A DNA stretch of 64,000 nt from Patescibacteria group bacterium (GCA_040384765.1 JAZKIQ010000004.1:58252-122251), one strand, 5' to 3'; positions 1 to 64,000 are shown, numbered from the stretch's first letter. A program made the numbers and translations. Notes: generated by a model not told the origin, from the sequence alone.

Positions 1-60
1 TTTCGCGAAGCGAAACCGCCCTTCTTGTATCAAGGTTGTAGAGAGCATAGACCAACTGAA

Positions 61-1200
61 ATGCCTTCTAAAAAAACGCTCTCAAAGCACGGCCTTCGTA
101 CCTGGATCGAGATCGATACCAAGGCCCTGGCTAACAACTATCGGCTTTTTAAAAAACATGTCGGGAAAGGCCCGCTCGTGATGGCTATCGCCAAGTCGAA
201 TGCATACGGCCACTACCTTGTAGAGTACGCAAAGGAGATGGAGATGCTTGGGGCCGACTGGATAGGTGTCGACTCGCTTGTGGAAGGCCTCACTCTGCGA
301 AAAGAGGGGATTACGGTACCGATACTCGTGCTTGGCTATACGCTTCCGGAAAAGTTCGAGGAGGCGGCCGAGAGTGACATATCACTGGCTGTCTCTTCTT
401 TTGAATCGCTCAGTGCTCTTCAAAAAAGGAAACTGAATCTGAAGATTCATATAAAAGTGGACACGGGCATGCATCGCCAAGGTTTTTTGCCAGAGCAGAT
501 ACCGAAGCTTCTCCGCGAGATCGCCCACTTACCGACCTCCGTGGTTCTTGAAGGGGTGTTTACGCACCTTGCGGCAAAAGACCCGAGCATCATGCGCTCG
601 AACAAGGAGCAGATTCGCGTTTTTGAAACCGTGCGCGAGCAGTTTGTTGCGGCGGGGCATGCGCCGCTCTTCCATGCAGCCGCCACCTGGGGAACGCTTG
701 TGTACCCCGATGCTCACTACGACATGGTGCGCCTCGGCATCGGTCTTTTTGGATATTTCCCATCGGGCGCAACAAAGCGGGAGTTTGAAAAACGCCTCCC
801 GCTTCGCCCCGCGCTCTCTTGGAAAACAGTGCTTTCAGAAATAAAACAGCTCCCGGAAGGGGGAGGGATCGGGTACGACCTCACCGAGGAGCTCCCTCCT
901 GGTGCAAAGATCGGTATCTGCCCCATAGGCTATTGGCACGGCTACCCGCGTGCACTTTCGTCGGTGGGGTTTGTCCTTGTGTGCGGAAAACGCGCCCGAG
1001 TGCTCGGGCGCGTGTCGATGGATATGATTGCAGTCGACCTGTCACTTGTTCCAAAAGCAAAAACCGGAGATGAAGTAGTACTTATTGGGCGCCAGGGCAA
1101 AGAGACGATCGATGCCCTCGAGGTTGCCTCATGGATGGGCGCGTCGCACTATGAGCTGCTTACGCGTATCAACCCTCTCATAAAACGAATCTATTTTTAG
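61..1200 (+). CDS. alr: alanine racemase
   Basis: AIAKSNAYGH PLP-lysine motif, HIKVDTGMHRQG and GRVSMD; ATG at 61 preferred to TTG at 25. Confidence 0.95.
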   Translation: MPSKKTLSKHGLRTWIEIDTKALANNYRLFKKHVGKGPLVMAIAKSNAYGHYLVEYAKEMEMLGADWIGVDSLVEGLTLRKEGITVPILVLGYTLPEKFEEAAESDISLAVSSFESLSALQKRKLNLKIHIKVDTGMHRQGFLPEQIPKLLREIAHLPTSVVLEGVFTHLAAKDPSIMRSNKEQIRVFETVREQFVAAGHAPLFHAAATWGTLVYPDAHYDMVRLGIGLFGYFPSGATKREFEKRLPLRPALSWKTVLSEIKQLPEGGGIGYDLTEELPPGAKIGICPIGYWHGYPRALSSVGFVLVCGKRARVLGRVSMDMIAVDLSLVPKAKTGDEVVLIGRQGKETIDALEVASWMGASHYELLTRINPLIKRIYF

Positions 1201-1682
1201 ATGGGCAGAAAGGTCCGGAGGGCTTTCTTCGCCACACCTCCCGCTGACGGTCCGCTGCACCCGCACATATGGCTTTTCGGGTCCCAGATAGCTGCATCTG
1301 AGAGAGCACAGATTGCACCCAGACAGCTTGTTGGATCAGGTACCTCGCAGCCACCAGGGACGAGGTCGCAGTCGGGGATAGGGATTGGCACGCCAAGCTT
1401 GAAGTTGAGCCCCCCGTTGCAGGAGAGGGCGGGGACAGCGTAACCAATGGTGAGGCCTGCTCCCGCACCATTGCCTTTGTAGCAAAGGCCTCGCGCTCGA
1501 TCGGCAAGCACCTTTGCTTTGGAGACCTTTGATAGATTTTTCCCAAGCGAAAGGGCCGAGCTAAATGAGGCGGCTTGATTTTCTGTATGAGGAATCGGCG
1601 CTCCGCCGTGTACGACGGAGAACAGGACGAAGATGCTACTTATTGCCAGGAGCCAGTTTTTGAATTCGGGCAAGGATTTCAT
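1197..1682 (-). CDS. secreted Cys-rich hypothetical protein
   Basis: N-terminal hydrophobic signal-like segment and 8 Cys; fills the gap between alr and the receiver gene; overlaps the receiver gene by 47 bp. Confidence 0.6.
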   Translation of the reverse strand: MKSLPEFKNWLLAISSIFVLFSVVHGGAPIPHTENQAASFSSALSLGKNLSKVSKAKVLADRARGLCYKGNGAGAGLTIGYAVPALSCNGGLNFKLGVPIPIPDCDLVPGGCEVPDPTSCLGAICALSDAAIWDPKSHMCGCSGPSAGGVAKKALRTFLPI

Positions 1683-2007
1683 TGAGCGAGAAGTTCGCTT
1701 TGATCATAAAGTCCGTCGCACCAAGCTTCTTTGCTCGGTCGAGGTCTTCTTTTTGGTCGAGGTTTGAAAGGACAATCACGGGTACAGGCTTCCACGCATC
1801 GCGAGCCTTCATCTTTTCGAGAATTTCAAAGCCGGAGAGGTCGGGGAGGAGGAGATCGAGGAGCACGAGCTCTGGTACCGGGTTTTCGAGGGCAACTATC
1901 GCTTCTTTGCCATCTGTTGCGCTCGTGATCTCGTGCCCTTCTGCCACGAGTTTGCCGATCAGGAGCTCGCGGAGAAATTTGTCGTCTTCAATAACAAGAA
2001 TTCGCAT
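1636..2007 (-). CDS. single-domain response regulator (receiver only)
   Basis: ILVIEDD, LLDLLLP (phospho-Asp), VIVLSN and FMIK; 123 aa with no output domain. Confidence 0.95.
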   Translation of the reverse strand: MRILVIEDDKFLRELLIGKLVAEGHEITSATDGKEAIVALENPVPELVLLDLLLPDLSGFEILEKMKARDAWKPVPVIVLSNLDQKEDLDRAKKLGATDFMIKANFSLNEILARIQKLAPGNK

Positions 2008-2033
2008 AGAGTACGAGGGGTAATAAAATCGTT

Positions 2034-4082
2034 CTAGTAGTAAATAGTTTCGTCCGCTTCAGGAATGCTGCTTGCATTAAGCGGAAGTCGAACAAAAAAG
2101 GTTGTTCCTACGTGCTCTTTTGATTGTACATCGATGGTTCCACCGTGTCGAGCAATGATGTTGTGCACGATATAGAGGCCAAGGCCGGACCCGTCGCCAC
2201 GCATCCGCTTTGCCTGCTCGGAGCGGAAAAACTTCGAGAAAAGTCTCGGTATATCCTTCTCGGCGATACCAATCCCGGAGTCTTGTATCTTGACCACGAT
2301 ATTTTCGCCCTCTTCCCGGGCAGAAACCTCCACTTTTCCATCGTGTGGCGTGTACTGGATGGCGTTGTCGATCAGGTTGTGGAGGGCGAGCGATAGTTTG
2401 TCGGGATCACAGGAGATCTGGGGGAGTGGGTGCTCGGGTCGGGTAAAGAGTACGCTCGCCATCTGTTCTTTGGGAGAACTGATGCTGTCTTGCACAGCTG
2501 CGGCGACAATCTCTTCAATATTGTGCACTCCGAATACGTAGCCAAAGCGCCCGTCTTCGATGCGCGCCACGTTGAGGAGGTCGTTTACGAGGTCGATCAT
2601 CTTTTCATTTGTCTGATGCGCGCGCGAGAGGGGAACATGGCCTTTGTCAGGGACAACCCCTTTATCACCACCCAAGATAACTTCGAGGGTCCACTTGATC
2701 GCAGAAAGCGGCGTGCGCAGCTGGTGTGCCGCAATCGATATAAACTCGCTCTTTTCTCGCGAGACCTGCTTTTCGCGGGTAATATCTCTGATCACTTTGA
2801 TATATCCAGCCGGCTCGGTAAATCCTGCTGCCATGATCGGCGCTGTGGCCACCTGAAACTCGTACTCTTTTGGCTTGGAAACGGTAACCTCTTGCACGAG
2901 AAGCTCGCTTCCGAAGGAGCTGCCCGTGCCGCGTGGATAGGTGATCTCTCGCAAAGAGGAGAGGGCTGGCGATTCTTCGGTGGGAAGGATCACTTTGCCA
3001 AGCACTGCTGTGCGCTCTACGCCAAGAAGTCGCTCGGCGGCGCGGTTCATCCGTACGATTCGCAAGTCTCGACCGTACTCCACGATACCGTTGGTAAGGT
3101 TTTCGATGATGGTTTCCGTGTGAACCCGCTGGGCGGTAAGCTCTTGGGTGCGTTCGCCTACCTGGGTTTCGAGCGAGCTGTTGAGAGAGGCAAGCTCTTT
3201 GGTGAGAATACCGAGTTTCTCTTTTTGCTCTTCTTTTTGGATGATATTTCGGATGAAAAATCCTCCCACGACAGCAAAGGCGAGGAAGATCACTACTCGG
3301 CCGGCAACACCAAAGACGAGCTGCTCAGAGAGGAAGATGTTTGCAAACAGGATGACCGACATGACGAGCACCGACACCTCAGCAAAGACGAGCCGCACAT
3401 TTAATATGCGATGGCGGGCAATAGAGTAGAGGGTGAATACTACCCAGCCGAGCGCAAGCACCGGAGCAAGCCAGTAGGCATCATAGAAGCCAAGCTTGGG
3501 GAGGATAATATCGACAAGCACTGGTGGCGCGAATCCCATGATTGTTCCGATAAGCACCGTGCGTGCCTCTTGGGCTGCGAGAGGCTCGGTCTCTCGAATG
3601 CTTTTTGCAAAGTTTTTGAATGCGAGGGCGAACAGTGCTGCAAATGAAAGGTAAAAGAGGGGACCCACCGACTTGAACAGGTCGTGGTACCGGTCGAGCG
3701 ATGCGCGGAGAGTGAAGCCCTCGTCGTGGATGATGATGTTTGAATAGAAGTAGAGATACCATTCCAAGATAATGAGAAGCGCGAGGCCGATCACCATCCG
3801 CCGCGTTGGCTTGCGGTCGAGGGGATACATCGTCGAAAACAGGTAATAAAATACCGCAATAAGGCTTGCGACAAAATGGTTGAAGCGATTCCAAAAAACG
3901 AGCCAGTAGGGTGTTTCGGTATAAAAATAGGCACCCACGCTGATCGCCCATACCTGTACAAAAAAGGAGACCACTGCATAGATGCGAGTCGACTTCCGGG
4001 TTGTTCCGGCGTAGACGATGATGCCGAAAGCTCCCACGAGGAGGGCGATGAGCCAGTTTACAAGTGAGGCGAGGGGTATCAT
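2034..4082 (-). CDS. sensor histidine kinase: one N-terminal 7TM module (HisKA_7TM-like), PAS, HisKA, HATPase
   Basis: H-box AAHQLRTPL, N-box NLIDNA, DSGIG and GSGLGL; about 280 aa hydrophobic N-terminus. Confidence 0.93.
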   Translation of the reverse strand: MIPLASLVNWLIALLVGAFGIIVYAGTTRKSTRIYAVVSFFVQVWAISVGAYFYTETPYWLVFWNRFNHFVASLIAVFYYLFSTMYPLDRKPTRRMVIGLALLIILEWYLYFYSNIIIHDEGFTLRASLDRYHDLFKSVGPLFYLSFAALFALAFKNFAKSIRETEPLAAQEARTVLIGTIMGFAPPVLVDIILPKLGFYDAYWLAPVLALGWVVFTLYSIARHRILNVRLVFAEVSVLVMSVILFANIFLSEQLVFGVAGRVVIFLAFAVVGGFFIRNIIQKEEQKEKLGILTKELASLNSSLETQVGERTQELTAQRVHTETIIENLTNGIVEYGRDLRIVRMNRAAERLLGVERTAVLGKVILPTEESPALSSLREITYPRGTGSSFGSELLVQEVTVSKPKEYEFQVATAPIMAAGFTEPAGYIKVIRDITREKQVSREKSEFISIAAHQLRTPLSAIKWTLEVILGGDKGVVPDKGHVPLSRAHQTNEKMIDLVNDLLNVARIEDGRFGYVFGVHNIEEIVAAAVQDSISSPKEQMASVLFTRPEHPLPQISCDPDKLSLALHNLIDNAIQYTPHDGKVEVSAREEGENIVVKIQDSGIGIAEKDIPRLFSKFFRSEQAKRMRGDGSGLGLYIVHNIIARHGGTIDVQSKEHVGTTFFVRLPLNASSIPEADETIYY

Positions 4083-7000
4083 TCGGTGTATGAGGCCTCT
4101 TCGGGCGAGCTATTTTTGGTGTTCATTCGGGGGAAGGAAAGGGTAGCAGTGGTGCCTTTTCCGGGATTGGAGGTCAACGCGATCGTCCCCTTATGATAGC
4201 TCATGATGTTCTTTACGATAAAAAGACCAAGGCCAGAGCCGTTTGGGTTTGCACGTAGCGCTGCATCTGAACGGAAGAATTTTGTGAAAAGACGATCTTT
4301 TTGTTCGGAGACTAGCCCTTTTCCGGTATCGCGCACCACCACTTTTACAAATTCGCGCCCTGCCACAAGCGACACGGTTACGCTCCCACCCTGCTCTGTG
4401 TACCAGATTGCATTTGAAAGGAGGTTGTCGAGCGCGATACCCGCCTTTTCGGCGTCGCCAACAGTGTACCCTTTGCGGGCAGGGATCCGTGTCTCGAGGA
4501 GAACACCGCGCTCTTTTGCCATCTGTGCAAAGGCGTGTACGCGCTCGAGGGCAAGCTCTCCAAGCTCAAAGCTACTACTTTTGAAGTCGAACTTGCCGCC
4601 CTCGATACGCGCTACGGTCAAAAGATCGTTTACCAGGTTGTTCATACGTCCCTCTGCCTCCTTGCCTGAAATGAGTGCTTCGCGAAGAGAAGGAGGGAGC
4701 TCACCGTAGTCTCCACCGAGGAACGACTCGAAGGTCCAGCGAAGGTACGAAAGGGGACTGCGCAGCTGGTGGGCCGCAATCGAGATAAATTCGCTCTTGC
4801 CTCGCATGATCAGGTTTTCGCGGGTGACATCTCGAATGACGCGCACGGTGCCCGCCTCCCCTTCGGAGCTTATCTCGGCTTTGGTTATCTGAAACTCGCG
4901 CTCTTCGGGGTGGTGCACCACCACTTCGGAGCTGTTTCCTGCGGTGTCTGTCTCTGGGGTTCCTGTGCTTGCACGTTTTTCTGAAAGCTCAGGATAGGTG
5001 ACAAGGGTGAGCCCTTCAAGCTCTGGCTTGCGCACATCGCCTACGCCAATGGCTCTTCCGATGACAGATTCGCGCTCGATCCCGAGGAGTCGCTCGGCGG
5101 CGCGGTTCATGCGCACGATACGGCCATCTCCGGCATATTCAACAAGGCCGTTGGTGAGGTTTTCGAGAACGGTTTCAATATGGGTCTTAGACTGCTCCAC
5201 TTCACGAGTGCGCTCGAGCACTTTTGCCTGAAGGTTTTTGTTGAGGTCGGAAAGGGTTACCGAAAGGCGGTCGAGCTCTTCTTTTTGCTCCTCACCTTTG
5301 ATGATGTTCCTGATGAAGAAGATGCCGACGGTGGTGAATGCGGTAAAAATAAGCGCTTTGCTGATAAAGCCAGAGGTCAGCTCGCCATGGGCAAAAATAT
5401 TCCCGAAAAGGAGAAATACGATAAAAAAGATCCCAAGCTCAGCGGTGATTACTTTTAGGGCGATCACCTCCTCTCGGGCGATAGCATAGGCACTCATGCC
5501 TAGCCAGCCGATCATTGCTATTGGGCCAAGCCAGTACGTATTGGTGTATCCAGCATAGGTATAAAAAAGACTGACCATCACCGGAATTGTGCCGAGGAGA
5601 GCAGTCCAAAAGACGCCTTTCCTGCGCTCTGTCGGCCCAAGAATGGTTGCTTTGTCTAGGTGCTGGTGCATATAGGCAAAGCCGATCGTAAGGAGGACGA
5701 GAAAATGTATTCGCGCAAGAAGACCAAACTCTCCGTAGGTCCAGTATCGATCAAGCACGTTTGGCCCCCCAAACCCTGCACCCGCAATGATGAGGTTGCC
5801 CTGATAGTAGAGATATCCAAACCCAAGCTCGAGAAGTGCGATAAAGCTCGCTATTTTTGTGCGAGGGAGGGGCCGCTCTACCGCAGCAAGGGCAAAGAAG
5901 AGGAACGCCACGGCCACGCCATTGCCTACAAAGCTCGCCGTTTTTGCCCAGAAAAGGAGTGAGGCGTCGGTGCTCGAAGCGTACAGAAAGCTTGTTGCGA
6001 GTGCCCAGGCCCCAGCCATGAATACCAAAAATGAGTACCGCATAGCACCTTCGCGGGTCGAGTGTCGATAGAGATAGAATGAAAAGAAAAAGAGGGTGAG
6101 GGCTGTCGCGAGGTTTATGAGTGCGTAGCTGTTGAGGTTTGCCCAGAGAGAGGTCGTGATGAGGAATGCACCCATGCCGCTCACAAAAATATTTACAAAC
6201 AAGATCAGAATAAGCACTGCAGCAAGGAGAGTGGTGACAATGAAGCGCACGGAAAGGAACTGGTAGCGCTTGATTGCATAGGAGTTAAAGCCGATCCATC
6301 CCAAAATCGCGGTGGGCGCAAACCAGTAGAGAGAGGTGTTGCCGCCGTGCTCGATTAAGGGATAGATAATCACGAGCCCGGGTAGTGCCCCTAGGAGCGA
6401 CCCCCACAGAATAAATAAGCGAGCTTTCTTATTTTCACCAACAAGATATCCCAGTTTTTTCCATAGGAGGTATGCTGCAGCCACAAAAAAACCGATGAAA
6501 TGTATCTCTTCAAAAAGCCGAAGTGGGCCGTATGTCCAGGTGCGGTCGAGAACTCCTGCGCTCCCTAGGTGCGCAGATGCTACGAGAAGGTCAGTGCCGA
6601 TGAATAGATAGCCAACAATGAGCTCAAGAAAGAGGAGAGCGAGTGCTACTTTTCGCGGCATCCGGTTTCCCTCGGGGATAGAGAAGGTGTAGGCAAAAAA
6701 GGCGAGTGCAATACCACTGCCTATAAAATGGTTGAGCCGAATGATGAGGGTGAGAAAAGCATCGGTCCCGGCAGCGTAGTAGAGCCCGATACCAAATGCC
6801 CAGAGGCCCGCAACCCATACGATGCGAGCGTAGGCCCGAGAGACCGATGCTTTGCTTCCGAGGTAGATGAGTGTTCCGAAGATCGCGAATATAAGAGCGG
6901 TTGTCCAGTTGAGCATCGTATAGCCAGTGACAGGACCAAAAAGTGAAGAGAGATCTTCTTTGGCGAATGAGCCGAGGGTGTCGCCGATGCCAAACGGAAG

Positions 7001-8632
7001 GAATATGTTCACAAACAGGACAATCACCATCAAGAGAAGCGCAAGCTCTGCAGCAATAAGCTTGAGGTTGAGTGCTTTGTATTTGACGATAACGTAGGAG
7101 GTCAGGAGCACCCATGAAAGTGCAAACAGAGGCCCGAGCCAGCTAAATCTGAACAGACCAAAGAGGGGGAGTACCACCGCTACCGTTACTCCGATGAGTG
7201 AGCCGAGGAGCGTTGCGGCAAAGATGATGAAAAGCTGGTGGCGAGTGGCGGGGTCCGCGAGGCTTCGAAACTTTTTCCAAAGCAGGGTAAGGCCTCCAAT
7301 AAAAAACGGCGCGAAGTTGAGGTGAAACAAAAATCCAAGCGGGCCAAACTGCCAGCCGTTTTCAACGGTGTTACCGAGGACAATAAAAGTGTCGCGGATT
7401 ATGAGCGGGGTAAAGAGATAGAGAGGTAGAAGGATCGCTTCGAGGGACACGAGAAGGGGGAACACCCAGCGCTTCGGCTTCTCTTCGCTCGGGTAGAGCA
7501 TCGCAAAGTACAGAAAGATGGTCCCCACAGCGCCGCCGACGTAATGGTTGAAACGGTTGAGAAAAAGGAGAATATCATGGTCGATAAGCATGTAGTAGAG
7601 CCCCATGCCAAACCCCCAGAGTGCAAGCATTGTCGCGAGGAGGGCGTAGGCTCTATTCGATGAGCGGCGAGAGCCGGTGGCAAGCACGATTGCAAAACTC
7701 GCGAAAAGGATGCCTGCGAGCCAGTTCACCATGCTTTCAATGCCGGGCGTGACAATGCTTGCGCGAAAGTGGGCTATAGAGGCGCCTATTCCCTCGATTG
7801 TTGGGAGACCGAGGGTTACATCACCAAGAAACGAGCCGGAGATACCTGATCCCGAAAACAGGATATTGAGGAAAAGGATCACGATCATTGCAAACACGGC
7901 TATTTCAGCAACGACGTGTCGCACGTCGAGCGCCCGATACCGCACGATCGTGTAGTAGGTGAGTGCTACCCAGACAAGTGCCGAAAATGGGGCGTAGCGT
8001 GCAAAATGGAAATAGCCAAAAGCTGGCAGTACCATCGCAATGACTATGGCGAGGAGGGCGCCCCATACGATAGCCCAGAGCAGTACGCGAAGTACACTCT
8101 TTGTCTCAGGGGAGCTTGCGGTGCGATATTTTTTCCAGAGCAGATAGATGCCTGCTGCAAAGGGGATAAGAAAATGCGCATAAAAGAGCGCTCCGAGCGA
8201 CCCCAAGTGCCAGCCGTACTGGAGACGGTCGACGCTTACGATAAAGAGGTCGTGGATAATCGTGTTTGTACCGAGGTAGAGATACGCAAGCACGACCTCG
8301 GCGCCCATGAGCCAGTACAGCTGTTTTCGGGGAGGAGCTACCTCTTCGGGGAACAGCACGCCAAAATAGTAAAAGAGGGGACCTACTGAGGCCGCAGCAA
8401 AATGGTTGAGCCTGTTAAAAAAAAGAAGGAGCTCTCCCGTGTCTCCGACAAATGCGCTGCTCGTGGCTATCCAGTAGAAGGTGCCTTGAGAAAGTGACCA
8501 GAGAGAGCAGGTGAATGCGAGGATCGAGTAAGCGCGGGTGGAAGGCTTTTTTGATCCGACATGGAGGAGCACCGCGAACAGTCCAAAAATAAGAGCAGAG
8601 AACCAGCTTATGGCCGATGTCGCATTGAGCAC
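4079..8632 (-). CDS. giant sensor histidine kinase with four tandem 7TM modules, PAS, HisKA, HATPase
   Basis: AAHQLRSPL, NLLSNA, DTGKG and GSGLGL; four homologous ~250 aa membrane repeats. GTG at 8632 preferred because the ATG at 8674 lies inside the hup terminator. Confidence 0.9.
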   Translation of the reverse strand: MLNATSAISWFSALIFGLFAVLLHVGSKKPSTRAYSILAFTCSLWSLSQGTFYWIATSSAFVGDTGELLLFFNRLNHFAAASVGPLFYYFGVLFPEEVAPPRKQLYWLMGAEVVLAYLYLGTNTIIHDLFIVSVDRLQYGWHLGSLGALFYAHFLIPFAAGIYLLWKKYRTASSPETKSVLRVLLWAIVWGALLAIVIAMVLPAFGYFHFARYAPFSALVWVALTYYTIVRYRALDVRHVVAEIAVFAMIVILFLNILFSGSGISGSFLGDVTLGLPTIEGIGASIAHFRASIVTPGIESMVNWLAGILFASFAIVLATGSRRSSNRAYALLATMLALWGFGMGLYYMLIDHDILLFLNRFNHYVGGAVGTIFLYFAMLYPSEEKPKRWVFPLLVSLEAILLPLYLFTPLIIRDTFIVLGNTVENGWQFGPLGFLFHLNFAPFFIGGLTLLWKKFRSLADPATRHQLFIIFAATLLGSLIGVTVAVVLPLFGLFRFSWLGPLFALSWVLLTSYVIVKYKALNLKLIAAELALLLMVIVLFVNIFLPFGIGDTLGSFAKEDLSSLFGPVTGYTMLNWTTALIFAIFGTLIYLGSKASVSRAYARIVWVAGLWAFGIGLYYAAGTDAFLTLIIRLNHFIGSGIALAFFAYTFSIPEGNRMPRKVALALLFLELIVGYLFIGTDLLVASAHLGSAGVLDRTWTYGPLRLFEEIHFIGFFVAAAYLLWKKLGYLVGENKKARLFILWGSLLGALPGLVIIYPLIEHGGNTSLYWFAPTAILGWIGFNSYAIKRYQFLSVRFIVTTLLAAVLILILFVNIFVSGMGAFLITTSLWANLNSYALINLATALTLFFFSFYLYRHSTREGAMRYSFLVFMAGAWALATSFLYASSTDASLLFWAKTASFVGNGVAVAFLFFALAAVERPLPRTKIASFIALLELGFGYLYYQGNLIIAGAGFGGPNVLDRYWTYGEFGLLARIHFLVLLTIGFAYMHQHLDKATILGPTERRKGVFWTALLGTIPVMVSLFYTYAGYTNTYWLGPIAMIGWLGMSAYAIAREEVIALKVITAELGIFFIVFLLFGNIFAHGELTSGFISKALIFTAFTTVGIFFIRNIIKGEEQKEELDRLSVTLSDLNKNLQAKVLERTREVEQSKTHIETVLENLTNGLVEYAGDGRIVRMNRAAERLLGIERESVIGRAIGVGDVRKPELEGLTLVTYPELSEKRASTGTPETDTAGNSSEVVVHHPEEREFQITKAEISSEGEAGTVRVIRDVTRENLIMRGKSEFISIAAHQLRSPLSYLRWTFESFLGGDYGELPPSLREALISGKEAEGRMNNLVNDLLTVARIEGGKFDFKSSSFELGELALERVHAFAQMAKERGVLLETRIPARKGYTVGDAEKAGIALDNLLSNAIWYTEQGGSVTVSLVAGREFVKVVVRDTGKGLVSEQKDRLFTKFFRSDAALRANPNGSGLGLFIVKNIMSYHKGTIALTSNPGKGTTATLSFPRMNTKNSSPEEASYTE

Positions 8633-8660
8633 AGTGGCTTTATTATAGCGTGAAAGTGAA

Positions 8661-8702
8661 AAGAGAATCCCCATTATTCTTGCGAATAATGGGGATTCTC
8701 TT
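8661..8702 (-). terminator. intrinsic terminator after hup
   Basis: AAGAGAATCCCCATTATTC-TTGC-GAATAATGGGGATTCTCTT inverted repeat. Confidence 0.8.
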
Positions 8703-8723
8703 GTAGTGGTGAAAACGAAACTG

Positions 8724-9002
8724 CTAGGACATCTTTACTGCATCCTTGAGCGCTTTTGCTGCACGAAACTTCGGTGCTTTCATCGAAGGCACCTGCACGG
8801 TCTCGCCGGTGCGTGGATTGCGCGCCGTGCGAGCTGCTCGGGTCTTTACCGAGAAGATACCAAGACCTGCTATCGAAACCTCATCTCCTTTCTTGAGGCC
8901 ATCTACGATAGCCCAGAGCATCGTGTCTACTGCCTCTTCAGCGGCAACTTTTGTCCCGCCAATCTTCGAGTGAACCGCATCGATAATATTTTGCTTGTTC
9001 AT
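8724..9002 (-). CDS. hup: HU family DNA-binding protein
   Basis: MNKQNII...GLGIFSV..RAARTARNPRTGE..PKFRAAKALKD. Confidence 0.97.
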   Translation of the reverse strand: MNKQNIIDAVHSKIGGTKVAAEEAVDTMLWAIVDGLKKGDEVSIAGLGIFSVKTRAARTARNPRTGETVQVPSMKAPKFRAAKALKDAVKMS

Positions 9003-9053
9003 ATGGTTGTTTGCCTCCTTGCATAGCGAGGAGGTTATTACGACCTTTAGCTA

Positions 9054-9236
9054 GGTAGTGTTCGCAATCTCGCGTCCTGTCAAAACGCCGGAGTTCCGAG
9101 CGAAAAACGAGATGGAGTTCGAGCCGTATAGTATACGGCTCGGGCGAAGCGCAGTTTTGCAGCCGGAACTCCGGCGTTTTGGCGGACGAGCGATACTTTC
9201 AGCCCATCCCTTCGCGGCGAGATTGTGAACACTGCC
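9054..9236. repeat. 183-nt rod-like fold-back element (family C, copy 1); candidate ncRNA or leader
   Basis: Three nested stems: GGTAGTGTTCGCAATCTCGC/GCGAGATTGTGAACACTGCC, CAAAACGCCGGAGTTCCG/CGGAACTCCGGCGTTTTG and CGAGCCGTATA/TATACGGCTCG. Confidence 0.75.
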
Positions 9237-9242
9237 AAGGCT

Positions 9243-9271
9243 AGTATACCGCAGCCCAAAATCAAGGGCAA
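9243..9271 (-). promoter_or_regulatory. sigma70-type promoter facing the 9054-9236 element and hup
   Basis: TTGCCC-17 nt-TATACT on the minus strand. Confidence 0.6.
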
Positions 9272-9310
9272 TCGAGAAATGGCTTAGTGAAGCCATGCAA
9301 CTCGGGTAAG

Positions 9311-9399
9311 AGTTCAGAGTTTAGAGATCAGAGATTAGTCACTCAACAATGGCGAGCAAGAGTTTTGCTGACTGAGCTCTGAACTCTGTAAACTGAACT
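9311..9399. repeat. inverted pair of degenerate 7-mer tandem arrays
   Basis: AGTTCAG AGTTTAG AGATCAG AGATTAG ... CTGAGCT CTGAACT CTGTAAA CTGAACT. Confidence 0.75.
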
Positions 9400-9400
9400 C

Positions 9401-10930
9401 CTATCTTGCGTACTCAATCGTTCGATTCTCTCGGACGACGATCACTTTGATCTCTCCTGGGTACTTGAGCTCTTGCTCGATGCGCACTGCTATCTCGCGA
9501 GCCATCTTTTTTGCTTCGATATCCGAAACGTCCAAAGGGTTTACAAAGACGCGAACTTCACGCCCTGCTTGGATGGCGTAGCTGCGCTCCACTCCTTTAA
9601 ATGAGGTTGCAATTGCTTCGAGGTCATGGAGGCGTTTGAGGTAGTTTTCTACCGAGTCGCGTCGTGCGCCTGGGCGCCCACCAGAGATCGCATCCGCGGT
9701 CTGCACGATAACAGACTCGATCGTCTCGTACGGATACTCTTCATGGTGCGACTGCATTGCTGAAATGATTCGCGGATCTGCGCCAAACTTCTGGAGAATA
9801 CGTCGGCCAATGTCGACGTGGGTGCCCGCCACCTCATGATCTACTGCTTTTCCGATGTCGTGCACCAGTGCTCCTGCTCGGGCGACGGCGACGTCGGCTC
9901 CAAGCTCCTCGGCGAGCATCCCTGCGATGTGAGCCATCTCTGTCGAGTGCTGGAGGACATTTTGTCCGTAGCTCGTACGGAAATGGAGGCGGCCTAGGAT
10001 CGAGATAATGCGTGGGTCGAGGTTGAACACCCCTGTTTCATAGGCGGCTCGTTCACCCTCCTCTTTGATGATCTTGTTGATCTCATTTTTGGCGTGCTCT
10101 ACAGCCTCCTCAATCTTTGCAGGCTGAATGCGCCCATCGTGGATCAGGTTTTCAAGGGCTACTTTTGCGATATGGCGGCGTACCGGGTCGAATGCGGAGA
10201 TGATGATAACGCCCGGGGTGTCGTCGATTACGAGCTCTACTCCTGCCGCGCGCTCAAAAGCCCGAATGTTACGACCCTCCTTGCCGATAATTTTCCCTTT
10301 TACCTCGTCACCGGGGAGGGCGACCGAGGTTGTCATCGCCTCGCCAGCTGTAGACTGAGCAAGTCGCTGGATCGATGTCGAGAGAATATCCTTTGCCTTT
10401 CGGTCGAGGCGCTCCACGCCGTCACGCTCGAGTTTTTGCATCCGAACGGTGAGATCTTCCGCATGGATTCGCTCCATGTTCGAAAAAAGCTCATCGCGAG
10501 CCTCTTTTTCTGAAAGCTTTGCTGTTTTCTCAAGGAGAGCCTGGCGCTCGGTCTCGAGCGTTTTTGCTTTTTCCTTGAGCTCTTTTATCTCAGCAATCTT
10601 TCCTTTTAGGCTTTCTACCTCGCGGTCGATATCACTTTGGCGACGGTCAAGGTTCTCATCTTTTCGGAGCAGCCGGTCCTCAAGCTTTTTCATCTTCTCG
10701 CTTTCAGACCGGAGATCTTCCTCGGTTCGCGCTACGCGATCCGCAGCCTTTCGCTCCGCATCTTCGGTGATTCGTGCAGCTTCTGTTTTTGCATCAAGAA
10801 GCATCTGCTTTACCGAGAGCTCGATCGACCCTTTTTGACCAAGGGAGATGAGCCAGCGGAGAAAGTAGCCGATGCATACTCCTAAGAGGCCGACAGAACC
10901 GGCCACAAGGAGCACTGTTTTAGTAAGCAT
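9401..10930 (-). CDS. rny: ribonuclease Y
   Basis: N-terminal TM, coiled coil, KH (KGKIIGKEGRNIRAFE) and HD (LVHDIGKA) domains. Confidence 0.97.
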   Translation of the reverse strand: MLTKTVLLVAGSVGLLGVCIGYFLRWLISLGQKGSIELSVKQMLLDAKTEAARITEDAERKAADRVARTEEDLRSESEKMKKLEDRLLRKDENLDRRQSDIDREVESLKGKIAEIKELKEKAKTLETERQALLEKTAKLSEKEARDELFSNMERIHAEDLTVRMQKLERDGVERLDRKAKDILSTSIQRLAQSTAGEAMTTSVALPGDEVKGKIIGKEGRNIRAFERAAGVELVIDDTPGVIIISAFDPVRRHIAKVALENLIHDGRIQPAKIEEAVEHAKNEINKIIKEEGERAAYETGVFNLDPRIISILGRLHFRTSYGQNVLQHSTEMAHIAGMLAEELGADVAVARAGALVHDIGKAVDHEVAGTHVDIGRRILQKFGADPRIISAMQSHHEEYPYETIESVIVQTADAISGGRPGARRDSVENYLKRLHDLEAIATSFKGVERSYAIQAGREVRVFVNPLDVSDIEAKKMAREIAVRIEQELKYPGEIKVIVVRENRTIEYAR

Positions 10931-10946
10931 TCGTCTGGTCTTAAAG

Positions 10947-11137
10947 GAGCTTTTCTTAAAAAGAATCGCGTCGCGAGCCTCTTAGAATTCGAAGCGAGAA
11001 CCAAAAAATGTGAGGAGTTGTATGAATATACTACTCGGAGCATTTTGTAGGTTCGCAGCCGGATTCTAAGGGGCGCAGTAGCGATAGGCGACGCGTCAGC
11101 AGTATGCTTTCTTCGCCGATATTTTTAAGAAGAGCTC
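10947..11137. repeat. 191-nt fold-back element (family C, copy 2) upstream of rny
   Basis: Stems GAGCTTTTCTTAAAAA/TTTTTAAGAAGAGCTC and GCCTCTTAGAATTCG/CGGATTCTAAGGGGC; shares motifs with 9054-9236. Confidence 0.75.
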
Positions 11138-11379
11138 TTGGACAGTCTGAGTCCTGCGCGCGGCAGTGCGATATACGCACGTTCCAGCTGGAAAGGGGGG
11201 AAAATCAAGAGAGAAAGGGGAAAGGCGATCCGTTCAATCGTGGTGGAAAAGACGCTCGGGATGTACAGACTGTCCATGTTATTAATGGGAATACGGCTAC
11301 AAAATACCATTCTTCAACAATTCTGTCGAGGATACTCAAAATAGATTGAAGTTGAGCCATTTTAGAGCTATTTCTTAAC

Positions 11380-11408
11380 TTGACTTTTAGATAAAAAACT
11401 GTTATAAT
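11380..11408 (+). promoter_or_regulatory. strong sigma70 promoter
   Basis: TTGACT-17 nt-TATAAT with extended TG. Confidence 0.8.
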
Positions 11409-11463
11409 ATAAGAGATCCGACGCCGTTCAGTGTGAACACTGTCGGGAAAAGGAAGGTGTGTT

Positions 11464-12042
11464 ATGGAAACTAACACGGAGCTTTCGCTCGATGTTGGCC
11501 AAGCAAATGAGCTCAAGCTCGCGTTCCGCCGAACTGGCTGGACGAATGCAGAGATCAAGATGCTGTGTGAGGGGAGCAAGCTTCGCAAAGTGCTTCTCAC
11601 GCTCCGCGGCTGGGCAGAAATCAGCGTGCCGAAAGTGGATCTTTCCGCCAGCCCGTCGCTCTACAGCTCGCTTGCGGTTGTGCAGGAGCATGAGGTTGGG
11701 CCCCAGCACTGGGAATGGGATCCGGGTAACACCGAGCTGTATGTCCACCAGTACCAGAGGAAAGGGTGGGCCCTCAACACGGTTGAGCTTCGAAAGGAGC
11801 TCGCAGGCCGGAAGACGCTCAACGCGTGCCTCATCGACTTCCTCCTCGCGCATCCGCACCTGATTCCTCCTGAGTGGGAATCGTGGCATGTGCTCTTCTT
11901 GGGGACGACCTATCGCGACGTGATGTTCGATGTGTCGCGAATCAGGTATCTCTACCGGAAGGGTACAGACTGGAAAGGTGGGGACGTTAAGGTGGGTGAT
12001 CATCTGAACGATAGGTACCGCGCGCTCCTGGTTAGGGAGTAG
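11464..12042 (+). CDS. hypothetical protein
   Basis: 192 aa ORF with its own promoter, SD-like AGGAAGGTG and a downstream terminator. Confidence 0.75.
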   Translation: METNTELSLDVGQANELKLAFRRTGWTNAEIKMLCEGSKLRKVLLTLRGWAEISVPKVDLSASPSLYSSLAVVQEHEVGPQHWEWDPGNTELYVHQYQRKGWALNTVELRKELAGRKTLNACLIDFLLAHPHLIPPEWESWHVLFLGTTYRDVMFDVSRIRYLYRKGTDWKGGDVKVGDHLNDRYRALLVRE

Positions 12043-12061
12043 CCGTCGGTAGACTGTTCTT

Positions 12062-12102
12062 GCCCCGTTCTTTCGCTTAGGCGAAACGAGCGGGGCTTTT
12101 TT
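12062..12102 (+). terminator. intrinsic terminator
   Basis: GCCCCG...CGGGGC stem followed by T6. Confidence 0.65.
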
Positions 12103-12121
12103 GTATAAAGCTTGGCTCGAA

Positions 12122-12275
12122 GGTATTTCTTTTGAAAAAGCTTGCGCAGTCGCCCGCAGCAGGGTGCGGGCCTTTTGTGAGAGTTGCTCAGCAGAGCAAA
12201 GGCCCGATCGGGCGACGAGCGGCAAGACAAAAGCCCCGCTGGGGGCATTTAGTCTGGTTTTGCAAAAGAAGTACC
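12122..12275. repeat. 154-nt multi-stem fold-back element
   Basis: Nested stems GGTATTTCTTTTG/CAAAAGAAGTACC, CTTGC/GCAAG, GTCGCCC/GGGCGAC and CGGGCCTTT/AAAGGCCCG. Confidence 0.65.
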
Positions 12276-12284
12276 GAGGGCCTT

Positions 12285-12884
12285 CTATTTCTTCGCCTCC
12301 GCTTTCGGCTTCAAGATCTCATCCACAATGCCGTATTTCTTGGCCTCATCTGCGCCCATGAAAAAGTCGCGATCGGTATCTTTTTCAAGTACAGAGAGAG
12401 CCTTGCCGGTATGTTTTGCGAGAATAGCGTTCAACTGAGCCTTGAGCTTGAGGATCTGGCGAGCAGTGATCTCGATATCCGATGCCTGGCCTTCAGCGCC
12501 ACCAAGCGGCTGGTGGATCATCACTTCCGAGTTGGGGAGGACGAAGCGCTTGCCCTTTTCGCCCGCGGCAAGAAGGATCGATGCCATAGAGGCTGCAATA
12601 CCCACGCAGATTGTCGATACTTTTGGCTTGATATGCTGCATTGTGTCGTAGATCGCAAGACCTGCGTACACAGAGCCACCCCCTGAGTTGATATAGAGGG
12701 AGATATCTTTGTTAGAGTCTTTCGATTCAAGATACAGAAACTGAGCGATGATCGTGTTGGCGACATTTTCATCGATCGGCCCTGCGAGCATGATGATGCG
12801 CTCTTCGAGGAGGCGAGAGTAGATGTCGTATGCGCGCTCGCCAAACTGCGACTTCTCGATGACGGTGGGGATTAAGATTGACAT
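12285..12884 (-). CDS. clpP: ATP-dependent Clp protease proteolytic subunit
   Basis: [28 protein letters not shown] and MIHQPLGG. Confidence 0.98.
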
Positions 12885-12890
12885 GGAAGA

Positions 12891-12972
12891 AATGACTTAA
12901 TGACTAATGACGAATGACCAATGAATGCGGGTGTCCGATTTTCTAGACATTAGACATTAGGCATTAGTCATT
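12891..12972. repeat. inverted pair of degenerate 7-mer tandem arrays
   Basis: AATGACT(T) AATGACT AATGACG AATGACC AATGAAT ... AGACATT AGACATT AGGCATT AGTCATT. Confidence 0.8.
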
Positions 12973-12983
12973 TGCAAATTGAT

Positions 12984-13979
12984 TTACTTCTGCGACTCAA
13001 GAAACTGCAACACCTTCTCATTCAAAAGCATCCCTTCTACATAGAGCTGCGCGCGCTCCGGATCAGCACCCTGGTACTGTGCCATCACTTCAGCGGTCTC
13101 CTTTTCTACCTCCTCAGGAGATGCCTCAAGCTTCTCCTTTTTCCCGATCTGTTTGAGGATTAGCTCAAAGCGTACACGCTTTTCTGCTGCCTCGCGCATC
13201 TCTCGGCGGATATCCTCCTCGGTTTTTCCTGTGGACTCTACATATCCTGGAAAGGTGCCTCCTGCACGCACGATGTCTGCTTTCATCTGGCTTACCATGC
13301 GCTCGAGCTCGGTATCTACGAGTATTGCGGGAAGCTCTGAGGTGCTCTTCTCAAGAATCCCTTCGAGGATTGCCGTGCGCTTCTTGTCGCGGAGCTTGAT
13401 CTCTTTCTCAAGACTAATGTTTTTTCCAATCTTTTCTTTAAAATCAGCCACACTTTCAAACTTGCCGAGCGTTTTTACAAATTCGTCGGTAAGCTCGGGG
13501 GCGGCTTCACCCTCTTTGGTTCGCAGCTTCTTTATCTCTGCAACTACATCCTCGACCTCTTTCTCGGAGGCGAGGGCAGTCTCGGTGTTCGCTGCAAGGC
13601 TCTCTTTGGCGATCTTTTTGTAGTCGGGGAGTACCACCTCGGGCATGACGGCTGTCTTGATGGTAAAGAGAACAGGCGCTCCCTTTTCGAGCTTTGTTAT
13701 CGATATTTCAGGCCGGCCGAGTGCCTCGATCCCATGCTCTTCGATAATCTCCGGGTACGCCCGCTCGAGGGCTCGGTGAGCCATCTCCTCGAGAAGAGCC
13801 CCCTCACCAAATTTTTGAATAAGTACTTTCTCGGGGGCCTCGCCTGGGCGGAATCCATCGATATGTATAGATGCTGCAATGTGGCGTACTGCCTTTCCGC
13901 GCTGTTTTTCAAAAAGCTCGGGGGCGATTTCGCCGGCGATAGTGACTGTTGAGTTCTCTCCTTTAGTGAGCGTGGTCAT
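12984..13979 (-). CDS. tig: trigger factor lacking the FKBP/PPIase domain
   Basis: IDGFRPGEAP ribosome-binding motif and C-domain ELTDEFVK...LPAILVDTE; directly upstream of clpP. Confidence 0.92.
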   Translation of the reverse strand: MTTLTKGENSTVTIAGEIAPELFEKQRGKAVRHIAASIHIDGFRPGEAPEKVLIQKFGEGALLEEMAHRALERAYPEIIEEHGIEALGRPEISITKLEKGAPVLFTIKTAVMPEVVLPDYKKIAKESLAANTETALASEKEVEDVVAEIKKLRTKEGEAAPELTDEFVKTLGKFESVADFKEKIGKNISLEKEIKLRDKKRTAILEGILEKSTSELPAILVDTELERMVSQMKADIVRAGGTFPGYVESTGKTEEDIRREMREAAEKRVRFELILKQIGKKEKLEASPEEVEKETAEVMAQYQGADPERAQLYVEGMLLNEKVLQFLESQK

Positions 13980-14062
13980 GATAAAAAAATATAAGAGTCT
14001 CCAATTATACAACTAAAAAGGCCTCTTGAAAAGCCCTGCACACTTTTTCTCTAGACCGGCGA

Positions 14063-14326
14063 CTAGTTCTTCGTACTGCTTGCTGTCTCTTCGAGCGCGT
14101 TTAGCTTGGCCTCAATATCAGACAGATCGAGCTCTCCGTAGTCGCTTTTGAGGGTTCCTACATCATCTGTGCCTGTGGCATGAGGGCGGTCGCTCTCGGC
14201 TGAGATAAGAGGGGACGCCGCTTCGCGCTTTTTGATGCTTGCATACGCACCGATTCCAAGGAGCACAATAAGTGCTCCAACGAGGAAAAGCGGTCGAGAT
14301 TGAATGAACGATGAGCGAGGACGCAT
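14063..14326 (-). CDS. small membrane-anchored hypothetical protein
   Basis: One N-terminal TM; in line with nusA and tig. Confidence 0.65.
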   Translation of the reverse strand: MRPRSSFIQSRPLFLVGALIVLLGIGAYASIKKREAASPLISAESDRPHATGTDDVGTLKSDYGELDLSDIEAKLNALEETASSTKN

Positions 14327-14338
14327 GCTGCGATGCGA

Positions 14339-14881
14339 TTAGCGGCTCTCTTCGGAAGAGGTGTTGGGGTTCCTTTCGAGATCGGCTGCCAGCTCAAGTG
14401 CGTCGATGGTTGCGCCGATCTTTTTATGAGTGAGAAGTACTGCATCCTGAGCATCTTTGATCGAGAGGCGAGCTTCTGTGAGCGCTTCTTTGAGGTTTCC
14501 AAAACCAAGCACTTCAGTGACATTCTCTTCGATGCTCTCAATTGCTGTTTTTGCACCTTCGAGTGCAGCCTTTGCTTCGATGAGTGACTGCTTTGCGTCC
14601 TCAACATTGCGGCGCTCCTCTTCAAATTTGCGTACGCGAGAATCGATGCGAACAAGAAGGTCCTCCTGCTTCTGGGATAGTACCGAAAGGCGATCTGCGG
14701 CTTCTCGGGCATACTGGACTGTTTTTTCTTTTTGAAACTCCGAAAGCCTGCTCTTTTGGAGCACTTTTGGGGTTGTAGATGTAGCTTTCTCTACTGGCGT
14801 GTGTACTGCGTAGACTGCTCCGCTTGGGACCGCCGAGAGGAGAGAGAGAAGGGCGGCTGCGGCAAAAAACGTTGATTTCAT
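14339..14881 (-). CDS. secreted coiled-coil hypothetical protein
   Basis: Signal peptide followed by helical heptads. Confidence 0.75.
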   Translation of the reverse strand: MKSTFFAAAALLSLLSAVPSGAVYAVHTPVEKATSTTPKVLQKSRLSEFQKEKTVQYAREAADRLSVLSQKQEDLLVRIDSRVRKFEEERRNVEDAKQSLIEAKAALEGAKTAIESIEENVTEVLGFGNLKEALTEARLSIKDAQDAVLLTHKKIGATIDALELAADLERNPNTSSEESR

Positions 14882-14920
14882 GGGGTAACGAGGGTGCTGC
14901 CCTCGAGGTAGATAATACCC

Positions 14921-16138
14921 TTAGGATGCTGCTTCGTCAATTGAAGCGGTGCCCTCTTCGGGGATTTCTTTTTCGGGGGTAGCTTCAGGTTTTGGTGCGG
15001 CGGTTGAGCGGATGTCGATCTTCCAGCCAGTGAGGCGGGCGGCAAGGCGCACGTTCTGGCCACCTTTGCCGATGGCGAGAGAAAACTGGTCCTCATCTAC
15101 GAATACGGTTGCCTCTTTCGACTCGGATCGGAGCTCTATGCGGCTGATCTTGGCAGGGGAAAGGGCTGAGGAGATATACTCGTCGGCTTTGAGAGAGAAT
15201 TCGATCACATCGATCTTCTCGCCTCCAAGCTCGCTGATCACCGTCGACACGCGTACGCCGCGCTGACCTACGCATGAGCCGACAGGGTCGATGTTGGGGT
15301 CTTTAGAAGCGACAGCGATCTTGGTGCGGCTGCCTGGCTCGCGAGCAATGCTCTCGATCGTGACCGTACCCTCTGCAATCTCGGGTGTCTCTACTTCAAA
15401 AAGCTTTGCGACAAACTGGGGATGGGAGCGTGACATGCGCACGTTTACGCCGCGAGGAGTGTCCTCAACCGAGAAGAGGTATGCTCGAATGCGCTCGCCT
15501 TGGCCGAAATGCTCGCCAGGGATCTGCTCTTCGCGAGGAAGAATACCGGTCGTGCGTCCGAGGTCCACAAAAAGAGTCCCGCGCTCGACGCGTTGTACCT
15601 TTCCTGAAACGATCTCTCCCTGGCGCTTGCCGTACTCACCGATCACGGCGCCTCGCTCTGCTTCGCGGATGCGCTGAATGATCACCTGTTTTGCGGTCTG
15701 AGCTGCAATGCGACCAAAGTCATCCTTCACCTCAAGCGGGAAGATGAGCTCGTCGCCAACCTTTGCACCTTTGCGAATCTTTTGAGCGTCCGCGAGCATG
15801 ATGTGGTGCTCTTCATTGAAATATACCTTCTCTGGCACGAGCGATGCTGCGCCTTCAACATGATCCGCTGCGGCAGCTGGCGCATCATCTCCTTCGGCGC
15901 CCTCCTCGAGTGGGTCTTTGAGCATTGACTCGTCGACGACGATCTTTACCTGGTCAAACTCAACTGTGCCGATGTTGGCATCGAGCTTTGCACGGATGAT
16001 CTGGCCTTTCTTGCCGTAGTCTTTTTTGTAGGCAGTAGCAAGAGCCATCTCGACGGCTTCGAGAACTTTTTCTTTTGGAATACCGCGCTCCTCTTCGAGC
16101 TGAGCGAGAGCGGAATGCATTGTTTTGAGGTCGAACAT
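14921..16138 (-). CDS. nusA: transcription termination/antitermination factor NusA
   Basis: FGRIAAQTAKQVI, S1 domain, AREPGSRTKIAV and SLAIGKGGQNVRLA. Confidence 0.97.
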   Translation of the reverse strand: MFDLKTMHSALAQLEEERGIPKEKVLEAVEMALATAYKKDYGKKGQIIRAKLDANIGTVEFDQVKIVVDESMLKDPLEEGAEGDDAPAAAADHVEGAASLVPEKVYFNEEHHIMLADAQKIRKGAKVGDELIFPLEVKDDFGRIAAQTAKQVIIQRIREAERGAVIGEYGKRQGEIVSGKVQRVERGTLFVDLGRTTGILPREEQIPGEHFGQGERIRAYLFSVEDTPRGVNVRMSRSHPQFVAKLFEVETPEIAEGTVTIESIAREPGSRTKIAVASKDPNIDPVGSCVGQRGVRVSTVISELGGEKIDVIEFSLKADEYISSALSPAKISRIELRSESKEATVFVDEDQFSLAIGKGGQNVRLAARLTGWKIDIRSTAAPKPEATPEKEIPEEGTASIDEAAS

Positions 16139-16250
16139 GTTAGATAGGGATTAGTACAGAAGGGACAAGGGACCAGGTGGTCCAATACCTCTTCTTAAAA
16201 AAAGAAAGTCCTGGCTTGCGCCGGACGTCCTTTTTGGATAATAGCATCAC

Positions 16251-17246
16251 TTAGTACCCCCAGTCAAATGAGTCCCAGTCGGAGCTGACGTACTCGCTTC
16301 CGTACGAAGGAGGGAGGTTCCAGCTGTCGTCCGAGGACCAGATATCCCCAGAAATGAGGCTTCCCGTGAGGGGAAGATCGTTTGCGGAGTTTGAGTACAG
16401 GTAGTCGTAGCGGGCAGAGGAGATTGCGTTGAGTGTTTCTGGGTAGTACCCGTGGTCGTTGTCTGACATGTAGCCAAAGATATCTTCATCATCAGAGAAG
16501 AGGGTGCTTGGCGTGCTCGCTGGTACGTAGCCACTCGAGTATGAAGTAGGGGAAGCGGAGTAAAACGGAGTCGAGGCATCATACGTGCGACCGTAGTTTT
16601 CGAGCTCTGCTACATAGCCTGAAGTAAGCGGTGCGCCTGGGTAGTACTCGCGTGCCGGGGCAAGGCGTGATGGCGAGATATATGAAGAGCCGTTTACACA
16701 GTAGCCACAGCTGTTGCCAAGGTTGCCGAGCGATACGGAAGCGCTCCAGACTGTTGGGTATGGGCCCGAAAGGGGAACGATATAGTAGTCAGGGGTGTAG
16801 GTGTTGTAGGAGGTAAAGCCAGAGCGCGTCGCAAAGGCAGACTGATTGTATGAGGGTGCGCCAAAAAGAGATGCCGACCCTGGTGCAGGAGGCGGATTTG
16901 AGCCAGGTGCTGGTGGCGGGTTTGATCCTGGTGCGAATGAAGCAATAGGAAGGATGTTTGCCGTCCGGGGGAGAGGCGCCACTACGTTTGTATTTATATG
17001 TGTAGTACCACCACCAATAAAGGCTGGTCCGTTATTAATAGGAGCAATGGGTACTGGTGTAGCCACGGGAGCGGCAGCAAAAGGGAGCGGCTTTGTGGCA
17101 AGCGCGGTGGTGTTTGTAGACGATGGGTAGTAGGGGTTGCCGGTATAAAAGGCGGCATCGGTGACTACCTGGGCATGAGCAAAGACAGGGGAGGCAAGAA
17201 GTGCACCCCCGACAACCGCTTTTGCAATATATTTGGTGAGTTCCAT
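16251..17246 (-). CDS. secreted low-complexity Pro/Ser/Tyr/Asp-rich protein
   Basis: Signal peptide ending AHA, APGSNPPP x2 and an acidic aromatic tail; promoter TTGACT-16-TATAAT at 17305-17278. Confidence 0.75.
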   Translation of the reverse strand: MELTKYIAKAVVGGALLASPVFAHAQVVTDAAFYTGNPYYPSSTNTTALATKPLPFAAAPVATPVPIAPINNGPAFIGGGTTHINTNVVAPLPRTANILPIASFAPGSNPPPAPGSNPPPAPGSASLFGAPSYNQSAFATRSGFTSYNTYTPDYYIVPLSGPYPTVWSASVSLGNLGNSCGYCVNGSSYISPSRLAPAREYYPGAPLTSGYVAELENYGRTYDASTPFYSASPTSYSSGYVPASTPSTLFSDDEDIFGYMSDNDHGYYPETLNAISSARYDYLYSNSANDLPLTGSLISGDIWSSDDSWNLPPSYGSEYVSSDWDSFDWGY

Positions 17247-17306
17247 GGCTTTAAATATGGCTTTTTCTGTAGGGTTAATTATACACTAAAATAGGAAAAA
17301 GTCAAG

Positions 17307-17415
17307 CCTCTTCTGGATGTGTCTTTTTGGAACACGGATATTTTTCTGGTGAAAAATTCCTCGAGCTCGCTTCGGCCAAGCTCGCTAGTTTCCAAAAAGA
17401 CACATCCAGAAGAGG
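17307..17415. repeat. family A fold-back element, copy 1
   Basis: 26-bp perfect inverted arms around a core shared with the copies at 31154 and 38003. Confidence 0.9.
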
Positions 17416-17493
17416 TCTTGAGAAGGGGAGGCGGACACTCATGTGGATAAGCACACACGAAGTGAAGAGATGGTGCTGTATGATAAAGGCATT

Positions 17494-18597
17494 ATGAGAC
17501 AATCGCACACTCGTCAGTTTGTTCTTGCTGTTCTGCTTGCTGCGGTTGCGTTCTTTTTGCTCGCGCGGGGGGAGAGCCCTGCTTCAGATTCAAATATAGG
17601 TATCGTGCCCGAGATCGGGGTGCGGCTTGTGCATGCTGGCCCCGACCTTACCGGTGCGCTTTCTGGTGCTGCCTGGTCGAGCACTATCGGCTGGGTAAGC
17701 TTCAACAGTGCCAACTCGTGGACGGGAAGTAGTGTGCCATACGTTGTGCGCTCCGATGCCGATGGGTACCTCTCGGGGCATGCGTGGAATCCAAATATTG
17801 GCTGGCTCTCATTCAACCGCGCAGATACAGGTACTCCTCCGCAGGCGGATATCAGTACGGGAGGGGTGGGTGCGATTGCACGGCTTTCAGGCAACAGACT
17901 CATAGGGTGGGCTCGCTTTCTTTCTGCGTGCACCAAAAATGCGCAAGGGAGGTGCACGGGGACAAACCCCGAAGCAGGTGGCTGGGATGGCTGGGTCTCA
18001 CTGAGCGATTTTAGCGGCGCTGCAAGCTATGGCGTTGGCTTCGACGGCACGATTCTCGGTGGTGGTGCCTATGCCACAAGCGTTGCTTGGGGGAGTACCA
18101 ACGTTGGCTGGCTCTCATTTAGCAAGGCTGCCGTTGGCTACGATGCTGTGAGCTTGGTGCCTGCAAACCAGGCTCCGCCCGAGGGCCTCGCGGCTCCAAC
18201 AGGTCTCGTGCTTGCACCACCACGCCTCTCATTTCTCACCGATCGCCCGGAGACGAGCACCTTCGGTACACTCCACGTAGATATGAATCCACCGGTAACG
18301 ATGACCCTTTCATATGGCGGTGTGCAGGCTCCTGCTGGGGTGACAGTGACTCAGACGATTACGCCGATCTTTAGCCAAAACCCCGTTACTGCATCCTCCA
18401 ACGTCCGCATACGCTTCCGGGTGTGTGCCGCACTTCCGGCAGGGTGCAATGCAGCGAAAGGCCATGCCCTTCCCAAGAGTGGGCAGTATCTCGTGACGAT
18501 CAATGGCACCTATAATGATGGTACCGGCCCTGTGACAGTACCATTTGTGGTGCCGGTCCAGGTGAATTCGCTCGTGAACAAGGTGAAAGAAAAATAG
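17494..18597 (+). CDS. secreted protein with G.AW...IGW[VL]SF repeats
   Basis: Signal/TM segment and 3-4 Trp-rich repeats (SGAAWSSTIGWVSFN, SGHAWNPNIGWLSFN, AWGSTNVGWLSFS). Confidence 0.8.
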   Translation: MRQSHTRQFVLAVLLAAVAFFLLARGESPASDSNIGIVPEIGVRLVHAGPDLTGALSGAAWSSTIGWVSFNSANSWTGSSVPYVVRSDADGYLSGHAWNPNIGWLSFNRADTGTPPQADISTGGVGAIARLSGNRLIGWARFLSACTKNAQGRCTGTNPEAGGWDGWVSLSDFSGAASYGVGFDGTILGGGAYATSVAWGSTNVGWLSFSKAAVGYDAVSLVPANQAPPEGLAAPTGLVLAPPRLSFLTDRPETSTFGTLHVDMNPPVTMTLSYGGVQAPAGVTVTQTITPIFSQNPVTASSNVRIRFRVCAALPAGCNAAKGHALPKSGQYLVTINGTYNDGTGPVTVPFVVPVQVNSLVNKVKEK

Positions 18598-18684
18598 GGA
18601 AGGGTACCCTGGCGCTTGCCTTGTACTTATCAACACCATCCCCGAAGCATGTCGCGTATACTAAACACACAGTAACTTTCCATT

Positions 18685-19794
18685 ATGAATATCAGTCAAG
18701 AATCACAAGGAGTATCTCTCGGAGCAAAGCTGCTCGGTGTGCTGATGGTGCTCGTTGTCGGTTTTGGTATCGCGCGCGCCGACTGGACAGCACCTGGCTC
18801 GACTCCACCGGGATGCACCGCTGGCACGGGGCCATGTGAGGCACCGATCAACGTAAGTAGTACCAACCAAACAAAAAGTGGCGGCCTTACGGTGAACGGA
18901 AATTTCATTCCACCGCGCCTTGCGACAGCCTCTCTCCCGACGTGCAATACTGCAAACAGGGGCTCAACTGTTTTTGATACGACGGCAGGTAAGCTGAAAA
19001 ATTGTGACGGTACTGTGTGGAAAGTGCTTGCCTCAGACGACCAGATTATCCCTCCCGTCCCATTTCCTTCTGGTGCAGTTATGTCGTTTGATATAGCAAA
19101 TACGGGATCACCGAATGATTGCCCTGCGGGTTGGACGGAGTTTACTGCCGCTGAAGGCCGATCTGTGGTGGGGCTTCAGTACGCTGGAACGCTCCGTGGT
19201 ACAGCAGGCACACCTCTGACAGATAGACAGGATAGACCTACTGGCTCGCATACCCACTACCAAGCTGTTCAGGATCACCCTATTTATGGGTATGGGCATA
19301 CGCATCCTGTTGCTGCAAGCTTTAGCGGTAGCGGTACCGGTAGCACTGAATTGCCTAGACATCGGCATTGGCTGGGTACTAATCAATACGGTGGTGACGT
19401 CGGCGCCACAAGCCAATTTCATTTTGGAGGGAATGCTAATCAGCAGGGGTATACCTATGTAGGGTTCCAGGGGAGCGGTACGAATCTCGCCCCCTGGAGC
19501 GGCTACCAGGTTGGGTACGAGGGTGGCGTCAACGATTACTACTACGGCCAAAACCCATACGTAACCATAACGGTACCGATATCAGGTTCAGTCTCGGGAA
19601 CCGCAAGTAAAGCGCATGAAAATATTCAGGTGTACAATCCTATCCAGGGTGGCTGGACCTATACATACGATGGTGCTCAGTACGCCCATCTCTACGAAGG
19701 GGGTTACGACACCAATGCTCCTACTCAGGCGGGTGCAAATATTGCGGGTACGAATGCTCCCTACATCCAGTTGTTGATGTGTAAAAAGAGTTAA
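18685..19794 (+). CDS. secreted tail-collar/tail-fibre-like protein
   Basis: Signal peptide; PSGAVMSF..CPAGW..GRSVVG collar-like motif; three HxH motifs; C-terminal PYIQLLMCKK. Confidence 0.75.
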   Translation: MNISQESQGVSLGAKLLGVLMVLVVGFGIARADWTAPGSTPPGCTAGTGPCEAPINVSSTNQTKSGGLTVNGNFIPPRLATASLPTCNTANRGSTVFDTTAGKLKNCDGTVWKVLASDDQIIPPVPFPSGAVMSFDIANTGSPNDCPAGWTEFTAAEGRSVVGLQYAGTLRGTAGTPLTDRQDRPTGSHTHYQAVQDHPIYGYGHTHPVAASFSGSGTGSTELPRHRHWLGTNQYGGDVGATSQFHFGGNANQQGYTYVGFQGSGTNLAPWSGYQVGYEGGVNDYYYGQNPYVTITVPISGSVSGTASKAHENIQVYNPIQGGWTYTYDGAQYAHLYEGGYDTNAPTQAGANIAGTNAPYIQLLMCKKS

Positions 19795-19810
19795 TTATCT
19801 TCTTAAGTCT

Positions 19811-20278
19811 ATGCCTGAAAACGAAAAGTATCCTATCAGCGTCCTCCTTGCTGCTGTCTGCTTGCTTCTGCTTGGCTACCAGAATGTACAGCTTGCCTCG
19901 ATCAGGAGTCTGCTTTCCCCGGGAGGTGCAGTTTCGTCTGAAATAAATCCACCCATACTGGACCCTTTGGATGTTTCTAAGCAAGCAAAAGCAGGCACTC
20001 CTCTTCTTGGCACCGTGGTGTCAATTAAGGGTGACGAGATCGTGGCTACTGCTCAGTATCAGCAAAATGGTGAAAGTAAAACGAAGAAGGTGACACTTGT
20101 TCTTTCTTCGGATAGTGTGCTTGGACCGGGAGGTAGAAGCGCGCTCAAGGCTGGCGCTACTTTTTCAGCTCTTACCAAAGAGTCGGTTCTCGAGTCGGAC
20201 CGCCTTACTGTTATCGGGCTGGGAATCATCCCTCCTTCGCCGCTTCCACCCCCACTTCCGCCTGAAATTGCTCAATAG
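19811..20278 (+). CDS. membrane-anchored hypothetical protein
   Basis: N-terminal TM, beta-rich domain and Pro tail. Confidence 0.7.
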   Translation: MPENEKYPISVLLAAVCLLLLGYQNVQLASIRSLLSPGGAVSSEINPPILDPLDVSKQAKAGTPLLGTVVSIKGDEIVATAQYQQNGESKTKKVTLVLSSDSVLGPGGRSALKAGATFSALTKESVLESDRLTVIGLGIIPPSPLPPPLPPEIAQ

Positions 20279-20290
20279 ATTTTAATCCCC

Positions 20291-20318
20291 AAGGCGCCGC
20301 GCAAGCGGCGCCTTTTTT
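20291..20318 (+). terminator. intrinsic terminator
   Basis: AAGGCGCCGC-GCAA-GCGGCGCCTT followed by a T run. Confidence 0.85.
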
Positions 20319-20336
20319 GTTTGCTACAATAGGAGT

Positions 20337-22097
20337 GTGCAGATTGATCCTCTTAAATTTAAGGAGTTTGTTATTGACTCGGGGCTTATCTCCCGCGCGG
20401 ATGTTGAAGCGGCGGAGGTGCTTTCCAAAAAAGAGCGCACAGGTCTTGGCGACCAGCTCGTGCTTTCTGGAAAGATCTCTGAGGCTGATGTGCGCCGCAT
20501 GGAGGCGTACCTCCTCGGGATACCGTTTGTTGAGCTCAAAGATCAGAAGATCGATTTTGAAGTGCTCTCGCTCATCCCTGAGCCCATTGCGCGCAAGCAC
20601 AACGTCGTGGCATTTCGCCGCACGCCAAAATCGGTAGAGGTGGCGATGCTCGACCCGCAGGACCTCGAGTCGATCGACTTTATCAAAAAGAAGCTCTCGC
20701 TTCGCATTGAGCCGCGCCTGACCGATCGCGACTCGATCAAGAGTGCGTTGCTTTCATATCAGAAGAGTCTCAAGGCAGAGTTTGGTGACCTGATTCAAAA
20801 AGAGTCGAGTGGCATAAAGAGTGTCGCGGAAGGGGATGATGTGGTGGTGGAGGAGAAAGATCTCGAAGCGCTTGCCAAGGATGTGCCGGTCGTGCGCATT
20901 GTGGACACGCTCATCAACCACGCCATTTTGCAGCGCGCCTCGGATATTCATATAGAGCCTGGGCAAAATGAGCTCGTGATACGCTACCGCATCGACGGCA
21001 TCCTTCACGATGCGATGGTGCTTCCGAAAAATACCTCGTCTGGCATCGTGGCGCGCATCAAGGTGCTCTCGAACCTTCGCCTCGACGAGAAGCGCTTGCC
21101 GCAAGATGGTCGATTTCGGGTAGAGGAGGGCGGCGATGTGCCGGCGCGCGTGTCGTTTCGTGTTTCAACGTTGCCTACTTTCTACGGCGAAAAGGTGGTG
21201 CTGCGTCTCCTCCGAGAAAATGCAAAAGGGTTCTCTCTCGAAGTGCTCGGCTTCCATGGCGAGTCGCTTGAAAAGATTCATGAGGCGTCTCATGCCACGA
21301 CCGGCATCATGCTCACCACCGGCCCTACCGGCTCGGGAAAATCGACAACCCTCTACACGCTGCTCGATCTTTTGAATACGCCGGATGTAAATATCTCGAC
21401 CGTGGAGGACCCTATTGAGTATCAGATGCCGCGGGTAAACCAGACACAGGTAAAGCCGGAGATTGGCCTCACTTTTGCAAATGGTCTCCGTGCACTGCTT
21501 CGCCAAGACCCGAACATTATTATGGTGGGGGAGATCCGCGATGGGGAGACGGCGGCGCTTGCCGTGAACGCTGCCCTTACGGGGCACCTCGTGCTTTCGA
21601 CGCTTCACACAAACTCTGCTGCAGGTGCGATCCCACGCTTGATCGAGATGGGCTCAGAGCCTTTTCTTATCGTATCTACGGTAAACCTGATCATTGCTCA
21701 GCGCCTTGTTCGTCGCCTTGGCCCGGGTGCAAAGAAAGCACTTCTCACTAAAACTGAGCTCGAAAATCTGGCGCGCCACGCAGACCTCGACCGTGTATTG
21801 AAAGCACTTCATGCTGAAAAGAAGGTGCGAGCTGATGACACCTGGAGCACGATTCCGTTTTGGAAGCCGGAGCCTTCGACAGATGCACCGGACGGCTATC
21901 TCGGCCGACTGACGATTGGTGAGGTGTTCAAGATGTCCTCTGCAATCAAAGAGCTCATCATGAAGTCTGGCACGGCCGATACTATCCACGAGCAGGCCCG
22001 CAAAGAGGGGATGCTTACTATGTTTGAGGATGGGGTGTTCCAGGCAGCCTCGGGTGTCACCTCGCTCGAAGAGGTGTTTAGAGTTGTGGGGGAATAA
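20337..22097 (+). CDS. pilB: type IV pilus assembly ATPase (PilB/GspE family)
   Basis: ASDIHIEP, RLPQDGR, Walker A TGPTGSGKST, LRQDPNIIMVGEIRD and TGHLVLSTLHTN. Confidence 0.95.
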   Translation: MQIDPLKFKEFVIDSGLISRADVEAAEVLSKKERTGLGDQLVLSGKISEADVRRMEAYLLGIPFVELKDQKIDFEVLSLIPEPIARKHNVVAFRRTPKSVEVAMLDPQDLESIDFIKKKLSLRIEPRLTDRDSIKSALLSYQKSLKAEFGDLIQKESSGIKSVAEGDDVVVEEKDLEALAKDVPVVRIVDTLINHAILQRASDIHIEPGQNELVIRYRIDGILHDAMVLPKNTSSGIVARIKVLSNLRLDEKRLPQDGRFRVEEGGDVPARVSFRVSTLPTFYGEKVVLRLLRENAKGFSLEVLGFHGESLEKIHEASHATTGIMLTTGPTGSGKSTTLYTLLDLLNTPDVNISTVEDPIEYQMPRVNQTQVKPEIGLTFANGLRALLRQDPNIIMVGEIRDGETAALAVNAALTGHLVLSTLHTNSAAGAIPRLIEMGSEPFLIVSTVNLIIAQRLVRRLGPGAKKALLTKTELENLARHADLDRVLKALHAEKKVRADDTWSTIPFWKPEPSTDAPDGYLGRLTIGEVFKMSSAIKELIMKSGTADTIHEQARKEGMLTMFEDGVFQAASGVTSLEEVFRVVGE

Positions 22098-22102
22098 CTG
22101 TT

Positions 22103-22194
22103 CATGAAGCATAAAACATGAATCACGAATCATTCTTCAAAAAATCCCCTCAGCATGTTCGGCATGTTTTATGTTTTATGTTTCATGTTCTATG
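22103..22194. repeat. inverted pair of degenerate 7-mer tandem arrays
   Basis: CATGAAG CATAAAA CATGAAT CACGAAT ... CATGTTT TATGTTT TATGTTT CATGTTC. Confidence 0.75.
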
Positions 22195-23409
22195 AAGTTC
22201 TCGTACACTGCCAAAACAAAAGCCGGAGATACCATAACCGGCATTGAAGAGGCTGCCGACAAGTTTGACCTTGCCAGGCGGCTTCGAACGGTGGGGTCTC
22301 TCGTTGTGCGGGCCGAGGAGGCAAAGGGAAATAAAGGAGTTTCACTTTCGCTCTCGTTCGGTACGCTTTTTAAGCGTGTGAAGCTCGAGGAGAAGATTTT
22401 TTTCACCACCAACCTCTCAGCCATGCTCTCTGCGGGCCTTTCGCTTGCGCGCGCTCTTGATGTGCTTACCCGGCAGACAAAAAACCCGGTGCTGCTTGCG
22501 GTCATCGAGGCTACTGCCCACGATATCGACAAGGGATCAAGTCTTTCGGAAGCGCTTGGTCGCCACCCAGAGGTGTTTCCAGAAGTGTTCACTGCCATGG
22601 TGGCGGCAGGAGAGGGCTCGGGAAAACTGCCCGACTCTCTGCGGCTGATCGGCGAGCAGCTTTCAAAGACGTACGCCCTTCGCAAAAAAATCCGCGGTGC
22701 GCTTATCTATCCGGCGATTATCGTGACCGCGATGGTCCTCGTGGGTATCCTGATGCTCACCTTTATCGTCCCAACTCTCTCTGCCACGTTTGAGGAGCTC
22801 CATATTACGCTGCCGCTCTCTACTCGCCTCATTATCGGACTTTCGCATTTTGTGGAGCGAAACGGCATATATCTTTTGCTTGCTCTTCCTTTCATCGGAT
22901 ACGCTTTTCTCAGAATGAGCCGAAGCGAGAAGGGAAAGCGATCGGTAGATACGTTTCTGATCCATGCACCACTCGTCTCGCCGATTGTGCGCAATATGAA
23001 CGCTGCCATGACCAGCCGGACACTCTCCTCGCTTGTTTCGTCTGGTGTGGAGATCGTGCAGGCGCTCGACATTACGAAAAAAGTAATTCAAAACTCGTAC
23101 TATCGAGCCGTGCTTACGAACGCCCAGAAGTCGGTCGAAAAAGGTGGCACGCTCGCCTCGGCGTTTCTCGCCGAGGCGAAGCTGTACCCAACACTGCTCG
23201 GCGAGATGATCGATGTAGGGGAGGAGACCGGAGCACTTTCAGATATGCTTTTGCGCGTGGCGGTGTTTTATGAAGGAGAGGTGGATACAGTGACCAAGGA
23301 TCTTTCTACGGTGATCGAGCCTATATTGATGGTGTTTGTTGGTGCCGCAGTGCTCTTTTTTGCGATCTCGATGATTCAGCCTATTTACAACATTAGCGCC
23401 GGCATATAG
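22192..23409 (+). CDS. pilC: type IV pilus platform protein (PilC/GspF family)
   Basis: AMVAAGEGSGKL, GALIYP and VGEETGAL..MLLRVAVFYE; follows pilB. Confidence 0.95.
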   Translation: MKFSYTAKTKAGDTITGIEEAADKFDLARRLRTVGSLVVRAEEAKGNKGVSLSLSFGTLFKRVKLEEKIFFTTNLSAMLSAGLSLARALDVLTRQTKNPVLLAVIEATAHDIDKGSSLSEALGRHPEVFPEVFTAMVAAGEGSGKLPDSLRLIGEQLSKTYALRKKIRGALIYPAIIVTAMVLVGILMLTFIVPTLSATFEELHITLPLSTRLIIGLSHFVERNGIYLLLALPFIGYAFLRMSRSEKGKRSVDTFLIHAPLVSPIVRNMNAAMTSRTLSSLVSSGVEIVQALDITKKVIQNSYYRAVLTNAQKSVEKGGTLASAFLAEAKLYPTLLGEMIDVGEETGALSDMLLRVAVFYEGEVDTVTKDLSTVIEPILMVFVGAAVLFFAISMIQPIYNISAGI

Positions 23410-23412
23410 AGC

Positions 23413-23889
23413 ATGTCTAAAACCTCCAGCTTTTTCAAAAGAGGGTTCACCGCCGTTGAAATTTTGGTTGTTGTGGCAGTTCTCGGCATCATCGCGGCTA
23501 TCGTGATCACCCCTTTTGGGGGCTACCGTGCAAATACGCTCCTTGATAGCACGGCATCTCAAGCCCTTGCGCTTCTCTCTGCTGCGCGCACTCGCACACT
23601 CGCTTCTCGTGGTGGCATGCGCCACGGCGTACATCTTGAGGCAGGAGCGCTCATCCTTTTTGCAGGCGATACATACCAGGCTGGTGCCGCCACAAACGAG
23701 CCGTACACCCTTGATGACGCCGTAGAGGTGGCTTCGATCACGCTTTCGGGAGGGGGGAGCGACATCCTGTTTGAGCGCCTTACGGGGAAAACATCCAAAA
23801 GCGGTAGTTTTGTAGTTCGTCTAAAATCTGATACGACCCGCTTGCGCACCATCTCCGTAACAGCGACCGGTCTTGCCAGTGTTCAATAA
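23413..23889 (+). CDS. prepilin-type minor pilin (FimT/GspH-like)
   Basis: KRG|FTAVEILVVVAVLGII class III signal. Confidence 0.9.
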   Translation: MSKTSSFFKRGFTAVEILVVVAVLGIIAAIVITPFGGYRANTLLDSTASQALALLSAARTRTLASRGGMRHGVHLEAGALILFAGDTYQAGAATNEPYTLDDAVEVASITLSGGGSDILFERLTGKTSKSGSFVVRLKSDTTRLRTISVTATGLASVQ

Positions 23890-23893
23890 TTCG

Positions 23894-24388
23894 ATGAAAA
23901 GAAACGCTCTCAAAGCAGGGTTTGGAATCGTTGAGGTGGTTGTCGGTTCTGCAGTCATCGCTGTGGTTGTGTTTGGATTTACCTCGCTCTCCGCCCAGCT
24001 TTTGCGCACATCGTATGCAAACTCTGATCGCGTAAAGGCGGTACACCTTTCCGAGGAGGGGATCGAGGCGATACGTTTTATCCGAGATAGCGACTGGAAC
24101 ACCTTTTCAGCACTCACCAATGGGGCTTCGTACGATGTCGTGCTTTCGGGTGGTGTTTGGCAGGCGTCGGCTTCGCGGAGCATGATCGACGGGCGCTTCC
24201 TTCGCACGGTCATGCTCTCGTCGGTATATCGCGACACCGCAGGTGCAGTTGTGGCAAGCGGCGGCACGCTCGATGCCGACTCTCGCAAAGTTGTGGTGTC
24301 GATCGAGTGGAAGAACCATGCCAGCACCACTCCTGCGGCTGCTTCGACGACAGAGACGATCAGTACCTATCTCAACAGGATCTTCTAA
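23894..24388 (+). CDS. prepilin-type minor pilin (PilV-like)
   Basis: KAG|FGIVEVVVG class III signal. Confidence 0.88.
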   Translation: MKRNALKAGFGIVEVVVGSAVIAVVVFGFTSLSAQLLRTSYANSDRVKAVHLSEEGIEAIRFIRDSDWNTFSALTNGASYDVVLSGGVWQASASRSMIDGRFLRTVMLSSVYRDTAGAVVASGGTLDADSRKVVVSIEWKNHASTTPAAASTTETISTYLNRIF

Positions 24389-24389
24389 T

Positions 24390-24899
24390 ATGCATCGATT
24401 TTTAAACACAAAAGGGGTGCGCGGCTACACGACTATGGAGCTTGTGGTGTACCTTGCGCTCTTTATAGTGCTCTCGCTCTTTCTTACGCAGGCCCTCTCT
24501 ACGATGGCGCGCTCATTTCTCGCGCTTCGCCTCAACCAGTCAGTGACCGCGAGCGCCTCTGATATCCTTGAGAGGATGGTGCGCGATATGCGCCTCGCCA
24601 GCAGTATCGATACTGCCCAAACTATCTTTGATGCCTCTCCGGGCAAGCTTGTGCTCCAAGCAGGTGCCACTACTACCGAGTATGCCCTTCTCGACGGCGC
24701 CATCACGCTTAGGGAAAATGGCATTTCGACCGGGCAGATTTCCAACCCAGGGGTGGTGGTGAGCTCGCTCGTTTTTCGAAAGGCGAGCAGTACGAGTGCT
24801 CTTTCGGTGCGAGCGGAGTTTTCGCTCTATGACAAACGTGCGGCTAGCACCACGAAGCGGACGTTTTATGGCACAGCACTTCTGCGTGGAGGATATTGA
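24390..24899 (+). CDS. prepilin-type minor pilin (PilW-like)
   Basis: VRG|YTTMELVVYLALF class III signal. Confidence 0.88.
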   Translation: MHRFLNTKGVRGYTTMELVVYLALFIVLSLFLTQALSTMARSFLALRLNQSVTASASDILERMVRDMRLASSIDTAQTIFDASPGKLVLQAGATTTEYALLDGAITLRENGISTGQISNPGVVVSSLVFRKASSTSALSVRAEFSLYDKRAASTTKRTFYGTALLRGGY

Positions 24900-24902
24900 T
24901 CT

Positions 24903-26060
24903 ATGCCTAAAGCCTTGAACCTAAAACCTAAAACTTATCGTGAAGGGCAAATAGTCCTCCTTTCCGTTTTCTTCATGGTGCTCATGTCGCTCGGGCTTCT
25001 TCTCGGGGGTACGGTCCCGCTCGTGCGAGAAACCCAAACGGTGAGAGATATCTCGCACTCTCGCGACGCATACTACTGGGCAGAAGGTGCTGTGGAGGAC
25101 GTGGTGTATCGGATAAAAAAAGGGTACTCAGTGGGGAGTAGCGTCTCTGTGCCTATCGATGGGTCGAATGTGGTGGTGACGGTGACAGATGTTCCTGGCT
25201 CACGCATCGTGAGCGCTCTCGGAGACAAAAATAGCGATCGCAGGCGCGTGCAGGCGACGGTGGTGGCGGGTACTGGTATTTCGTTTAGCTACGGCATTCA
25301 GGTGGGTTCTCAGGGTATTTTCCTTGATAGCAATGCGGTCGTGAATGGGAGTATTTATACAAACGGAAGTGCAGAGGGAGAGAACGGATCAGCCGTGACG
25401 GGCTCGCTCTTTGCTGTGGGGAGCATCAGCTCACCCGACCCAGAGGTCACTGGCCAGGTGCAATCGGGAGCCGAGCCTCTCGCGCTTCCGGAAGTAGATA
25501 TTGACTCGTGGAAGAGTGCCGCCAATGTGAACAACAACCCTATCGTGGGAGATGTTACCTATTCGGGTGCTGGCAACAGTCTCGGACCGCGCAAGGTGGT
25601 GGGAAATATGACCCTCAGTAATGGCGCCACCCTTACCGTTACAGGGCCACTTCATATTACGGGCAATCTTATCCTCGATAACAACTCTACGCTCAAGCTC
25701 GACTCTTCTTTTGGCTCTGCGGGTACTGCGATCATTGTCGACGGAGAGGTCACGCTGTATAACAATGCGCTCGTGCTCGGTACGGGCGCTACGCCAAAAG
25801 GGTATCTCCTTATCCTCTCGACCTCTTCGTCAGCAAACGCGATAAAAATCGACAACAATGGAAACGCGCAGGCCTATTTTTATGCCTACAACGGCACGAT
25901 CGTACTCGATAACAATGCGGGTGCCATGGCCATCGTGGGGCAGCGTGTCGTTCTTAATAATGGTGCGGAGGTGAATTATGAAATCGGCCTGGCACACCCT
26001 CAGTTTTCAAGCGGGCCAGGTGGCACCTTTGAGGTGAAAGGTTGGAAGGAGACCGAATAA
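24903..26060 (+). CDS. PilX-like minor pilin with a beta-helix-like C-terminal region
   Basis: REG|QIVLLS without Glu5, AYYWAEGAVED and repeated LDNN turns. Confidence 0.8.
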   Translation: MPKALNLKPKTYREGQIVLLSVFFMVLMSLGLLLGGTVPLVRETQTVRDISHSRDAYYWAEGAVEDVVYRIKKGYSVGSSVSVPIDGSNVVVTVTDVPGSRIVSALGDKNSDRRRVQATVVAGTGISFSYGIQVGSQGIFLDSNAVVNGSIYTNGSAEGENGSAVTGSLFAVGSISSPDPEVTGQVQSGAEPLALPEVDIDSWKSAANVNNNPIVGDVTYSGAGNSLGPRKVVGNMTLSNGATLTVTGPLHITGNLILDNNSTLKLDSSFGSAGTAIIVDGEVTLYNNALVLGTGATPKGYLLILSTSSSANAIKIDNNGNAQAYFYAYNGTIVLDNNAGAMAIVGQRVVLNNGAEVNYEIGLAHPQFSSGPGGTFEVKGWKETE

Positions 26061-26069
26061 GGTAGGCTC

Positions 26070-26172
26070 AAACCTGCAAAAGCTATTTGCCGTCGCTGTC
26101 TGGCGCTGCTGCGCCAGCGCTGACTCTCGCGCCGTCGCGCTGCTAGACACGGCAAATAGCTTTTGCAGGTTT
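26070..26172. repeat. fold-back element with 24-bp perfect arms
   Basis: AAACCTGCAAAAGCTATTTGCCGT/ACGGCAAATAGCTTTTGCAGGTTT around a GC-rich structured core. Confidence 0.85.
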
Positions 26173-26245
26173 TCGCTGGGGCGGCAGAGAATACGCACCC
26201 TTGATTCTCTCGGCGGGCTTACGCAACCTGTGATAAAGTGGATTG

Positions 26246-27001
26246 ATGAAACGGAAACTCATTGTCGCTAACTGGAAGATGAATCCCGATACGTCACTCG
26301 AAGCCCTCCATCTCTGGGAGGAGATCGGGAAGGCCTCTTCGGCGCTTAAAAAAACCTCGGTCGTAGTCTGCCCTCCAGCGATCTATGTAGGGCTCGTGGC
26401 AGGGCAGGGGGGGCAGGCTCTCCTTGGAGCTCAAAACTGTTCCGCATCTTCTGAGGGAGCGCGTACGGGGGAAGTGTCAGCTTCAATGCTTGCCAACGCT
26501 GGCGTGGCGTATGTGATTGTGGGACATTCGGAGCGCCGCGCGATGGGGGAGACCAACAACGACGTTTCTGAAAAAGTGGCTGCAGTGCTTCGTGCAGATA
26601 TGGTGCCTCTCGTGTGCGTGGGGGAGCGCGTGCGCGACCCGGACGGCTTCTACCTTAAGGAGACGACAACGCAGCTTGAAGAGGGGCTTGCAAAGGTGTC
26701 TAAGAAAAATCTTTCAAAAATAGTGATCGCCTATGAGCCGGTCTGGGCGATTGGCAAAAACGGGGCTGGCCCCGCTTCGGTAACCGACGTGCTTGAGATG
26801 GTGCTCTATATCCGGCGTGCGCTTATACGGATCTTTGGCAAGGAGGCGGCCAAAGTGCCGGTGCTCTATGGGGGGTCGGTAGAGGTAAAAAACGCGGCGG
26901 AGTTTATGGAGCACGCAGGTATCGACGGGCTCCTTGTTGGGCGTGAAAGCCTAAACACAAAGGCCTTCCCCGAGCTGCTTCGTATTGTTGATCACCTGTA
27001 G
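26246..27001 (+). CDS. tpiA: triosephosphate isomerase
   Basis: VANWKMN, IVGHSERR, AYEPVWAIG and LYGGSV. Confidence 0.97.
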   Translation: MKRKLIVANWKMNPDTSLEALHLWEEIGKASSALKKTSVVVCPPAIYVGLVAGQGGQALLGAQNCSASSEGARTGEVSASMLANAGVAYVIVGHSERRAMGETNNDVSEKVAAVLRADMVPLVCVGERVRDPDGFYLKETTTQLEEGLAKVSKKNLSKIVIAYEPVWAIGKNGAGPASVTDVLEMVLYIRRALIRIFGKEAAKVPVLYGGSVEVKNAAEFMEHAGIDGLLVGRESLNTKAFPELLRIVDHL

Positions 27002-27002
27002 C

Positions 27003-28073
27003 ATGTCTCTTCCTTCACTTCGCAAGCTCGAAGGCGGTGCGCTCCATGGTAAGCGCGTTTTTGCGCGTGTCGACTGGAATGAGCCGGTGGCGGAGGGTGT
27101 AGTCAAAGATGATTTTCGGATACAAAAAACCCTTAGCTCGCTGCGGTTTATCCTTGCGCACGCAGAGCATCTCACTATCGCCACCCATCTTGAGGAGGAT
27201 GACGGGGATGTCACACCGCTCTTTGAGAAGTTTCTTTCGTTCCCCGGCATCAGAGAGCATCAGTCGAAGATTTCGATGCTCGAAAACCTTCGAAAAGATC
27301 CCCGAGAGAAGGCGAACGATCCCGCGTTTGCAGCAGAGCTCGCTCGGATGGCAGATATATATGTGAACGAAGCGTTCGCGGTGTCGCATCGGGAGCATGC
27401 GTCTATTGTGGGTATTCCAAAGCTGCTTCCACCCTATGCTGGGTACACACTCGAAGATGAGGTGCGGGAGCTTGGGCGGGTGTTTACCCCAGAGCACCCG
27501 TTTGTTGCCGTACTCGGTGGCGCAAAGTTTGAAACGAAGATTGCACTCACGAAGCGCTTCTCGGAGCTCTCTGACACTATTTTCATCTCGGGAGCTCTCT
27601 GTATCGAATTTTTTAGATCAAAGGGGTACGAGATGGGCTGCTCGATCGAAACACCGGTACTGCATGAGGTGGCAGAGTTTTTGCACAATGCAAAGATACA
27701 GCTTCCCAAAGATATAATTACTGAAAAAGGAGAGGTGAAGCGGCCAGATCAGGTGGGAAAAGATGATGCAGTGCGCGATATCGGACCCGCGACAGTGCGC
27801 GAGATGACTGATGCGATCGCCAAGGCGAAGCTCGTGGTGTGGAACGGCCCGCTCGGGAAATATGAGGATGGGTTTACAAAAGCAACCGACGATCTTGCAG
27901 AGGCGATCGCAAAGTCAGGCGCCTACTCTATTGTGGGCGGGGGAGATACGCTTACCTCGATCAAGAAGCTCGACCTTTTGTCGAAGTTTGATTTTGTATC
28001 GACGGGCGGAGGCGCGATGCTCGACTTTATTGCTGAAGGTACACTTCCTGGAATCGAAGCTCTTAAAAACTAA
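27003..28073 (+). CDS. pgk: phosphoglycerate kinase (compact)
   Basis: RVDWNEP, LENLR, LGGAK, VWNGPLG and STGGGA. Confidence 0.95.
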   Translation: MSLPSLRKLEGGALHGKRVFARVDWNEPVAEGVVKDDFRIQKTLSSLRFILAHAEHLTIATHLEEDDGDVTPLFEKFLSFPGIREHQSKISMLENLRKDPREKANDPAFAAELARMADIYVNEAFAVSHREHASIVGIPKLLPPYAGYTLEDEVRELGRVFTPEHPFVAVLGGAKFETKIALTKRFSELSDTIFISGALCIEFFRSKGYEMGCSIETPVLHEVAEFLHNAKIQLPKDIITEKGEVKRPDQVGKDDAVRDIGPATVREMTDAIAKAKLVVWNGPLGKYEDGFTKATDDLAEAIAKSGAYSIVGGGDTLTSIKKLDLLSKFDFVSTGGGAMLDFIAEGTLPGIEALKN

Positions 28074-28423
28074 AGAGCTGCTCGAATTTTCTCTACGTTG
28101 TCTTTAAGGTCGGCCATATTCTTTTCGGTATTTGGCCACACCCACACATGGGCGTGTGCTACATCTTCGCCAAACACCTGGCTTCGGATGAGTTCTGCGC
28201 CGAAGGCCTCTTTTTGGGCTAGCGCGATCTTCCTCACGACTTCAAAATAGGGGCCGATCTCAGGCACATCCCACACCCATCGGTAATGCTGTTTGGGGAT
28301 TATCTGGGTGTGCCCCGTACCGCGCGGATGAATATCAAGAAAGGCGAGGAAAAGGTTGTCCTCGTACACCACCAGAGCAGGGATCTCTTTTCGTACAATT
28401 TTGCAAAAAATGCAGTCAGTCAT
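28070..28423 (-). CDS. HIT family protein
   Basis: DCIFCKI, AFLDIHP, GHT and a variant triad HAHVW. Confidence 0.9.
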   Translation of the reverse strand: MTDCIFCKIVRKEIPALVVYEDNLFLAFLDIHPRGTGHTQIIPKQHYRWVWDVPEIGPYFEVVRKIALAQKEAFGAELIRSQVFGEDVAHAHVWVWPNTEKNMADLKDNVEKIRAAL

Positions 28424-28453
28424 AGGTGGAGTATAGCGTGATACAATCCGGCG

Positions 28454-30088
28454 ATGGAAGAGTATCCCGAGCTGTTGCGCACCCTGCTTCTCAATCGTGG
28501 TATTACCACGAAAGACGAGGCAGAGCGATTTTTATACCCAGACTATGAGCGCGATCTGCACGATCCATTTCTGATTCTTCATATGGAGCGTGCGGTAGAG
28601 CGTATTTTGAAGGCAGTTGCTGATCAAGAAAAGATTGTTATTTGGGGCGACTACGATTGCGACGGTATTCCAGGCTCTGTGGTACTACACGACTTCTTTC
28701 AGAAGATTGGCTATGCCCATTTTTCAAACTATATTCCTCATCGCTACCTCGAAGGATATGGCCTCAATATTCCCGGTATCGAAAAACTCGCGGCAGAGGG
28801 AGCGAAGCTGATTGTCACGGTTGATTCGGGTATTACTGATGTCGAGCAGGTGGCGCGTGCAAACGAGCTTGGTGTCGATGTTATCGTTACTGACCATCAT
28901 CTGCCGCAGGAGGTGCTTCCGAATGCGTATGCTGTCCTCAATTCGAAGCAGGCAGAGGATACCTATCCATTTCCGTTTCTGTCGGGAGCAGGCGTTGCTT
29001 TTAAGCTGGTCCAAGCCCTTCTTTTGCGAGGAGGCTTCGATGTAAAAACGGGATGGGAGAAATGGCTCCTCGATGTTGCTGGCCTTTCGACCATTGCTGA
29101 CATGGTGCCGCTTGTGGGAGAGAACCGTGCGCTTGCGCACTTTGGACTTCGAGTCTTGCGTCGTACTCCGCGTCTGGGCCTGCAGGCTCTCTATCGAAAC
29201 GCTCGACTTAACCCAGATCATCTCACCGAAGATGATGTTGGCTTTACCATCGGTCCTCGCATCAATGCCGCCTCTCGCATGGGGGAGCCTATTCGAGCGT
29301 TTGAGATGCTCTCTACGCGTGATCCACTGGCTGCTGGAATGATGGCTGCGTATCTCGAGGAGAAAAATGATGAGCGGAAGTATGTGGTCTCAGAGATGAT
29401 CGCAGAAGTTGATGCGCTCGTCGCGGCTCGCAGTACCGAGCCGGTTCTTGTTGTGGGGTCACCAAGCTGGAGACCTGGAGTTGTGGGGCTTGCTGCATCA
29501 AGAATTGTAGAGCGATACGGACGCACGGCCTTTGTGTGGGGTGGTGAGGGATGCTCTGACCTCAAAGGTTCATGTCGTTCTGATGGGACAGTCAATATCG
29601 TAGAGCTGATGAGAAATGCAGAGGCCGAGACGTTTCTTGGATTTGGAGGTCATGAGCAGGCCGGTGGCTTCTCAGTGCATCGAGATCGTATCGGAGCCCT
29701 CGAAGAGCGGCTGATGGTCGCGCACAGGGCAACGGCGCCACTCTCCAAGGGAAAGAGTGAGCGTCTTGTCGACGCAGCTCTTTCGCTTGATGCAGTCACC
29801 TGGGATACCTATCGGCTTATCGAGCAGCTTGCTCCGTATGGAGAAGGGAATCCGAAGCCGATCTTTTCATTTGAGGTCAGGCCAACTGCTTCGCGTCGTT
29901 TTGGCAAGAAAAAAGAGCATCTCGAGGTGACTTTTAAAAAAGAGTCAGGGGAGCCGGTAAACGCCATCCAGTTTTTTTCGAGCAATGAGCTTCCTCGACC
30001 GGGAGAGAAGATGTCGATGCTTGCTCATATCGAAAAGAACACGTTTAAGCGCACTCCGGAGCTACGATTGCGCATCGTTGAAGCGTAG
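28454..30088 (+). CDS. recJ: single-stranded-DNA exonuclease RecJ
   Basis: GDYDCDG, TVDSG, TDHH, PRINAASR and GGHEQAGG. Confidence 0.97.
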   Translation: MEEYPELLRTLLLNRGITTKDEAERFLYPDYERDLHDPFLILHMERAVERILKAVADQEKIVIWGDYDCDGIPGSVVLHDFFQKIGYAHFSNYIPHRYLEGYGLNIPGIEKLAAEGAKLIVTVDSGITDVEQVARANELGVDVIVTDHHLPQEVLPNAYAVLNSKQAEDTYPFPFLSGAGVAFKLVQALLLRGGFDVKTGWEKWLLDVAGLSTIADMVPLVGENRALAHFGLRVLRRTPRLGLQALYRNARLNPDHLTEDDVGFTIGPRINAASRMGEPIRAFEMLSTRDPLAAGMMAAYLEEKNDERKYVVSEMIAEVDALVAARSTEPVLVVGSPSWRPGVVGLAASRIVERYGRTAFVWGGEGCSDLKGSCRSDGTVNIVELMRNAEAETFLGFGGHEQAGGFSVHRDRIGALEERLMVAHRATAPLSKGKSERLVDAALSLDAVTWDTYRLIEQLAPYGEGNPKPIFSFEVRPTASRRFGKKKEHLEVTFKKESGEPVNAIQFFSSNELPRPGEKMSMLAHIEKNTFKRTPELRLRIVEA

Positions 30089-30155
30089 TGGGTCCTTGAT
30101 AGTAGTATGCTTTGTAGTATCTTGTAGCGAGACCGCCGGGTAGCCGGCAGGAGGT

Positions 30156-30608
30156 GTGTCTCTGGAGAAGTGCCTCTTTACACCAAAAGAGGTGGGGGAA
30201 GTTGTCGGCGTTTCATATCGCCAGATCCGGTACTGGGGAAAAACCGGTTTCATCAAGCCGACAGCGATGAGAAATGGAAAGCATCGGCTTTTCACAAAGA
30301 AGGATGTCTGTCTCTTTGCCGCGGCGAAGCATTTCCGCGAGCATTACAGCATCCCGAAACTACGGGGGTTTATGCAAGATATCGCGCAAGGGTTGCGCGA
30401 TTGCTACCTCCCGCTTCCCGGCCTTGTGATCTTGATACAGGGGGGAAGGGCGTTTGTGATCTCGGGACAGGTCGTTGGATCGTTTCCAGGCACGCACGTC
30501 TTTAGTCTCGCGCCCGTGTGCGAGACAATAAAGCAGATGTACCCTGATACGGAGGATGGGCTCAGATTGAGCAAATCGCTCCGTATTGTGGGGCCAATGG
30601 CGGCCTAG
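30156..30608 (+). CDS. MerR-type HTH protein
   Basis: FTPKEVGEVVGVSYRQIRYWGKTGFIKP...HRLFT. Confidence 0.8.
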   Translation: MSLEKCLFTPKEVGEVVGVSYRQIRYWGKTGFIKPTAMRNGKHRLFTKKDVCLFAAAKHFREHYSIPKLRGFMQDIAQGLRDCYLPLPGLVILIQGGRAFVISGQVVGSFPGTHVFSLAPVCETIKQMYPDTEDGLRLSKSLRIVGPMAA

Positions 30609-30698
30609 GTCAGTACCTGTTTTGTATAGGACTTGTTGCGCGGGCACCCTTTCTTTGGGTGCCCGTTTCATTTGCATCTGTTACTATCTTTTGTATCT

Positions 30699-31160
30699 AT
30701 GACCCCAAAAATAATCGCGTATACCGACGGGGGCTCGAGAAATAACCCGGGCGCGGCAGGGTCTGGGGCCTATATTATCGATGCGGAAGGGAACGTCCTC
30801 AAAAAGGCGTGGAGGGCGCTTGGTGTCGCGACCAACAATGTTGCGGAGTATACGGCAGTGATCCTTGCTCTCGAAGAGATAAAAAAGTTGGTGCCGGAAG
30901 CGGCGCGAAAAGATGCGGAGATCGAGATCCGGATGGATTCAGAGCTTGTATGTAGACAGATGATGGGGAGATACAAAATAAAAGCACCAGGATTGAAGCC
31001 GCTGTATGCAGATGTGCGAAATCTGATTATCGACTTTCCAAAAACGAAATTTGTTCATGTGCGGCGCGAGCTAAACAAAGATGCGGATGCTCTTTCGAAT
31101 GTGGCGATGGATGAAAGTGAGAAGATGCTAGCGAGCGCGAAAGAAGGGTTGTTCAAATAA
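30699..31160 (+). CDS. rnhA: ribonuclease HI family protein
   Basis: YTDGGSRNNPG, TNNVAEY, MDSELV and HVRRELNKDAD. Confidence 0.93.
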   Translation: MTPKIIAYTDGGSRNNPGAAGSGAYIIDAEGNVLKKAWRALGVATNNVAEYTAVILALEEIKKLVPEAARKDAEIEIRMDSELVCRQMMGRYKIKAPGLKPLYADVRNLIIDFPKTKFVHVRRELNKDADALSNVAMDESEKMLASAKEGLFK

Positions 31161-31270
31161 ATAAAACAGTATCTTTTTTGGAACACGGATATTTTTCTGG
31201 TGAAAAATTCCTCGAGCTCGCTTCGATCAAGCTCGCTAGTTTCCAAAAAAGATACTGTTTTATTTATTTG
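31154..31270. repeat. family A fold-back element, copy 2
   Basis: 30-bp perfect inverted arms; the left arm includes the rnhA stop codon. Confidence 0.9.
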
Positions 31271-31279
31271 GTGCGCTCA

Positions 31280-31783
31280 CTAGCGAGAGAGGAGGAGGAT
31301 TGAGAATGCAAATACGAGTGCTTGTGATCCGAGGCCAACTAGGTCCCATTTGAGGCGGGTCTTCGCATGCCACACATCGTGAAACTCTTTGAGCTCTTTC
31401 ACGGGTGTTTTGCGCCAGAACCAGTAGACGGACTGCAGTGCGTCGGGAAGAATAGCTCCGATGGCGACGGCAGCGTAGGGGAGAAGGCCGGAAAAGGAGA
31501 GCTCGGGGCGTACTACCAAGATTCCAGCTGCTGTGCCAACGGCCACATCAAACGTAATCTTTAAGAGATCTTTTGCAATATTGCGAGAAGTGGGGTGGAG
31601 CTCGATATGGAGAACCTCTGCGCGCTCCTGTTTTGCCGTGCCTAAGTGGTAGTCGTAGTGGGGGATCGCGTCAGCGAGGTAGTGCGTAAACATGCCAAAA
31701 AGAAACCCGAGGCCTGGGTTTGCTATGCCGATCATTGGCTTTGCTAGGGCTTCTGCTATTACAATATGAGTTGCCAGGGTCAT
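31280..31783 (-). CDS. membrane protein, possible metal-dependent hydrolase
   Basis: TH, HYLADAIPHYDY, LPD and FH..WH motifs; several TMs. Confidence 0.7.
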   Translation of the reverse strand: MTLATHIVIAEALAKPMIGIANPGLGFLFGMFTHYLADAIPHYDYHLGTAKQERAEVLHIELHPTSRNIAKDLLKITFDVAVGTAAGILVVRPELSFSGLLPYAAVAIGAILPDALQSVYWFWRKTPVKELKEFHDVWHAKTRLKWDLVGLGSQALVFAFSILLLSR

Positions 31784-31785
31784 GG

Positions 31786-31824
31786 AGTATGTTTTAAAAG
31801 CATCCGCTGCTTTTAAAACATACT
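31786..31824. repeat. 17-bp perfect palindrome between divergent starts
   Basis: AGTATGTTTTAAAAGCA-TCCGC-TGCTTTTAAAACATACT. Confidence 0.8.
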
Positions 31825-31835
31825 TTAGCATAGGT

Positions 31836-33302
31836 ATGTACGACAACTACGCTGTCCCATTTTTTGTCGGATTTTTGGTTGCGCTTACTGCCGCCTCCTT
31901 TTTGACGATTCCTCTCTCTGCCGTACTGTTTTCTTGCGTTGTTGCTCTCGCTTTTCTTTTGCTTTCCCGACAGTACCGTTTTACTCCAGCCGCTTTTTTC
32001 TGCGTGGGTGTCGCATTTGGACTGACGAGATTTCTTGGTTCGGATGTTCCGAGAGACCTGCCCAAAGAGGTGCTTGGCGTCGAACATTCATATGAGGGAG
32101 TAGTTGTAGAGGAGCCTGTCGTTTCGGATCAGAATGCAAAGCTTCTCGTGCATCTTTCCGATCCCGAGCTTTCTGTCCTTGTAACGACAAACCGATATCC
32201 GGTCTATGAATATGGCGATGATATCGAACTCGTAGGGAAGCTAAAGAAGCCTGAAAACTTTTCCGATTTTGACTGGGTGGGGTATCTCGATATGCGCGGG
32301 GTTTCGTATGTGATGAGTTATCCGAATACCACCCTCATCTCTCGCGCTAGTGGATCGGCACTGCTCACGACCCTTCTTCGCTTCAAGCACTGGTCGATCG
32401 AAAAGATCGCGGAGGTGCTGCCCGAGCCAGCTGCTTCTTTTGCGGCCGGGATTGCATTTGGGGGAAAGGGAGGCCTCCCGAAAGATCTCACGGAGTCATT
32501 TAGAAAAACGGGCACTTCACATATTGTTGCAGTGTCAGGCTACAACCTTACTTTCGTTGCCGATCGCATCGATCTCCTTTTGAGAGGTGCGCCACTGTTC
32601 CTTGCTCGATTTGGGGGAGTGCTCGGGATCATTCTGTTTACTCTTATGACTGGTGCACAGGGAGCAACTGTGCGCGCTGCCATCATGGCGCTCGCGCTTA
32701 TTGCAGCCCGTCATCTGGGCAGGCCAGCGAGTCAGTTTCGACTCCTTATGATCGCGGTGTTTTTTATGGCGCTCCAAAATCCACGGATTCTTTTCTTCGA
32801 TCTCTCTTTCGAGCTTAGTTTTCTCGCAACAGTGGGGCTCATTTTTCTGTCACCTCTCTTTGAGAATCTCATTGAACGCTTCGTTTCGTCCGACGCGCTT
32901 CGGACTCTTATTTCAGGCACCCTTGGCGCACAGACGGCCGTGCTTCCTCTTATTTTGTATAAAACAGGGATTCTTTCCCTTGTCGCGCTTCCCGTAAATC
33001 TGGTCGTCTTGCCCTTGGTGCCTTTTGCGATGATCCTTGTTTTGGTGACAGCTCTCTTTGGGGCCTTCTCACACCTTCTTTCGTTCGCCATCGGTGCAGT
33101 TGCTTATGGAGTCCTCTCGGCAATCCTTTTTATTATCGAACAGTCTGCTGCGCTTCCTCTTGCTTTCGTTGAGGTTGGTTTTCCTTTTTCTCTCATGTGC
33201 TTTAGCTATGCGTTCCTCGTAGCTTGGATCTTCTTTGCTTATGAGCTTTCGAAAGCCCCGGCAGTGCTCGTCGACGGAGTCCGCATCGAACTCGTCGACT
33301 AA
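31836..33302 (+). CDS. comEC: ComEC/Rec2 competence channel (membrane part)
   Basis: FRKTGTSHIVAVSGYN, ATVRAAIM and DLSFELSFLAT. Confidence 0.93.
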   Translation: MYDNYAVPFFVGFLVALTAASFLTIPLSAVLFSCVVALAFLLLSRQYRFTPAAFFCVGVAFGLTRFLGSDVPRDLPKEVLGVEHSYEGVVVEEPVVSDQNAKLLVHLSDPELSVLVTTNRYPVYEYGDDIELVGKLKKPENFSDFDWVGYLDMRGVSYVMSYPNTTLISRASGSALLTTLLRFKHWSIEKIAEVLPEPAASFAAGIAFGGKGGLPKDLTESFRKTGTSHIVAVSGYNLTFVADRIDLLLRGAPLFLARFGGVLGIILFTLMTGAQGATVRAAIMALALIAARHLGRPASQFRLLMIAVFFMALQNPRILFFDLSFELSFLATVGLIFLSPLFENLIERFVSSDALRTLISGTLGAQTAVLPLILYKTGILSLVALPVNLVVLPLVPFAMILVLVTALFGAFSHLLSFAIGAVAYGVLSAILFIIEQSAALPLAFVEVGFPFSLMCFSYAFLVAWIFFAYELSKAPAVLVDGVRIELVD

Positions 33303-33338
33303 GAATCGCGCTGTTCCTCGATCTGCTACACTTTTCCT

Positions 33339-34190
33339 GTGCCGTTTTCGTATAATAAATGGTTGCTAGTGGCTCTTCTTCTCGCTGGGAATATCGGCGT
33401 TTGGAATGCAGTTGCGGCAGAAGCCGCGCACCCTTTGCGCATATATGTGCTCGATGTGGGCCAAGGGGATGCGATATATGTAGAAGCTCCAAACGGAAAC
33501 AGTCTTCTCTTGGACGGTGGGCCTGACCGTTCGGTACTCCGAAGGCTTGGTGAAATTATGCCCTGGTATCGGAGGTCGATCGACCTCATCGCTCTTTCTC
33601 ACCCGCACAAAGATCATTTTGAAGGTCTTATTGACGTTGTCTCTCGGTATAAGGTTGGCGGACTGGTTGGCTCGGGTACACAAACGGATGACCCGTACTA
33701 CCGGTCTTGGCGCGAGGCTCTGATTCAGGAAAAAGTATCTGAGGTGATTCTCGGCAAGGGCGCAGTGATCGACCTCGGCGGTGGTGTTCTCTTGACCACG
33801 CTTCTTCCGAGAGAGGATGCGACACACTCAACACCGCATGATGGAATGCTCGTTATGCGTCTTGACTACGGTGAGAGCTCTATTCTTTTCACGGGCGATA
33901 TGGAGGAAAATCTGGAGTCAGGACTCGCGATTTTCGAAAGGGAAGAGATACGGTCAGATGTTCTCAAGGTTGGTCATCATGGCTCGCGTACTTCGAGCTC
34001 CGAGCAGTTTCTCGATGCGGTAGGGCCCGCGATTGCGGTGATCTCTTTGGGAAAAGGGAATAGCTACGGTCATCCGCACAGTGAAGTAGTGGAGAGGTTG
34101 CTCTCGCGCAAGATCGAGATTTTTCGTACTGATAGTGAAGGGACAGTACTACTTGAAAGTGAGGGAGAACGCTTTGTTATTCAAAAATAG
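33339..34190 (+). CDS. ComEC-type metallo-beta-lactamase-fold domain (separate gene)
   Basis: LDVGQGDA, SHPHKDH, FTGD, LKVGHHGS and YGHP. Confidence 0.92.
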   Translation: MPFSYNKWLLVALLLAGNIGVWNAVAAEAAHPLRIYVLDVGQGDAIYVEAPNGNSLLLDGGPDRSVLRRLGEIMPWYRRSIDLIALSHPHKDHFEGLIDVVSRYKVGGLVGSGTQTDDPYYRSWREALIQEKVSEVILGKGAVIDLGGGVLLTTLLPREDATHSTPHDGMLVMRLDYGESSILFTGDMEENLESGLAIFEREEIRSDVLKVGHHGSRTSSSEQFLDAVGPAIAVISLGKGNSYGHPHSEVVERLLSRKIEIFRTDSEGTVLLESEGERFVIQK

Positions 34191-34197
34191 CCCCCAC

Positions 34198-34995
34198 CTA
34201 ATGAGCATGAGTGCCAGCCTCTGTTTCTGGTGGGAGTACGTATGGTGCGACTACGGGAGATGGAGTAGGAGAAAATGGGCGGATGCTCGCGAGAAGAGTT
34301 TTCCCTTCTTCTCTGTAGTTTTGAGTAAGGAGATCTTTTTGTTCTGCGACATAGTACCAGGTACGGATAACTATGCCGTTTATGACTTCGCGTTTTTGGA
34401 GCGCGTAGATAGAAAGTGGGCCGAGGTTTGCGGGATCTTGGCAGTTTAGCGCGCGTGTTTCGATGAGGCGCGCCCGGAGAGAGGTGGGAAGCTCTGTGGG
34501 TATCGTATAGAGGCAGCGGTCAAAAAAGCTTTGCTGGTAGAGATTGGGGCGAGTTGGGATATCGCTTGTGCGAACACCTGTGGGGAAAATCTCTACGATA
34601 ATCGTTTTTGTGACGCTACCGATTGTTGCGTAGACTGACTCTTTTTTTACAAAAATCGCTTGCACTACGTGGCCCGGCTTGTCGGCAAAGGTGAGCTTGC
34701 GTTCTCCTGCGTATGCCCAGCTGAGGTCGGGGAGTGGCATCGCTGTCCTGGTGCCGTTTGCTTCTATCAAGTAGGTGTTCGAAGCCCCGCCATTTCCGTT
34801 TGCGAGAACTGCTACATGGCCCGTACCCGGAGTGTTGATCGCTTTTGAGAAAGGGTCGACCAGCCCGTACATAAGTGTGTATACGACAAAAGCGGCAAAC
34901 CAGAGGCCAAGGAAGAGGACGAGGAGTCTGAATATAAGAAACCCCTCAATCCACTTGAACGACTTTGAGATTGCGTCTGAGATCAAGGTAAACAT
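34198..34995 (-). CDS. membrane-anchored hypothetical protein
   Basis: 265 aa ORF with an N-terminal TM. Confidence 0.7.
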   Translation of the reverse strand: MFTLISDAISKSFKWIEGFLIFRLLVLFLGLWFAAFVVYTLMYGLVDPFSKAINTPGTGHVAVLANGNGGASNTYLIEANGTRTAMPLPDLSWAYAGERKLTFADKPGHVVQAIFVKKESVYATIGSVTKTIIVEIFPTGVRTSDIPTRPNLYQQSFFDRCLYTIPTELPTSLRARLIETRALNCQDPANLGPLSIYALQKREVINGIVIRTWYYVAEQKDLLTQNYREEGKTLLASIRPFSPTPSPVVAPYVLPPETEAGTHAH

Positions 34996-35049
34996 CTCTT
35001 TTAGTATCCCATAGAAAGCGGAAAGTTTTTAGGAGAACAGGGTAGAGAA

Positions 35050-35083
35050 AAAGAAACACCGCCACTTTGTGGCGGTGTTTCTT
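35050..35083. terminator. intrinsic terminator downstream of rpmB
   Basis: AAAGAAACACCGCCAC-TTT-GTGGCGGTGTTTCTTT. Confidence 0.8.
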
Positions 35084-35093
35084 TAGATTTTCT

Positions 35094-35175
35094 TATTGCC
35101 TAGTGAAGTGAGAGTCGCGAAAGTGTACTCACTTTCATGACCGAACGAATGACGGCAAAAAAGTGAGCACACTTT
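35094..35175 (+). repeat. family B fold-back element, copy 1
   Basis: TATTGCCTAGTGAAGTGAG..GTCGCGAAAGTGTACTCACTTTCATGACCGAACGAATGACGGCAAAAAAGTGAG; near-identical to 49946-50023. Confidence 0.9.
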
Positions 35176-35422
35176 ATGCTGCGACTGGCTCTGCTTTAGG
35201 TGTTATCGTTTTTCGCTTGCGTGCAGTTGAAGGTCCGAGGTGGAGCGATGCTTTCAAGCAGTGTGTACAGATTTTGATACGTGAACCGTCTGCGAGGCGT
35301 GCCCACTGCAGGTTTGGCTGCCGACGGCGAGTGCCTGTCGGGTTGAATTTTGTAGCACGAACACGGTTGGAGTAGCCTCCTCCGTTGTGCGTACCTTTGC
35401 TGCAAATAGGGCACATCTTCAT
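35174..35422 (-). CDS. rpmB: 50S ribosomal protein L28
   Basis: CPICSKG...RRRQPNLQ...KICTHCLK. Confidence 0.9.
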   Translation of the reverse strand: MKMCPICSKGTHNGGGYSNRVRATKFNPTGTRRRQPNLQWARLADGSRIKICTHCLKASLHLGPSTARKRKTITPKAEPVAA

Positions 35423-35454
35423 GGTTTTTGTATGCTACTATACCTCTACTCTCC

Positions 35455-36057
35455 ATGCAAGGATTTTCACTCATTTTTGACCTCCTGATCGTCCTCGTTT
35501 CCGTCATTGTGCACGAAGTTTCGCACGGGTATATGGCGGCGTATCTCGGCGACCCTACAGCGAAGCTTTCGGGTCGCCTGACCCTCAATCCGCTTTCGCA
35601 CCTTGATCCGTTTGGCTCGATTTTGTTGCCAGGGATGCTCTATTTTATAGGTGCACCGATGATCGGATATGCAAAGCCGGTACCGTACAATCCATATAAC
35701 CTTCGCGGTGGGAAATGGGGACCTGCGCTTGTTGCAATGGCGGGACCCGGGACCAATTTTCTTATCGCTCTTATTTTTGGTCTTTTGCTCAGGTTTGCTC
35801 CGGTTGATCTGGCAACTGTCTCGGTGCTTTCGTCGATCGTACTTATCAATATTGTACTTGGTGTTTTCAACTCGATACCTGTGGCTCCGCTTGATGGATC
35901 GAAGGTGCTTTTTGCCCTTCTTCCATATCGCTACTATTGGGTAGAGGAGTGGGCCGAGCGATACAGTCTTGTGCTCGTGCTACTTTTTATCATTCTTGGT
36001 TGGCCGCTCGTGGAGTGGATTGTGCCGCTTGTCTTCCGGTTGATTGTCGGTGTTTGA
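35455..36057 (+). CDS. site-2 protease (M50 family)
   Basis: HEVSH, GDPTAK..GRLTLNP and FNSIPVAPLDG. Confidence 0.93.
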   Translation: MQGFSLIFDLLIVLVSVIVHEVSHGYMAAYLGDPTAKLSGRLTLNPLSHLDPFGSILLPGMLYFIGAPMIGYAKPVPYNPYNLRGGKWGPALVAMAGPGTNFLIALIFGLLLRFAPVDLATVSVLSSIVLINIVLGVFNSIPVAPLDGSKVLFALLPYRYYWVEEWAERYSLVLVLLFIILGWPLVEWIVPLVFRLIVGV

Positions 36058-36179
36058 AGCACGTTTTAAAACCGCAGATTCGCGAAGCCGAGGGAGAAAA
36101 ATGCGAGGTGTACACAAGGTACAGTGAGTGTTTTTCGACCGATGGCGACAAAGAAGGTGGGGTTTTAAAACGTGCTTCA
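36055..36179. repeat. fold-back element with 19-bp perfect arms
   Basis: TGAAGCACGTTTTAAAACC/GGTTTTAAAACGTGCTTCA; apical module resembles 10947-11137. Confidence 0.8.
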
Positions 36180-36234
36180 GGAGGTATACTATCCTCGGCT
36201 TGTAAAAACAGGGGGAAGAAAGGGGTGATCTCAG

Positions 36235-36996
36235 GTGCCTTTTTCAAAAAGGGGAGCGGCTGGAAAGAAGCTATTCGGACTTTCCACGGCAGATACAGAA
36301 CAGAGTACTGAAAAAAAGGAGGTGATCGTACGTGCGCTCGTGCCTCTTGTGGAGGGTGCGCGGTCGCTCCTGCATATCGGGGCAGGGGACGGCGCTCTTG
36401 CCATCCCTCTTTCTCGAGTGGTGACTCGGTATGTAGCCCTCGATCGTAGGCCGACACATCTCAGGGCTCTCAAGGCAGCAGGCCTGGAGGTGATTGAGGG
36501 TACGTTTCCGTGCCCTGTCCGGACGAGTCGGGCGCTTGGGGTGAGAACCGAAGGGTTTGCTCGCGTGGTGGCATGCGAGATAGTGCCATCTCGGCAGGAC
36601 CAGCTCGAGGCGTTCATTACGAGTGCTTGGTCGTCCGTAGAGAGTCAGGGCGCGCTTATCCTCGTGGTTCTTGATGACGAGGATTCGGAGTGGCGGCTGC
36701 TTCTCGAAAAGCTTGGGCTCTTCGAGGATTCGGGTATCGTTCCGGGAAGAATCGACACAATCGCTTCAATGCTCGTGGGGAAGGGTAGCCTCGACATGAT
36801 TGCTCTCGGGTCGGTCCTTGTTTCGGACGGATATGCGGATTTCATCGCAGAGCTTGCCCGTATCTATCTACGGGGCGACGCTGGCCACGACCGGTGCTTT
36901 CGAGCGACTGAAGCCCTGCTCAAGGCCCGATACTGGAACGGGACCTCCTTTTTATTCCCGCTTACGCACCTTATCTATAGGTGCATTCGCTTCTAG
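36235..36996 (+). CDS. class I SAM-dependent methyltransferase-like protein
   Basis: LLHIGAGDG motif I-like segment and YVALD. Confidence 0.65.
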   Translation: MPFSKRGAAGKKLFGLSTADTEQSTEKKEVIVRALVPLVEGARSLLHIGAGDGALAIPLSRVVTRYVALDRRPTHLRALKAAGLEVIEGTFPCPVRTSRALGVRTEGFARVVACEIVPSRQDQLEAFITSAWSSVESQGALILVVLDDEDSEWRLLLEKLGLFEDSGIVPGRIDTIASMLVGKGSLDMIALGSVLVSDGYADFIAELARIYLRGDAGHDRCFRATEALLKARYWNGTSFLFPLTHLIYRCIRF

Positions 36997-37051
36997 CCTC
37001 GGGTTCACGATGGCGCTGCGCACGGCTTCCGTGCGCAGTTCTCTTTTTCTG

Positions 37052-37080
37052 TTGACAACCACCCTCCCTTTGCTTACTAT
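37052..37080 (+). promoter_or_regulatory. str operon promoter
   Basis: TTGACA-17 nt-TACTAT. Confidence 0.8.
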
Positions 37081-37095
37081 GTACCTCTACATATC

Positions 37096-37515
37096 ATGTC
37101 GACCATCAATCAGCTCATACGCAAGCCCCGCAAGCCTTCTCGCCGGCTCTCGCGCACCGTTGCGCTCGCGCGCGGCTTTAACACGCTTAAGAACCGCCCG
37201 GTGTTTTATCCAGCGCCTTTTAAGCGAGGTGTATGCACAAAGGTATCGACTACAACTCCGAAAAAGCCTAACTCAGCTCTCCGAAAGATCGCCCGCGTTC
37301 GCCTTACGAACGGCATGGAGGTTACCGCATATATTCCTGGTATTGGCCACAATCTTCAGGAGCACTCAGTGGTGATCATCCGCGGCGGCAAGGTAAAGGA
37401 CCTTCCTGGTGTTCGATATCATATCGTTCGCGGTATGCTCGATGCATCTGGCGTAGACAAGCGTAATCAGTCGCGCTCGAAGTATGGTGCAAAGCGACCA
37501 AAGGCTAAGAAGTAA
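37096..37515 (+). CDS. rpsL: 30S ribosomal protein S12
   Basis: [11 protein letters not shown] and DLPGVRYH. Confidence 0.99.
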
Positions 37516-37529
37516 TTTTGTAATATCTC

Positions 37530-38000
37530 ATGCGACGCAAAGTAAAAGGACGAAATATAGTAAAACCGGATTTCAAATACAATTCGGTGAAGATTGCTCA
37601 GTTCATCAACTACACCATGGAGGATGGCAAGAAGGAGGTTGCCCGAAAGGTGGTGTACGGTATGCTCGAGGATCTGAAAAGGGATATGAAGGTTGAGAAC
37701 CCGGTAGAGCTTTTTGAGATTGCGATCAAGAACGTGGCGCCTTCAACCGAGGTGCGCAGCCGCCGCATTGGTGGTGCTACATACCAGGTACCTCGCGAGG
37801 TTCGTCCGGAGCGTCGACAGGCACTTGCGTATCGCTGGATTCTTGATGCAGCACGCAGCAAGAAAGGTTCGCCAATCCAGAAGCGTCTTGCGGATGAGAT
37901 TATCGCTGCATCAAAGAACGAAGGGGAAGCGGTGCGCAAGAGAGAGAACACTCAGAAGATGGCTGACGCGAACCGGGCATTTGCACATTTTGCTTGGTAA
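37530..38000 (+). CDS. rpsG: 30S ribosomal protein S7
   Basis: EVRSRRIGGATYQVP and ANRAFAHF. Confidence 0.99.
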   Translation: MRRKVKGRNIVKPDFKYNSVKIAQFINYTMEDGKKEVARKVVYGMLEDLKRDMKVENPVELFEIAIKNVAPSTEVRSRRIGGATYQVPREVRPERRQALAYRWILDAARSKKGSPIQKRLADEIIAASKNEGEAVRKRENTQKMADANRAFAHFAW

Positions 38001-38002
38001 GT

Positions 38003-38113
38003 GGCGCTCGCCACAGTTCCTTTTTGGAACACGGATAATTTTTTGCTAAAAATTTCCTCGAGCTCGCGCCGGTCGCGCTCCCTAGTTTCCAAAAAGGAAC
38101 TGTGGCGAGCGCC
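38003..38113. repeat. family A fold-back element, copy 3
   Basis: 27-bp perfect inverted arms; diverged core with compensatory changes. Confidence 0.9.
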
Positions 38114-38171
38114 CTCGCTTGTTTCGAGTGCGCGATTGCCGGATTTTAAATAAAAATAAATTACACAAGGA

Positions 38172-40307
38172 ATGGAACGTGACTATCCTCTAGAGAAAGT
38201 ACGCAACTTCGGTATCATCGCTCATATCGACGCGGGAAAGACGACAACGTCCGAGCGTATTTTGTACTACACCGGAGAGACTCATAAGATCGGTGAGGTG
38301 CATGAAGGAGAGACAGTTACGGACTGGATGGAGCAGGAGCGCGAGCGTGGTATCACTATTACTGCCGCCGCTATCACCTGTTTTTGGAACCCGACCTACG
38401 TGGCAAAAGGGGATGTTTCAAAGAAACATCGTTTCAATATTATCGACACTCCGGGGCATATCGACTTTACCGTAGAGGTAAAGCGATCGCTCCGCGTGCT
38501 CGACGGTGCTGTCGTGGTATTTGACGGAGTAGCCGGTGTAGAGCCTCAGTCAGAGACCAACTGGCGCTATGCCGACGATGCTATGACCCCTCGCATCTGT
38601 TTCATCAACAAGCTCGACCGTATGGGTGCCTCATTTGAGCGCTCGTTCGCTTCGATCCTCGATCGTCTCAACAAAAACGCTGTTCGCGTGCAGATCCCTA
38701 TGGGTCTCGAAGAGCATTTTGGCGGCGTGATCGACCTTCTCAAAATGAAGGCATATTACTTCGAAGGGGAGATGGGCAACACGATTCGTGAGGAAGAGGT
38801 GCCAGCAGAATATATGGAGGAGGCAAAGAAGTATCGTGCAGAGCTCGTCGAAAAAATCGCCGCAGAAGATGATGCCCTTATGGCTAAGTTCCTCGATGGC
38901 GCAGAGCTCTCTCTCCCAGAGCTCAAGGCGGGTCTTCGCAAGGCAACGCTTGCGGTGAAGCTTATCCCTGTTTTTACCGGCTCCGCGCTCAAGAACAAGG
39001 GTGTACAGCTCGTACTCGATGGCGTGGTGGACTACCTTCCTTCGCCTGTAGATATGCCGCCAGTACACGGTATTGATCCAGCAACGGGTGCAGATATTGC
39101 CCGAAGCGCTTCTGATACAGAGCCATTTTCTGCTCTCGCTTTCAAGCTTCAGGTGGACCCCTTTGTGGGACAGCTCACGTTCTTCCGTGTCTACTCAGGT
39201 ACGCTCGAAGCAGGAAGCTATATTTACAACGCAACAACAGGTGAAAAGGAGCGCCTTGGCCGCATCGTGCGCCTTCAGGCAGATAAGCGGGAAGAGGTAA
39301 AGAAAGTGTTCGCGGGAGAGATCGCCGCCGCGGTAGGCCTCAAGAGCGCGCGCACTTCGCACACTTTTTGTGACGAATCGAAACCGATCATCCTTGATCC
39401 GATCAAGTTCGTTGATCCCGTAGTATCGCTCAGGATCGAGCCAAAGACGAAGGCTGACCAGGAGAAGATGGGTATGGCGCTCAAGAAGCTTGCTGATGAA
39501 GATCCTACCTTCCAGATCACCTCAAACGCGGAAACCGCTGAGACGCTTGTTTCAGGCATGGGAGAGCTTCATCTTGAGATCATGATCGATCGCATGAAGC
39601 GCGAGTTTGGCGTGGAGGCAACAGTGGGCAAGCCACAGGTGGCATATCGTGAGACTATTCTCGGTACCGCTGAAGCAGAGTGCAAATATGTAAAGCAGTC
39701 TGGTGGAAAAGGTCAGTATGCTCATGTGAAGATCCGCGTAAAGCCACTCGACCTTTCCGAAGAGCCTTCAAAGCAGACGAAGCGTCGAGATCATTTCGAA
39801 TTTACAAACTCAATCAAAGGTGGACTCATTCCGCAGGAGTTTATCCCAGCAGTGGAGAAGGGTCTTATCGAAGGCCTTTCGCGTGGTGTTGTTGCAGGAT
39901 TTGCGCTCGTGGACGTGTCGGTGGAGCTTTTCCATGGTTCGTACCACGATGTAGACTCTTCTGAAATCGCCTTCAAGATCGCAGGATCGATGGCCGTGCA
40001 AGATGCGGTAAAGCAGGCTCGTCCGGTGATCCTTGAGCCGATCATGCGCGTAGAGGTGGTGATGCCAGAACGATTTATGGGTGATGTTACCGGCTCGCTC
40101 AACTCAAAGCGTGGTCAGATCGAAGCGATGGAAGACCGTGGTCTCAACAAGGTGATCCGCGCCAAGGTGCCTCTTTCAGAGATGTTTGGGTACGTAACGA
40201 ACCTTCGCTCTATGACCGAAGGCCGCGGCAGCTCCTCGATGGAGTTCGCAGAGTATGCAGTGGTACCGCCAAACGTAGCCGCAACGATTGCCGCAAAGGT
40301 AAAGTAA
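38172..40307 (+). CDS. fusA: elongation factor G
   Basis: [18 protein letters not shown] and GMGELHLE. Confidence 0.99.
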
Positions 40308-40320
40308 ACAGAATTTTAAT

Positions 40321-40354
40321 CAGAAAAGCCCCGGCAGATGCCGGGGCTTTTCTG
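40321..40354 (+). terminator. intrinsic terminator after fusA
   Basis: CAGAAAAGCCCCGGC-AGAT-GCCGGGGCTTTTCTG. Confidence 0.85.
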
Positions 40355-40433
40355 ATGTGGACACTGAAGGCCTATTCTAAAAGAAAATCCGCGGCGGCCC
40401 GAAGGGTCGCCGCGGATTGCGTGGAGAAGTCGA

Positions 40434-40877
40434 TCACCGCTTTCGTCCCTTTCGGAAATAGATGGGAAGGGGAGAGATGATCTGGAGGAGTTGTCCTTTT
40501 TGGTGAGAGTTCCACCACTTAGCCACCCGCGCATGCACCGCGCGGTACTGGGCAAGCTCACGTCGGGTGATCGCTTCCGTTTTGAACTTCTGCCGATCGC
40601 GGAGAGATTCTTCTCGGGCAACCCCCATCATCTGCTCGAAATCGCCCGACCTCGGGTCGACGGTTTCGCGCATGATGTTCGTGCGAAGGTCGCCGATTAT
40701 TTCGGTAATGTAGTCTCGATCTTGCTGCTCTTCGATGTCAGGAAAGTCTCTAAGCGGTCGACCTTCCTCGTCGTGAGACGCTATGGTGACATCGTACTCG
40801 GGCCGATTGTGCGTCGGTGCACTGAGGAGCAGTGTGGGCAGTACACACAGGGCGAATGACATGAACAGAAACTTCAT
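40434..40877 (-). CDS. secreted hypothetical protein
   Basis: SD AAGGAG, signal peptide MKFLFMSFALCVL and a downstream hairpin at 40386-40418. Confidence 0.65.
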   Translation of the reverse strand: MKFLFMSFALCVLPTLLLSAPTHNRPEYDVTIASHDEEGRPLRDFPDIEEQQDRDYITEIIGDLRTNIMRETVDPRSGDFEQMMGVAREESLRDRQKFKTEAITRRELAQYRAVHARVAKWWNSHQKGQLLQIISPLPIYFRKGRKR

Positions 40878-40990
40878 GGGCGCATCTCCTTTGATGGGTC
40901 GCTCTACGTCTGCTGTAGATATACCACGGGAGTGTCGCCTATAAAAACACAAAAAACGTCCAAGGCGACTTTTGTGATACATTTAGACTC

Positions 40991-41677
40991 ATGAATAGAA
41001 ATACTCTTGGGGTGCTTTCGATTGTGCTCCTCGCAATAGTAGCGTTTGTGTCGTATCAGCCGCCTACGCCAGTGACGATCGAGGAGGTCGCTAAAGAACA
41101 GCCTGCTACCACAACCGCAAAAACCGTCACAGCAACGGCCGTCTCCGAGGTAAAGACAGATCCCTACGAGGGGTGGAACACCTACAAAAACGATACGTAC
41201 GGTTTTTCGCTTCGGTATCCTGCTGATTGGGTAGTCGAGGCTATCGATGGTTCATATGCTCCACCACCATCTCCTACGTTCCAAGTGATCAGTATTTTCC
41301 CGCGCAAATATCGTGGCAGCGCGCATCCCGAGCAGGCGATCATCATAAGCCCTGATATTCAAAGCCCTGTTATTGATAGCGCTCGAGGTGGTGTTGATTC
41401 ACTTCAGTACCGCTTTTCAATCAATGACCAAGAGCTTTTTCAGGAGTTTCGAACTGAGTTTGGGCCAGAGGGATACCAGCTTTCAACAGATGTGACGAAA
41501 GTGAACGGTCTGCCAGTTCTGATGGTGTATTCAACTCGGTTTCAGGTCCCAGCAGGACTGTTCTTTGCGCTGGAAGAAGCTCAGTTTGTAAAAGTAGAAA
41601 ATGTGCTGCCAAGGGCGCCTGAAACGCATGTACAGAAGCTAAACGAAAAGATTCTTCTTTCTCTGAAAACGTTCTAG
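40991..41677 (+). CDS. membrane-anchored protein with a PsbP-like WxxYxxxxYGFSxxYPxDW motif
   Basis: GWNTYKNDTYGFSLRYPADW following an N-terminal TM. Confidence 0.75.
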   Translation: MNRNTLGVLSIVLLAIVAFVSYQPPTPVTIEEVAKEQPATTTAKTVTATAVSEVKTDPYEGWNTYKNDTYGFSLRYPADWVVEAIDGSYAPPPSPTFQVISIFPRKYRGSAHPEQAIIISPDIQSPVIDSARGGVDSLQYRFSINDQELFQEFRTEFGPEGYQLSTDVTKVNGLPVLMVYSTRFQVPAGLFFALEEAQFVKVENVLPRAPETHVQKLNEKILLSLKTF

Positions 41678-41700
41678 GTAGTTGTGCTACTGTTAGTTGT

Positions 41701-42129
41701 ATGCGACGCCTCAACCCGCTTTGGGCAGTGCTTATTATGTTCGCCTCTGCGATGGTGCCTATCGCGCTTTCGTTTGCGGCAGGGAGCTGGTGTTTTAAGA
41801 ATGCAACTGACGCGAGTGGGTGCGATGCCTTCGCTTTTATTGCAATTCCGTTTATCGTACTGGGACTCTTTGGAGGACTGCTCCTTTTTTACCTCACCTT
41901 TTTCCTTCGCGTAATCTATCGCAAGCAAAGGGTGCTGGGCCTCTCGACGAGAGCCTATGCGCTCGTCGTGCTGGCGCGTTTTTGTGCGGTAGCTATTCCC
42001 GCCGTAGTACTGCTCGAGCAGTACTCACCAGGAGCGCTTTTTGGAGAAACACTTCTCTCGTATCTGCCAGGACTTTTTATCTTCTGGTTTGGTTCACTTT
42101 TGTACTTAAACAAGAAGAAGGCACTCTAG
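41701..42129 (+). CDS. 4-TM hypothetical membrane protein
   Basis: Four hydrophobic segments; extended -10 box 7 nt upstream. Confidence 0.7.
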   Translation: MRRLNPLWAVLIMFASAMVPIALSFAAGSWCFKNATDASGCDAFAFIAIPFIVLGLFGGLLLFYLTFFLRVIYRKQRVLGLSTRAYALVVLARFCAVAIPAVVLLEQYSPGALFGETLLSYLPGLFIFWFGSLLYLNKKKAL

Positions 42130-42183
42130 AGATATTCCGCTCTTTTTGTGATACCCTCGAGCGAGAAGGGGGTGAGGAGAGAG

Positions 42184-42396
42184 ATGACTGAGCGAGCTGA
42201 TGCTACTGATCAGTGTCATGTCACTTCGTGCGAGAATCGCGTGCCTGAGAACGATGCCGCGTTCTATTGCGACACGTGCCAGGAGGCGGTATGCAAGGAG
42301 CATGTTCGCCCTGCACCGACCGCGAAAGGCGACAGGCCTCGCAACAGGTGCACCCAGTGTCAGAAGGCAGGTATCCAGGTTATGCGTGTCGCGTAG
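42184..42396 (+). CDS. small Cys/His zinc-finger protein (AN1/B-box-like)
   Basis: C-x4-C ... CxxC-x4-C-x2-H ... CxxC; SD GGTGAGGAG. Confidence 0.65.
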   Translation: MTERADATDQCHVTSCENRVPENDAAFYCDTCQEAVCKEHVRPAPTAKGDRPRNRCTQCQKAGIQVMRVA

Positions 42397-42468
42397 CTTT
42401 GAGCCTGCGATCCATGACTCCGCGCGCCTACCCGGTGCGCGGTTCTCTTTTGTATAAGTGGCATAATC

Positions 42469-42537
42469 CACTTTTTGCCGTCACTCGTTCGGGTATGAAA
42501 AGTGCTCTTTTCATGCCTCTCACTTCGCTAGGCAATA
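42469..42537 (-). repeat. family B fold-back element, copy 3 (diverged)
   Basis: Reverse complement reads TATTGCCTAGCGAAGTGAGAGGCATGAAAAGAGCACTTTTCATACCCGAACGAGTGACGGCAAAAAGTG. Confidence 0.85.
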
Positions 42538-42598
42538 AAAAATGAAAGCCGTCATCTCCATCTTGCAAGGCAAGGGGAGCATGACGGCTTCGAAGGTC

Positions 42599-42919
42599 TC
42601 AGGCGGCGCTACTGTTCCAGTAGCGGTCCGTCCGAGGGGGAAGGTACTTGAGGTAGACGAGGAGCCTGATGCGGGCATCTTCACCAGCGGCTTCGCCAAG
42701 TTCTTCGGCGAAAGCGTACACGAGCCGGCGCTGTTCAGCGCGGCCGAGCGGCGCCCTGCTCCGGTGTCGCTCACTTTCCCGATTCACTTTTTGAGTCGGG
42801 AATGCTGGGCGAAGAACACGACGGGGATCGGCGAGTCCCTCTGCGCCGCAGTTTGCACACCGGTCACTTATCATGCCGGTAGAGCATGAGCCGCACTCTT
42901 GGCATACGGGTTTTGCCAT
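42599..42919 (-). CDS. small zinc-ribbon protein
   Basis: CQECG...CANCG; TGcTATAAT promoter and GGAGGT SD upstream. Confidence 0.7.
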   Translation of the reverse strand: MAKPVCQECGSCSTGMISDRCANCGAEGLADPRRVLRPAFPTQKVNRESERHRSRAPLGRAEQRRLVYAFAEELGEAAGEDARIRLLVYLKYLPPRTDRYWNSSAA

Positions 42920-43010
42920 GACGCACACCTCCTTCAGGAGAAGATTATAGCACTTTTGGAGCAAAAGTCAATCTGTTCTGTACTCACTTTTTTGTGACCT
43001 TTGGGTGGGG

Positions 43011-43039
43011 TTGACTCGAGGGTACTCTTTCTGTAGTAT
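43011..43039 (+). promoter_or_regulatory. promoter for tuf and the S10 genes
   Basis: TTGACT-17 nt-TAGTAT. Confidence 0.7.
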
Positions 43040-43137
43040 TGTCCTACGCACGTTTCAAGGCGTTTTTTTGTTTGAATTAACACTAACTGCTTCCTCCTGG
43101 CACGCTCGATGCGGTCAGTGAAGCTCATACCCAACAT

Positions 43138-44331
43138 ATGGCAGGAACATTTGATCGCTCCAAGCCACACGTCAACGTGGGCACCATCGGCCACGTAGAC
43201 CACGGCAAGACTTCGCTCACGGCTGCAATTCTTCACGTCCTCAACCTTGCAGGAAAGGATGTAAAGCTCCGCGGCATTGGCGAAATTGACAACGCTCCAG
43301 AAGAGCGCGCTCGTGGCATCACGATTGCCCTTTCTCACAACGAGTACTCGACAGACAAGCGTCACTACGCTCATATCGACGCTCCAGGTCACGCCGACTA
43401 TATCAAGAACATGATCACCGGTGCCGCCCAGATGGACGGTGCGATCCTTGTGGTTGCCGCAACTGACGGTGTTATGCCTCAGACTCGCGAGCATATTCTT
43501 CTTGCACACCAGATCGGTGTACCGAAGATCATTATCTTCCTCAACAAGATCGACCTCGTAGATGACAAGGAGATCATCGACCTCGTAGAGCAGGAGGTTC
43601 GTGAGCTTCTCACCAAGAACCACTACGATGGTGACAACGCTCCGGTTATTCGTGGTTCAGCAGTAAAAGCCCTTGAAACAAAAGCTTCTACCGAGGAGTG
43701 GGCAAAACCAATCTTGGATCTTGCTGACGCCCTCGACAACTATATTCCTCAGCCAGTCCGCGAGCTCGACAAGCCATTTCTTATGCCAGTTGAAGACGTA
43801 TTCTCGATCGAAGGTCGCGGTACGGTAGTTACCGGCCGCATCGAGCGCGGTGTCATCAAGGTAGGCGACAACATCGAAATTGTTGGTCTTAAGGATACCC
43901 AGAAGACGACCGTTACTGGTATTGAAATGTTCAACAAGTCTCTCGATGAGGGACAGGCTGGCGACAACGCAGGTATTCTTCTTCGCGGTCTCAAGAAGGA
44001 GGATATCGAGCGTGGCCAGGTGCTTTGCAAGGCAGCTTCAGTAACTCCACACACTGAGTTCACCGCAGAGGTGTACATCTTGAAGAAGGAGGAGGGTGGC
44101 CGTCACACGCCGTTCTTCACTGGCTACAAGCCTCAGTTCTATGTTCGCACAACGGACGTAACAGGTGAGGTAACCCTTCCTGAGGATGTAAAGATGGTTA
44201 TGCCAGGCGATACCGTAAAGTTTGTGGTAAAGCTTGTAGCGCCGGTCGCTCTTGAGGAGCAGCAGCGCTTTGCTATCCGTGAAGGTGGCAAGACAGTAGG
44301 TGCAGGTGTCGTAACAAAGATCACGAAGTAA
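43138..44331 (+). CDS. tuf: elongation factor Tu
   Basis: [20 protein letters not shown] and [11 protein letters not shown]. Confidence 0.99.
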
Positions 44332-44386
44332 ATTCCGCAAAGTAAAGCGTACAAATAGTCCCTCGGGACCGCGTTACACAACACTC

Positions 44387-44743
44387 ATGGCAACGAAAGC
44401 TCCAAAAAAGACGACAAAGGTGAAAGAGGGAAGCGATCTCTCGAAGCTCCGCATTCGTATCAGTGCTTATGAAAATAAGGTGCTCGACGGATCGGTGCGA
44501 CAGGTGATCGATACGGCGCTCCGCTATGGTGCGACTATCCAGGGTCCAACCCCGCTTCCGACCGAAATACGCAAGTACACCGTAAACCGCAGCTCCTTCG
44601 TGCACAAAAATGCGCGAGAGCAGTTTGAGATGCGCATCCACAAGCGCCTTGTCGATATTGTGAATCCGTCGCCAAAGATTGTTGAAGCGCTCACGAATCT
44701 CACCCTTCCGTCAGGTATCAATGTCGACGTGAAGATGATGTAG
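44387..44743 (+). CDS. rpsJ: 30S ribosomal protein S10
   Basis: GPTPLPT and AREQFEMRIHKRL. Confidence 0.98.
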   Translation: MATKAPKKTTKVKEGSDLSKLRIRISAYENKVLDGSVRQVIDTALRYGATIQGPTPLPTEIRKYTVNRSSFVHKNAREQFEMRIHKRLVDIVNPSPKIVEALTNLTLPSGINVDVKMM

Positions 44744-44757
44744 ATAGACATACTGAA

Positions 44758-45375
44758 ATGAAATTCATTCTGGGAACAAAACAAGAGATGGTTCAGCTCT
44801 TCGATGAGAAGGGTAATGTCCACGCGGGCACTATCGTTTCTGCCGGGCCCGTTGTCGTGACCCAGGTGAAGACTGCGGAGAAAGATGGCTATGAAGCGCT
44901 ACAGCTTGGCTATGGAGTGCAGAAGGAGTCTCGCCTCTCAAAAGCCGAGAAGGGTCATCTCAAAGATCTTCCCCTTTCTCGCGTGCTTCGCGAAACCCGC
45001 CTGGCTGCTCCGGCTGACGCCGCTCTCGCTCGCGGTACTTCGATCGACCTTTCAAGCTTTGCTGAGGGTGACCCAATCGAAGTGACGGGCATCTCAAAAG
45101 CAAAAGGGTTCCAGGGTACGGTGAAGCGCCATGGTTTCCATGGAGGCCCTCGCACGCACGGCCAGAAGCACTCTGAGCGTGAGCCAGGTTCTATTGGCGC
45201 CGGTGGATACCAGCGCGTATTTAAGGGCCGACGCATGTCTGGCCGCATGGGAGGGGATCAGGTGACCGTAAAGAACCTTCGCGTTTTGAAGGTTGACGCC
45301 GCTACAAATACGATGATTATCTCAGGTGCTGTCCCGGGCCGCCGAGGCACTCTTCTTGCGATCAAAGGTAAATAA
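44758..45375 (+). CDS. rplC: 50S ribosomal protein L3
   Basis: SKAKGFQGTVKRH and REPGSIG. Confidence 0.98.
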   Translation: MKFILGTKQEMVQLFDEKGNVHAGTIVSAGPVVVTQVKTAEKDGYEALQLGYGVQKESRLSKAEKGHLKDLPLSRVLRETRLAAPADAALARGTSIDLSSFAEGDPIEVTGISKAKGFQGTVKRHGFHGGPRTHGQKHSEREPGSIGAGGYQRVFKGRRMSGRMGGDQVTVKNLRVLKVDAATNTMIISGAVPGRRGTLLAIKGK

Positions 45376-45381
45376 ACCGAT

Positions 45382-46047
45382 ATGAAAGCAACGATCTATA
45401 CACAAGAAGGGAAGGAAAACGGCTCAATCGAGCTTGCTGATTCGATGTTTGGTCTCGCGTGGAACGGCGACCTCGTAAAGCAGGTTGTTGACTCGATGCT
45501 CTCTTCTCGCCGCAAGCCAGTTGCTCATACGAAGGGTCGCGGAGAGGTGCGCGGAGGAGGCAAGAAGCCATGGAAGCAGAAGGGTACAGGCCGTGCACGT
45601 CATGGATCAATCCGCTCGCCAATCTGGCGAGGTGGAGGAGTCACCCACGGACCAACAAACGAGAAAATCTTCGAGCGCAAGATCTCAAAGAAGATGAAGG
45701 CGAAGGCTCTGCTCACGATCCTCTCCCAGAAGCTCCGCGAAGGGGAGGTGCTCTTTGTGGATTCGCTCGTGCTTAGTGCTCCAAAGACAAAGGAGGCTAC
45801 GAAGGTGCTCATGGCACTCTCAAAGGTGAAAGGCTTCGAGAAAATGTCGTACAAGAAAGGCTCACGTGCCCTTCTTGCGGTGCCTGCACATGATGCGAAG
45901 CTCGCTCGCTCATTCCGCAATATTGCTTCTGTCGGTATCGATGAGGCTCGCAATATGAATCCAGTCGATCTGCTTCGCTACAAATATTTGGTGATCGCTC
46001 GTCCAGAAGAGTCGCTCAAAACGGTAGAGGGGAGGCTCGTTAAGTAA
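45382..46047 (+). CDS. rplD: 50S ribosomal protein L4
   Basis: KPWKQKGTGRARHGS. Confidence 0.98.
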   Translation: MKATIYTQEGKENGSIELADSMFGLAWNGDLVKQVVDSMLSSRRKPVAHTKGRGEVRGGGKKPWKQKGTGRARHGSIRSPIWRGGGVTHGPTNEKIFERKISKKMKAKALLTILSQKLREGEVLFVDSLVLSAPKTKEATKVLMALSKVKGFEKMSYKKGSRALLAVPAHDAKLARSFRNIASVGIDEARNMNPVDLLRYKYLVIARPEESLKTVEGRLVK

Positions 46048-46061
46048 TCGACTGCACCACC

Positions 46062-46385
46062 ATGGCAACCAAAAAGAACAAAAACGAACTCCCCGAAGCG
46101 GCTCCGAAAAAAATCTCGGTGCTTATAAAGCCACGGGTGACTGAGAAGGCAGCCATGAGCGCATCGCGCGATCTTCCTGCGTATGTGTTTGAGGTGCTTC
46201 CGGGGACCAACAAGAATGCGGTCGTCGCTGCTATTAAAGAGCAGTACAAAGTGAACCCAATCAAAGTTCGCATGACCTCTCTTCCCCGCAAACAGGTGTT
46301 TGTTCGCGGCAAGTGGGGGATGAAAAGCGGCATCAAGAAGGCCGTTGTATATCTTGCAAAAGGTGATAAGATCGATCTCGCCTAA
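46062..46385 (+). CDS. rplW: 50S ribosomal protein L23
   Basis: PRVTEKA and KKAVVYL; operon position. Confidence 0.95.
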   Translation: MATKKNKNELPEAAPKKISVLIKPRVTEKAAMSASRDLPAYVFEVLPGTNKNAVVAAIKEQYKVNPIKVRMTSLPRKQVFVRGKWGMKSGIKKAVVYLAKGDKIDLA

Positions 46386-46390
46386 CTTCC

Positions 46391-47236
46391 ATGCTTAAGC
46401 ACTACCGCCCTACATCAAAATCTCGCCGTCATATGTCCACGATCATGTATCGTGGAGTTATCACGACGAACGAACCGTACAAGCCGCTCACCTCTGGTGG
46501 TAAGCGCGACATGGGCCGCAACAATGCTGGCCGCATCTCGGTCCGCCACAAAGGAGGAGGTTCGAAGAAGCTCTATCGTCTCATCGACTTTGTATACAAT
46601 AAGCGCGATGTTCTCGCGACTATTGAGACCGTAGAGTACGATCCATACCGCTCGGGCTTTATCTCTCTTGTCGTGTATCGCGACGGTGAGCGCCGCTACG
46701 TGCTTCTTCCAAAGTCGCTCGGCGTAGGAGACACCTTTGTGGTTTCGGAGAAGGCGGATATCAAGCCGGGCAACCGTTTGCCTCTTAAGAATATTCCTGT
46801 AGGTACGTTTGTATATAATATCGAATTTCACCCAGGTGGAGGTGGCAAGATCTCGCGATCTGCTGGCAACTATGCTGAGGTTCTTTCCAATGACGCTGGC
46901 TACACCAATGTGCGCATGCCGTCGGGCGAGGTGCGCAAGGTAAATGGTATGTGCTGGGCATCGGTGGGAGAAGTCTCAAACGGAGAACATAACCTCGTAA
47001 ACTTCGGCAAGGCAGGACGCTCACGATGGAAGGGTATTCGCCCAACGGTTCGTGGTACTGCTATGAACCCGGTAGATCACCCATACGGTGGTGGTGAAGG
47101 GCGCCAGGGTCGTGGTACTCGCCGAGCGAAGTCCCTCTGGGGCAAGCCAACAGGCGGGCACAAAACTCGTACTCCCAAGAAATACTCAAATATTTTCCGA
47201 GTGTCGCGACGCCCTAAGAAGCTTCGCAAGAAGTAA
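46391..47236 (+). CDS. rplB: 50S ribosomal protein L2
   Basis: RPTVRGTAMNPVDHPYGGGEG. Confidence 0.99.
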   Translation: MLKHYRPTSKSRRHMSTIMYRGVITTNEPYKPLTSGGKRDMGRNNAGRISVRHKGGGSKKLYRLIDFVYNKRDVLATIETVEYDPYRSGFISLVVYRDGERRYVLLPKSLGVGDTFVVSEKADIKPGNRLPLKNIPVGTFVYNIEFHPGGGGKISRSAGNYAEVLSNDAGYTNVRMPSGEVRKVNGMCWASVGEVSNGEHNLVNFGKAGRSRWKGIRPTVRGTAMNPVDHPYGGGEGRQGRGTRRAKSLWGKPTGGHKTRTPKKYSNIFRVSRRPKKLRKK

Positions 47237-47238
47237 TC

Positions 47239-47266
47239 AAAACGCCGCCCTTCGGGCGGCGTTTTT
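47239..47266 (+). terminator. intrinsic terminator after rplB
   Basis: AAAACGCCGCCC-TTC-GGGCGGCGTTTTT. Confidence 0.85.
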
Positions 47267-47307
47267 CGTTAGAGATTTTCTAAAAAGAAAAGTGGTACAC
47301 TGGCTCT

Positions 47308-49329
47308 ATGAAAAAAAATGTAGCTAGGTTCTTTCTCTTCGTTTTGCTCATCATTACGTCTTTTGGTACTCCGTCCCGAGTATCAGCTTTCACGGAGCTG
47401 GAAAGGGAAATACTTATCGCGAAGCTCCAGGCACAGATCACGGGGTTGCTTGCACAGCTCCAACAGCTCAAAGCTACTTCAACGAGCACGAGCTTTTGCC
47501 ACGATTTTAACCAAAATTTGGGCGTTTCTTCGTATGTGAATGATGTGGTTTTGCTCAAAGCGGCCCTGAACAAAGAGGGAATTAGCATCGACTCCAAGCC
47601 ACTGTTTGATGAAGATACGGCAACGGCAGTAATCGCGTTTCAGGCAAAGCATGGTATTCGTCAGACGGGATATGTGGGGCCTCTCACGCGTGGCAAGCTC
47701 AATCAGCTCTACCGTTGTGCAGTCGCAACACAGCAGTCTTCTTCGAAGCCGGCTCTTTCCACGTCGGCAACCCCTGTCATCTCCTACGTACAGGGGTCTT
47801 CGGGAGATCGAAATATCCTTCGCCTTGGTGAATCGGCAACGATCTTTGGGACCAATCTCCAGAACGCCGTGAATATACGTTTTTCTTCGAATGGATCGAC
47901 GGTAGCCCTCATTCCCGTTACCAATACGAATTTCTCTATTCTTACTTTTACCGTTCCCTCATCACTACCCGGCGCAACGATACTGACTGTCGAACTTCCT
48001 TCGAGTGCCGGTACGTGGACTGCCATCACGATCGCAAACAATAATCAAAATGTGCCAGCCATTACCTTCGTGGGTGGCAAGGATCGTCTCGATGGTCACA
48101 TGAGCATAGGATCAGTGACTCAAATAAACGGAAATTTCAACGGCACCATTACGTTAGGATATTTGCGAGGTGCAGCAGGTACCGTAGACCAAACATATTT
48201 TTTTACGCCGCTCACTCGATGTGATGGTACAAATGGAATACATTGTTTGTCGCCCATCGTGCCCGCAAATGTTCCGGCGGGGCAGTACATGCTCTATCTC
48301 GCGAATGCACATGGTACAAGTGCAGGCTTTCCGGTGGTTGTGGATGCGGCTGGAACTTTGCTGTCCTCCAAGCCGGACATTTCAGTTTCCTCGGTTACTT
48401 TCTTTCCGGCCAGTCCAAAGGTGAACGATCTTGTTACGGTGTCGGTGACAGTTACGAATAACAGTTCGGTAGACATCACGACCCCATTTTCGATCAACGT
48501 ACAAGGGACAGCGAAGTCCGTCAGTTTTCTTCAGGCACACACCAGTCAGATAGTGACAGTTAACAACGCTTTTTCATTTGCGGATCCGGGGGTGAAGACG
48601 CTCAATTTTCCGGTGGATATTTCCAATTCGATAGATGAAAGTAATGAGAACAACAACGTGTACGTTGCGATTCTCTCTTTTGTCACGAATGCGCCTTCTG
48701 TTTCCATTACATCACCGCGCGAGAAAACGTACTGGAAAAAGAATACTCTTGCAACATGGACATGGAAAATAAGTGAATCTCAGATGCCGGTCGATATCTG
48801 GCTCATTCGTCCGAACGGTGCAGGAAATCTAGTATTTGCGAAGTCATATCCTAGTAATGATGGAGTCTTCTCGTGGAATGTAGGACTTACCCCATTCGAG
48901 TGGAATATGGCGGATAATATTCCCAACGGTGAATATCGTGTCGCTGTGTGTCCGGCGGGAGCGGCGATAGGGTCTACGTGTGGAATATTTAGTACGACTA
49001 TCTATGGGTCTCAAGTAAAAGAGATAACGGTAACTTCGCCAGCGGCGGGAACCCAGCTTAGGCCTGGGGATACGGTGAGAGTTGTATTTGCGAGGCCTGT
49101 TGTAGGAGAAAAATATTCGGTTACCCTGTATGCAGGAGGTGTATATCCACTCGGTACGCTTATCGGTACGGATAGTTCCGAGCAGGCAGCTTTCTTTACT
49201 ATCCCTTCAAATACGGGTCTGTCGGCCGGGCTTGCTGTTATCGAGGTGAGCCAGCTTACGAGTGATGGGGTTAATTGCGTCAACTTTTGTACTCGTGCTG
49301 ATTCTGGAAACCTGACAATTACCCGCTAG
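47308..49329 (+). CDS. surface protein: PG-binding domain, IPT/TIG, CARDB and Ig-like domains
   Basis: Signal peptide; FDEDTATAVIAFQ..GYVGPLTRGKLN; PDISVSSV..VTVTN..IDESNENNN. Confidence 0.85.
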   Translation: MKKNVARFFLFVLLIITSFGTPSRVSAFTELEREILIAKLQAQITGLLAQLQQLKATSTSTSFCHDFNQNLGVSSYVNDVVLLKAALNKEGISIDSKPLFDEDTATAVIAFQAKHGIRQTGYVGPLTRGKLNQLYRCAVATQQSSSKPALSTSATPVISYVQGSSGDRNILRLGESATIFGTNLQNAVNIRFSSNGSTVALIPVTNTNFSILTFTVPSSLPGATILTVELPSSAGTWTAITIANNNQNVPAITFVGGKDRLDGHMSIGSVTQINGNFNGTITLGYLRGAAGTVDQTYFFTPLTRCDGTNGIHCLSPIVPANVPAGQYMLYLANAHGTSAGFPVVVDAAGTLLSSKPDISVSSVTFFPASPKVNDLVTVSVTVTNNSSVDITTPFSINVQGTAKSVSFLQAHTSQIVTVNNAFSFADPGVKTLNFPVDISNSIDESNENNNVYVAILSFVTNAPSVSITSPREKTYWKKNTLATWTWKISESQMPVDIWLIRPNGAGNLVFAKSYPSNDGVFSWNVGLTPFEWNMADNIPNGEYRVAVCPAGAAIGSTCGIFSTTIYGSQVKEITVTSPAAGTQLRPGDTVRVVFARPVVGEKYSVTLYAGGVYPLGTLIGTDSSEQAAFFTIPSNTGLSAGLAVIEVSQLTSDGVNCVNFCTRADSGNLTITR

Positions 49330-49342
49330 CCGTTAGGTGAGA

Positions 49343-49378
49343 AAAACAAAAGCCGCCCCTAGGGGCGGCTTTTGTTTT
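49343..49378. terminator. bidirectional intrinsic terminator
   Basis: AAAACAAAAGCCGCCCC-TA-GGGGCGGCTTTTGTTTT. Confidence 0.85.
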
Positions 49379-49382
49379 GCAT

Positions 49383-49538
49383 TTAGCGATAAAGCTTCTC
49401 GAGCTTCGCACTATTTGCTTGTGCCGAACGGTGCGCTTTCTCGGAGTAGGAGGTCCTGACCGTAGCAAAGGCAAGTTTCCGAGAAGTGCCAAGGGCGAGG
49501 ATAAGGATCGTTGCGATAACTGTAAGTGAAAGAATCAT
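49383..49538 (-). CDS. 51-aa membrane-anchored small protein (absent from the ORF track)
   Basis: MILSLTVIATILILALGTSRKLAF...KLEKLYR; TTGCAT/TACACT promoter upstream; ends at the terminator. Confidence 0.5.
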   Translation of the reverse strand: MILSLTVIATILILALGTSRKLAFATVRTSYSEKAHRSAQANSAKLEKLYR

Positions 49539-49660
49539 TGATGATAGTTCTGCTGATTGAAGCAGGAATGTAGTGTATTCCTCTGGAAAATCAATGCAAG
49601 CACGACAGTATATGAAGAGAGCCGTTTCCCAAGGGAAACGGCTCGTCCGGGCTTGCGCTG

Positions 49661-49873
49661 CTACTGCGTGTGGCTTGGGGCGCCGGGCACCCCTCCGATA
49701 CGCAGCATAATTTTTTGGGAGGCTGCCCTCCTGCTTGCGCGTGCCTCCTCGGCCAGTTTCTCCTCGAGGCGGCTCGGGCCGTGGAGTGCTGCGACTATAA
49801 CCACAGCAATTAGTCCCAAGATTACGCCGTACTCGATGAGTCCCTGCTTCTCTTCGCTGTACTTTTGGAACAT
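49661..49873 (-). CDS. Flp-type (type IVb) pilin-like small protein
   Basis: EEKQGLIEYGVILGLIAVVIVAAL; SD AGGGGTGA; hairpin downstream at 49618-49643. Confidence 0.65.
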   Translation of the reverse strand: MFQKYSEEKQGLIEYGVILGLIAVVIVAALHGPSRLEEKLAEEARASRRAASQKIMLRIGGVPGAPSHTQ

Positions 49874-49945
49874 TACATCACCCCTTTTAGGTGTTCCGTA
49901 TCTTTATATAATACCTTATTTTTCCTGATCTGTCTAGATGGCGTC

Positions 49946-50023
49946 TATTGCCTAGTGAAGTGAGCGTCGCGAAAATGTACTCACTTTCATGACCGAACGA
50001 ACGACGGCAAAAAAGGTGAGTAC
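49946..50023 (+). repeat. family B fold-back element, copy 2
   Basis: Near-identical to 35094-35175. Confidence 0.9.
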
Positions 50024-50060
50024 CCCGTCAGCTTTGCTGCGGACCCCAGTGTCAGTACTC

Positions 50061-50420
50061 TCACGCTGGGGTCCGAGGGCTTGCCCCGGGGTTAATACCC
50101 TTTATTTTTGCCGCAAGAATGAAGTCGTTTTCAGAAAGACCACCAATTGCATGGGTCGAGAGCTCGAGTCGAACAATGTTGTACGAGATCCAGATGTCAG
50201 GGTGGTGGCCTTCCTCTTCCGCAATTTTGGCAACAGCATTCACAAAATGCATTGATTGTTTAAAATCTTCGAATTTCCACTCCTTCATGAGCTTCTTTGC
50301 TCCATCGATTTTCCAGCTTGGGTCGCTGAGCTCGGAGAGAAGGGGAGCAATCTCGCTTTCCGTGAGTGGTGGCACGCCACCTTCGCACGGCACGCACTTT
50401 TTTTCGGCAAGCATGGTCAT
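50061..50420 (-). CDS. phhB: pterin-4-alpha-carbinolamine dehydratase
   Basis: CVPCEGG, AEEEGHHPDI and THAIGGLSENDFILAAKI. Confidence 0.93.
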   Translation of the reverse strand: MTMLAEKKCVPCEGGVPPLTESEIAPLLSELSDPSWKIDGAKKLMKEWKFEDFKQSMHFVNAVAKIAEEEGHHPDIWISYNIVRLELSTHAIGGLSENDFILAAKIKGINPGASPRTPA

Positions 50421-50473
50421 AACAAAATAGATGAAAAGTGTTAGTATCGCTAGTATATAACCTCATCATCGCT

Positions 50474-51037
50474 ATGGATATTTTCAAGAAAGGGTGGGTC
50501 TGGGTGATTGTCGCAGTTTTGGTGCTTGGTATCTGGGCTGTATCGTCCTACAACAGCTTCGTCTCGCTTTCCGAGGGCGCGGATACGCAGTGGGCACAGG
50601 TGGAGAATCAGTTCCAGCGCCGTTTTGACCTCGTGCCAAACCTCGTAGCTTCCGTAAAGGGTTCGCTTGCTCAAGAGCAGAAAGTGTTTGGTGACATTGC
50701 CGATGCTCGTACTCGGTATGCTGGGGCAGCATCAGTTGACGATAAGGTGGCGGCTGCAAACCAGCTCGAAGGCTCACTCGCGCGGCTTCTTGTGATTGTT
50801 GAAAGCTATCCCCAGCTCGCTTCGCAGGCAAATGTGCGTGCACTCATGGATGAGCTCGCTGGTACCGAAAACCGTATTGCTGTGGAGCGCGGCCGTTTCA
50901 ATGAAAAGGTGCAGGCGTACAATATCGCGGTAAAGCGCTTTCCGGGAGTGGTCACCGCATCACTTTTTGGATATAAGGAGCGAGCGCTGTTTAAGGCAAA
51001 CGAAAATGCCGACACTGCTCCGGCGGTTTCTCTCTAG
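50474..51037 (+). CDS. lemA: LemA family protein
   Basis: WAQVENQFQRRFDLVPNLV, ESYPQL and GTENRIAVER. Confidence 0.95.
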   Translation: MDIFKKGWVWVIVAVLVLGIWAVSSYNSFVSLSEGADTQWAQVENQFQRRFDLVPNLVASVKGSLAQEQKVFGDIADARTRYAGAASVDDKVAAANQLEGSLARLLVIVESYPQLASQANVRALMDELAGTENRIAVERGRFNEKVQAYNIAVKRFPGVVTASLFGYKERALFKANENADTAPAVSL

Positions 51038-51899
51038 ATCGGCTGCTCTTACACTCACGCTCCTTCTCGGGAGTGCGAGTGTGTATGCGGCAGTAGCTCT
51101 TCCTCCAGAGGGGTTTGTAAACGACCGTGCAAATCTTCTCTCGGAAGCCTATCGAGAGGCGCTTGAAACCGAGCTCAGAGAGTACGAGCAAATCTCAGGG
51201 AATGAGATCGCGCTTCTTGCCGTGCCCACTAGTCCCGAAGGCTCGATAGAGGAGTTCGCCGTGGAGGTGTTTGAAGAGTGGGGGATTGGAAAGAGCGACG
51301 CGGACAACGGGCTTTTGCTCGTGATTGCAAAGGAGGATCGAAAGATTCGAATAGAGGTAGGATACGGCCTCGAGTCGTATATTACCGATGGCCGAGCGGG
51401 TAGAATTATTCGAGACGATATGGCGCCCCTCTTCAAGGAAGGAGAGTACGACGAAGGGGTGGCGGCGGCAATCTTGAGGATCAAAGAGCATCTCTCGGGT
51501 GCGCCTGCTGGAGCAGCTGAAGAGAGTTCAGGAGATGAGTACGCGCCGTTTATTGTTCTCGGGTTCTTCTTTGTGCAGTTCGTGTTTGGTGGATTGCTTC
51601 ATGTGATGGCGAAGAGTAAAAGTGTTCTTCTTGGTGGAGGTTTGGGTATTGTCCTTGGTCTCGGGATAGGTTTTCTTGTAGGTCTTGGGTCGGTAGGGCT
51701 TATTTTCGCCCTCGCATTCTTTGGGGGCATCGGCACACTTTTTGACTGGCTTGTCTCGAACTATGCTTCAGAGCGCGTACGGAAGGGAGAATCGCCCTTT
51801 TGGGGTTATGGTGGTGGAGGAAGCAGCTCGGGAGATAGTGGATTTGGGGGCTTTGGAGGGGGTTTTTCGGGGGGAGGGGGAGCTTCAGGGGGCTGGTAA
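51006..51899 (+). CDS. TPM domain (YgcG-like) membrane protein
   Basis: [28 protein letters not shown] and a Gly-rich GGGASGGW end; follows lemA. Confidence 0.93.
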
Positions 51900-51910
51900 A
51901 AGCCCTTGGT

Positions 51911-51938
51911 TTGACAGTATCCATAGGTTTGCTAATAT
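51911..51938 (+). promoter_or_regulatory. promoter restarting the S10 cluster at rpsS
   Basis: TTGACA-16 nt-TAATAT with extended TG. Confidence 0.7.
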
Positions 51939-51975
51939 GCTTGTCACGCACTTTGCGGCTTTTTCTTTTGAAAAG

Positions 51976-52323
51976 ATGGCACGATCCCTCAAAAAAGGAC
52001 CATATCTAGACCCTCGCGTTCTCAAAAAGATCGCAGGCAAGAAACCCGAAAGCACACCTCTCATCAAGACGTGGTCTCGGGCATGCCAAGTTTCTCCCGA
52101 GATGGTCGGGTTTCTCTTTGGTGTTCACAACGGCAAGATCTTTATCGAGGTGCGCTGCACCGAAGATATGGTAGGCCACCGCCTTGGAGAGTTTTCACCA
52201 ACGCGCAAGTTTATCCGCCACGGTGGAAAGATGCAGAAGGAGCTTGAGCTGAAGAAGAAAGAGTCCGAGGTTGCAGCAGCAAAGGCCGCTAAAGAGGCGC
52301 CAGCTGCCGCACCGAAAAAATAG
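51976..52323 (+). CDS. rpsS: 30S ribosomal protein S19 with a C-terminal extension
   Basis: [10 protein letters not shown] and [13 protein letters not shown]. Confidence 0.98.
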
Positions 52324-52335
52324 TTTTTATATCCC

Positions 52336-52680
52336 ATGGAAGTACGCGCATCACTCAACCGCTATCGCCAGTCTCCTCGCAAGGTCCGCCTTGTGGCTGC
52401 TGCTATTAACGGAAAGCGTGCTTCCGAGGCTCTCGTCTTTCTCGGCGTAACAGCGAAGCGTTCTGCTGGGCCAATCGCGAAGCTTGTATCGAGCGCCGTT
52501 GCAAACGCAAAGAACCGCCAGCTCGACATTGAGACACTCTATGTCAAAAGCGTTACGGTGAACGAGGGTCCAACTCTAAAGCGTTTTATGCCCCGCGCCT
52601 TCGGCGTTGCAAAGCGCATCAACAAGCGTACATCGCATGTTGAGATCGTACTTTCAGACGAAAAGAAGGCAAAGAAATAA
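52336..52680 (+). CDS. rplV: 50S ribosomal protein L22
   Basis: SPRKVRLV and KRTSHV. Confidence 0.98.
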   Translation: MEVRASLNRYRQSPRKVRLVAAAINGKRASEALVFLGVTAKRSAGPIAKLVSSAVANAKNRQLDIETLYVKSVTVNEGPTLKRFMPRAFGVAKRINKRTSHVEIVLSDEKKAKK

Positions 52681-52684
52681 TTTT

Positions 52685-53344
52685 ATGTCGCATACAGTAC
52701 ATCCATACTCCCACCGCCTCGGCATTCTTCGTGACTGGAAGTCTCGCTGGTTTGGTGCGCGCGGCATGTATCAGAAATACCTCAAGCAGGATATTCTCCT
52801 TCGCGAGTTTCTCGAGCTCCGTCTTCGCGGCATGTATGTAAACTCTATCGAGATGGAGCGCGGCCAGAACACGCTTCGCGTTATCTTGAAGACGTCTCGT
52901 CCGGGTATGATCATCGGCCGATCGGGGGAGGGCGCGCAGAAGCTCCGCAACGACATCATCAAGAAGCTCAGCCGCATCAAGGCTCCAATGCCAGGTGACG
53001 TTCGTATCGATATTGAAGAGGTTCGCGTACCGGAGGCTCACTCTGCGATTGTTTCTCAGATGATTGCTGAACAGCTTGAAAAGCGGTTGCCGTTTAAGCG
53101 CGTGATGAAGCAGACGATCGAGAAAGTGCTTGCAAATAAAGGGGTGGCAGGGGTGAAGATCACTCTGTCTGGCCGTCTCGGCGGTGCAGAGATGGGGCGT
53201 GTTGAAACGCTCAAAAAGGGCCGTCTTCCGCTCCAGACCCTTCGCGCTGATATCGACTTTGCTCGCGAGAAGGCCCATCTTTCATACGGAGATATCGGAA
53301 TCAAGGTATGGATTTACAAAGGTGATGTATTTCCTACCAAATAA
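52685..53344 (+). CDS. rpsC: 30S ribosomal protein S3
   Basis: RPGMIIGR, SGRLGGAE and GIKVWIYKG. Confidence 0.98.
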   Translation: MSHTVHPYSHRLGILRDWKSRWFGARGMYQKYLKQDILLREFLELRLRGMYVNSIEMERGQNTLRVILKTSRPGMIIGRSGEGAQKLRNDIIKKLSRIKAPMPGDVRIDIEEVRVPEAHSAIVSQMIAEQLEKRLPFKRVMKQTIEKVLANKGVAGVKITLSGRLGGAEMGRVETLKKGRLPLQTLRADIDFAREKAHLSYGDIGIKVWIYKGDVFPTK

Positions 53345-53350
53345 ACTGCC

Positions 53351-53770
53351 ATGCTTTTCCCTAAAAAAGTAAAACATCGCAAGTGGCACGTAATGCGATC
53401 AAATCCGAAGAAGAAGCGCGTAGAGACGCGTGGCACTACGGTTGCATTCGGTTCGTTTGGGCTGAAAGCGACGACACCCGCTCGTATCAAGTCGACGCAG
53501 ATCGAAGCTGCCAGGAAGGCAATGCAGCGAAACCTCAAGAAAGCTGGCCGTATCTGGATTCGCATCTTCCCAGACATGCCATATGTAGGGCGTTCGGGAG
53601 AGGTGGGCATGGGTAAGGGAAAGGGTGATCCCCAGGGATATGTCTTTCAGGTATGGCCAGGACGCGTACTTTTTGAGATCGACGGTGTTGATGATGCGCT
53701 TGCGCACGACACGCTGATGAAGGGGTCTGCAAAGCTCCCGTTAACTGCGCGCGTTGTTGCTCGAACATAA
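53351..53770 (+). CDS. rplP: 50S ribosomal protein L16
   Basis: QIEAARK, WIRIFPD and MGKGKG. Confidence 0.98.
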   Translation: MLFPKKVKHRKWHVMRSNPKKKRVETRGTTVAFGSFGLKATTPARIKSTQIEAARKAMQRNLKKAGRIWIRIFPDMPYVGRSGEVGMGKGKGDPQGYVFQVWPGRVLFEIDGVDDALAHDTLMKGSAKLPLTARVVART

Positions 53771-53776
53771 ACTACT

Positions 53777-54034
53777 ATGACTGCTACCCCCACAAAACGA
53801 GAGGCAAGAACAATGAAAGGCGTCGTCGTGTCCGACAAGATGGACAAGACGGTGGTTGTCGTTGTTGAGCGATATGTTAAACACCCGAAGTACGGCAAAT
53901 ACCAGACGTTACGCAAGCGATTTAAGGCACATGACGAAGGAAATATGTACAAGACGGGAGACAAGGTAGTTATTGCCGAGTCAAAACCAATTTCAAAAGA
54001 TAAGTCGTTTGTTGTTGTTTCGAAAGCAGCTTAA
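53777..54034 (+). CDS. rpsQ: 30S ribosomal protein S17
   Basis: GVVVSDKMDKT and HPKYGK. Confidence 0.98.
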   Translation: MTATPTKREARTMKGVVVSDKMDKTVVVVVERYVKHPKYGKYQTLRKRFKAHDEGNMYKTGDKVVIAESKPISKDKSFVVVSKAA

Positions 54035-54039
54035 TTGCC

Positions 54040-54408
54040 ATGATACAGCCACGATCCATAGTAAAAATTGCAGACAACACGGGCGCCAAGATCGGCCGCA
54101 TCTTCAAGGTGCTTGGTGGATCAAAGCGTCGCTACGCTCGCATTGGCGATGTCGTTGTTCTCTCCGTGCAGGTTGCCGAGCCTCGCAAGGCCACAAAAAA
54201 GAAGGATGTGGTAAAAGCAGTTGTTGTTCGCTCGCGCAATCCGTACCGTCGCGCAGACGGCTCGTATGTTCGCTTCGACGAAAACGCAGTCGTGATCATC
54301 GACGCAAAGAAGGAGCCGATTGGCGGACGTATCTTCGGTCCTATCCCACGCGAGATCGTGGAGGCAGGGTATCAGAAGATTGGCTCGCTCGCTCCTGAAG
54401 TCGTTTAA
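54040..54408 (+). CDS. rplN: 50S ribosomal protein L14
   Basis: ADNTGAK, FDENAVV and SLAPEV. Confidence 0.99.
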   Translation: MIQPRSIVKIADNTGAKIGRIFKVLGGSKRRYARIGDVVVLSVQVAEPRKATKKKDVVKAVVVRSRNPYRRADGSYVRFDENAVVIIDAKKEPIGGRIFGPIPREIVEAGYQKIGSLAPEVV

Positions 54409-54417
54409 TGCACATAT

Positions 54418-54732
54418 ATGGCAGCTACACTTAAAAAATCAGATACGGTTATCGTGCTTTCAGGAAAGGATGCAGGAAAGAAGGGGAAGATCCTTCGTGT
54501 GTTTCCGAGCGATCACAAAATCTTGGTGGAGGGTGTCAACGAGCAGAAGCGCCACCAGCGCCCATCTAAGTCAAACCAGAAAGGCCAGATCGTCACAAAG
54601 CTTTCTCCGATTCATATCTCAAACGCGCTTTACTACTGCTCGAAGTGTGGCAAAGGTGTGCGAATGGGGGCAAAGATGATTGGAGATAAGAAGGTCCGCG
54701 CCTGCAAAGGCTGCGGCGTCGAGCTTGCGTAA
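54418..54732 (+). CDS. rplX: 50S ribosomal protein L24
   Basis: SGKDAGKKG, VEGVN and PIHISN. Confidence 0.97.
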   Translation: MAATLKKSDTVIVLSGKDAGKKGKILRVFPSDHKILVEGVNEQKRHQRPSKSNQKGQIVTKLSPIHISNALYYCSKCGKGVRMGAKMIGDKKVRACKGCGVELA

Positions 54733-54788
54733 TATACCGAATAATCATGGAACCGGGCCAAGAGCTCCTAGTACAGGATTGAAATACT

Positions 54789-55325
54789 ATGAAAAACGAA
54801 CTGAAATCTCACTACATAAAAACGATCCCCGCCATCAAGGAGGAGCTTGGCATTAAGAATGTCATGGCCGTTCCAAAGATCACCAAGGTGGTGGTATCAA
54901 CGGGCACGGGCCGAAATCGTGATAAGAAGCGAGCAGCACTCATTGTTGACCGTCTTGCAAAGATTACTGGCCAAAAGCCGGCTTCGCGCGGTGCCAAGAA
55001 ATCGATCGCAAGCTTCAAGCTTCGCGAGGGTGAAATCATTGGATACCAGATTACTCTTCGTGGTGCTCGCATGTGGAGCTTTCTCTCAAAGCTGATCAAC
55101 GTGGCAATCCCACGTACCCGTGACTTCCGAGGTCTTGAGACAAAGGGAGTTGATGAGATGGGCAACTTCACGATGGGTGTAAAAGAGCATATTGTGTTCC
55201 CAGAGAGCGCCGACGAAGATATCAAGGATGTGTTCGGAATCGCTGTTACCGTAGTAACGACCGCAAAGGACAAGAAGTCTGCAGAATCGCTTCTCCGAGC
55301 CGTAGGGTTTCCGTTTAAGAAGTAA
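54789..55325 (+). CDS. rplE: 50S ribosomal protein L5
   Basis: ITGQKP, SIASFKLREG and PRTRDFRG. Confidence 0.98.
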   Translation: MKNELKSHYIKTIPAIKEELGIKNVMAVPKITKVVVSTGTGRNRDKKRAALIVDRLAKITGQKPASRGAKKSIASFKLREGEIIGYQITLRGARMWSFLSKLINVAIPRTRDFRGLETKGVDEMGNFTMGVKEHIVFPESADEDIKDVFGIAVTVVTTAKDKKSAESLLRAVGFPFKK

Positions 55326-55339
55326 ATTGTATTAAAGAT

Positions 55340-55371
55340 AAAAGGGCCCGGATCTCGTTCCGGGCCCTTTT
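55340..55371. terminator. bidirectional terminator after rplE
   Basis: AAAAGGGCCCGGA...TCCGGGCCCTTTT. Confidence 0.8.
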
Positions 55372-55372
55372 G

Positions 55373-55771
55373 CTATTCGTAGCCTCCCACCAGTTCCCAT
55401 GTCTGGTTTTCGGCGCATTTCGGAACCGTACACTCGAACAGTTCTACGCTGACATACCTGCTGCGCACGCCTTCTTGAGGCGAGAGAAGTTCGAGTGTCT
55501 TTTTGCATTTCATGGCACGCAAATGTACTCGGCAGGGCGGCTTGAAGAACTGTTCGTTTCTTTCGACTGTGCACTTCTTGCAGCCCTTGCGTAGACGCCA
55601 CTGATGCAGAAAGTCGCTATCAGAACGCGATTCGATGGCGATGAAAAGACACTGCCATGCATGAGAACAGCTTGCTTGTAATTGCGCCAACTCTTCCTCG
55701 GCAGATGAGATCTCGCGTTTGGCGGCTTCTATTCTTTGCTTCTGTTTTTGTACCAGGTCGAAAATGGCCAT
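55373..55771 (-). CDS. coiled-coil plus Cys-rich (zinc-binding) hypothetical protein
   Basis: SD GGAGGAG; CSH, CKKC, CRVH and C-x4-C. Confidence 0.65.
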   Translation of the reverse strand: MAIFDLVQKQKQRIEAAKREISSAEEELAQLQASCSHAWQCLFIAIESRSDSDFLHQWRLRKGCKKCTVERNEQFFKPPCRVHLRAMKCKKTLELLSPQEGVRSRYVSVELFECTVPKCAENQTWELVGGYE

Positions 55772-55847
55772 TCTCTCCTCCAGGTTTGTCTTGTCGCTAT
55801 AACTGCACAAGGTCAGGATAGGTTGTTTTTGTGTTACTATCGGGCGC

Positions 55848-56426
55848 ATGAACCTCGACTCGCTTCTTCGGTTTGTTGCGCTCACGCATGAATTTCAAAA
55901 AATAGAGCGCAAGCTGTATGTTGCCGGGCTGTCTCGCAAAGAGAATGATGTAGAGCACTCGTACCAACTGGCGCTCCTCGCGTGGTATGTAGTTTCAACG
56001 CAAAAGATTTCGCTTGATGTCGATAAGGTGATTCGGTATGCGATGGTGCATGACTTCGTCGAAGTGTTTGCCGGGGACACTTTTTTCTTTGGCGAGCGGA
56101 GTGGAAAAGAGGAACGCGAAAGGGAAGCGGCTTTGCGTTTACAGAAAGAGTATCCAGAATTTTCAGAGCTTCACGAGTGGATCGCTGCATATGAATCAAA
56201 AGCCGACCCGGAAAGCCTGTTTGTGTACGCACTTGATAAGGTGGTACCGATTTTAAATATCTATCTTGATGGCGGGCGAACTTGGAAGGAGCATGGGATA
56301 ACTTTCGAGCAGCTCTTTCTCAACAAACAAAAAGTGATTAACGAGCCTCGTGTACGAGTGCTTTTTGACGAACTTATGGCTCGCCTTCGTGACGAAGCCC
56401 CGAGTCTCTTTCCCGAGGATAGGTAA
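55848..56426 (+). CDS. HD-domain hydrolase (HD_3/YfbR-like)
   Basis: ENDVEHSY, MVHDFVEVFAGD and ALDK. Confidence 0.92.
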   Translation: MNLDSLLRFVALTHEFQKIERKLYVAGLSRKENDVEHSYQLALLAWYVVSTQKISLDVDKVIRYAMVHDFVEVFAGDTFFFGERSGKEEREREAALRLQKEYPEFSELHEWIAAYESKADPESLFVYALDKVVPILNIYLDGGRTWKEHGITFEQLFLNKQKVINEPRVRVLFDELMARLRDEAPSLFPEDR

Positions 56427-56465
56427 TACCTTGTTCATTTCATCTTTCTCCTCTATACTCATCCC

Positions 56466-56747
56466 GTGAGTGCAGCTCGAAATAATTCTTATTACGAGCA
56501 ACACCTTCATGAAGAATTGTGCACAAGGGTCCTTGGTTTACCTCGGACCTTTCGTGTTTACAGGCACTTCATGTATACTCTCTGGCGTGGGTCGTCTTTT
56601 GGCATAGGTCACGGCGACACTCACATTCACAATTTTTTATGGAGGCTTGTCCCGTGGCCTTTGCCGCGAGATGACCGACAGAAGAAAAAGAAAAAATCCG
56701 CGCAAGCGGATTTTTTCTTTTGTATTTCCGGTAAGAATGAGCATTAA
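56466..56747 (+). CDS. possible small hypothetical protein
   Basis: TTGTTC-17-TATACT lies 6 nt before the GTG, but the ORF reads through a terminator-like hairpin at 56686-56721. Confidence 0.3.
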   Translation: MSAARNNSYYEQHLHEELCTRVLGLPRTFRVYRHFMYTLWRGSSFGIGHGDTHIHNFLWRLVPWPLPRDDRQKKKKKSAQADFFFCISGKNEH

Positions 56748-56910
56748 AAAATTTCGAGCATCTGCAGTCAGTTTTTAAAAGAAAGGAGATATGATTTCCG
56801 AAAATAGTGGTCGCACTACACGAAGTGAGTGCGGGAACCGCTTTTATTTTCGAGAAATCAGAGCGACAATTCTTTTTTAAATGACGAAGCCGCGAGAAAT
56901 TTTTTAATGC
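56741..56910. repeat. 170-nt rod-like fold-back element
   Basis: Nested stems GCATTAAAAAATTTC/GAAATTTTTTAATGC, TGATTTC/GAAATCA, CGAAAATA/TATTTTCG and CGCACT/AGTGCG. Confidence 0.75.
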
Positions 56911-57035
56911 GAATGAAGTTTATCCACACTTTTCTGTAAAAAAATATTGTATGCATCGTCATCATGGTCGATAATGAATGCATGGAGGTGACAACTGGTC
57001 GACGTCACCGAATGCATAAACGAATGATACGAAAC

Positions 57036-57098
57036 ATGGCAAAGAAAAAGGCAATGAAGAAGAAGGCAGCAAAGAAGACAACAAAGAAGCGCCAGTAA
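57036..57098 (+). CDS. Lys/Ala-rich micro-protein MAKKKAMKKKAAKKTTKKRQ (an in-frame ATG at 56982 would give 38 aa)
   Basis: Histone-H1-tail-like composition; promoter-like TTGTAT-17-GATAAT upstream and a terminator directly downstream. Confidence 0.65.
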   Translation: MAKKKAMKKKAAKKTTKKRQ

Positions 57099-57110
57099 TT
57101 TGTTTTCTCT

Positions 57111-57144
57111 CAAAAAACTTTCCGGACATCCGGAAAGTTTTTTG
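57111..57144 (+). terminator. intrinsic terminator
   Basis: CAAAAAACTTTCCGG-ACAT-CCGGAAAGTTTTTTG. Confidence 0.85.
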
Positions 57145-57221
57145 TTTTCACTGAAGTAAGTGGAGGTTTTTATAGAGACTGTCTTTCAAACAAAAATGTG
57201 CTAAAATGCCTCTTTAAGAAT

Positions 57222-59768
57222 ATGTCTTTCCTTTCATCACTTTTTGGCACTTCTCCCGAGCGCGCTATGCGTCTCTATAGCCCGACCGTAGAGAAGATCA
57301 ATTCATATGAGGCAGGTCTTAAAGATCTGCCCGACTCTGCTTTCCCGGAGAAGACTGCTGAGCTCCGATCGCGCCTCGCAGATGGCGCTACCCTCGAAGA
57401 TATCCTCCCTGAGGCGTTTGCTCTCGTGCGAGAGGCTGCGGTGCGCACGCTCGGACAGCGTCACTACGATGTGCAGCTGATCGGTGGCATCGTGCTCCAT
57501 CAGGGCAAGATTGCTGAGATGCGCACGGGAGAGGGAAAGACTCTCGTTGCTACGCTTCCGGTATATCTCAACGCACTTACAAAAAAAGGAGTGCACGTGA
57601 TCACCGTCAACGACTATCTCGCTCGTCGAGATGCCGTCTGGATGGGTCAGGTGTATGCATTCCTCGGTCTTTCGACATCGGTGCTCAATCATGAGTCATC
57701 GTTTCTGTACGACCCATCGCACAAAGAGCTCGATGAAAAACGCGACGAGACGGCATCGTTTAAGATTGTGTACGAATTCATGCGCCCCTGCACCCGTCGT
57801 GAAGCGTACCAGTCTGATATTACGTATGGTACAAACCACGAATACGGATTTGATTATTTGCGCGACAACCTAGCCTACGGAGAGTCGGGTCTCTCGCAAG
57901 TGTCTCCCAGTTCTACCGACGCGAGCGGCAATCATCACTTTGCTGTAGTCGATGAGATCGACTCTATCCTTATCGACGAGGCTCGCACGCCACTTATTAT
58001 TTCTGCCCCCGTTGCTGAGAGTGAGTCGCTGTATAAGACATTTGCTGATATCGCCACCAAGCTTCTGCCAGAGAAGCATTATGCGATCGACGAAAAGCTT
58101 CGTGCTATCACCCTTACCGAAGAGGGCATCGAGACAGCTGAGAAGATCCTGGGCGTAGATAACATCTATACCGACAAGGGGATCAAGTACGTTCATCATC
58201 TCGAGACTGCCGTGCGTGCCCGGGCGCTCTTTCACCTTGATAAGGAGTATGTCGTAAAAGAGGGTGAGGTGGTCATTGTTGACCAGTCGACAGGTCGCCT
58301 TCAGCCGGGGCGGCGCTGGAGCGAGGGGCTTCATCAGGCGATCGAAGCCAAGGAGGGGGTTTACGTCAAAGAAGAGTCGCGTACCTACGCCTCGATCTCG
58401 TTTCAAAACTATTTTCGCCTCTACAAAAAGCTTGCTGGCATGACCGGTACGGCGCTTACCTCGGCAGAGGAGTTTACCAAAGTGTATCGCTTGGAGGTGG
58501 TGCCGGTGCCGACGCATCGTTCGGTTGCGCGAGATGACCTCGATGATTTTATTTTCCAAACTGAGATGGGAAAGTATTCTGCCATCGCAAAAAAGATCAA
58601 GGAGGTGAATCTTCTGGGTCAACCAGTCCTTGTGGGAACGATCTCGATTGAAAAGAACGAGCTTCTTTCGCAGTTTCTCTCCCGCGAAGGGGTGAAGCAC
58701 GAAATTTTGAATGCAAAAAATCATGAACGTGAAGGTGAGATCATTGCAAACGCTGGACGAAAAGGGGCGGTGACCATTGCGACCAACATGGCGGGTCGCG
58801 GTGTGGATATCAAGCTTGGCGGCGCTCTCGCAAAGGAAGATGCCTACAGCGAAGTTCGATCGCTGGGCGGCCTTTTCGTGCTTGGCACCGAGCGGCACGA
58901 AGCACGCCGTATCGATAACCAGCTTCGTGGGCGCTCTGGTCGCCAAGGCGATCCAGGAGCCACGCAGTTTTTCCTCTCGCTCGAAGATTCCCTCATGCGC
59001 GTGTTTGCGTCGGACACTGTGAAGAGCTTGATGGGGAAGCTAGGCATTCCAGAAGACGAGCCGATTCAGAATCGTCTTGTGTCGCGATCGATAGAGTCCG
59101 CGCAGGAAAAGATCGAAGGGTTTCATTTTGATGCACGAAAGCATCTTCTTGAATACGACGACGTAATGAACCATCAGCGCAAGATTATCTATGAGCGCCG
59201 CAGAAAGATTTTGCTTGGAACATACGACTATCTTGAGGAGTTTCTCACTTCGATCACTGATGAAAACGATACCGAGTTTCAGGCAATGCTTGGTGGCAAA
59301 AAGGATGCTATGGGACGCGAGAAGTTTTTGGATATGGTACGTAGCCTGACCCTGCAGTGTATCGACATGTACTGGGTAGAGCATCTCGAGGCGATGGATC
59401 ACCTCCAGCAGTCTGTACGGCTGCGTGCCTATGGCCAGCGTGATCCGCTGGTAGAGTACAAGCGTGAAGGTCTCGGGCTCTTTAAAAATCTTGAGTCGAG
59501 TATTTTTGCAGAAGTGGTGCGCCTGTTGCCGGGGCTTGGGGTTGAGCTTGCAAAGAGCGATGCCCAGACGCAAAAACTCGAAGAGGTGCATGCTCAAGCG
59601 GTGCTGATCGGCGGATCAAATACGGGAAATGTTGAGGACAAGGGGAGCGATGCGGAGCCCGGCCTCGGAAGGAATGACCTGTGTCCATGCGGCTCTGGCA
59701 AAAAATATAAGCATTGCGGGCTCAAGGAGACCGAAGAACACAAGCGACTGATTGAGGAGAAGGCGTAG
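57222..59768 (+). CDS. secA: preprotein translocase subunit SecA
   Basis: EMRTGEGKT, VDEIDSILIDEARTP, QLRGRSGRQGDPG and the SEC-C motif GRNDLCPCGSGKKYKHC. Confidence 0.99.
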   Translation: MSFLSSLFGTSPERAMRLYSPTVEKINSYEAGLKDLPDSAFPEKTAELRSRLADGATLEDILPEAFALVREAAVRTLGQRHYDVQLIGGIVLHQGKIAEMRTGEGKTLVATLPVYLNALTKKGVHVITVNDYLARRDAVWMGQVYAFLGLSTSVLNHESSFLYDPSHKELDEKRDETASFKIVYEFMRPCTRREAYQSDITYGTNHEYGFDYLRDNLAYGESGLSQVSPSSTDASGNHHFAVVDEIDSILIDEARTPLIISAPVAESESLYKTFADIATKLLPEKHYAIDEKLRAITLTEEGIETAEKILGVDNIYTDKGIKYVHHLETAVRARALFHLDKEYVVKEGEVVIVDQSTGRLQPGRRWSEGLHQAIEAKEGVYVKEESRTYASISFQNYFRLYKKLAGMTGTALTSAEEFTKVYRLEVVPVPTHRSVARDDLDDFIFQTEMGKYSAIAKKIKEVNLLGQPVLVGTISIEKNELLSQFLSREGVKHEILNAKNHEREGEIIANAGRKGAVTIATNMAGRGVDIKLGGALAKEDAYSEVRSLGGLFVLGTERHEARRIDNQLRGRSGRQGDPGATQFFLSLEDSLMRVFASDTVKSLMGKLGIPEDEPIQNRLVSRSIESAQEKIEGFHFDARKHLLEYDDVMNHQRKIIYERRRKILLGTYDYLEEFLTSITDENDTEFQAMLGGKKDAMGREKFLDMVRSLTLQCIDMYWVEHLEAMDHLQQSVRLRAYGQRDPLVEYKREGLGLFKNLESSIFAEVVRLLPGLGVELAKSDAQTQKLEEVHAQAVLIGGSNTGNVEDKGSDAEPGLGRNDLCPCGSGKKYKHCGLKETEEHKRLIEEKA

Positions 59769-59798
59769 GACCAACCAGAGATATAATCACGTACCACC

Positions 59799-60512
59799 AT
59801 GGAACTCAACCGATATGCGACACAGGAGGAGACGCAAAAGGCTGCTACAGCAGCTCTAAACGAGCTACTTCGCACGCGGAGCGGTTTGCCGACCCTTTTT
59901 CTCGGAGTGGGGGGTTCGTCGCTCGCGCTACTCGACGGGGTTGACCTCGCTCTTGTTGGCCCGCATCTCATGTTTGGTCTTGCAGATGATCGTTTTAGCC
60001 CAGACCCGAAGGTGAACAACTTTTCGTCGGCAAAGGCTGGCGCGTGGTACCCGAAGTGGGTCGAAGCGGGTGTCGGTATAATCGACTCCACGGTCTCAGG
60101 CGGCGAGAGCTTGCAGGCTTTTGCGACACGCATCGAGAGTGCGATTAAAAAGTGGCGGGAGGATCATCCCGATGGAATGATCATTATGACCCAAGGCGTT
60201 GGCCCCGACGGCCATACACAAGGGATCATGCCGTTTCCTGAAAACCCTGCTCGCTTCAACGAACTCTTTCTGAACACCGAGCGATGGTATACCGATTATG
60301 ATGCTACTGGCAAGAACCCGCATCCGCTGCGAGGTACCGTCACAGCCTCTTTTTTGCGCACGGAAGTAGCCGAGTCGATTGTATATATGACAGGGGAGGC
60401 AAAGCGCGATGCTCTCGAGCGCATTCTTTCTTCCGAGGGAACTCTCGCGGAAACCCCCGCACGCATTATTCGTGAAATGCCTGCTGTCACGATCTATACC
60501 GATATTAGATGA
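59799..60512 (+). CDS. 6-phosphogluconolactonase/NagB-like protein
   Basis: GGSS, DDRFS, GVGPDGHT and TGEAKR. Confidence 0.75.
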   Translation: MELNRYATQEETQKAATAALNELLRTRSGLPTLFLGVGGSSLALLDGVDLALVGPHLMFGLADDRFSPDPKVNNFSSAKAGAWYPKWVEAGVGIIDSTVSGGESLQAFATRIESAIKKWREDHPDGMIIMTQGVGPDGHTQGIMPFPENPARFNELFLNTERWYTDYDATGKNPHPLRGTVTASFLRTEVAESIVYMTGEAKRDALERILSSEGTLAETPARIIREMPAVTIYTDIR

Positions 60513-61267
60513 TCGTAGAGTCAATAAAAACTCGGCTTTTGGTGCCGCCGAAAGATGACCTCTTGTCGGCGATTTTTGACTCGATCCCAGCTCTCCCTGA
60601 AAAATCAGTTCTTGCGGTCACCTCGAAGGTGGTAAGTATCTGGCAGGGGAGGTGCGTGTCCGCTTCCTCTGTTGTTGATAAGGATGAGTTGATCAAGAAA
60701 GAGGCGGATCGCTATCTGCCCCGAGGGTTTGCCTCGAACAGACTCGTGATGCATACGGAGAAGAACGGCTTCTTTATACCGACTGCTGGCATCGATGAGA
60801 GCAATGCCGATGGCTACTACATATTGTGGCCCGAGCATCCAGGGCGCTTGGCAGAAGAGATTCGGGCGGCGTGCATGAAGCACTATGGGGTATCGGCGCT
60901 CGGTGTGGTGGTTACCGACTCTCATTCGGTTCCACGGCGGCGCGGCACGGTGGGTGTGTCCCTTGGGCATGCTGGCTTTGCGCCGCTCCACGACTACCGC
61001 GAAACCCCCGACCTCTTTGGGCGTATCCTCAAAATAACGATGCTCAATGTGGCAGACTCTATCGCCTCTGCCGCTGTGCTTGCCATGGGTGAGGGTACCG
61101 AAAGGACCCCTCTCGCACTTCTCTCGGGAGTGCCCTTTGTCGATTTTGAGCACGGCGAATCAGATAAAAAGTACGGCTCGTTTGAAGTGCCGAAAGACGA
61201 GGATCTTTACGCTCCATTTTTTGAAAGTGCGCCTTGGGAGGAAGGTGAGGGTGGCTTGCGAATATAG
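60509..61267 (+). CDS. CofE-family gamma-glutamyl ligase
   Basis: VTSKVVS, AGIDESN, VVTDSH, PDLFGR and MGEGTERTP. Confidence 0.9.
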   Translation: MIVESIKTRLLVPPKDDLLSAIFDSIPALPEKSVLAVTSKVVSIWQGRCVSASSVVDKDELIKKEADRYLPRGFASNRLVMHTEKNGFFIPTAGIDESNADGYYILWPEHPGRLAEEIRAACMKHYGVSALGVVVTDSHSVPRRRGTVGVSLGHAGFAPLHDYRETPDLFGRILKITMLNVADSIASAAVLAMGEGTERTPLALLSGVPFVDFEHGESDKKYGSFEVPKDEDLYAPFFESAPWEEGEGGLRI

Positions 61268-61285
61268 AAAGGGTATACTTATACC

Positions 61286-61975
61286 ATGAGCCACGTAGAG
61301 TCAGTACAGAAACTGTACGACGAGTGGGCCCCGCTTTATGACCTATCAACAAAGCGGAGTATTGCGTATCTCGTGGAAGATGGTATTTTCGCGGATGCCG
61401 TTGACCCCAAAAAGAGTGATCGGATTCTCGACCTAGGCAGCGGTACTGGCAGAACAGTCTCTCAGCTGCTTGGTTCTGGTGCGCATGTTGAGGGGATGGA
61501 CCTTTCCCGAAAGATGCTCGAAATAGCGCGTGAGAAGTTTCCAGCCATTACGTTTCATGAAGGAAATATCGAAGAGGGTCTTCCGGGCGCGGAAGGCTTT
61601 TTTTCTAAAATAACGAGTTCGCTGACATTTCAGTTTGTGCAGTATGCGGAAAAGGTGTTTACCGAAGCGCATAGGGTGCTCACTCCATCCGGCACCTTTT
61701 TCTTTACCGACTTTATTGCGGATGCTCCTCTCGAGTGGCCCTCAGTTGTGTACCGAGAGCCGAAGCTTTTTGCGGGTTCGATCGGCTCAATCTCTCGCTT
61801 TCGACGCCTCGTAGAGTATCTGGAGATGATCGACCACTCTGGGTTTCGACTTGTCGAGCTTCGTCCGCTTCGCGTGGGTGAGGAGTGTCGCGAGGTGCTC
61901 ACTCCCGACTCTTTTGAGAAAGTGGTGGACAAATGGGCGAGTCTCTTGTTTGTTCTCAAGAAAAAAGAACGGTAA
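61286..61975 (+). CDS. class I SAM-dependent methyltransferase
   Basis: ILDLGSGTG and GMDLSRKMLEIAR. Confidence 0.92.
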   Translation: MSHVESVQKLYDEWAPLYDLSTKRSIAYLVEDGIFADAVDPKKSDRILDLGSGTGRTVSQLLGSGAHVEGMDLSRKMLEIAREKFPAITFHEGNIEEGLPGAEGFFSKITSSLTFQFVQYAEKVFTEAHRVLTPSGTFFFTDFIADAPLEWPSVVYREPKLFAGSIGSISRFRRLVEYLEMIDHSGFRLVELRPLRVGEECREVLTPDSFEKVVDKWASLLFVLKKKER

Positions 61976-62036
61976 GTTTTTTGCTGCGGAAAGATGTCCA
62001 CGGCCTCGAAAGATAACTCATGATACGATAAAGGAG

Positions 62037-62951
62037 ATGCGCACCTCGTTTGTTTCGCAAATCATTATTGTATTTCTTGCAAACCTCGGCCTTGCCTTGG
62101 TTATTCCGCCTGTCTCTATTCCGAACTTGGATTCGCTCCTCATGTCGTCCGCCTTTCTTTTCTCGGTTGTGTACGGCTTCGAGCTTTCTATGGTGCTTTC
62201 ACACTTCTCCGAACTCAAGCGCCAGCTCGCCATCGAAAATGCCGGACTCCTCTCCGTGCACCATCTTTCGGGAATTGTAGGAGGGCCCGTAGGGAAAAAA
62301 GTACAAGCGGCTGTCGAGACCTATATCATGGCTGCTATCGACCAGCCTCTCTCGGCGCATCTGCGTGTTGATAAGGAGTTTTTTGCAATCTGGAAACCGC
62401 TCGAGGACCTGGTAGAGGTGAAAGGGCAGGAGAAGGGGAGAGCACTTCAGTATTTAAACGAAGCACTGTACTACATGCCTCAGGCTCGCTCGCGCATTGC
62501 CGCCGCCGCGCCGCGTTTTGTAGATGCTCCCGTGTGGGCGATGTTGGGCGCTCTCGGGATTGTGCTCGCGGGGCTTATTTTCACAAGCCATGATGCCTCG
62601 CTCTTTTCGCTTGTCTCCGCTGCGCTTTTCGTCACGATCGTTTTTGGGGCACTGCTCCTTCTTGATGAGATCGACTCAAACCGCATCGAAGAAGCAAAGC
62701 TAGAGTACGAGCAGTTCAACGAGACGCTCGTCTCGCTTGGCTACCTGCGCTACTATCCTGAGTTTGCGCTTGCACAGGGGGTGGTTGTGCCATCTCGAGA
62801 TGCACGCTATCGAATTGGGGTGTTTCCGCACTATCCGTCTCTGGTGGGCCGCACTATCCACAAGGAGGGAGAAGAAAAAAGGGTTCGGACGGTTCGCACG
62901 CGGGCGGTCTCGAAAAAGCCCCAAGCGCCAAAACGGATAAAGAAAGTGTAG
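62037..62951 (+). CDS. 4-TM membrane protein (DUF4239/bestrophin-like topology)
   Basis: Two TM hairpins separated by a helical domain; family assignment is tentative. Confidence 0.7.
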   Translation: MRTSFVSQIIIVFLANLGLALVIPPVSIPNLDSLLMSSAFLFSVVYGFELSMVLSHFSELKRQLAIENAGLLSVHHLSGIVGGPVGKKVQAAVETYIMAAIDQPLSAHLRVDKEFFAIWKPLEDLVEVKGQEKGRALQYLNEALYYMPQARSRIAAAAPRFVDAPVWAMLGALGIVLAGLIFTSHDASLFSLVSAALFVTIVFGALLLLDEIDSNRIEEAKLEYEQFNETLVSLGYLRYYPEFALAQGVVVPSRDARYRIGVFPHYPSLVGRTIHKEGEEKRVRTVRTRAVSKKPQAPKRIKKV

Positions 62952-63036
62952 TTTCAGCACGCGCTCTTCTTCGCTGTGAGCCATCGCCACTCCTTCACAG
63001 GAGTGGCTTTTTGTGTTAAAAATAGTACCACTTCAT

Positions 63037-63453
63037 ATGGAGAATCTCTCTCGTCTATGGACCGATATTCTTGAATCACGCCTCGGCGCGCTCTTCTTTG
63101 GTGTACCCATGATGCGCAATTCGGCCTTGTACGCCCTTGTTTGGTCGGGGTATGTTCTGCTCGCGTCGATCGATTCGGCGTTTCGAGGGGAGCTCCCTCA
63201 TGAGCTATGGCTTGCTACCGCAGGGCTTCCTCTTTTTATAGGCAACCTTCTTCCCTTTAAGAGCTTTGTAGCCGGGGCAGATCCGGAGGATACGCTCATC
63301 TTGCTCTACACTCTTGTGCCACTCCTCCTGTGGGTCATCTCCTTTGGGATTATCCACGGACTTTTTTTCTTTTTTGCCGCCCTCAACTCGGAGGCAGAGC
63401 GCCGCGTCATTATCTTCGAAACAGCTCGAGAGGCAGTAGCAAGTCCTGTTTAG
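63037..63453 (+). CDS. hypothetical membrane protein
   Basis: 3-4 hydrophobic segments. Confidence 0.65.
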   Translation: MENLSRLWTDILESRLGALFFGVPMMRNSALYALVWSGYVLLASIDSAFRGELPHELWLATAGLPLFIGNLLPFKSFVAGADPEDTLILLYTLVPLLLWVISFGIIHGLFFFFAALNSEAERRVIIFETAREAVASPV

Positions 63454-63471
63454 GAGAGAGAAAAAAAGAGG

Positions 63472-63557
63472 GTTGACCCCGATAGAAACCATCCCCGCAT
63501 CTCGTCTTGCAGCAGGACGAAATGCGCCCGCAGCGGGCTGTTTCTAACGGGGTTGAC
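63472..63557. repeat. three-way-junction REP-like element
   Basis: GTTGACCCCGATAGAAAC/GTTTCTAACGGGGTTGAC enclosing two hairpins. Confidence 0.75.
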
Positions 63558-63581
63558 TTTTACCTAAAAGGGGTGTATATT
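63553..63581 (+). promoter_or_regulatory. promoter of the RRM gene
   Basis: TTGACT-17 nt-TATATT. Confidence 0.7.
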
Positions 63582-63669
63582 AGCTGCAATTGTAAGTTTT
63601 CTCGAGCGCGTCGCCGTAAGGAGAGATGAGCGAGAGGGTCGCCTTACAGTTTTAGTAGATAGTATCCAA

Positions 63670-64000
63670 ATGGCTACACGATTGTACGTTGGCGGATTGC
63701 CGTACTCGACCACTGAAGACTCGCTTCGCGCAGCTTTTGCGCAGGCAGGCGCAGTGACGTCGGCAACCATCATCATGGACAAGATGACCGGCCGTTCCAA
63801 GGGTTTTGGTTTCGTCGAAATGGGATCTGATGCAGATTCCCAGAAGGCGATCGAAATGTGGAATGGTAAGGAATTCGAAGGCCGCCGCCTTACCGTGAAC
63901 GAAGCTCGCCCAATGGAAGCTCGCCCTCCACGAACAGGTGGAAATGGTGGAGGCTATGGGGGAGGTTCTTCTTTCGGTGGAAATGGTGGAGGTGGAAACC
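63670..64000 (+). CDS. RRM-domain RNA-binding protein with a Gly-rich tail (truncated by the window end)
   Basis: RNP2 LYVGGL, RNP1 KGFGFVEM and LTVNEARP. Confidence 0.93.
   Translation, partial: MATRLYVGGLPYSTTEDSLRAAFAQAGAVTSATIIMDKMTGRSKGFGFVEMGSDADSQKAIEMWNGKEFEGRRLTVNEARPMEARPPRTGGNGGGYGGGSSFGGNGGGGN

Follow-up and report, generated by a model that had tools for sequence, protein, structure and literature searches.

A dispersed repeat family with a conserved three-way-junction core and perfectly inverted, copy-specific arms in a Patescibacteria genome

Three repeat copies in a 64-kb window of a Patescibacteria genome (the window being the whole stretch of 64,000 nucleotides analysed) share a folded core, and each closes it with an outer stem that is free of mismatches but unrelated in sequence to those of the other two. 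They belong to a family with 12 copies (class A) plus about 15 diverged relatives in the host genome (G000; 822 kb, 99.8% complete). The combination of a conserved fold and a site-specific, flawless stem points to copying of arm onto arm at the DNA level, rather than to an ordinary transposon. We tentatively read the family as a REP/MITE-like palindromic DNA repeat. Fold-back template switching would keep its closing stem free of mismatches and at times rebuild it from adjacent DNA, and exchange between copies would keep the cores alike.

Three copies in the window

All three copies are on the + strand (17307-17415, 31154-31270 and 38003-38113), and the sequence reads as the initial annotation described it, with a conserved part of about 75 nt (75 nt common to the three) between unrelated, mismatch-free outer arms of 17, 20 and 18 nt. 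A repeat search returns longer perfect inverted arms of 26, 30 and 27 nt for copies 1, 2 and 3, with a spacing of 57 nt in each; the shared portion of these is the inner T-run plus GGAA, and the outer 17, 20 and 18 nt differ between copies. The core's 5'-edge 17-mer is found three times in the window versus 0.13 times expected from shuffles (0 of 100 shuffles reach three). The parts of the copies, and of one possible relative, are as follows.

17307..17323, + strand: copy 1, 5' arm, copy-specific, 17 nt; perfect complement of 17399-17415, unlike the arms of copies 2 and 3
17324..17398, + strand: copy 1, conserved part, 75 nt; 101.8 bits with covariance model R1, structure from the 21-copy alignment
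17324-28 (T-run) and 17329-32 (GGAA) with 17390-93 (TTCC) and 17394-98 (A-run), + strand: copy 1, inner closing stem
17333-35 (CAC), 17361-63 (TCG) and 17387-89 (AGT), + strand: copy 1, junctions
17336-38 (GGA), 17339 (bulged T), 17340-57 (7-bp hairpin, loop 17347-50) and 17358-60 (TCC), + strand: copy 1, P2
17364-86, + strand: copy 1, P3, with a TC/TC internal loop and loop 17373-77
17399..17415, + strand: copy 1, 3' arm, copy-specific; perfect inverted repeat of the 5' arm
31154..31173, + strand: copy 2, 5' arm, copy-specific, 20 nt; first 7 nt inside the RNase H gene
31174..31250, + strand: copy 2, conserved part; core between a 6-nt T-run and a 6-nt A-run; R1 101.1 bits, alignment A1
31251..31270, + strand: copy 2, 3' arm, copy-specific; its end lies 9 nt short of the stop codon of convergent ORF 31280-31846
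38003..38020, + strand: copy 3, 5' arm, copy-specific, 18 nt; starts 2 nt past the S7 stop codon
38021..38095, + strand: copy 3, conserved part; R1 100.2 bits, alignment A1; P2 and P3 variants unlike those of copy 1
38096..38113, + strand: copy 3, 3' arm, copy-specific; the EF-G gene starts at 38172
26070..26172, + strand: possible distant relative; perfect 24-nt copy-specific arms around a 55-nt centre

Copy 1 lies between divergent ORFs, copy 2 between convergent ORFs and copy 3 between the S7 and EF-G genes, which bears out the divergent, convergent and intra-operon settings first reported. The arm of copy 2 was also said to run into the rnhA stop codon, and its first 7 nt are indeed the last 7 nt of the RNase H ORF (30633-31160), namely the last base of a Phe codon, a Lys codon and the stop. 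Apart from these 7 nt, the stems of the window copies are unrelated to any gene end. None of the three adjoins a tRNA gene, and each has two arm copies only, with no third copy nearby.

In the predicted fold of each window copy, a long stem encloses two small hairpins (-61.1, -50.3 and -64.8 kcal/mol for copies 1, 2 and 3), the hairpins that had been proposed for the core; z is about -10, and none of 200 shuffles folds as stably. The fold of the reverse strands is just as stable (z -9.9 to -12.5). No fourth copy was found in the 64-kb window with R1, which gives three matches above 100 bits and a next best of 14.8 bits. In the possible relative at 26070..26172, the 3' half of the centre resembles the P3 and CTAG junction of the family, and a second copy of this centre, with different arms, is found at G000:C5:6916-6998 (R1 29.8 bits). 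Its membership in the family is weak, since R1 does not report the window copy itself.

Distribution of the family

In the host genome R1 gives 27 matches: 12 at 89-105 bits, four at 46-55 bits and 11 weaker. Many of the diverged relatives (class B) are located behind tRNA genes. The search of related genomes with the core, which the initial annotation had proposed, recovered close copies in 10 of 40 other genomes of the order (BLAST; 11 of 41 counting the host), and R1 matches are present in two of 151 genomes of a phylum-wide sample, the host included. The family is largely confined to one order. A metagenome scan gave at best 51% protein identity, and the stretch itself was found in only one sequencing run.

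The outer stems are unrelated among the 12 class A copies, with only the centre and the T-run/GGAA stem in common; arm lengths vary from 12 to 21 nt, and no direct target duplication is seen at the host-genome copies. Copy-specific arms, as first described, thus hold throughout these 12 copies, but not in genus g6, where the arms are partly shared (see below). With crude ORF calls, many copies begin within about 20 nt of a stop codon, and in co-directional settings three copies are oriented with the genes and three against. A gene-oriented copy directly behind the S7 gene is found in 5 of 30 related genomes, from five families. Some copies, such as this one, may be old.

Structure and mode of variation

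The core is a three-way junction, the junction and internal-loop bases of which are invariant across families. In a structure test on 21 copies, 95.4% of cells are paired versus 70.7% in shuffles, 23 of 31 pairs have changes on both sides, 159 cells are double-changed versus one with a one-sided change, and G-U is seen in only 4 of 651 cells. A model-fitted alignment of 22 copies contains 648 Watson-Crick cells, three G-T, 13 A-C and 18 others. The A-C cells are nearly all at outer stem positions of copies from outside the host genome, and about half of them are a recurring CA/AC motif of the G005 copies. The same pattern appears in genus g6, where 12 copies with alignable arms have 34 double-changed cells, one one-sided and 15 unpaired. 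At C3:7892 one arm has gained a T and lost an A, and the other arm carries the mirror change. These counts, the scarcity of G-U and the mirrored indel fit the earlier suggestion that the arms are actively homogenised. The core is also modular, with each of two P2 variants found alongside each of two P3 variants among six copies.

Multi-base changes in one arm are matched by the exact reverse complement in the other, with no G-U intermediates; this is the signature of template switching, seen as a pattern and not as an observed event. From it we infer template switching as the cause, and from the module combinations we infer exchange between copies. The conserved unit would be a core of about 57 nt, forming the three-way junction as single-stranded DNA or RNA, flanked by the short T-run/A-run stem. 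Outside the core a helix may be the sole requirement, with its sequence local to each copy. During DNA synthesis, intrastrand (fold-back) template switching would rewrite one arm from the other in the DNA itself, and could also extend the stem into neighbouring DNA, as in the tRNA-derived stems of class B. Exchange of sequence between copies would keep the cores similar within a genome, in which case a near-identical core does not mean a recent insertion. The junction bases and TC/TC internal loops persist despite this symmetrising, so selection on the specific fold, and hence a function or partner, must also act.

Strong selection on a DNA hairpin could yield the same Watson-Crick-only pattern with no special mutational process.

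tRNA-linked relatives and other inverted repeats

Perfect inverted repeats free of N and with arms of 12 nt or longer number 264 in the genome, versus six in block-shuffled sequence. For 11 of the genome's 43 tRNA genes, a stretch of 10 nt or more from the gene's last 24 nt recurs in inverted form at most 260 nt downstream (0.10 expected from shuffles), and eight of these 11 copies end at the T-loop. In the class B loci the tRNA gene is followed, often after a terminator, by its own 3' end in inverted form, then the folded core and a direct partial copy. Both arms of the stem thus correspond to the neighbouring tRNA's 3' end, one inverted and one direct, and the core occupies the place of a T-loop. 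The P2 and P3 modules are common to class B and the three window copies; the inverted and direct tRNA 3'-end copies are present in class B and absent from the window copies. Next to one tRNA-Val, the arm carries a Watson-Crick complement where the tRNA's own T-stem has G-U, so it is the 3' strand that was copied, in inverted form and as DNA.

Such copy-specific extension is not special to the family. The arms of plain terminator hairpins reach 8-10 nt into tRNA 3' ends, one hairpin encloses a whole tRNA gene with arms that extend the acceptor stem, and in at least one unrelated repeat family of the genome the inner arm is conserved and the outer arm copy-specific. Simple perfect hairpins (arms of 14 nt or more, loops no longer than 10 nt) number 97 in the genome.

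Empty sites and alternative origins

Four empty orthologous sites were identified for the dispersed copies, all in distant relatives (of another genus, or with 63-80% flank identity). Three have neither arm and one is ambiguous, with none clearly carrying one arm alone. In G002 the S7/EF-G spacer aligns with the 3' flank of copy 3 and has only 6 nt in place of the 18-nt arm. In G001 no arm separates the RNase H gene from the convergent gene, the two being directly adjacent, and the RNase H C-terminus of the window differs from that of G001. The G005:C2 and G041:C2 empty sites have neither arm, with one of the four sites overall ambiguous. No hairpin is present at the empty sites in G001, G002 and G041:C2. 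As arm-length sequence is absent at the three clear empty sites, the arms there were not simply copied from flank that the relative still has.

In genus g6 the terminal arms are partly conserved (alignable in 12 copies), and the element recurs together with its arms at another locus (86% identity over 138 nt). ATAG flanks one g6 insertion on each side and is present once at the empty site, a possible 4-nt direct duplication, and this insertion looks like an ordinary miniature element. One orthologous site has hairpins in both species, with the same arm layout but different centres. The outer arms of G005 C23b, C26 and C5b and of G041 C14 and C20, read by eye, run A-run, stem, then stem, T-run.

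It is possible, but unlikely, that a mobile core lands in the loops of existing hairpins (terminators, tRNA T-arms, other palindromic repeats) and that later changes zip the junction shut. The 97 simple hairpins would provide targets, several g6 outer arms resemble bidirectional terminators with the element at the tip, and the orthologous hairpins with different centres are as expected from such insertions, as are the T-loop position of the class B cores, the terminator-like arms of copy 2 and C12:6730 and two class C copies enclosed by a larger shared palindrome. However, the inner ends of the host-genome arms have a genome-average GC of 0.49 versus 0.64 for simple hairpins (Mann-Whitney p 0.005), the 5'-arm A-tract seen in 74 of the 97 simple hairpins is absent from most cored arms, an unpaired loop remnant is seen at no junction, and the hairpin expected beforehand is missing from the three empty sites named above.

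Inverted target duplication, the explanation first put forward for the arms, is less probable still. Here the core lands, and its self-complementary ends fold back and prime synthesis along the target, leaving an original arm and a newly made inverted one. The class B stems do include inverted neighbouring sequence, and the excess of inverted tRNA 3'-end copies is in agreement, as are the variable arm lengths without direct target duplication at the host-genome copies and the lack of a transposase gene in the searches below. The perfect repeat of copy 2 enters the RNase H gene by 7 nt, although the insert may just as well have supplied these codons, given that the C-terminus is not the same as in G001. 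For the dispersed copies the idea in its simple form is not supported by the empty sites, three of four having neither arm, the outcome named in advance as counting against it, albeit in distant relatives throughout. It is also at odds with the recurrence of the g6 element with its arms at another locus, and with the plain terminators that extend their arms likewise without any core.

A functional structured RNA, either a cis-acting mRNA element (processing, stability, attenuation) or a small RNA, with a closing helix selected for pairing only and drifting in sequence, is similarly improbable: the invariant junction and internal-loop bases, the very low folding energies, the S7-linked copies and the many starts close to stop codons agree with it, but orientation to co-directional genes is evenly split and G-U pairs hardly occur; copy 1, flanked by divergent genes, is not expected to be spanned by any single transcript in a fixed sense; and Rfam, self-cleaving ribozymes included, has no match at gathering scores in the window. 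A relaxed Rfam search yields at best microRNA-precursor models, scoring 21-26 bits where the thresholds are 54-100, and the class B loci match tRNAs only. The S7-linked copies could mean a conserved role at the RNA level.

Comparison with known systems

Fold-back template switching, the process we favour, can produce a perfect stem in a single event and correct its pairing (Mönttinen and Löytynoja 2022, PMC8794818), and quasipalindrome correction is described in E. coli and yeast (PMC7202029, PMC3820800). The likeness to the present family lies in the reverse complement of one arm being written onto the other, with multi-base compensatory changes and no G-U intermediates (PMC8794818). The process is described for RNA genes and reporter genes, and is not known as a standing property of a dispersed repeat family or as extending stems into tRNA genes.

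Dispersed hairpin repeats are also known as the Ssn-related motifs NTS/SRM, which are cut by small GIY-YIG single-strand nucleases and flank the nuclease gene (Chenal et al. 2025, PMC11893778). They are 20-50 nt long, read as single-stranded DNA and not RNA, and often clustered around genes. The motif differs from that of the present family. PF01541 (GIY-YIG) has three matches in the genome, at C5:147112, C3:17620 and a 529-aa ORF at C1:59179. About 10 kb separates the two small GIY-YIG ORFs from the family copies nearest to them, and no family core motif was seen by eye in the flanks of these ORFs.

A search for the HUH/Y1 genes (RAYT, IS200-like) that the initial annotation suggested looking for came back empty: PF01797 has no match in the 99.8%-complete genome, whereas the control search matches 6 of 14 reference genomes. 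Neither reverse transcriptase nor TnpB was found in the genome, and a single tyrosine recombinase is present. Likewise, no parent element with a transposase sharing its ends, as for a MITE, was found in the searches for Y1, TnpB and reverse transcriptase.

The REP/BIME and REPIN repeats of proteobacteria are mobilised by RAYT, a Y1/HUH transposase with its gene in the genome, and their stem sequence is conserved. The present family resembles them in being short, intergenic, hairpin-forming and present in many copies, often after stop codons or inside operons, with no gene of its own. Here, in contrast, the centre is conserved and the outer stem is copy-specific, no Y1 gene was found, and the conserved stem and 5' tetranucleotide of REPs and REPINs are lacking in the 12 class A copies.

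Correia/NEMIS elements of Neisseria and RUP of Streptococcus have conserved ends and direct target duplication. Like them, the family is non-autonomous, about 100-150 nt long, foldable into one long hairpin and located between genes. The 12 class A copies differ in their unrelated ends and lack of duplication, whereas the g6 copies are much like these elements, with shared long terminal repeats and the possible 4-nt duplication.

A palindromic repeat family with free arms and a fixed core

Three copies of a palindromic element lie in the window:

17307-17415, + strand: copy 1, perfect inverted arms of 26 nt (outer 17 nt copy-specific)
31154-31270, + strand: copy 2, arms of 30 nt (outer 20 nt copy-specific), one arm taking in the last 7 nt of the RNase H gene
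38003-38113, + strand: copy 3, arms of 27 nt (outer 18 nt copy-specific), with the ribosomal protein S7 gene on one side and the elongation factor G gene on the other

The sequence of all three stretches was re-read and agrees with the initial annotation, which had reported a shared core enclosed by mismatch-free inverted arms; the gene settings of copies 2 and 3 were likewise confirmed. In the repeat search, 57 nt separate each pair of arms. The inner 9-10 nt of the arms (a T-run and GGAA) are common to the copies, and the outer parts are unrelated among them. The 64 kb contain three occurrences of the motif at the core's 5' edge, against 0.13 expected from shuffles, and no shuffle out of 100 had as many. 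The predicted fold of each copy is a long stem that encloses two small hairpins (z near -10), and the opposite strand folds equally well or better. Small bacterial repeats are usually defined by their conserved ends; this family reverses that definition, its ends being free, its middle fixed and its stem flawless.

The 822-kb genome holding the window (G000) was searched with a profile of the three cores and then with a covariance model (R1) built from 21 copies. R1 has 27 matches in G000: 12 of class A, the type of the window copies (89-105 bits), four of class C, more diverged (46-55 bits), and 11 weaker matches (class B, many of them behind tRNA genes, and others) that have the first hairpin and part of the second. 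By BLAST with copy 1, the core is present in 11 of 41 genomes of the order, G000 included, with at most 13 matches per genome. R1 matches 17 times in G005 and six times in its congener G041, which belong to another genus, g6. In an even sample of the phylum, searched with R1 under stricter filters, 2 of 151 genomes match at E <= 1e-6 (G000 and one of the same class). Rfam gave no family at gathering scores for the window copies, and a relaxed search returned microRNA-precursor models only, so far below threshold that they indicate a long hairpin and nothing further. Neither the family nor any repeat that combines a conserved centre with perfect arms particular to each locus was found described in the literature covered, which excludes most subscription journals. 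The family as such thus appears undescribed; the class of object (small interspersed palindromic repeats) and the mechanism proposed below are known.

An isolated 5' motif at C1:105636 of G000 was considered as half of a split full-length form with an internal gene, and was rejected because the sequence around it is ordinary and no 3' half is close by. Towards its 3' end, the coding sequence of the RNase H gene (window 31036-31058 and 31128-31146) has TTCCAAAAA, identical to the inner 3' arm of the element, and a 9-nt stretch that is the exact reverse complement of GCTCGCTAG in the core. These internal matches may be the remnant of an older inverted copy that now gives C-terminal codons, or chance.

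Core structure and mode of change

Aligned across six genomes, 21 class A copies support a three-way junction as the predicted structure of the core.

Predicted elements of the class A core
P1: closing stem of the three-way junction
Junction P1-P2: Y-A-C
P2: GGA/TCC, bulged T, 7-bp hairpin with loop TGNT
Junction P2-P3: TCG
P3: three pairs, TC/TC internal loop, four pairs, loop of 4-6 nt
Junction after P3: AG(T)

On this structure 95.4% of cells are paired, against 70.7% in shuffled alignments. Changes on both sides are seen in 23 of 31 pairs, a signal that is lost when partners are slid by 1-3 columns. Among the 651 cells, 159 have changed on both sides and one on one side, and four are G-U. 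A model-fitted alignment of 22 class A copies has 648 Watson-Crick cells, three G-T, 13 A-C and 18 others. Nearly all A-C cells are at outer stem positions of copies from genomes other than G000, and a CA/AC motif that recurs in the G005 copies accounts for roughly half of them. Because of this confinement, the wobble excess (13 A-C versus 3 G-T) gives no evidence for either strand, and a strand call based on it was discarded. In one copy, at C3:7892, the 5' arm has gained one T and lost one A, and the 3' arm carries the mirror change.

The six most similar copies have two variants each of P2 and P3, in all four combinations.

Combinations of hairpin variants
Window copy 1: P2 variant 1, P3 variant 1
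C12 copy: P2 variant 1, P3 variant 2
C11 copy: P2 variant 2, P3 variant 1
Window copy 3: P2 variant 2, P3 variant 2

This is the pattern of recombination or gene conversion among copies, and with such exchange of parts the copies are not datable by core identity.

The best-supported account, a tentative one with a little less than an even chance, is a REP/MITE-like palindromic DNA repeat whose stem is kept perfect by fold-back template switching. The core would be maintained by selection and by exchange between copies. The closing stem would be free in sequence and kept perfect by the switching, which would at times lengthen it into neighbouring DNA. Template switching is a published mutational mechanism by which a single event can produce a perfect stem or a multi-base compensatory change (PMC8794818); quasipalindrome correction in E. 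coli and yeast is the subject of PMC7202029 and PMC3820800. If fold-back copying operates here, identical cores with unrelated arms need not imply recent insertion.

Hairpins across the genome and the origin of the arms

Copy-specific perfect arms are not special to this family. When N-free perfect inverted repeats are counted whose arms measure 12 nt or more and stand no further than 160 nt apart, G000 has 264 and block-shuffled sequence six. The 264 include 97 simple hairpins with arms of 14-34 nt, of which 74 have an A-tract in the 5' arm, like bidirectional terminators. Their perfect arms often continue beyond the terminator itself, taking in arbitrary sequence and, in several instances, 8-10 nt of the 3' end of a tRNA gene, and a whole tRNA-Pro gene is enclosed by a perfect 17-nt repeat that extends its acceptor stem. 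At least one unrelated family has a comparable build: an 82-90 nt centre between arms that are conserved on the inside and copy-specific on the outside. It has at least nine copies in the genome, one of them at window 36055-36179, and several start 1-3 nt from a stop codon. A search for another source of the outer arms within G000 gave 11-mers at chance level only (about 0.4 expected for each, by hand estimate); the sole 11-mer shared between outer arms is that of C11:5187 and C1:54203.

In g6 many copies have arms that can still be aligned, and one element recurs with its arms at a second locus (86% identity over 138 nt), showing that arms travel with the element in this genus. Across 12 copies and 22 arm pairs, 94.3% of cells are paired and 15 cells are not; both partners have changed in 34 cells, and one partner only in a single cell. 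The g6 arms are thus divergent among copies and complementary within each. Several outer arms in g6 read as a terminator with the element at its tip, which keeps alive the reading that elements insert at the apex of pre-existing hairpins. For most G000 copies the composition of the arms argues against it: GC content at their inner end is 0.49, the genome average, versus 0.64 in simple hairpins (p 0.005). Overall, apex insertion is a doubtful explanation.

Further palindromic features lie in the window. At 26070-26172, a GC-rich centre of 55 nt is enclosed by perfect, copy-specific arms of 24 nt, and the 3' half of the centre is similar to P3 and the CTAG junction of the family; this centre is found again at G000:C5:6916-6998 with different 14-nt arms. 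At 31786-31824, 17 bp pair perfectly around a 5-nt loop; this hairpin stands just before the start of a 506-aa ORF and inside the start of a 188-aa ORF on the opposite strand. In G005, a 37-nt stretch (L226:2064-2100, contig C23) has 93-100% identity to stretches on at least six other G005 contigs and one G041 contig, and is another short repeat family of g6.

Empty sites in related genomes

No genome of the same genus as G000 was found among the genomes of the order compared, and a metagenome scan with the RNase H protein gave 80 loci of at most 51% identity, none usable for comparing filled and empty sites. The stretch was found in one sequencing run only, with no RNA run among the listed holders; contigs of that run break inside elements and none joins across an empty site. 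More distant relatives were therefore used. In G002 (same family, S7 72% identical) the S7/EF-G spacer is 49 nt long, and from base 7 onward it matches, in a visual alignment, the sequence 3' of copy 3, the six bases before being too few for any arm. In G001 the RNase H gene abuts a convergent gene with no spacer and has a different C-terminus, so the 7 nt of arm inside the RNase H gene of the window are perhaps codons from the insert.

In g6, G005 was compared with G041 (61% complete), the flanks being 63-80% identical. Five G041 copies were queried in G005, with both flanks located for three, one flank for one and none for one; of three G005 copies queried in G041, flanks were located for one. 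The site of G041:C10 is empty in G005:C2, where neither arm is found; ATAG occurs once there and on both sides of the insert in G041:C10. G041:C13 against G005:C32 gives a clean gap with no 3' arm and a 14-mer only loosely like the 5' arm. At G041:C15 and G005:C9 both genomes have a hairpin, with the same arm layout and different centres. Opposite G005:C23b, G041:C2 has no arm of either side and no hairpin.

The initial annotation had proposed that the element makes an inverted copy of its flank on insertion, and had taken an empty site with neither arm as evidence to the contrary. Three of four clear gaps have neither arm and the fourth is ambiguous, which argues against a simple inverted target duplication, although with relatives this distant the result is not decisive. 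Duplication of this kind is considered unlikely.

By R1, a copy lies directly 3' of the S7 gene, in the orientation of the gene, in 5 of 30 related genomes (G000, G005, G006, G022 and G017), representing five families. These copies are closer to the other copies of their own genome than to one another. Either the site is old and cores have evolved in concert within genomes, or elements land preferentially in this spacer. Of the other 25 S7/EF-G spacers, many have long hairpins of other kinds, and at least four recognisable hairpin kinds besides the studied family, plus plain terminators, are seen in spacers L133-L160. Across the order, the spacer either attracts hairpin inserts as a hotspot or simply tolerates them.

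Relatives behind tRNA genes

Of 43 tRNA genes, 11 are followed within 260 nt by an inverted copy of 10 nt or more from their own final 24 nt, against 0.10 expected from shuffles, and 8 of the 11 copies end at the T-loop. In the sense of the tRNA, its 3' end is followed, often after a terminator, by the inverted copy, the core on the opposite strand and a short direct copy. With this layout, the closing stem of the class B core is tRNA-derived sequence. The same layout is found beside tRNA-Leu and tRNA-Val in other genomes, with an arm that has the Watson-Crick complement where the T-stem of the tRNA itself has G-U; the arm is thus the 3' strand copied as reverse-complement DNA, rather than a copy of the tRNA 5' strands. 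Stems can be written from local DNA, as these relatives show. P2 and P3 are common to the tRNA-linked cassette core and the dispersed copies, a homology that joins two element groups, both apparently undescribed, with a possible common origin.

The family and its tRNA-linked relatives might together be a transposase-free mobile element that spreads and rebuilds itself through replication, snap-back included, a speculative reading with a low probability. A nascent DNA strand would switch onto a copy of the core; once copied, the core would fold back at its ends and from there prime synthesis along the newly made strand, so that every new copy would be clamped by an inverted copy of adjacent sequence. 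To our knowledge, replication-driven snap-back mobility with target duplication has been described for no element.

Direct repeats are seen at two tRNA genes. At G000:C4:49276-49500 a direct rather than inverted repeat of the final 16 nt of tRNA-Gly(gcc) lies beyond the class B core. At G000:C7:1130-1400 a direct repeat of the final 16 nt of tRNA-Ile(gat) lies about 90 nt downstream of the tRNA, with the core upstream of it. Both resemble the two ends of a tiny integrated element. In G006 (contig C2, L041, about 1400-1700) a class B core adjoins a complete tRNA-Glu gene, with a sense T-arm fragment on one side of the core and a second, antisense copy of the 5' two-thirds of the tRNA on the other. 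This arrangement ties the element to partial tRNA duplications.

DNA-level and RNA-level readings of covariation

Perfect compensatory changes are normally accepted as proof of a functional RNA, for which tolerated G-U pairs and a single retained orientation would also be expected. Here G-U is nearly absent, both strands fold alike, and class A copies between co-directional ORFs (crude ORF calls made for this analysis) lie three with the genes and three against, making a functional RNA improbable. The mode of variation points to DNA rather than RNA. Fold-back template switching and the three rivals (apex insertion, inverted target duplication and functional RNA) are not mutually exclusive.

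Perfect covariation could thus stem from a mutational process in DNA, with no selection at the RNA level, a caution for how covariation is read. CPR genomes are streamlined and have few repair genes; through such a process they would gain a general source of hairpins, altered gene ends and tRNA-gene rearrangements. The family offers a tractable and testable case of how hairpins are created and kept in streamlined genomes.

Candidate enzymes

The search for mobilising enzymes covered Y1/HUH, reverse transcriptase, TnpB, tyrosine recombinase and GIY-YIG families. G000, which is 99.8% complete, gave no match for the first three and has one tyrosine recombinase, at C4:42940-43464. Two small GIY-YIG ORFs were considered as adjacent mobilisers and rejected, being about 10 kb from any family copy. 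At G000:C3:17511-17900, a small (87-90 aa) single-domain GIY-YIG ORF immediately precedes tRNA-Gly(ccc) and has on either side a direct copy of the first ~14 nt of that gene, an arrangement that looks like an insertion at the 5' end of tRNA-Gly(ccc).
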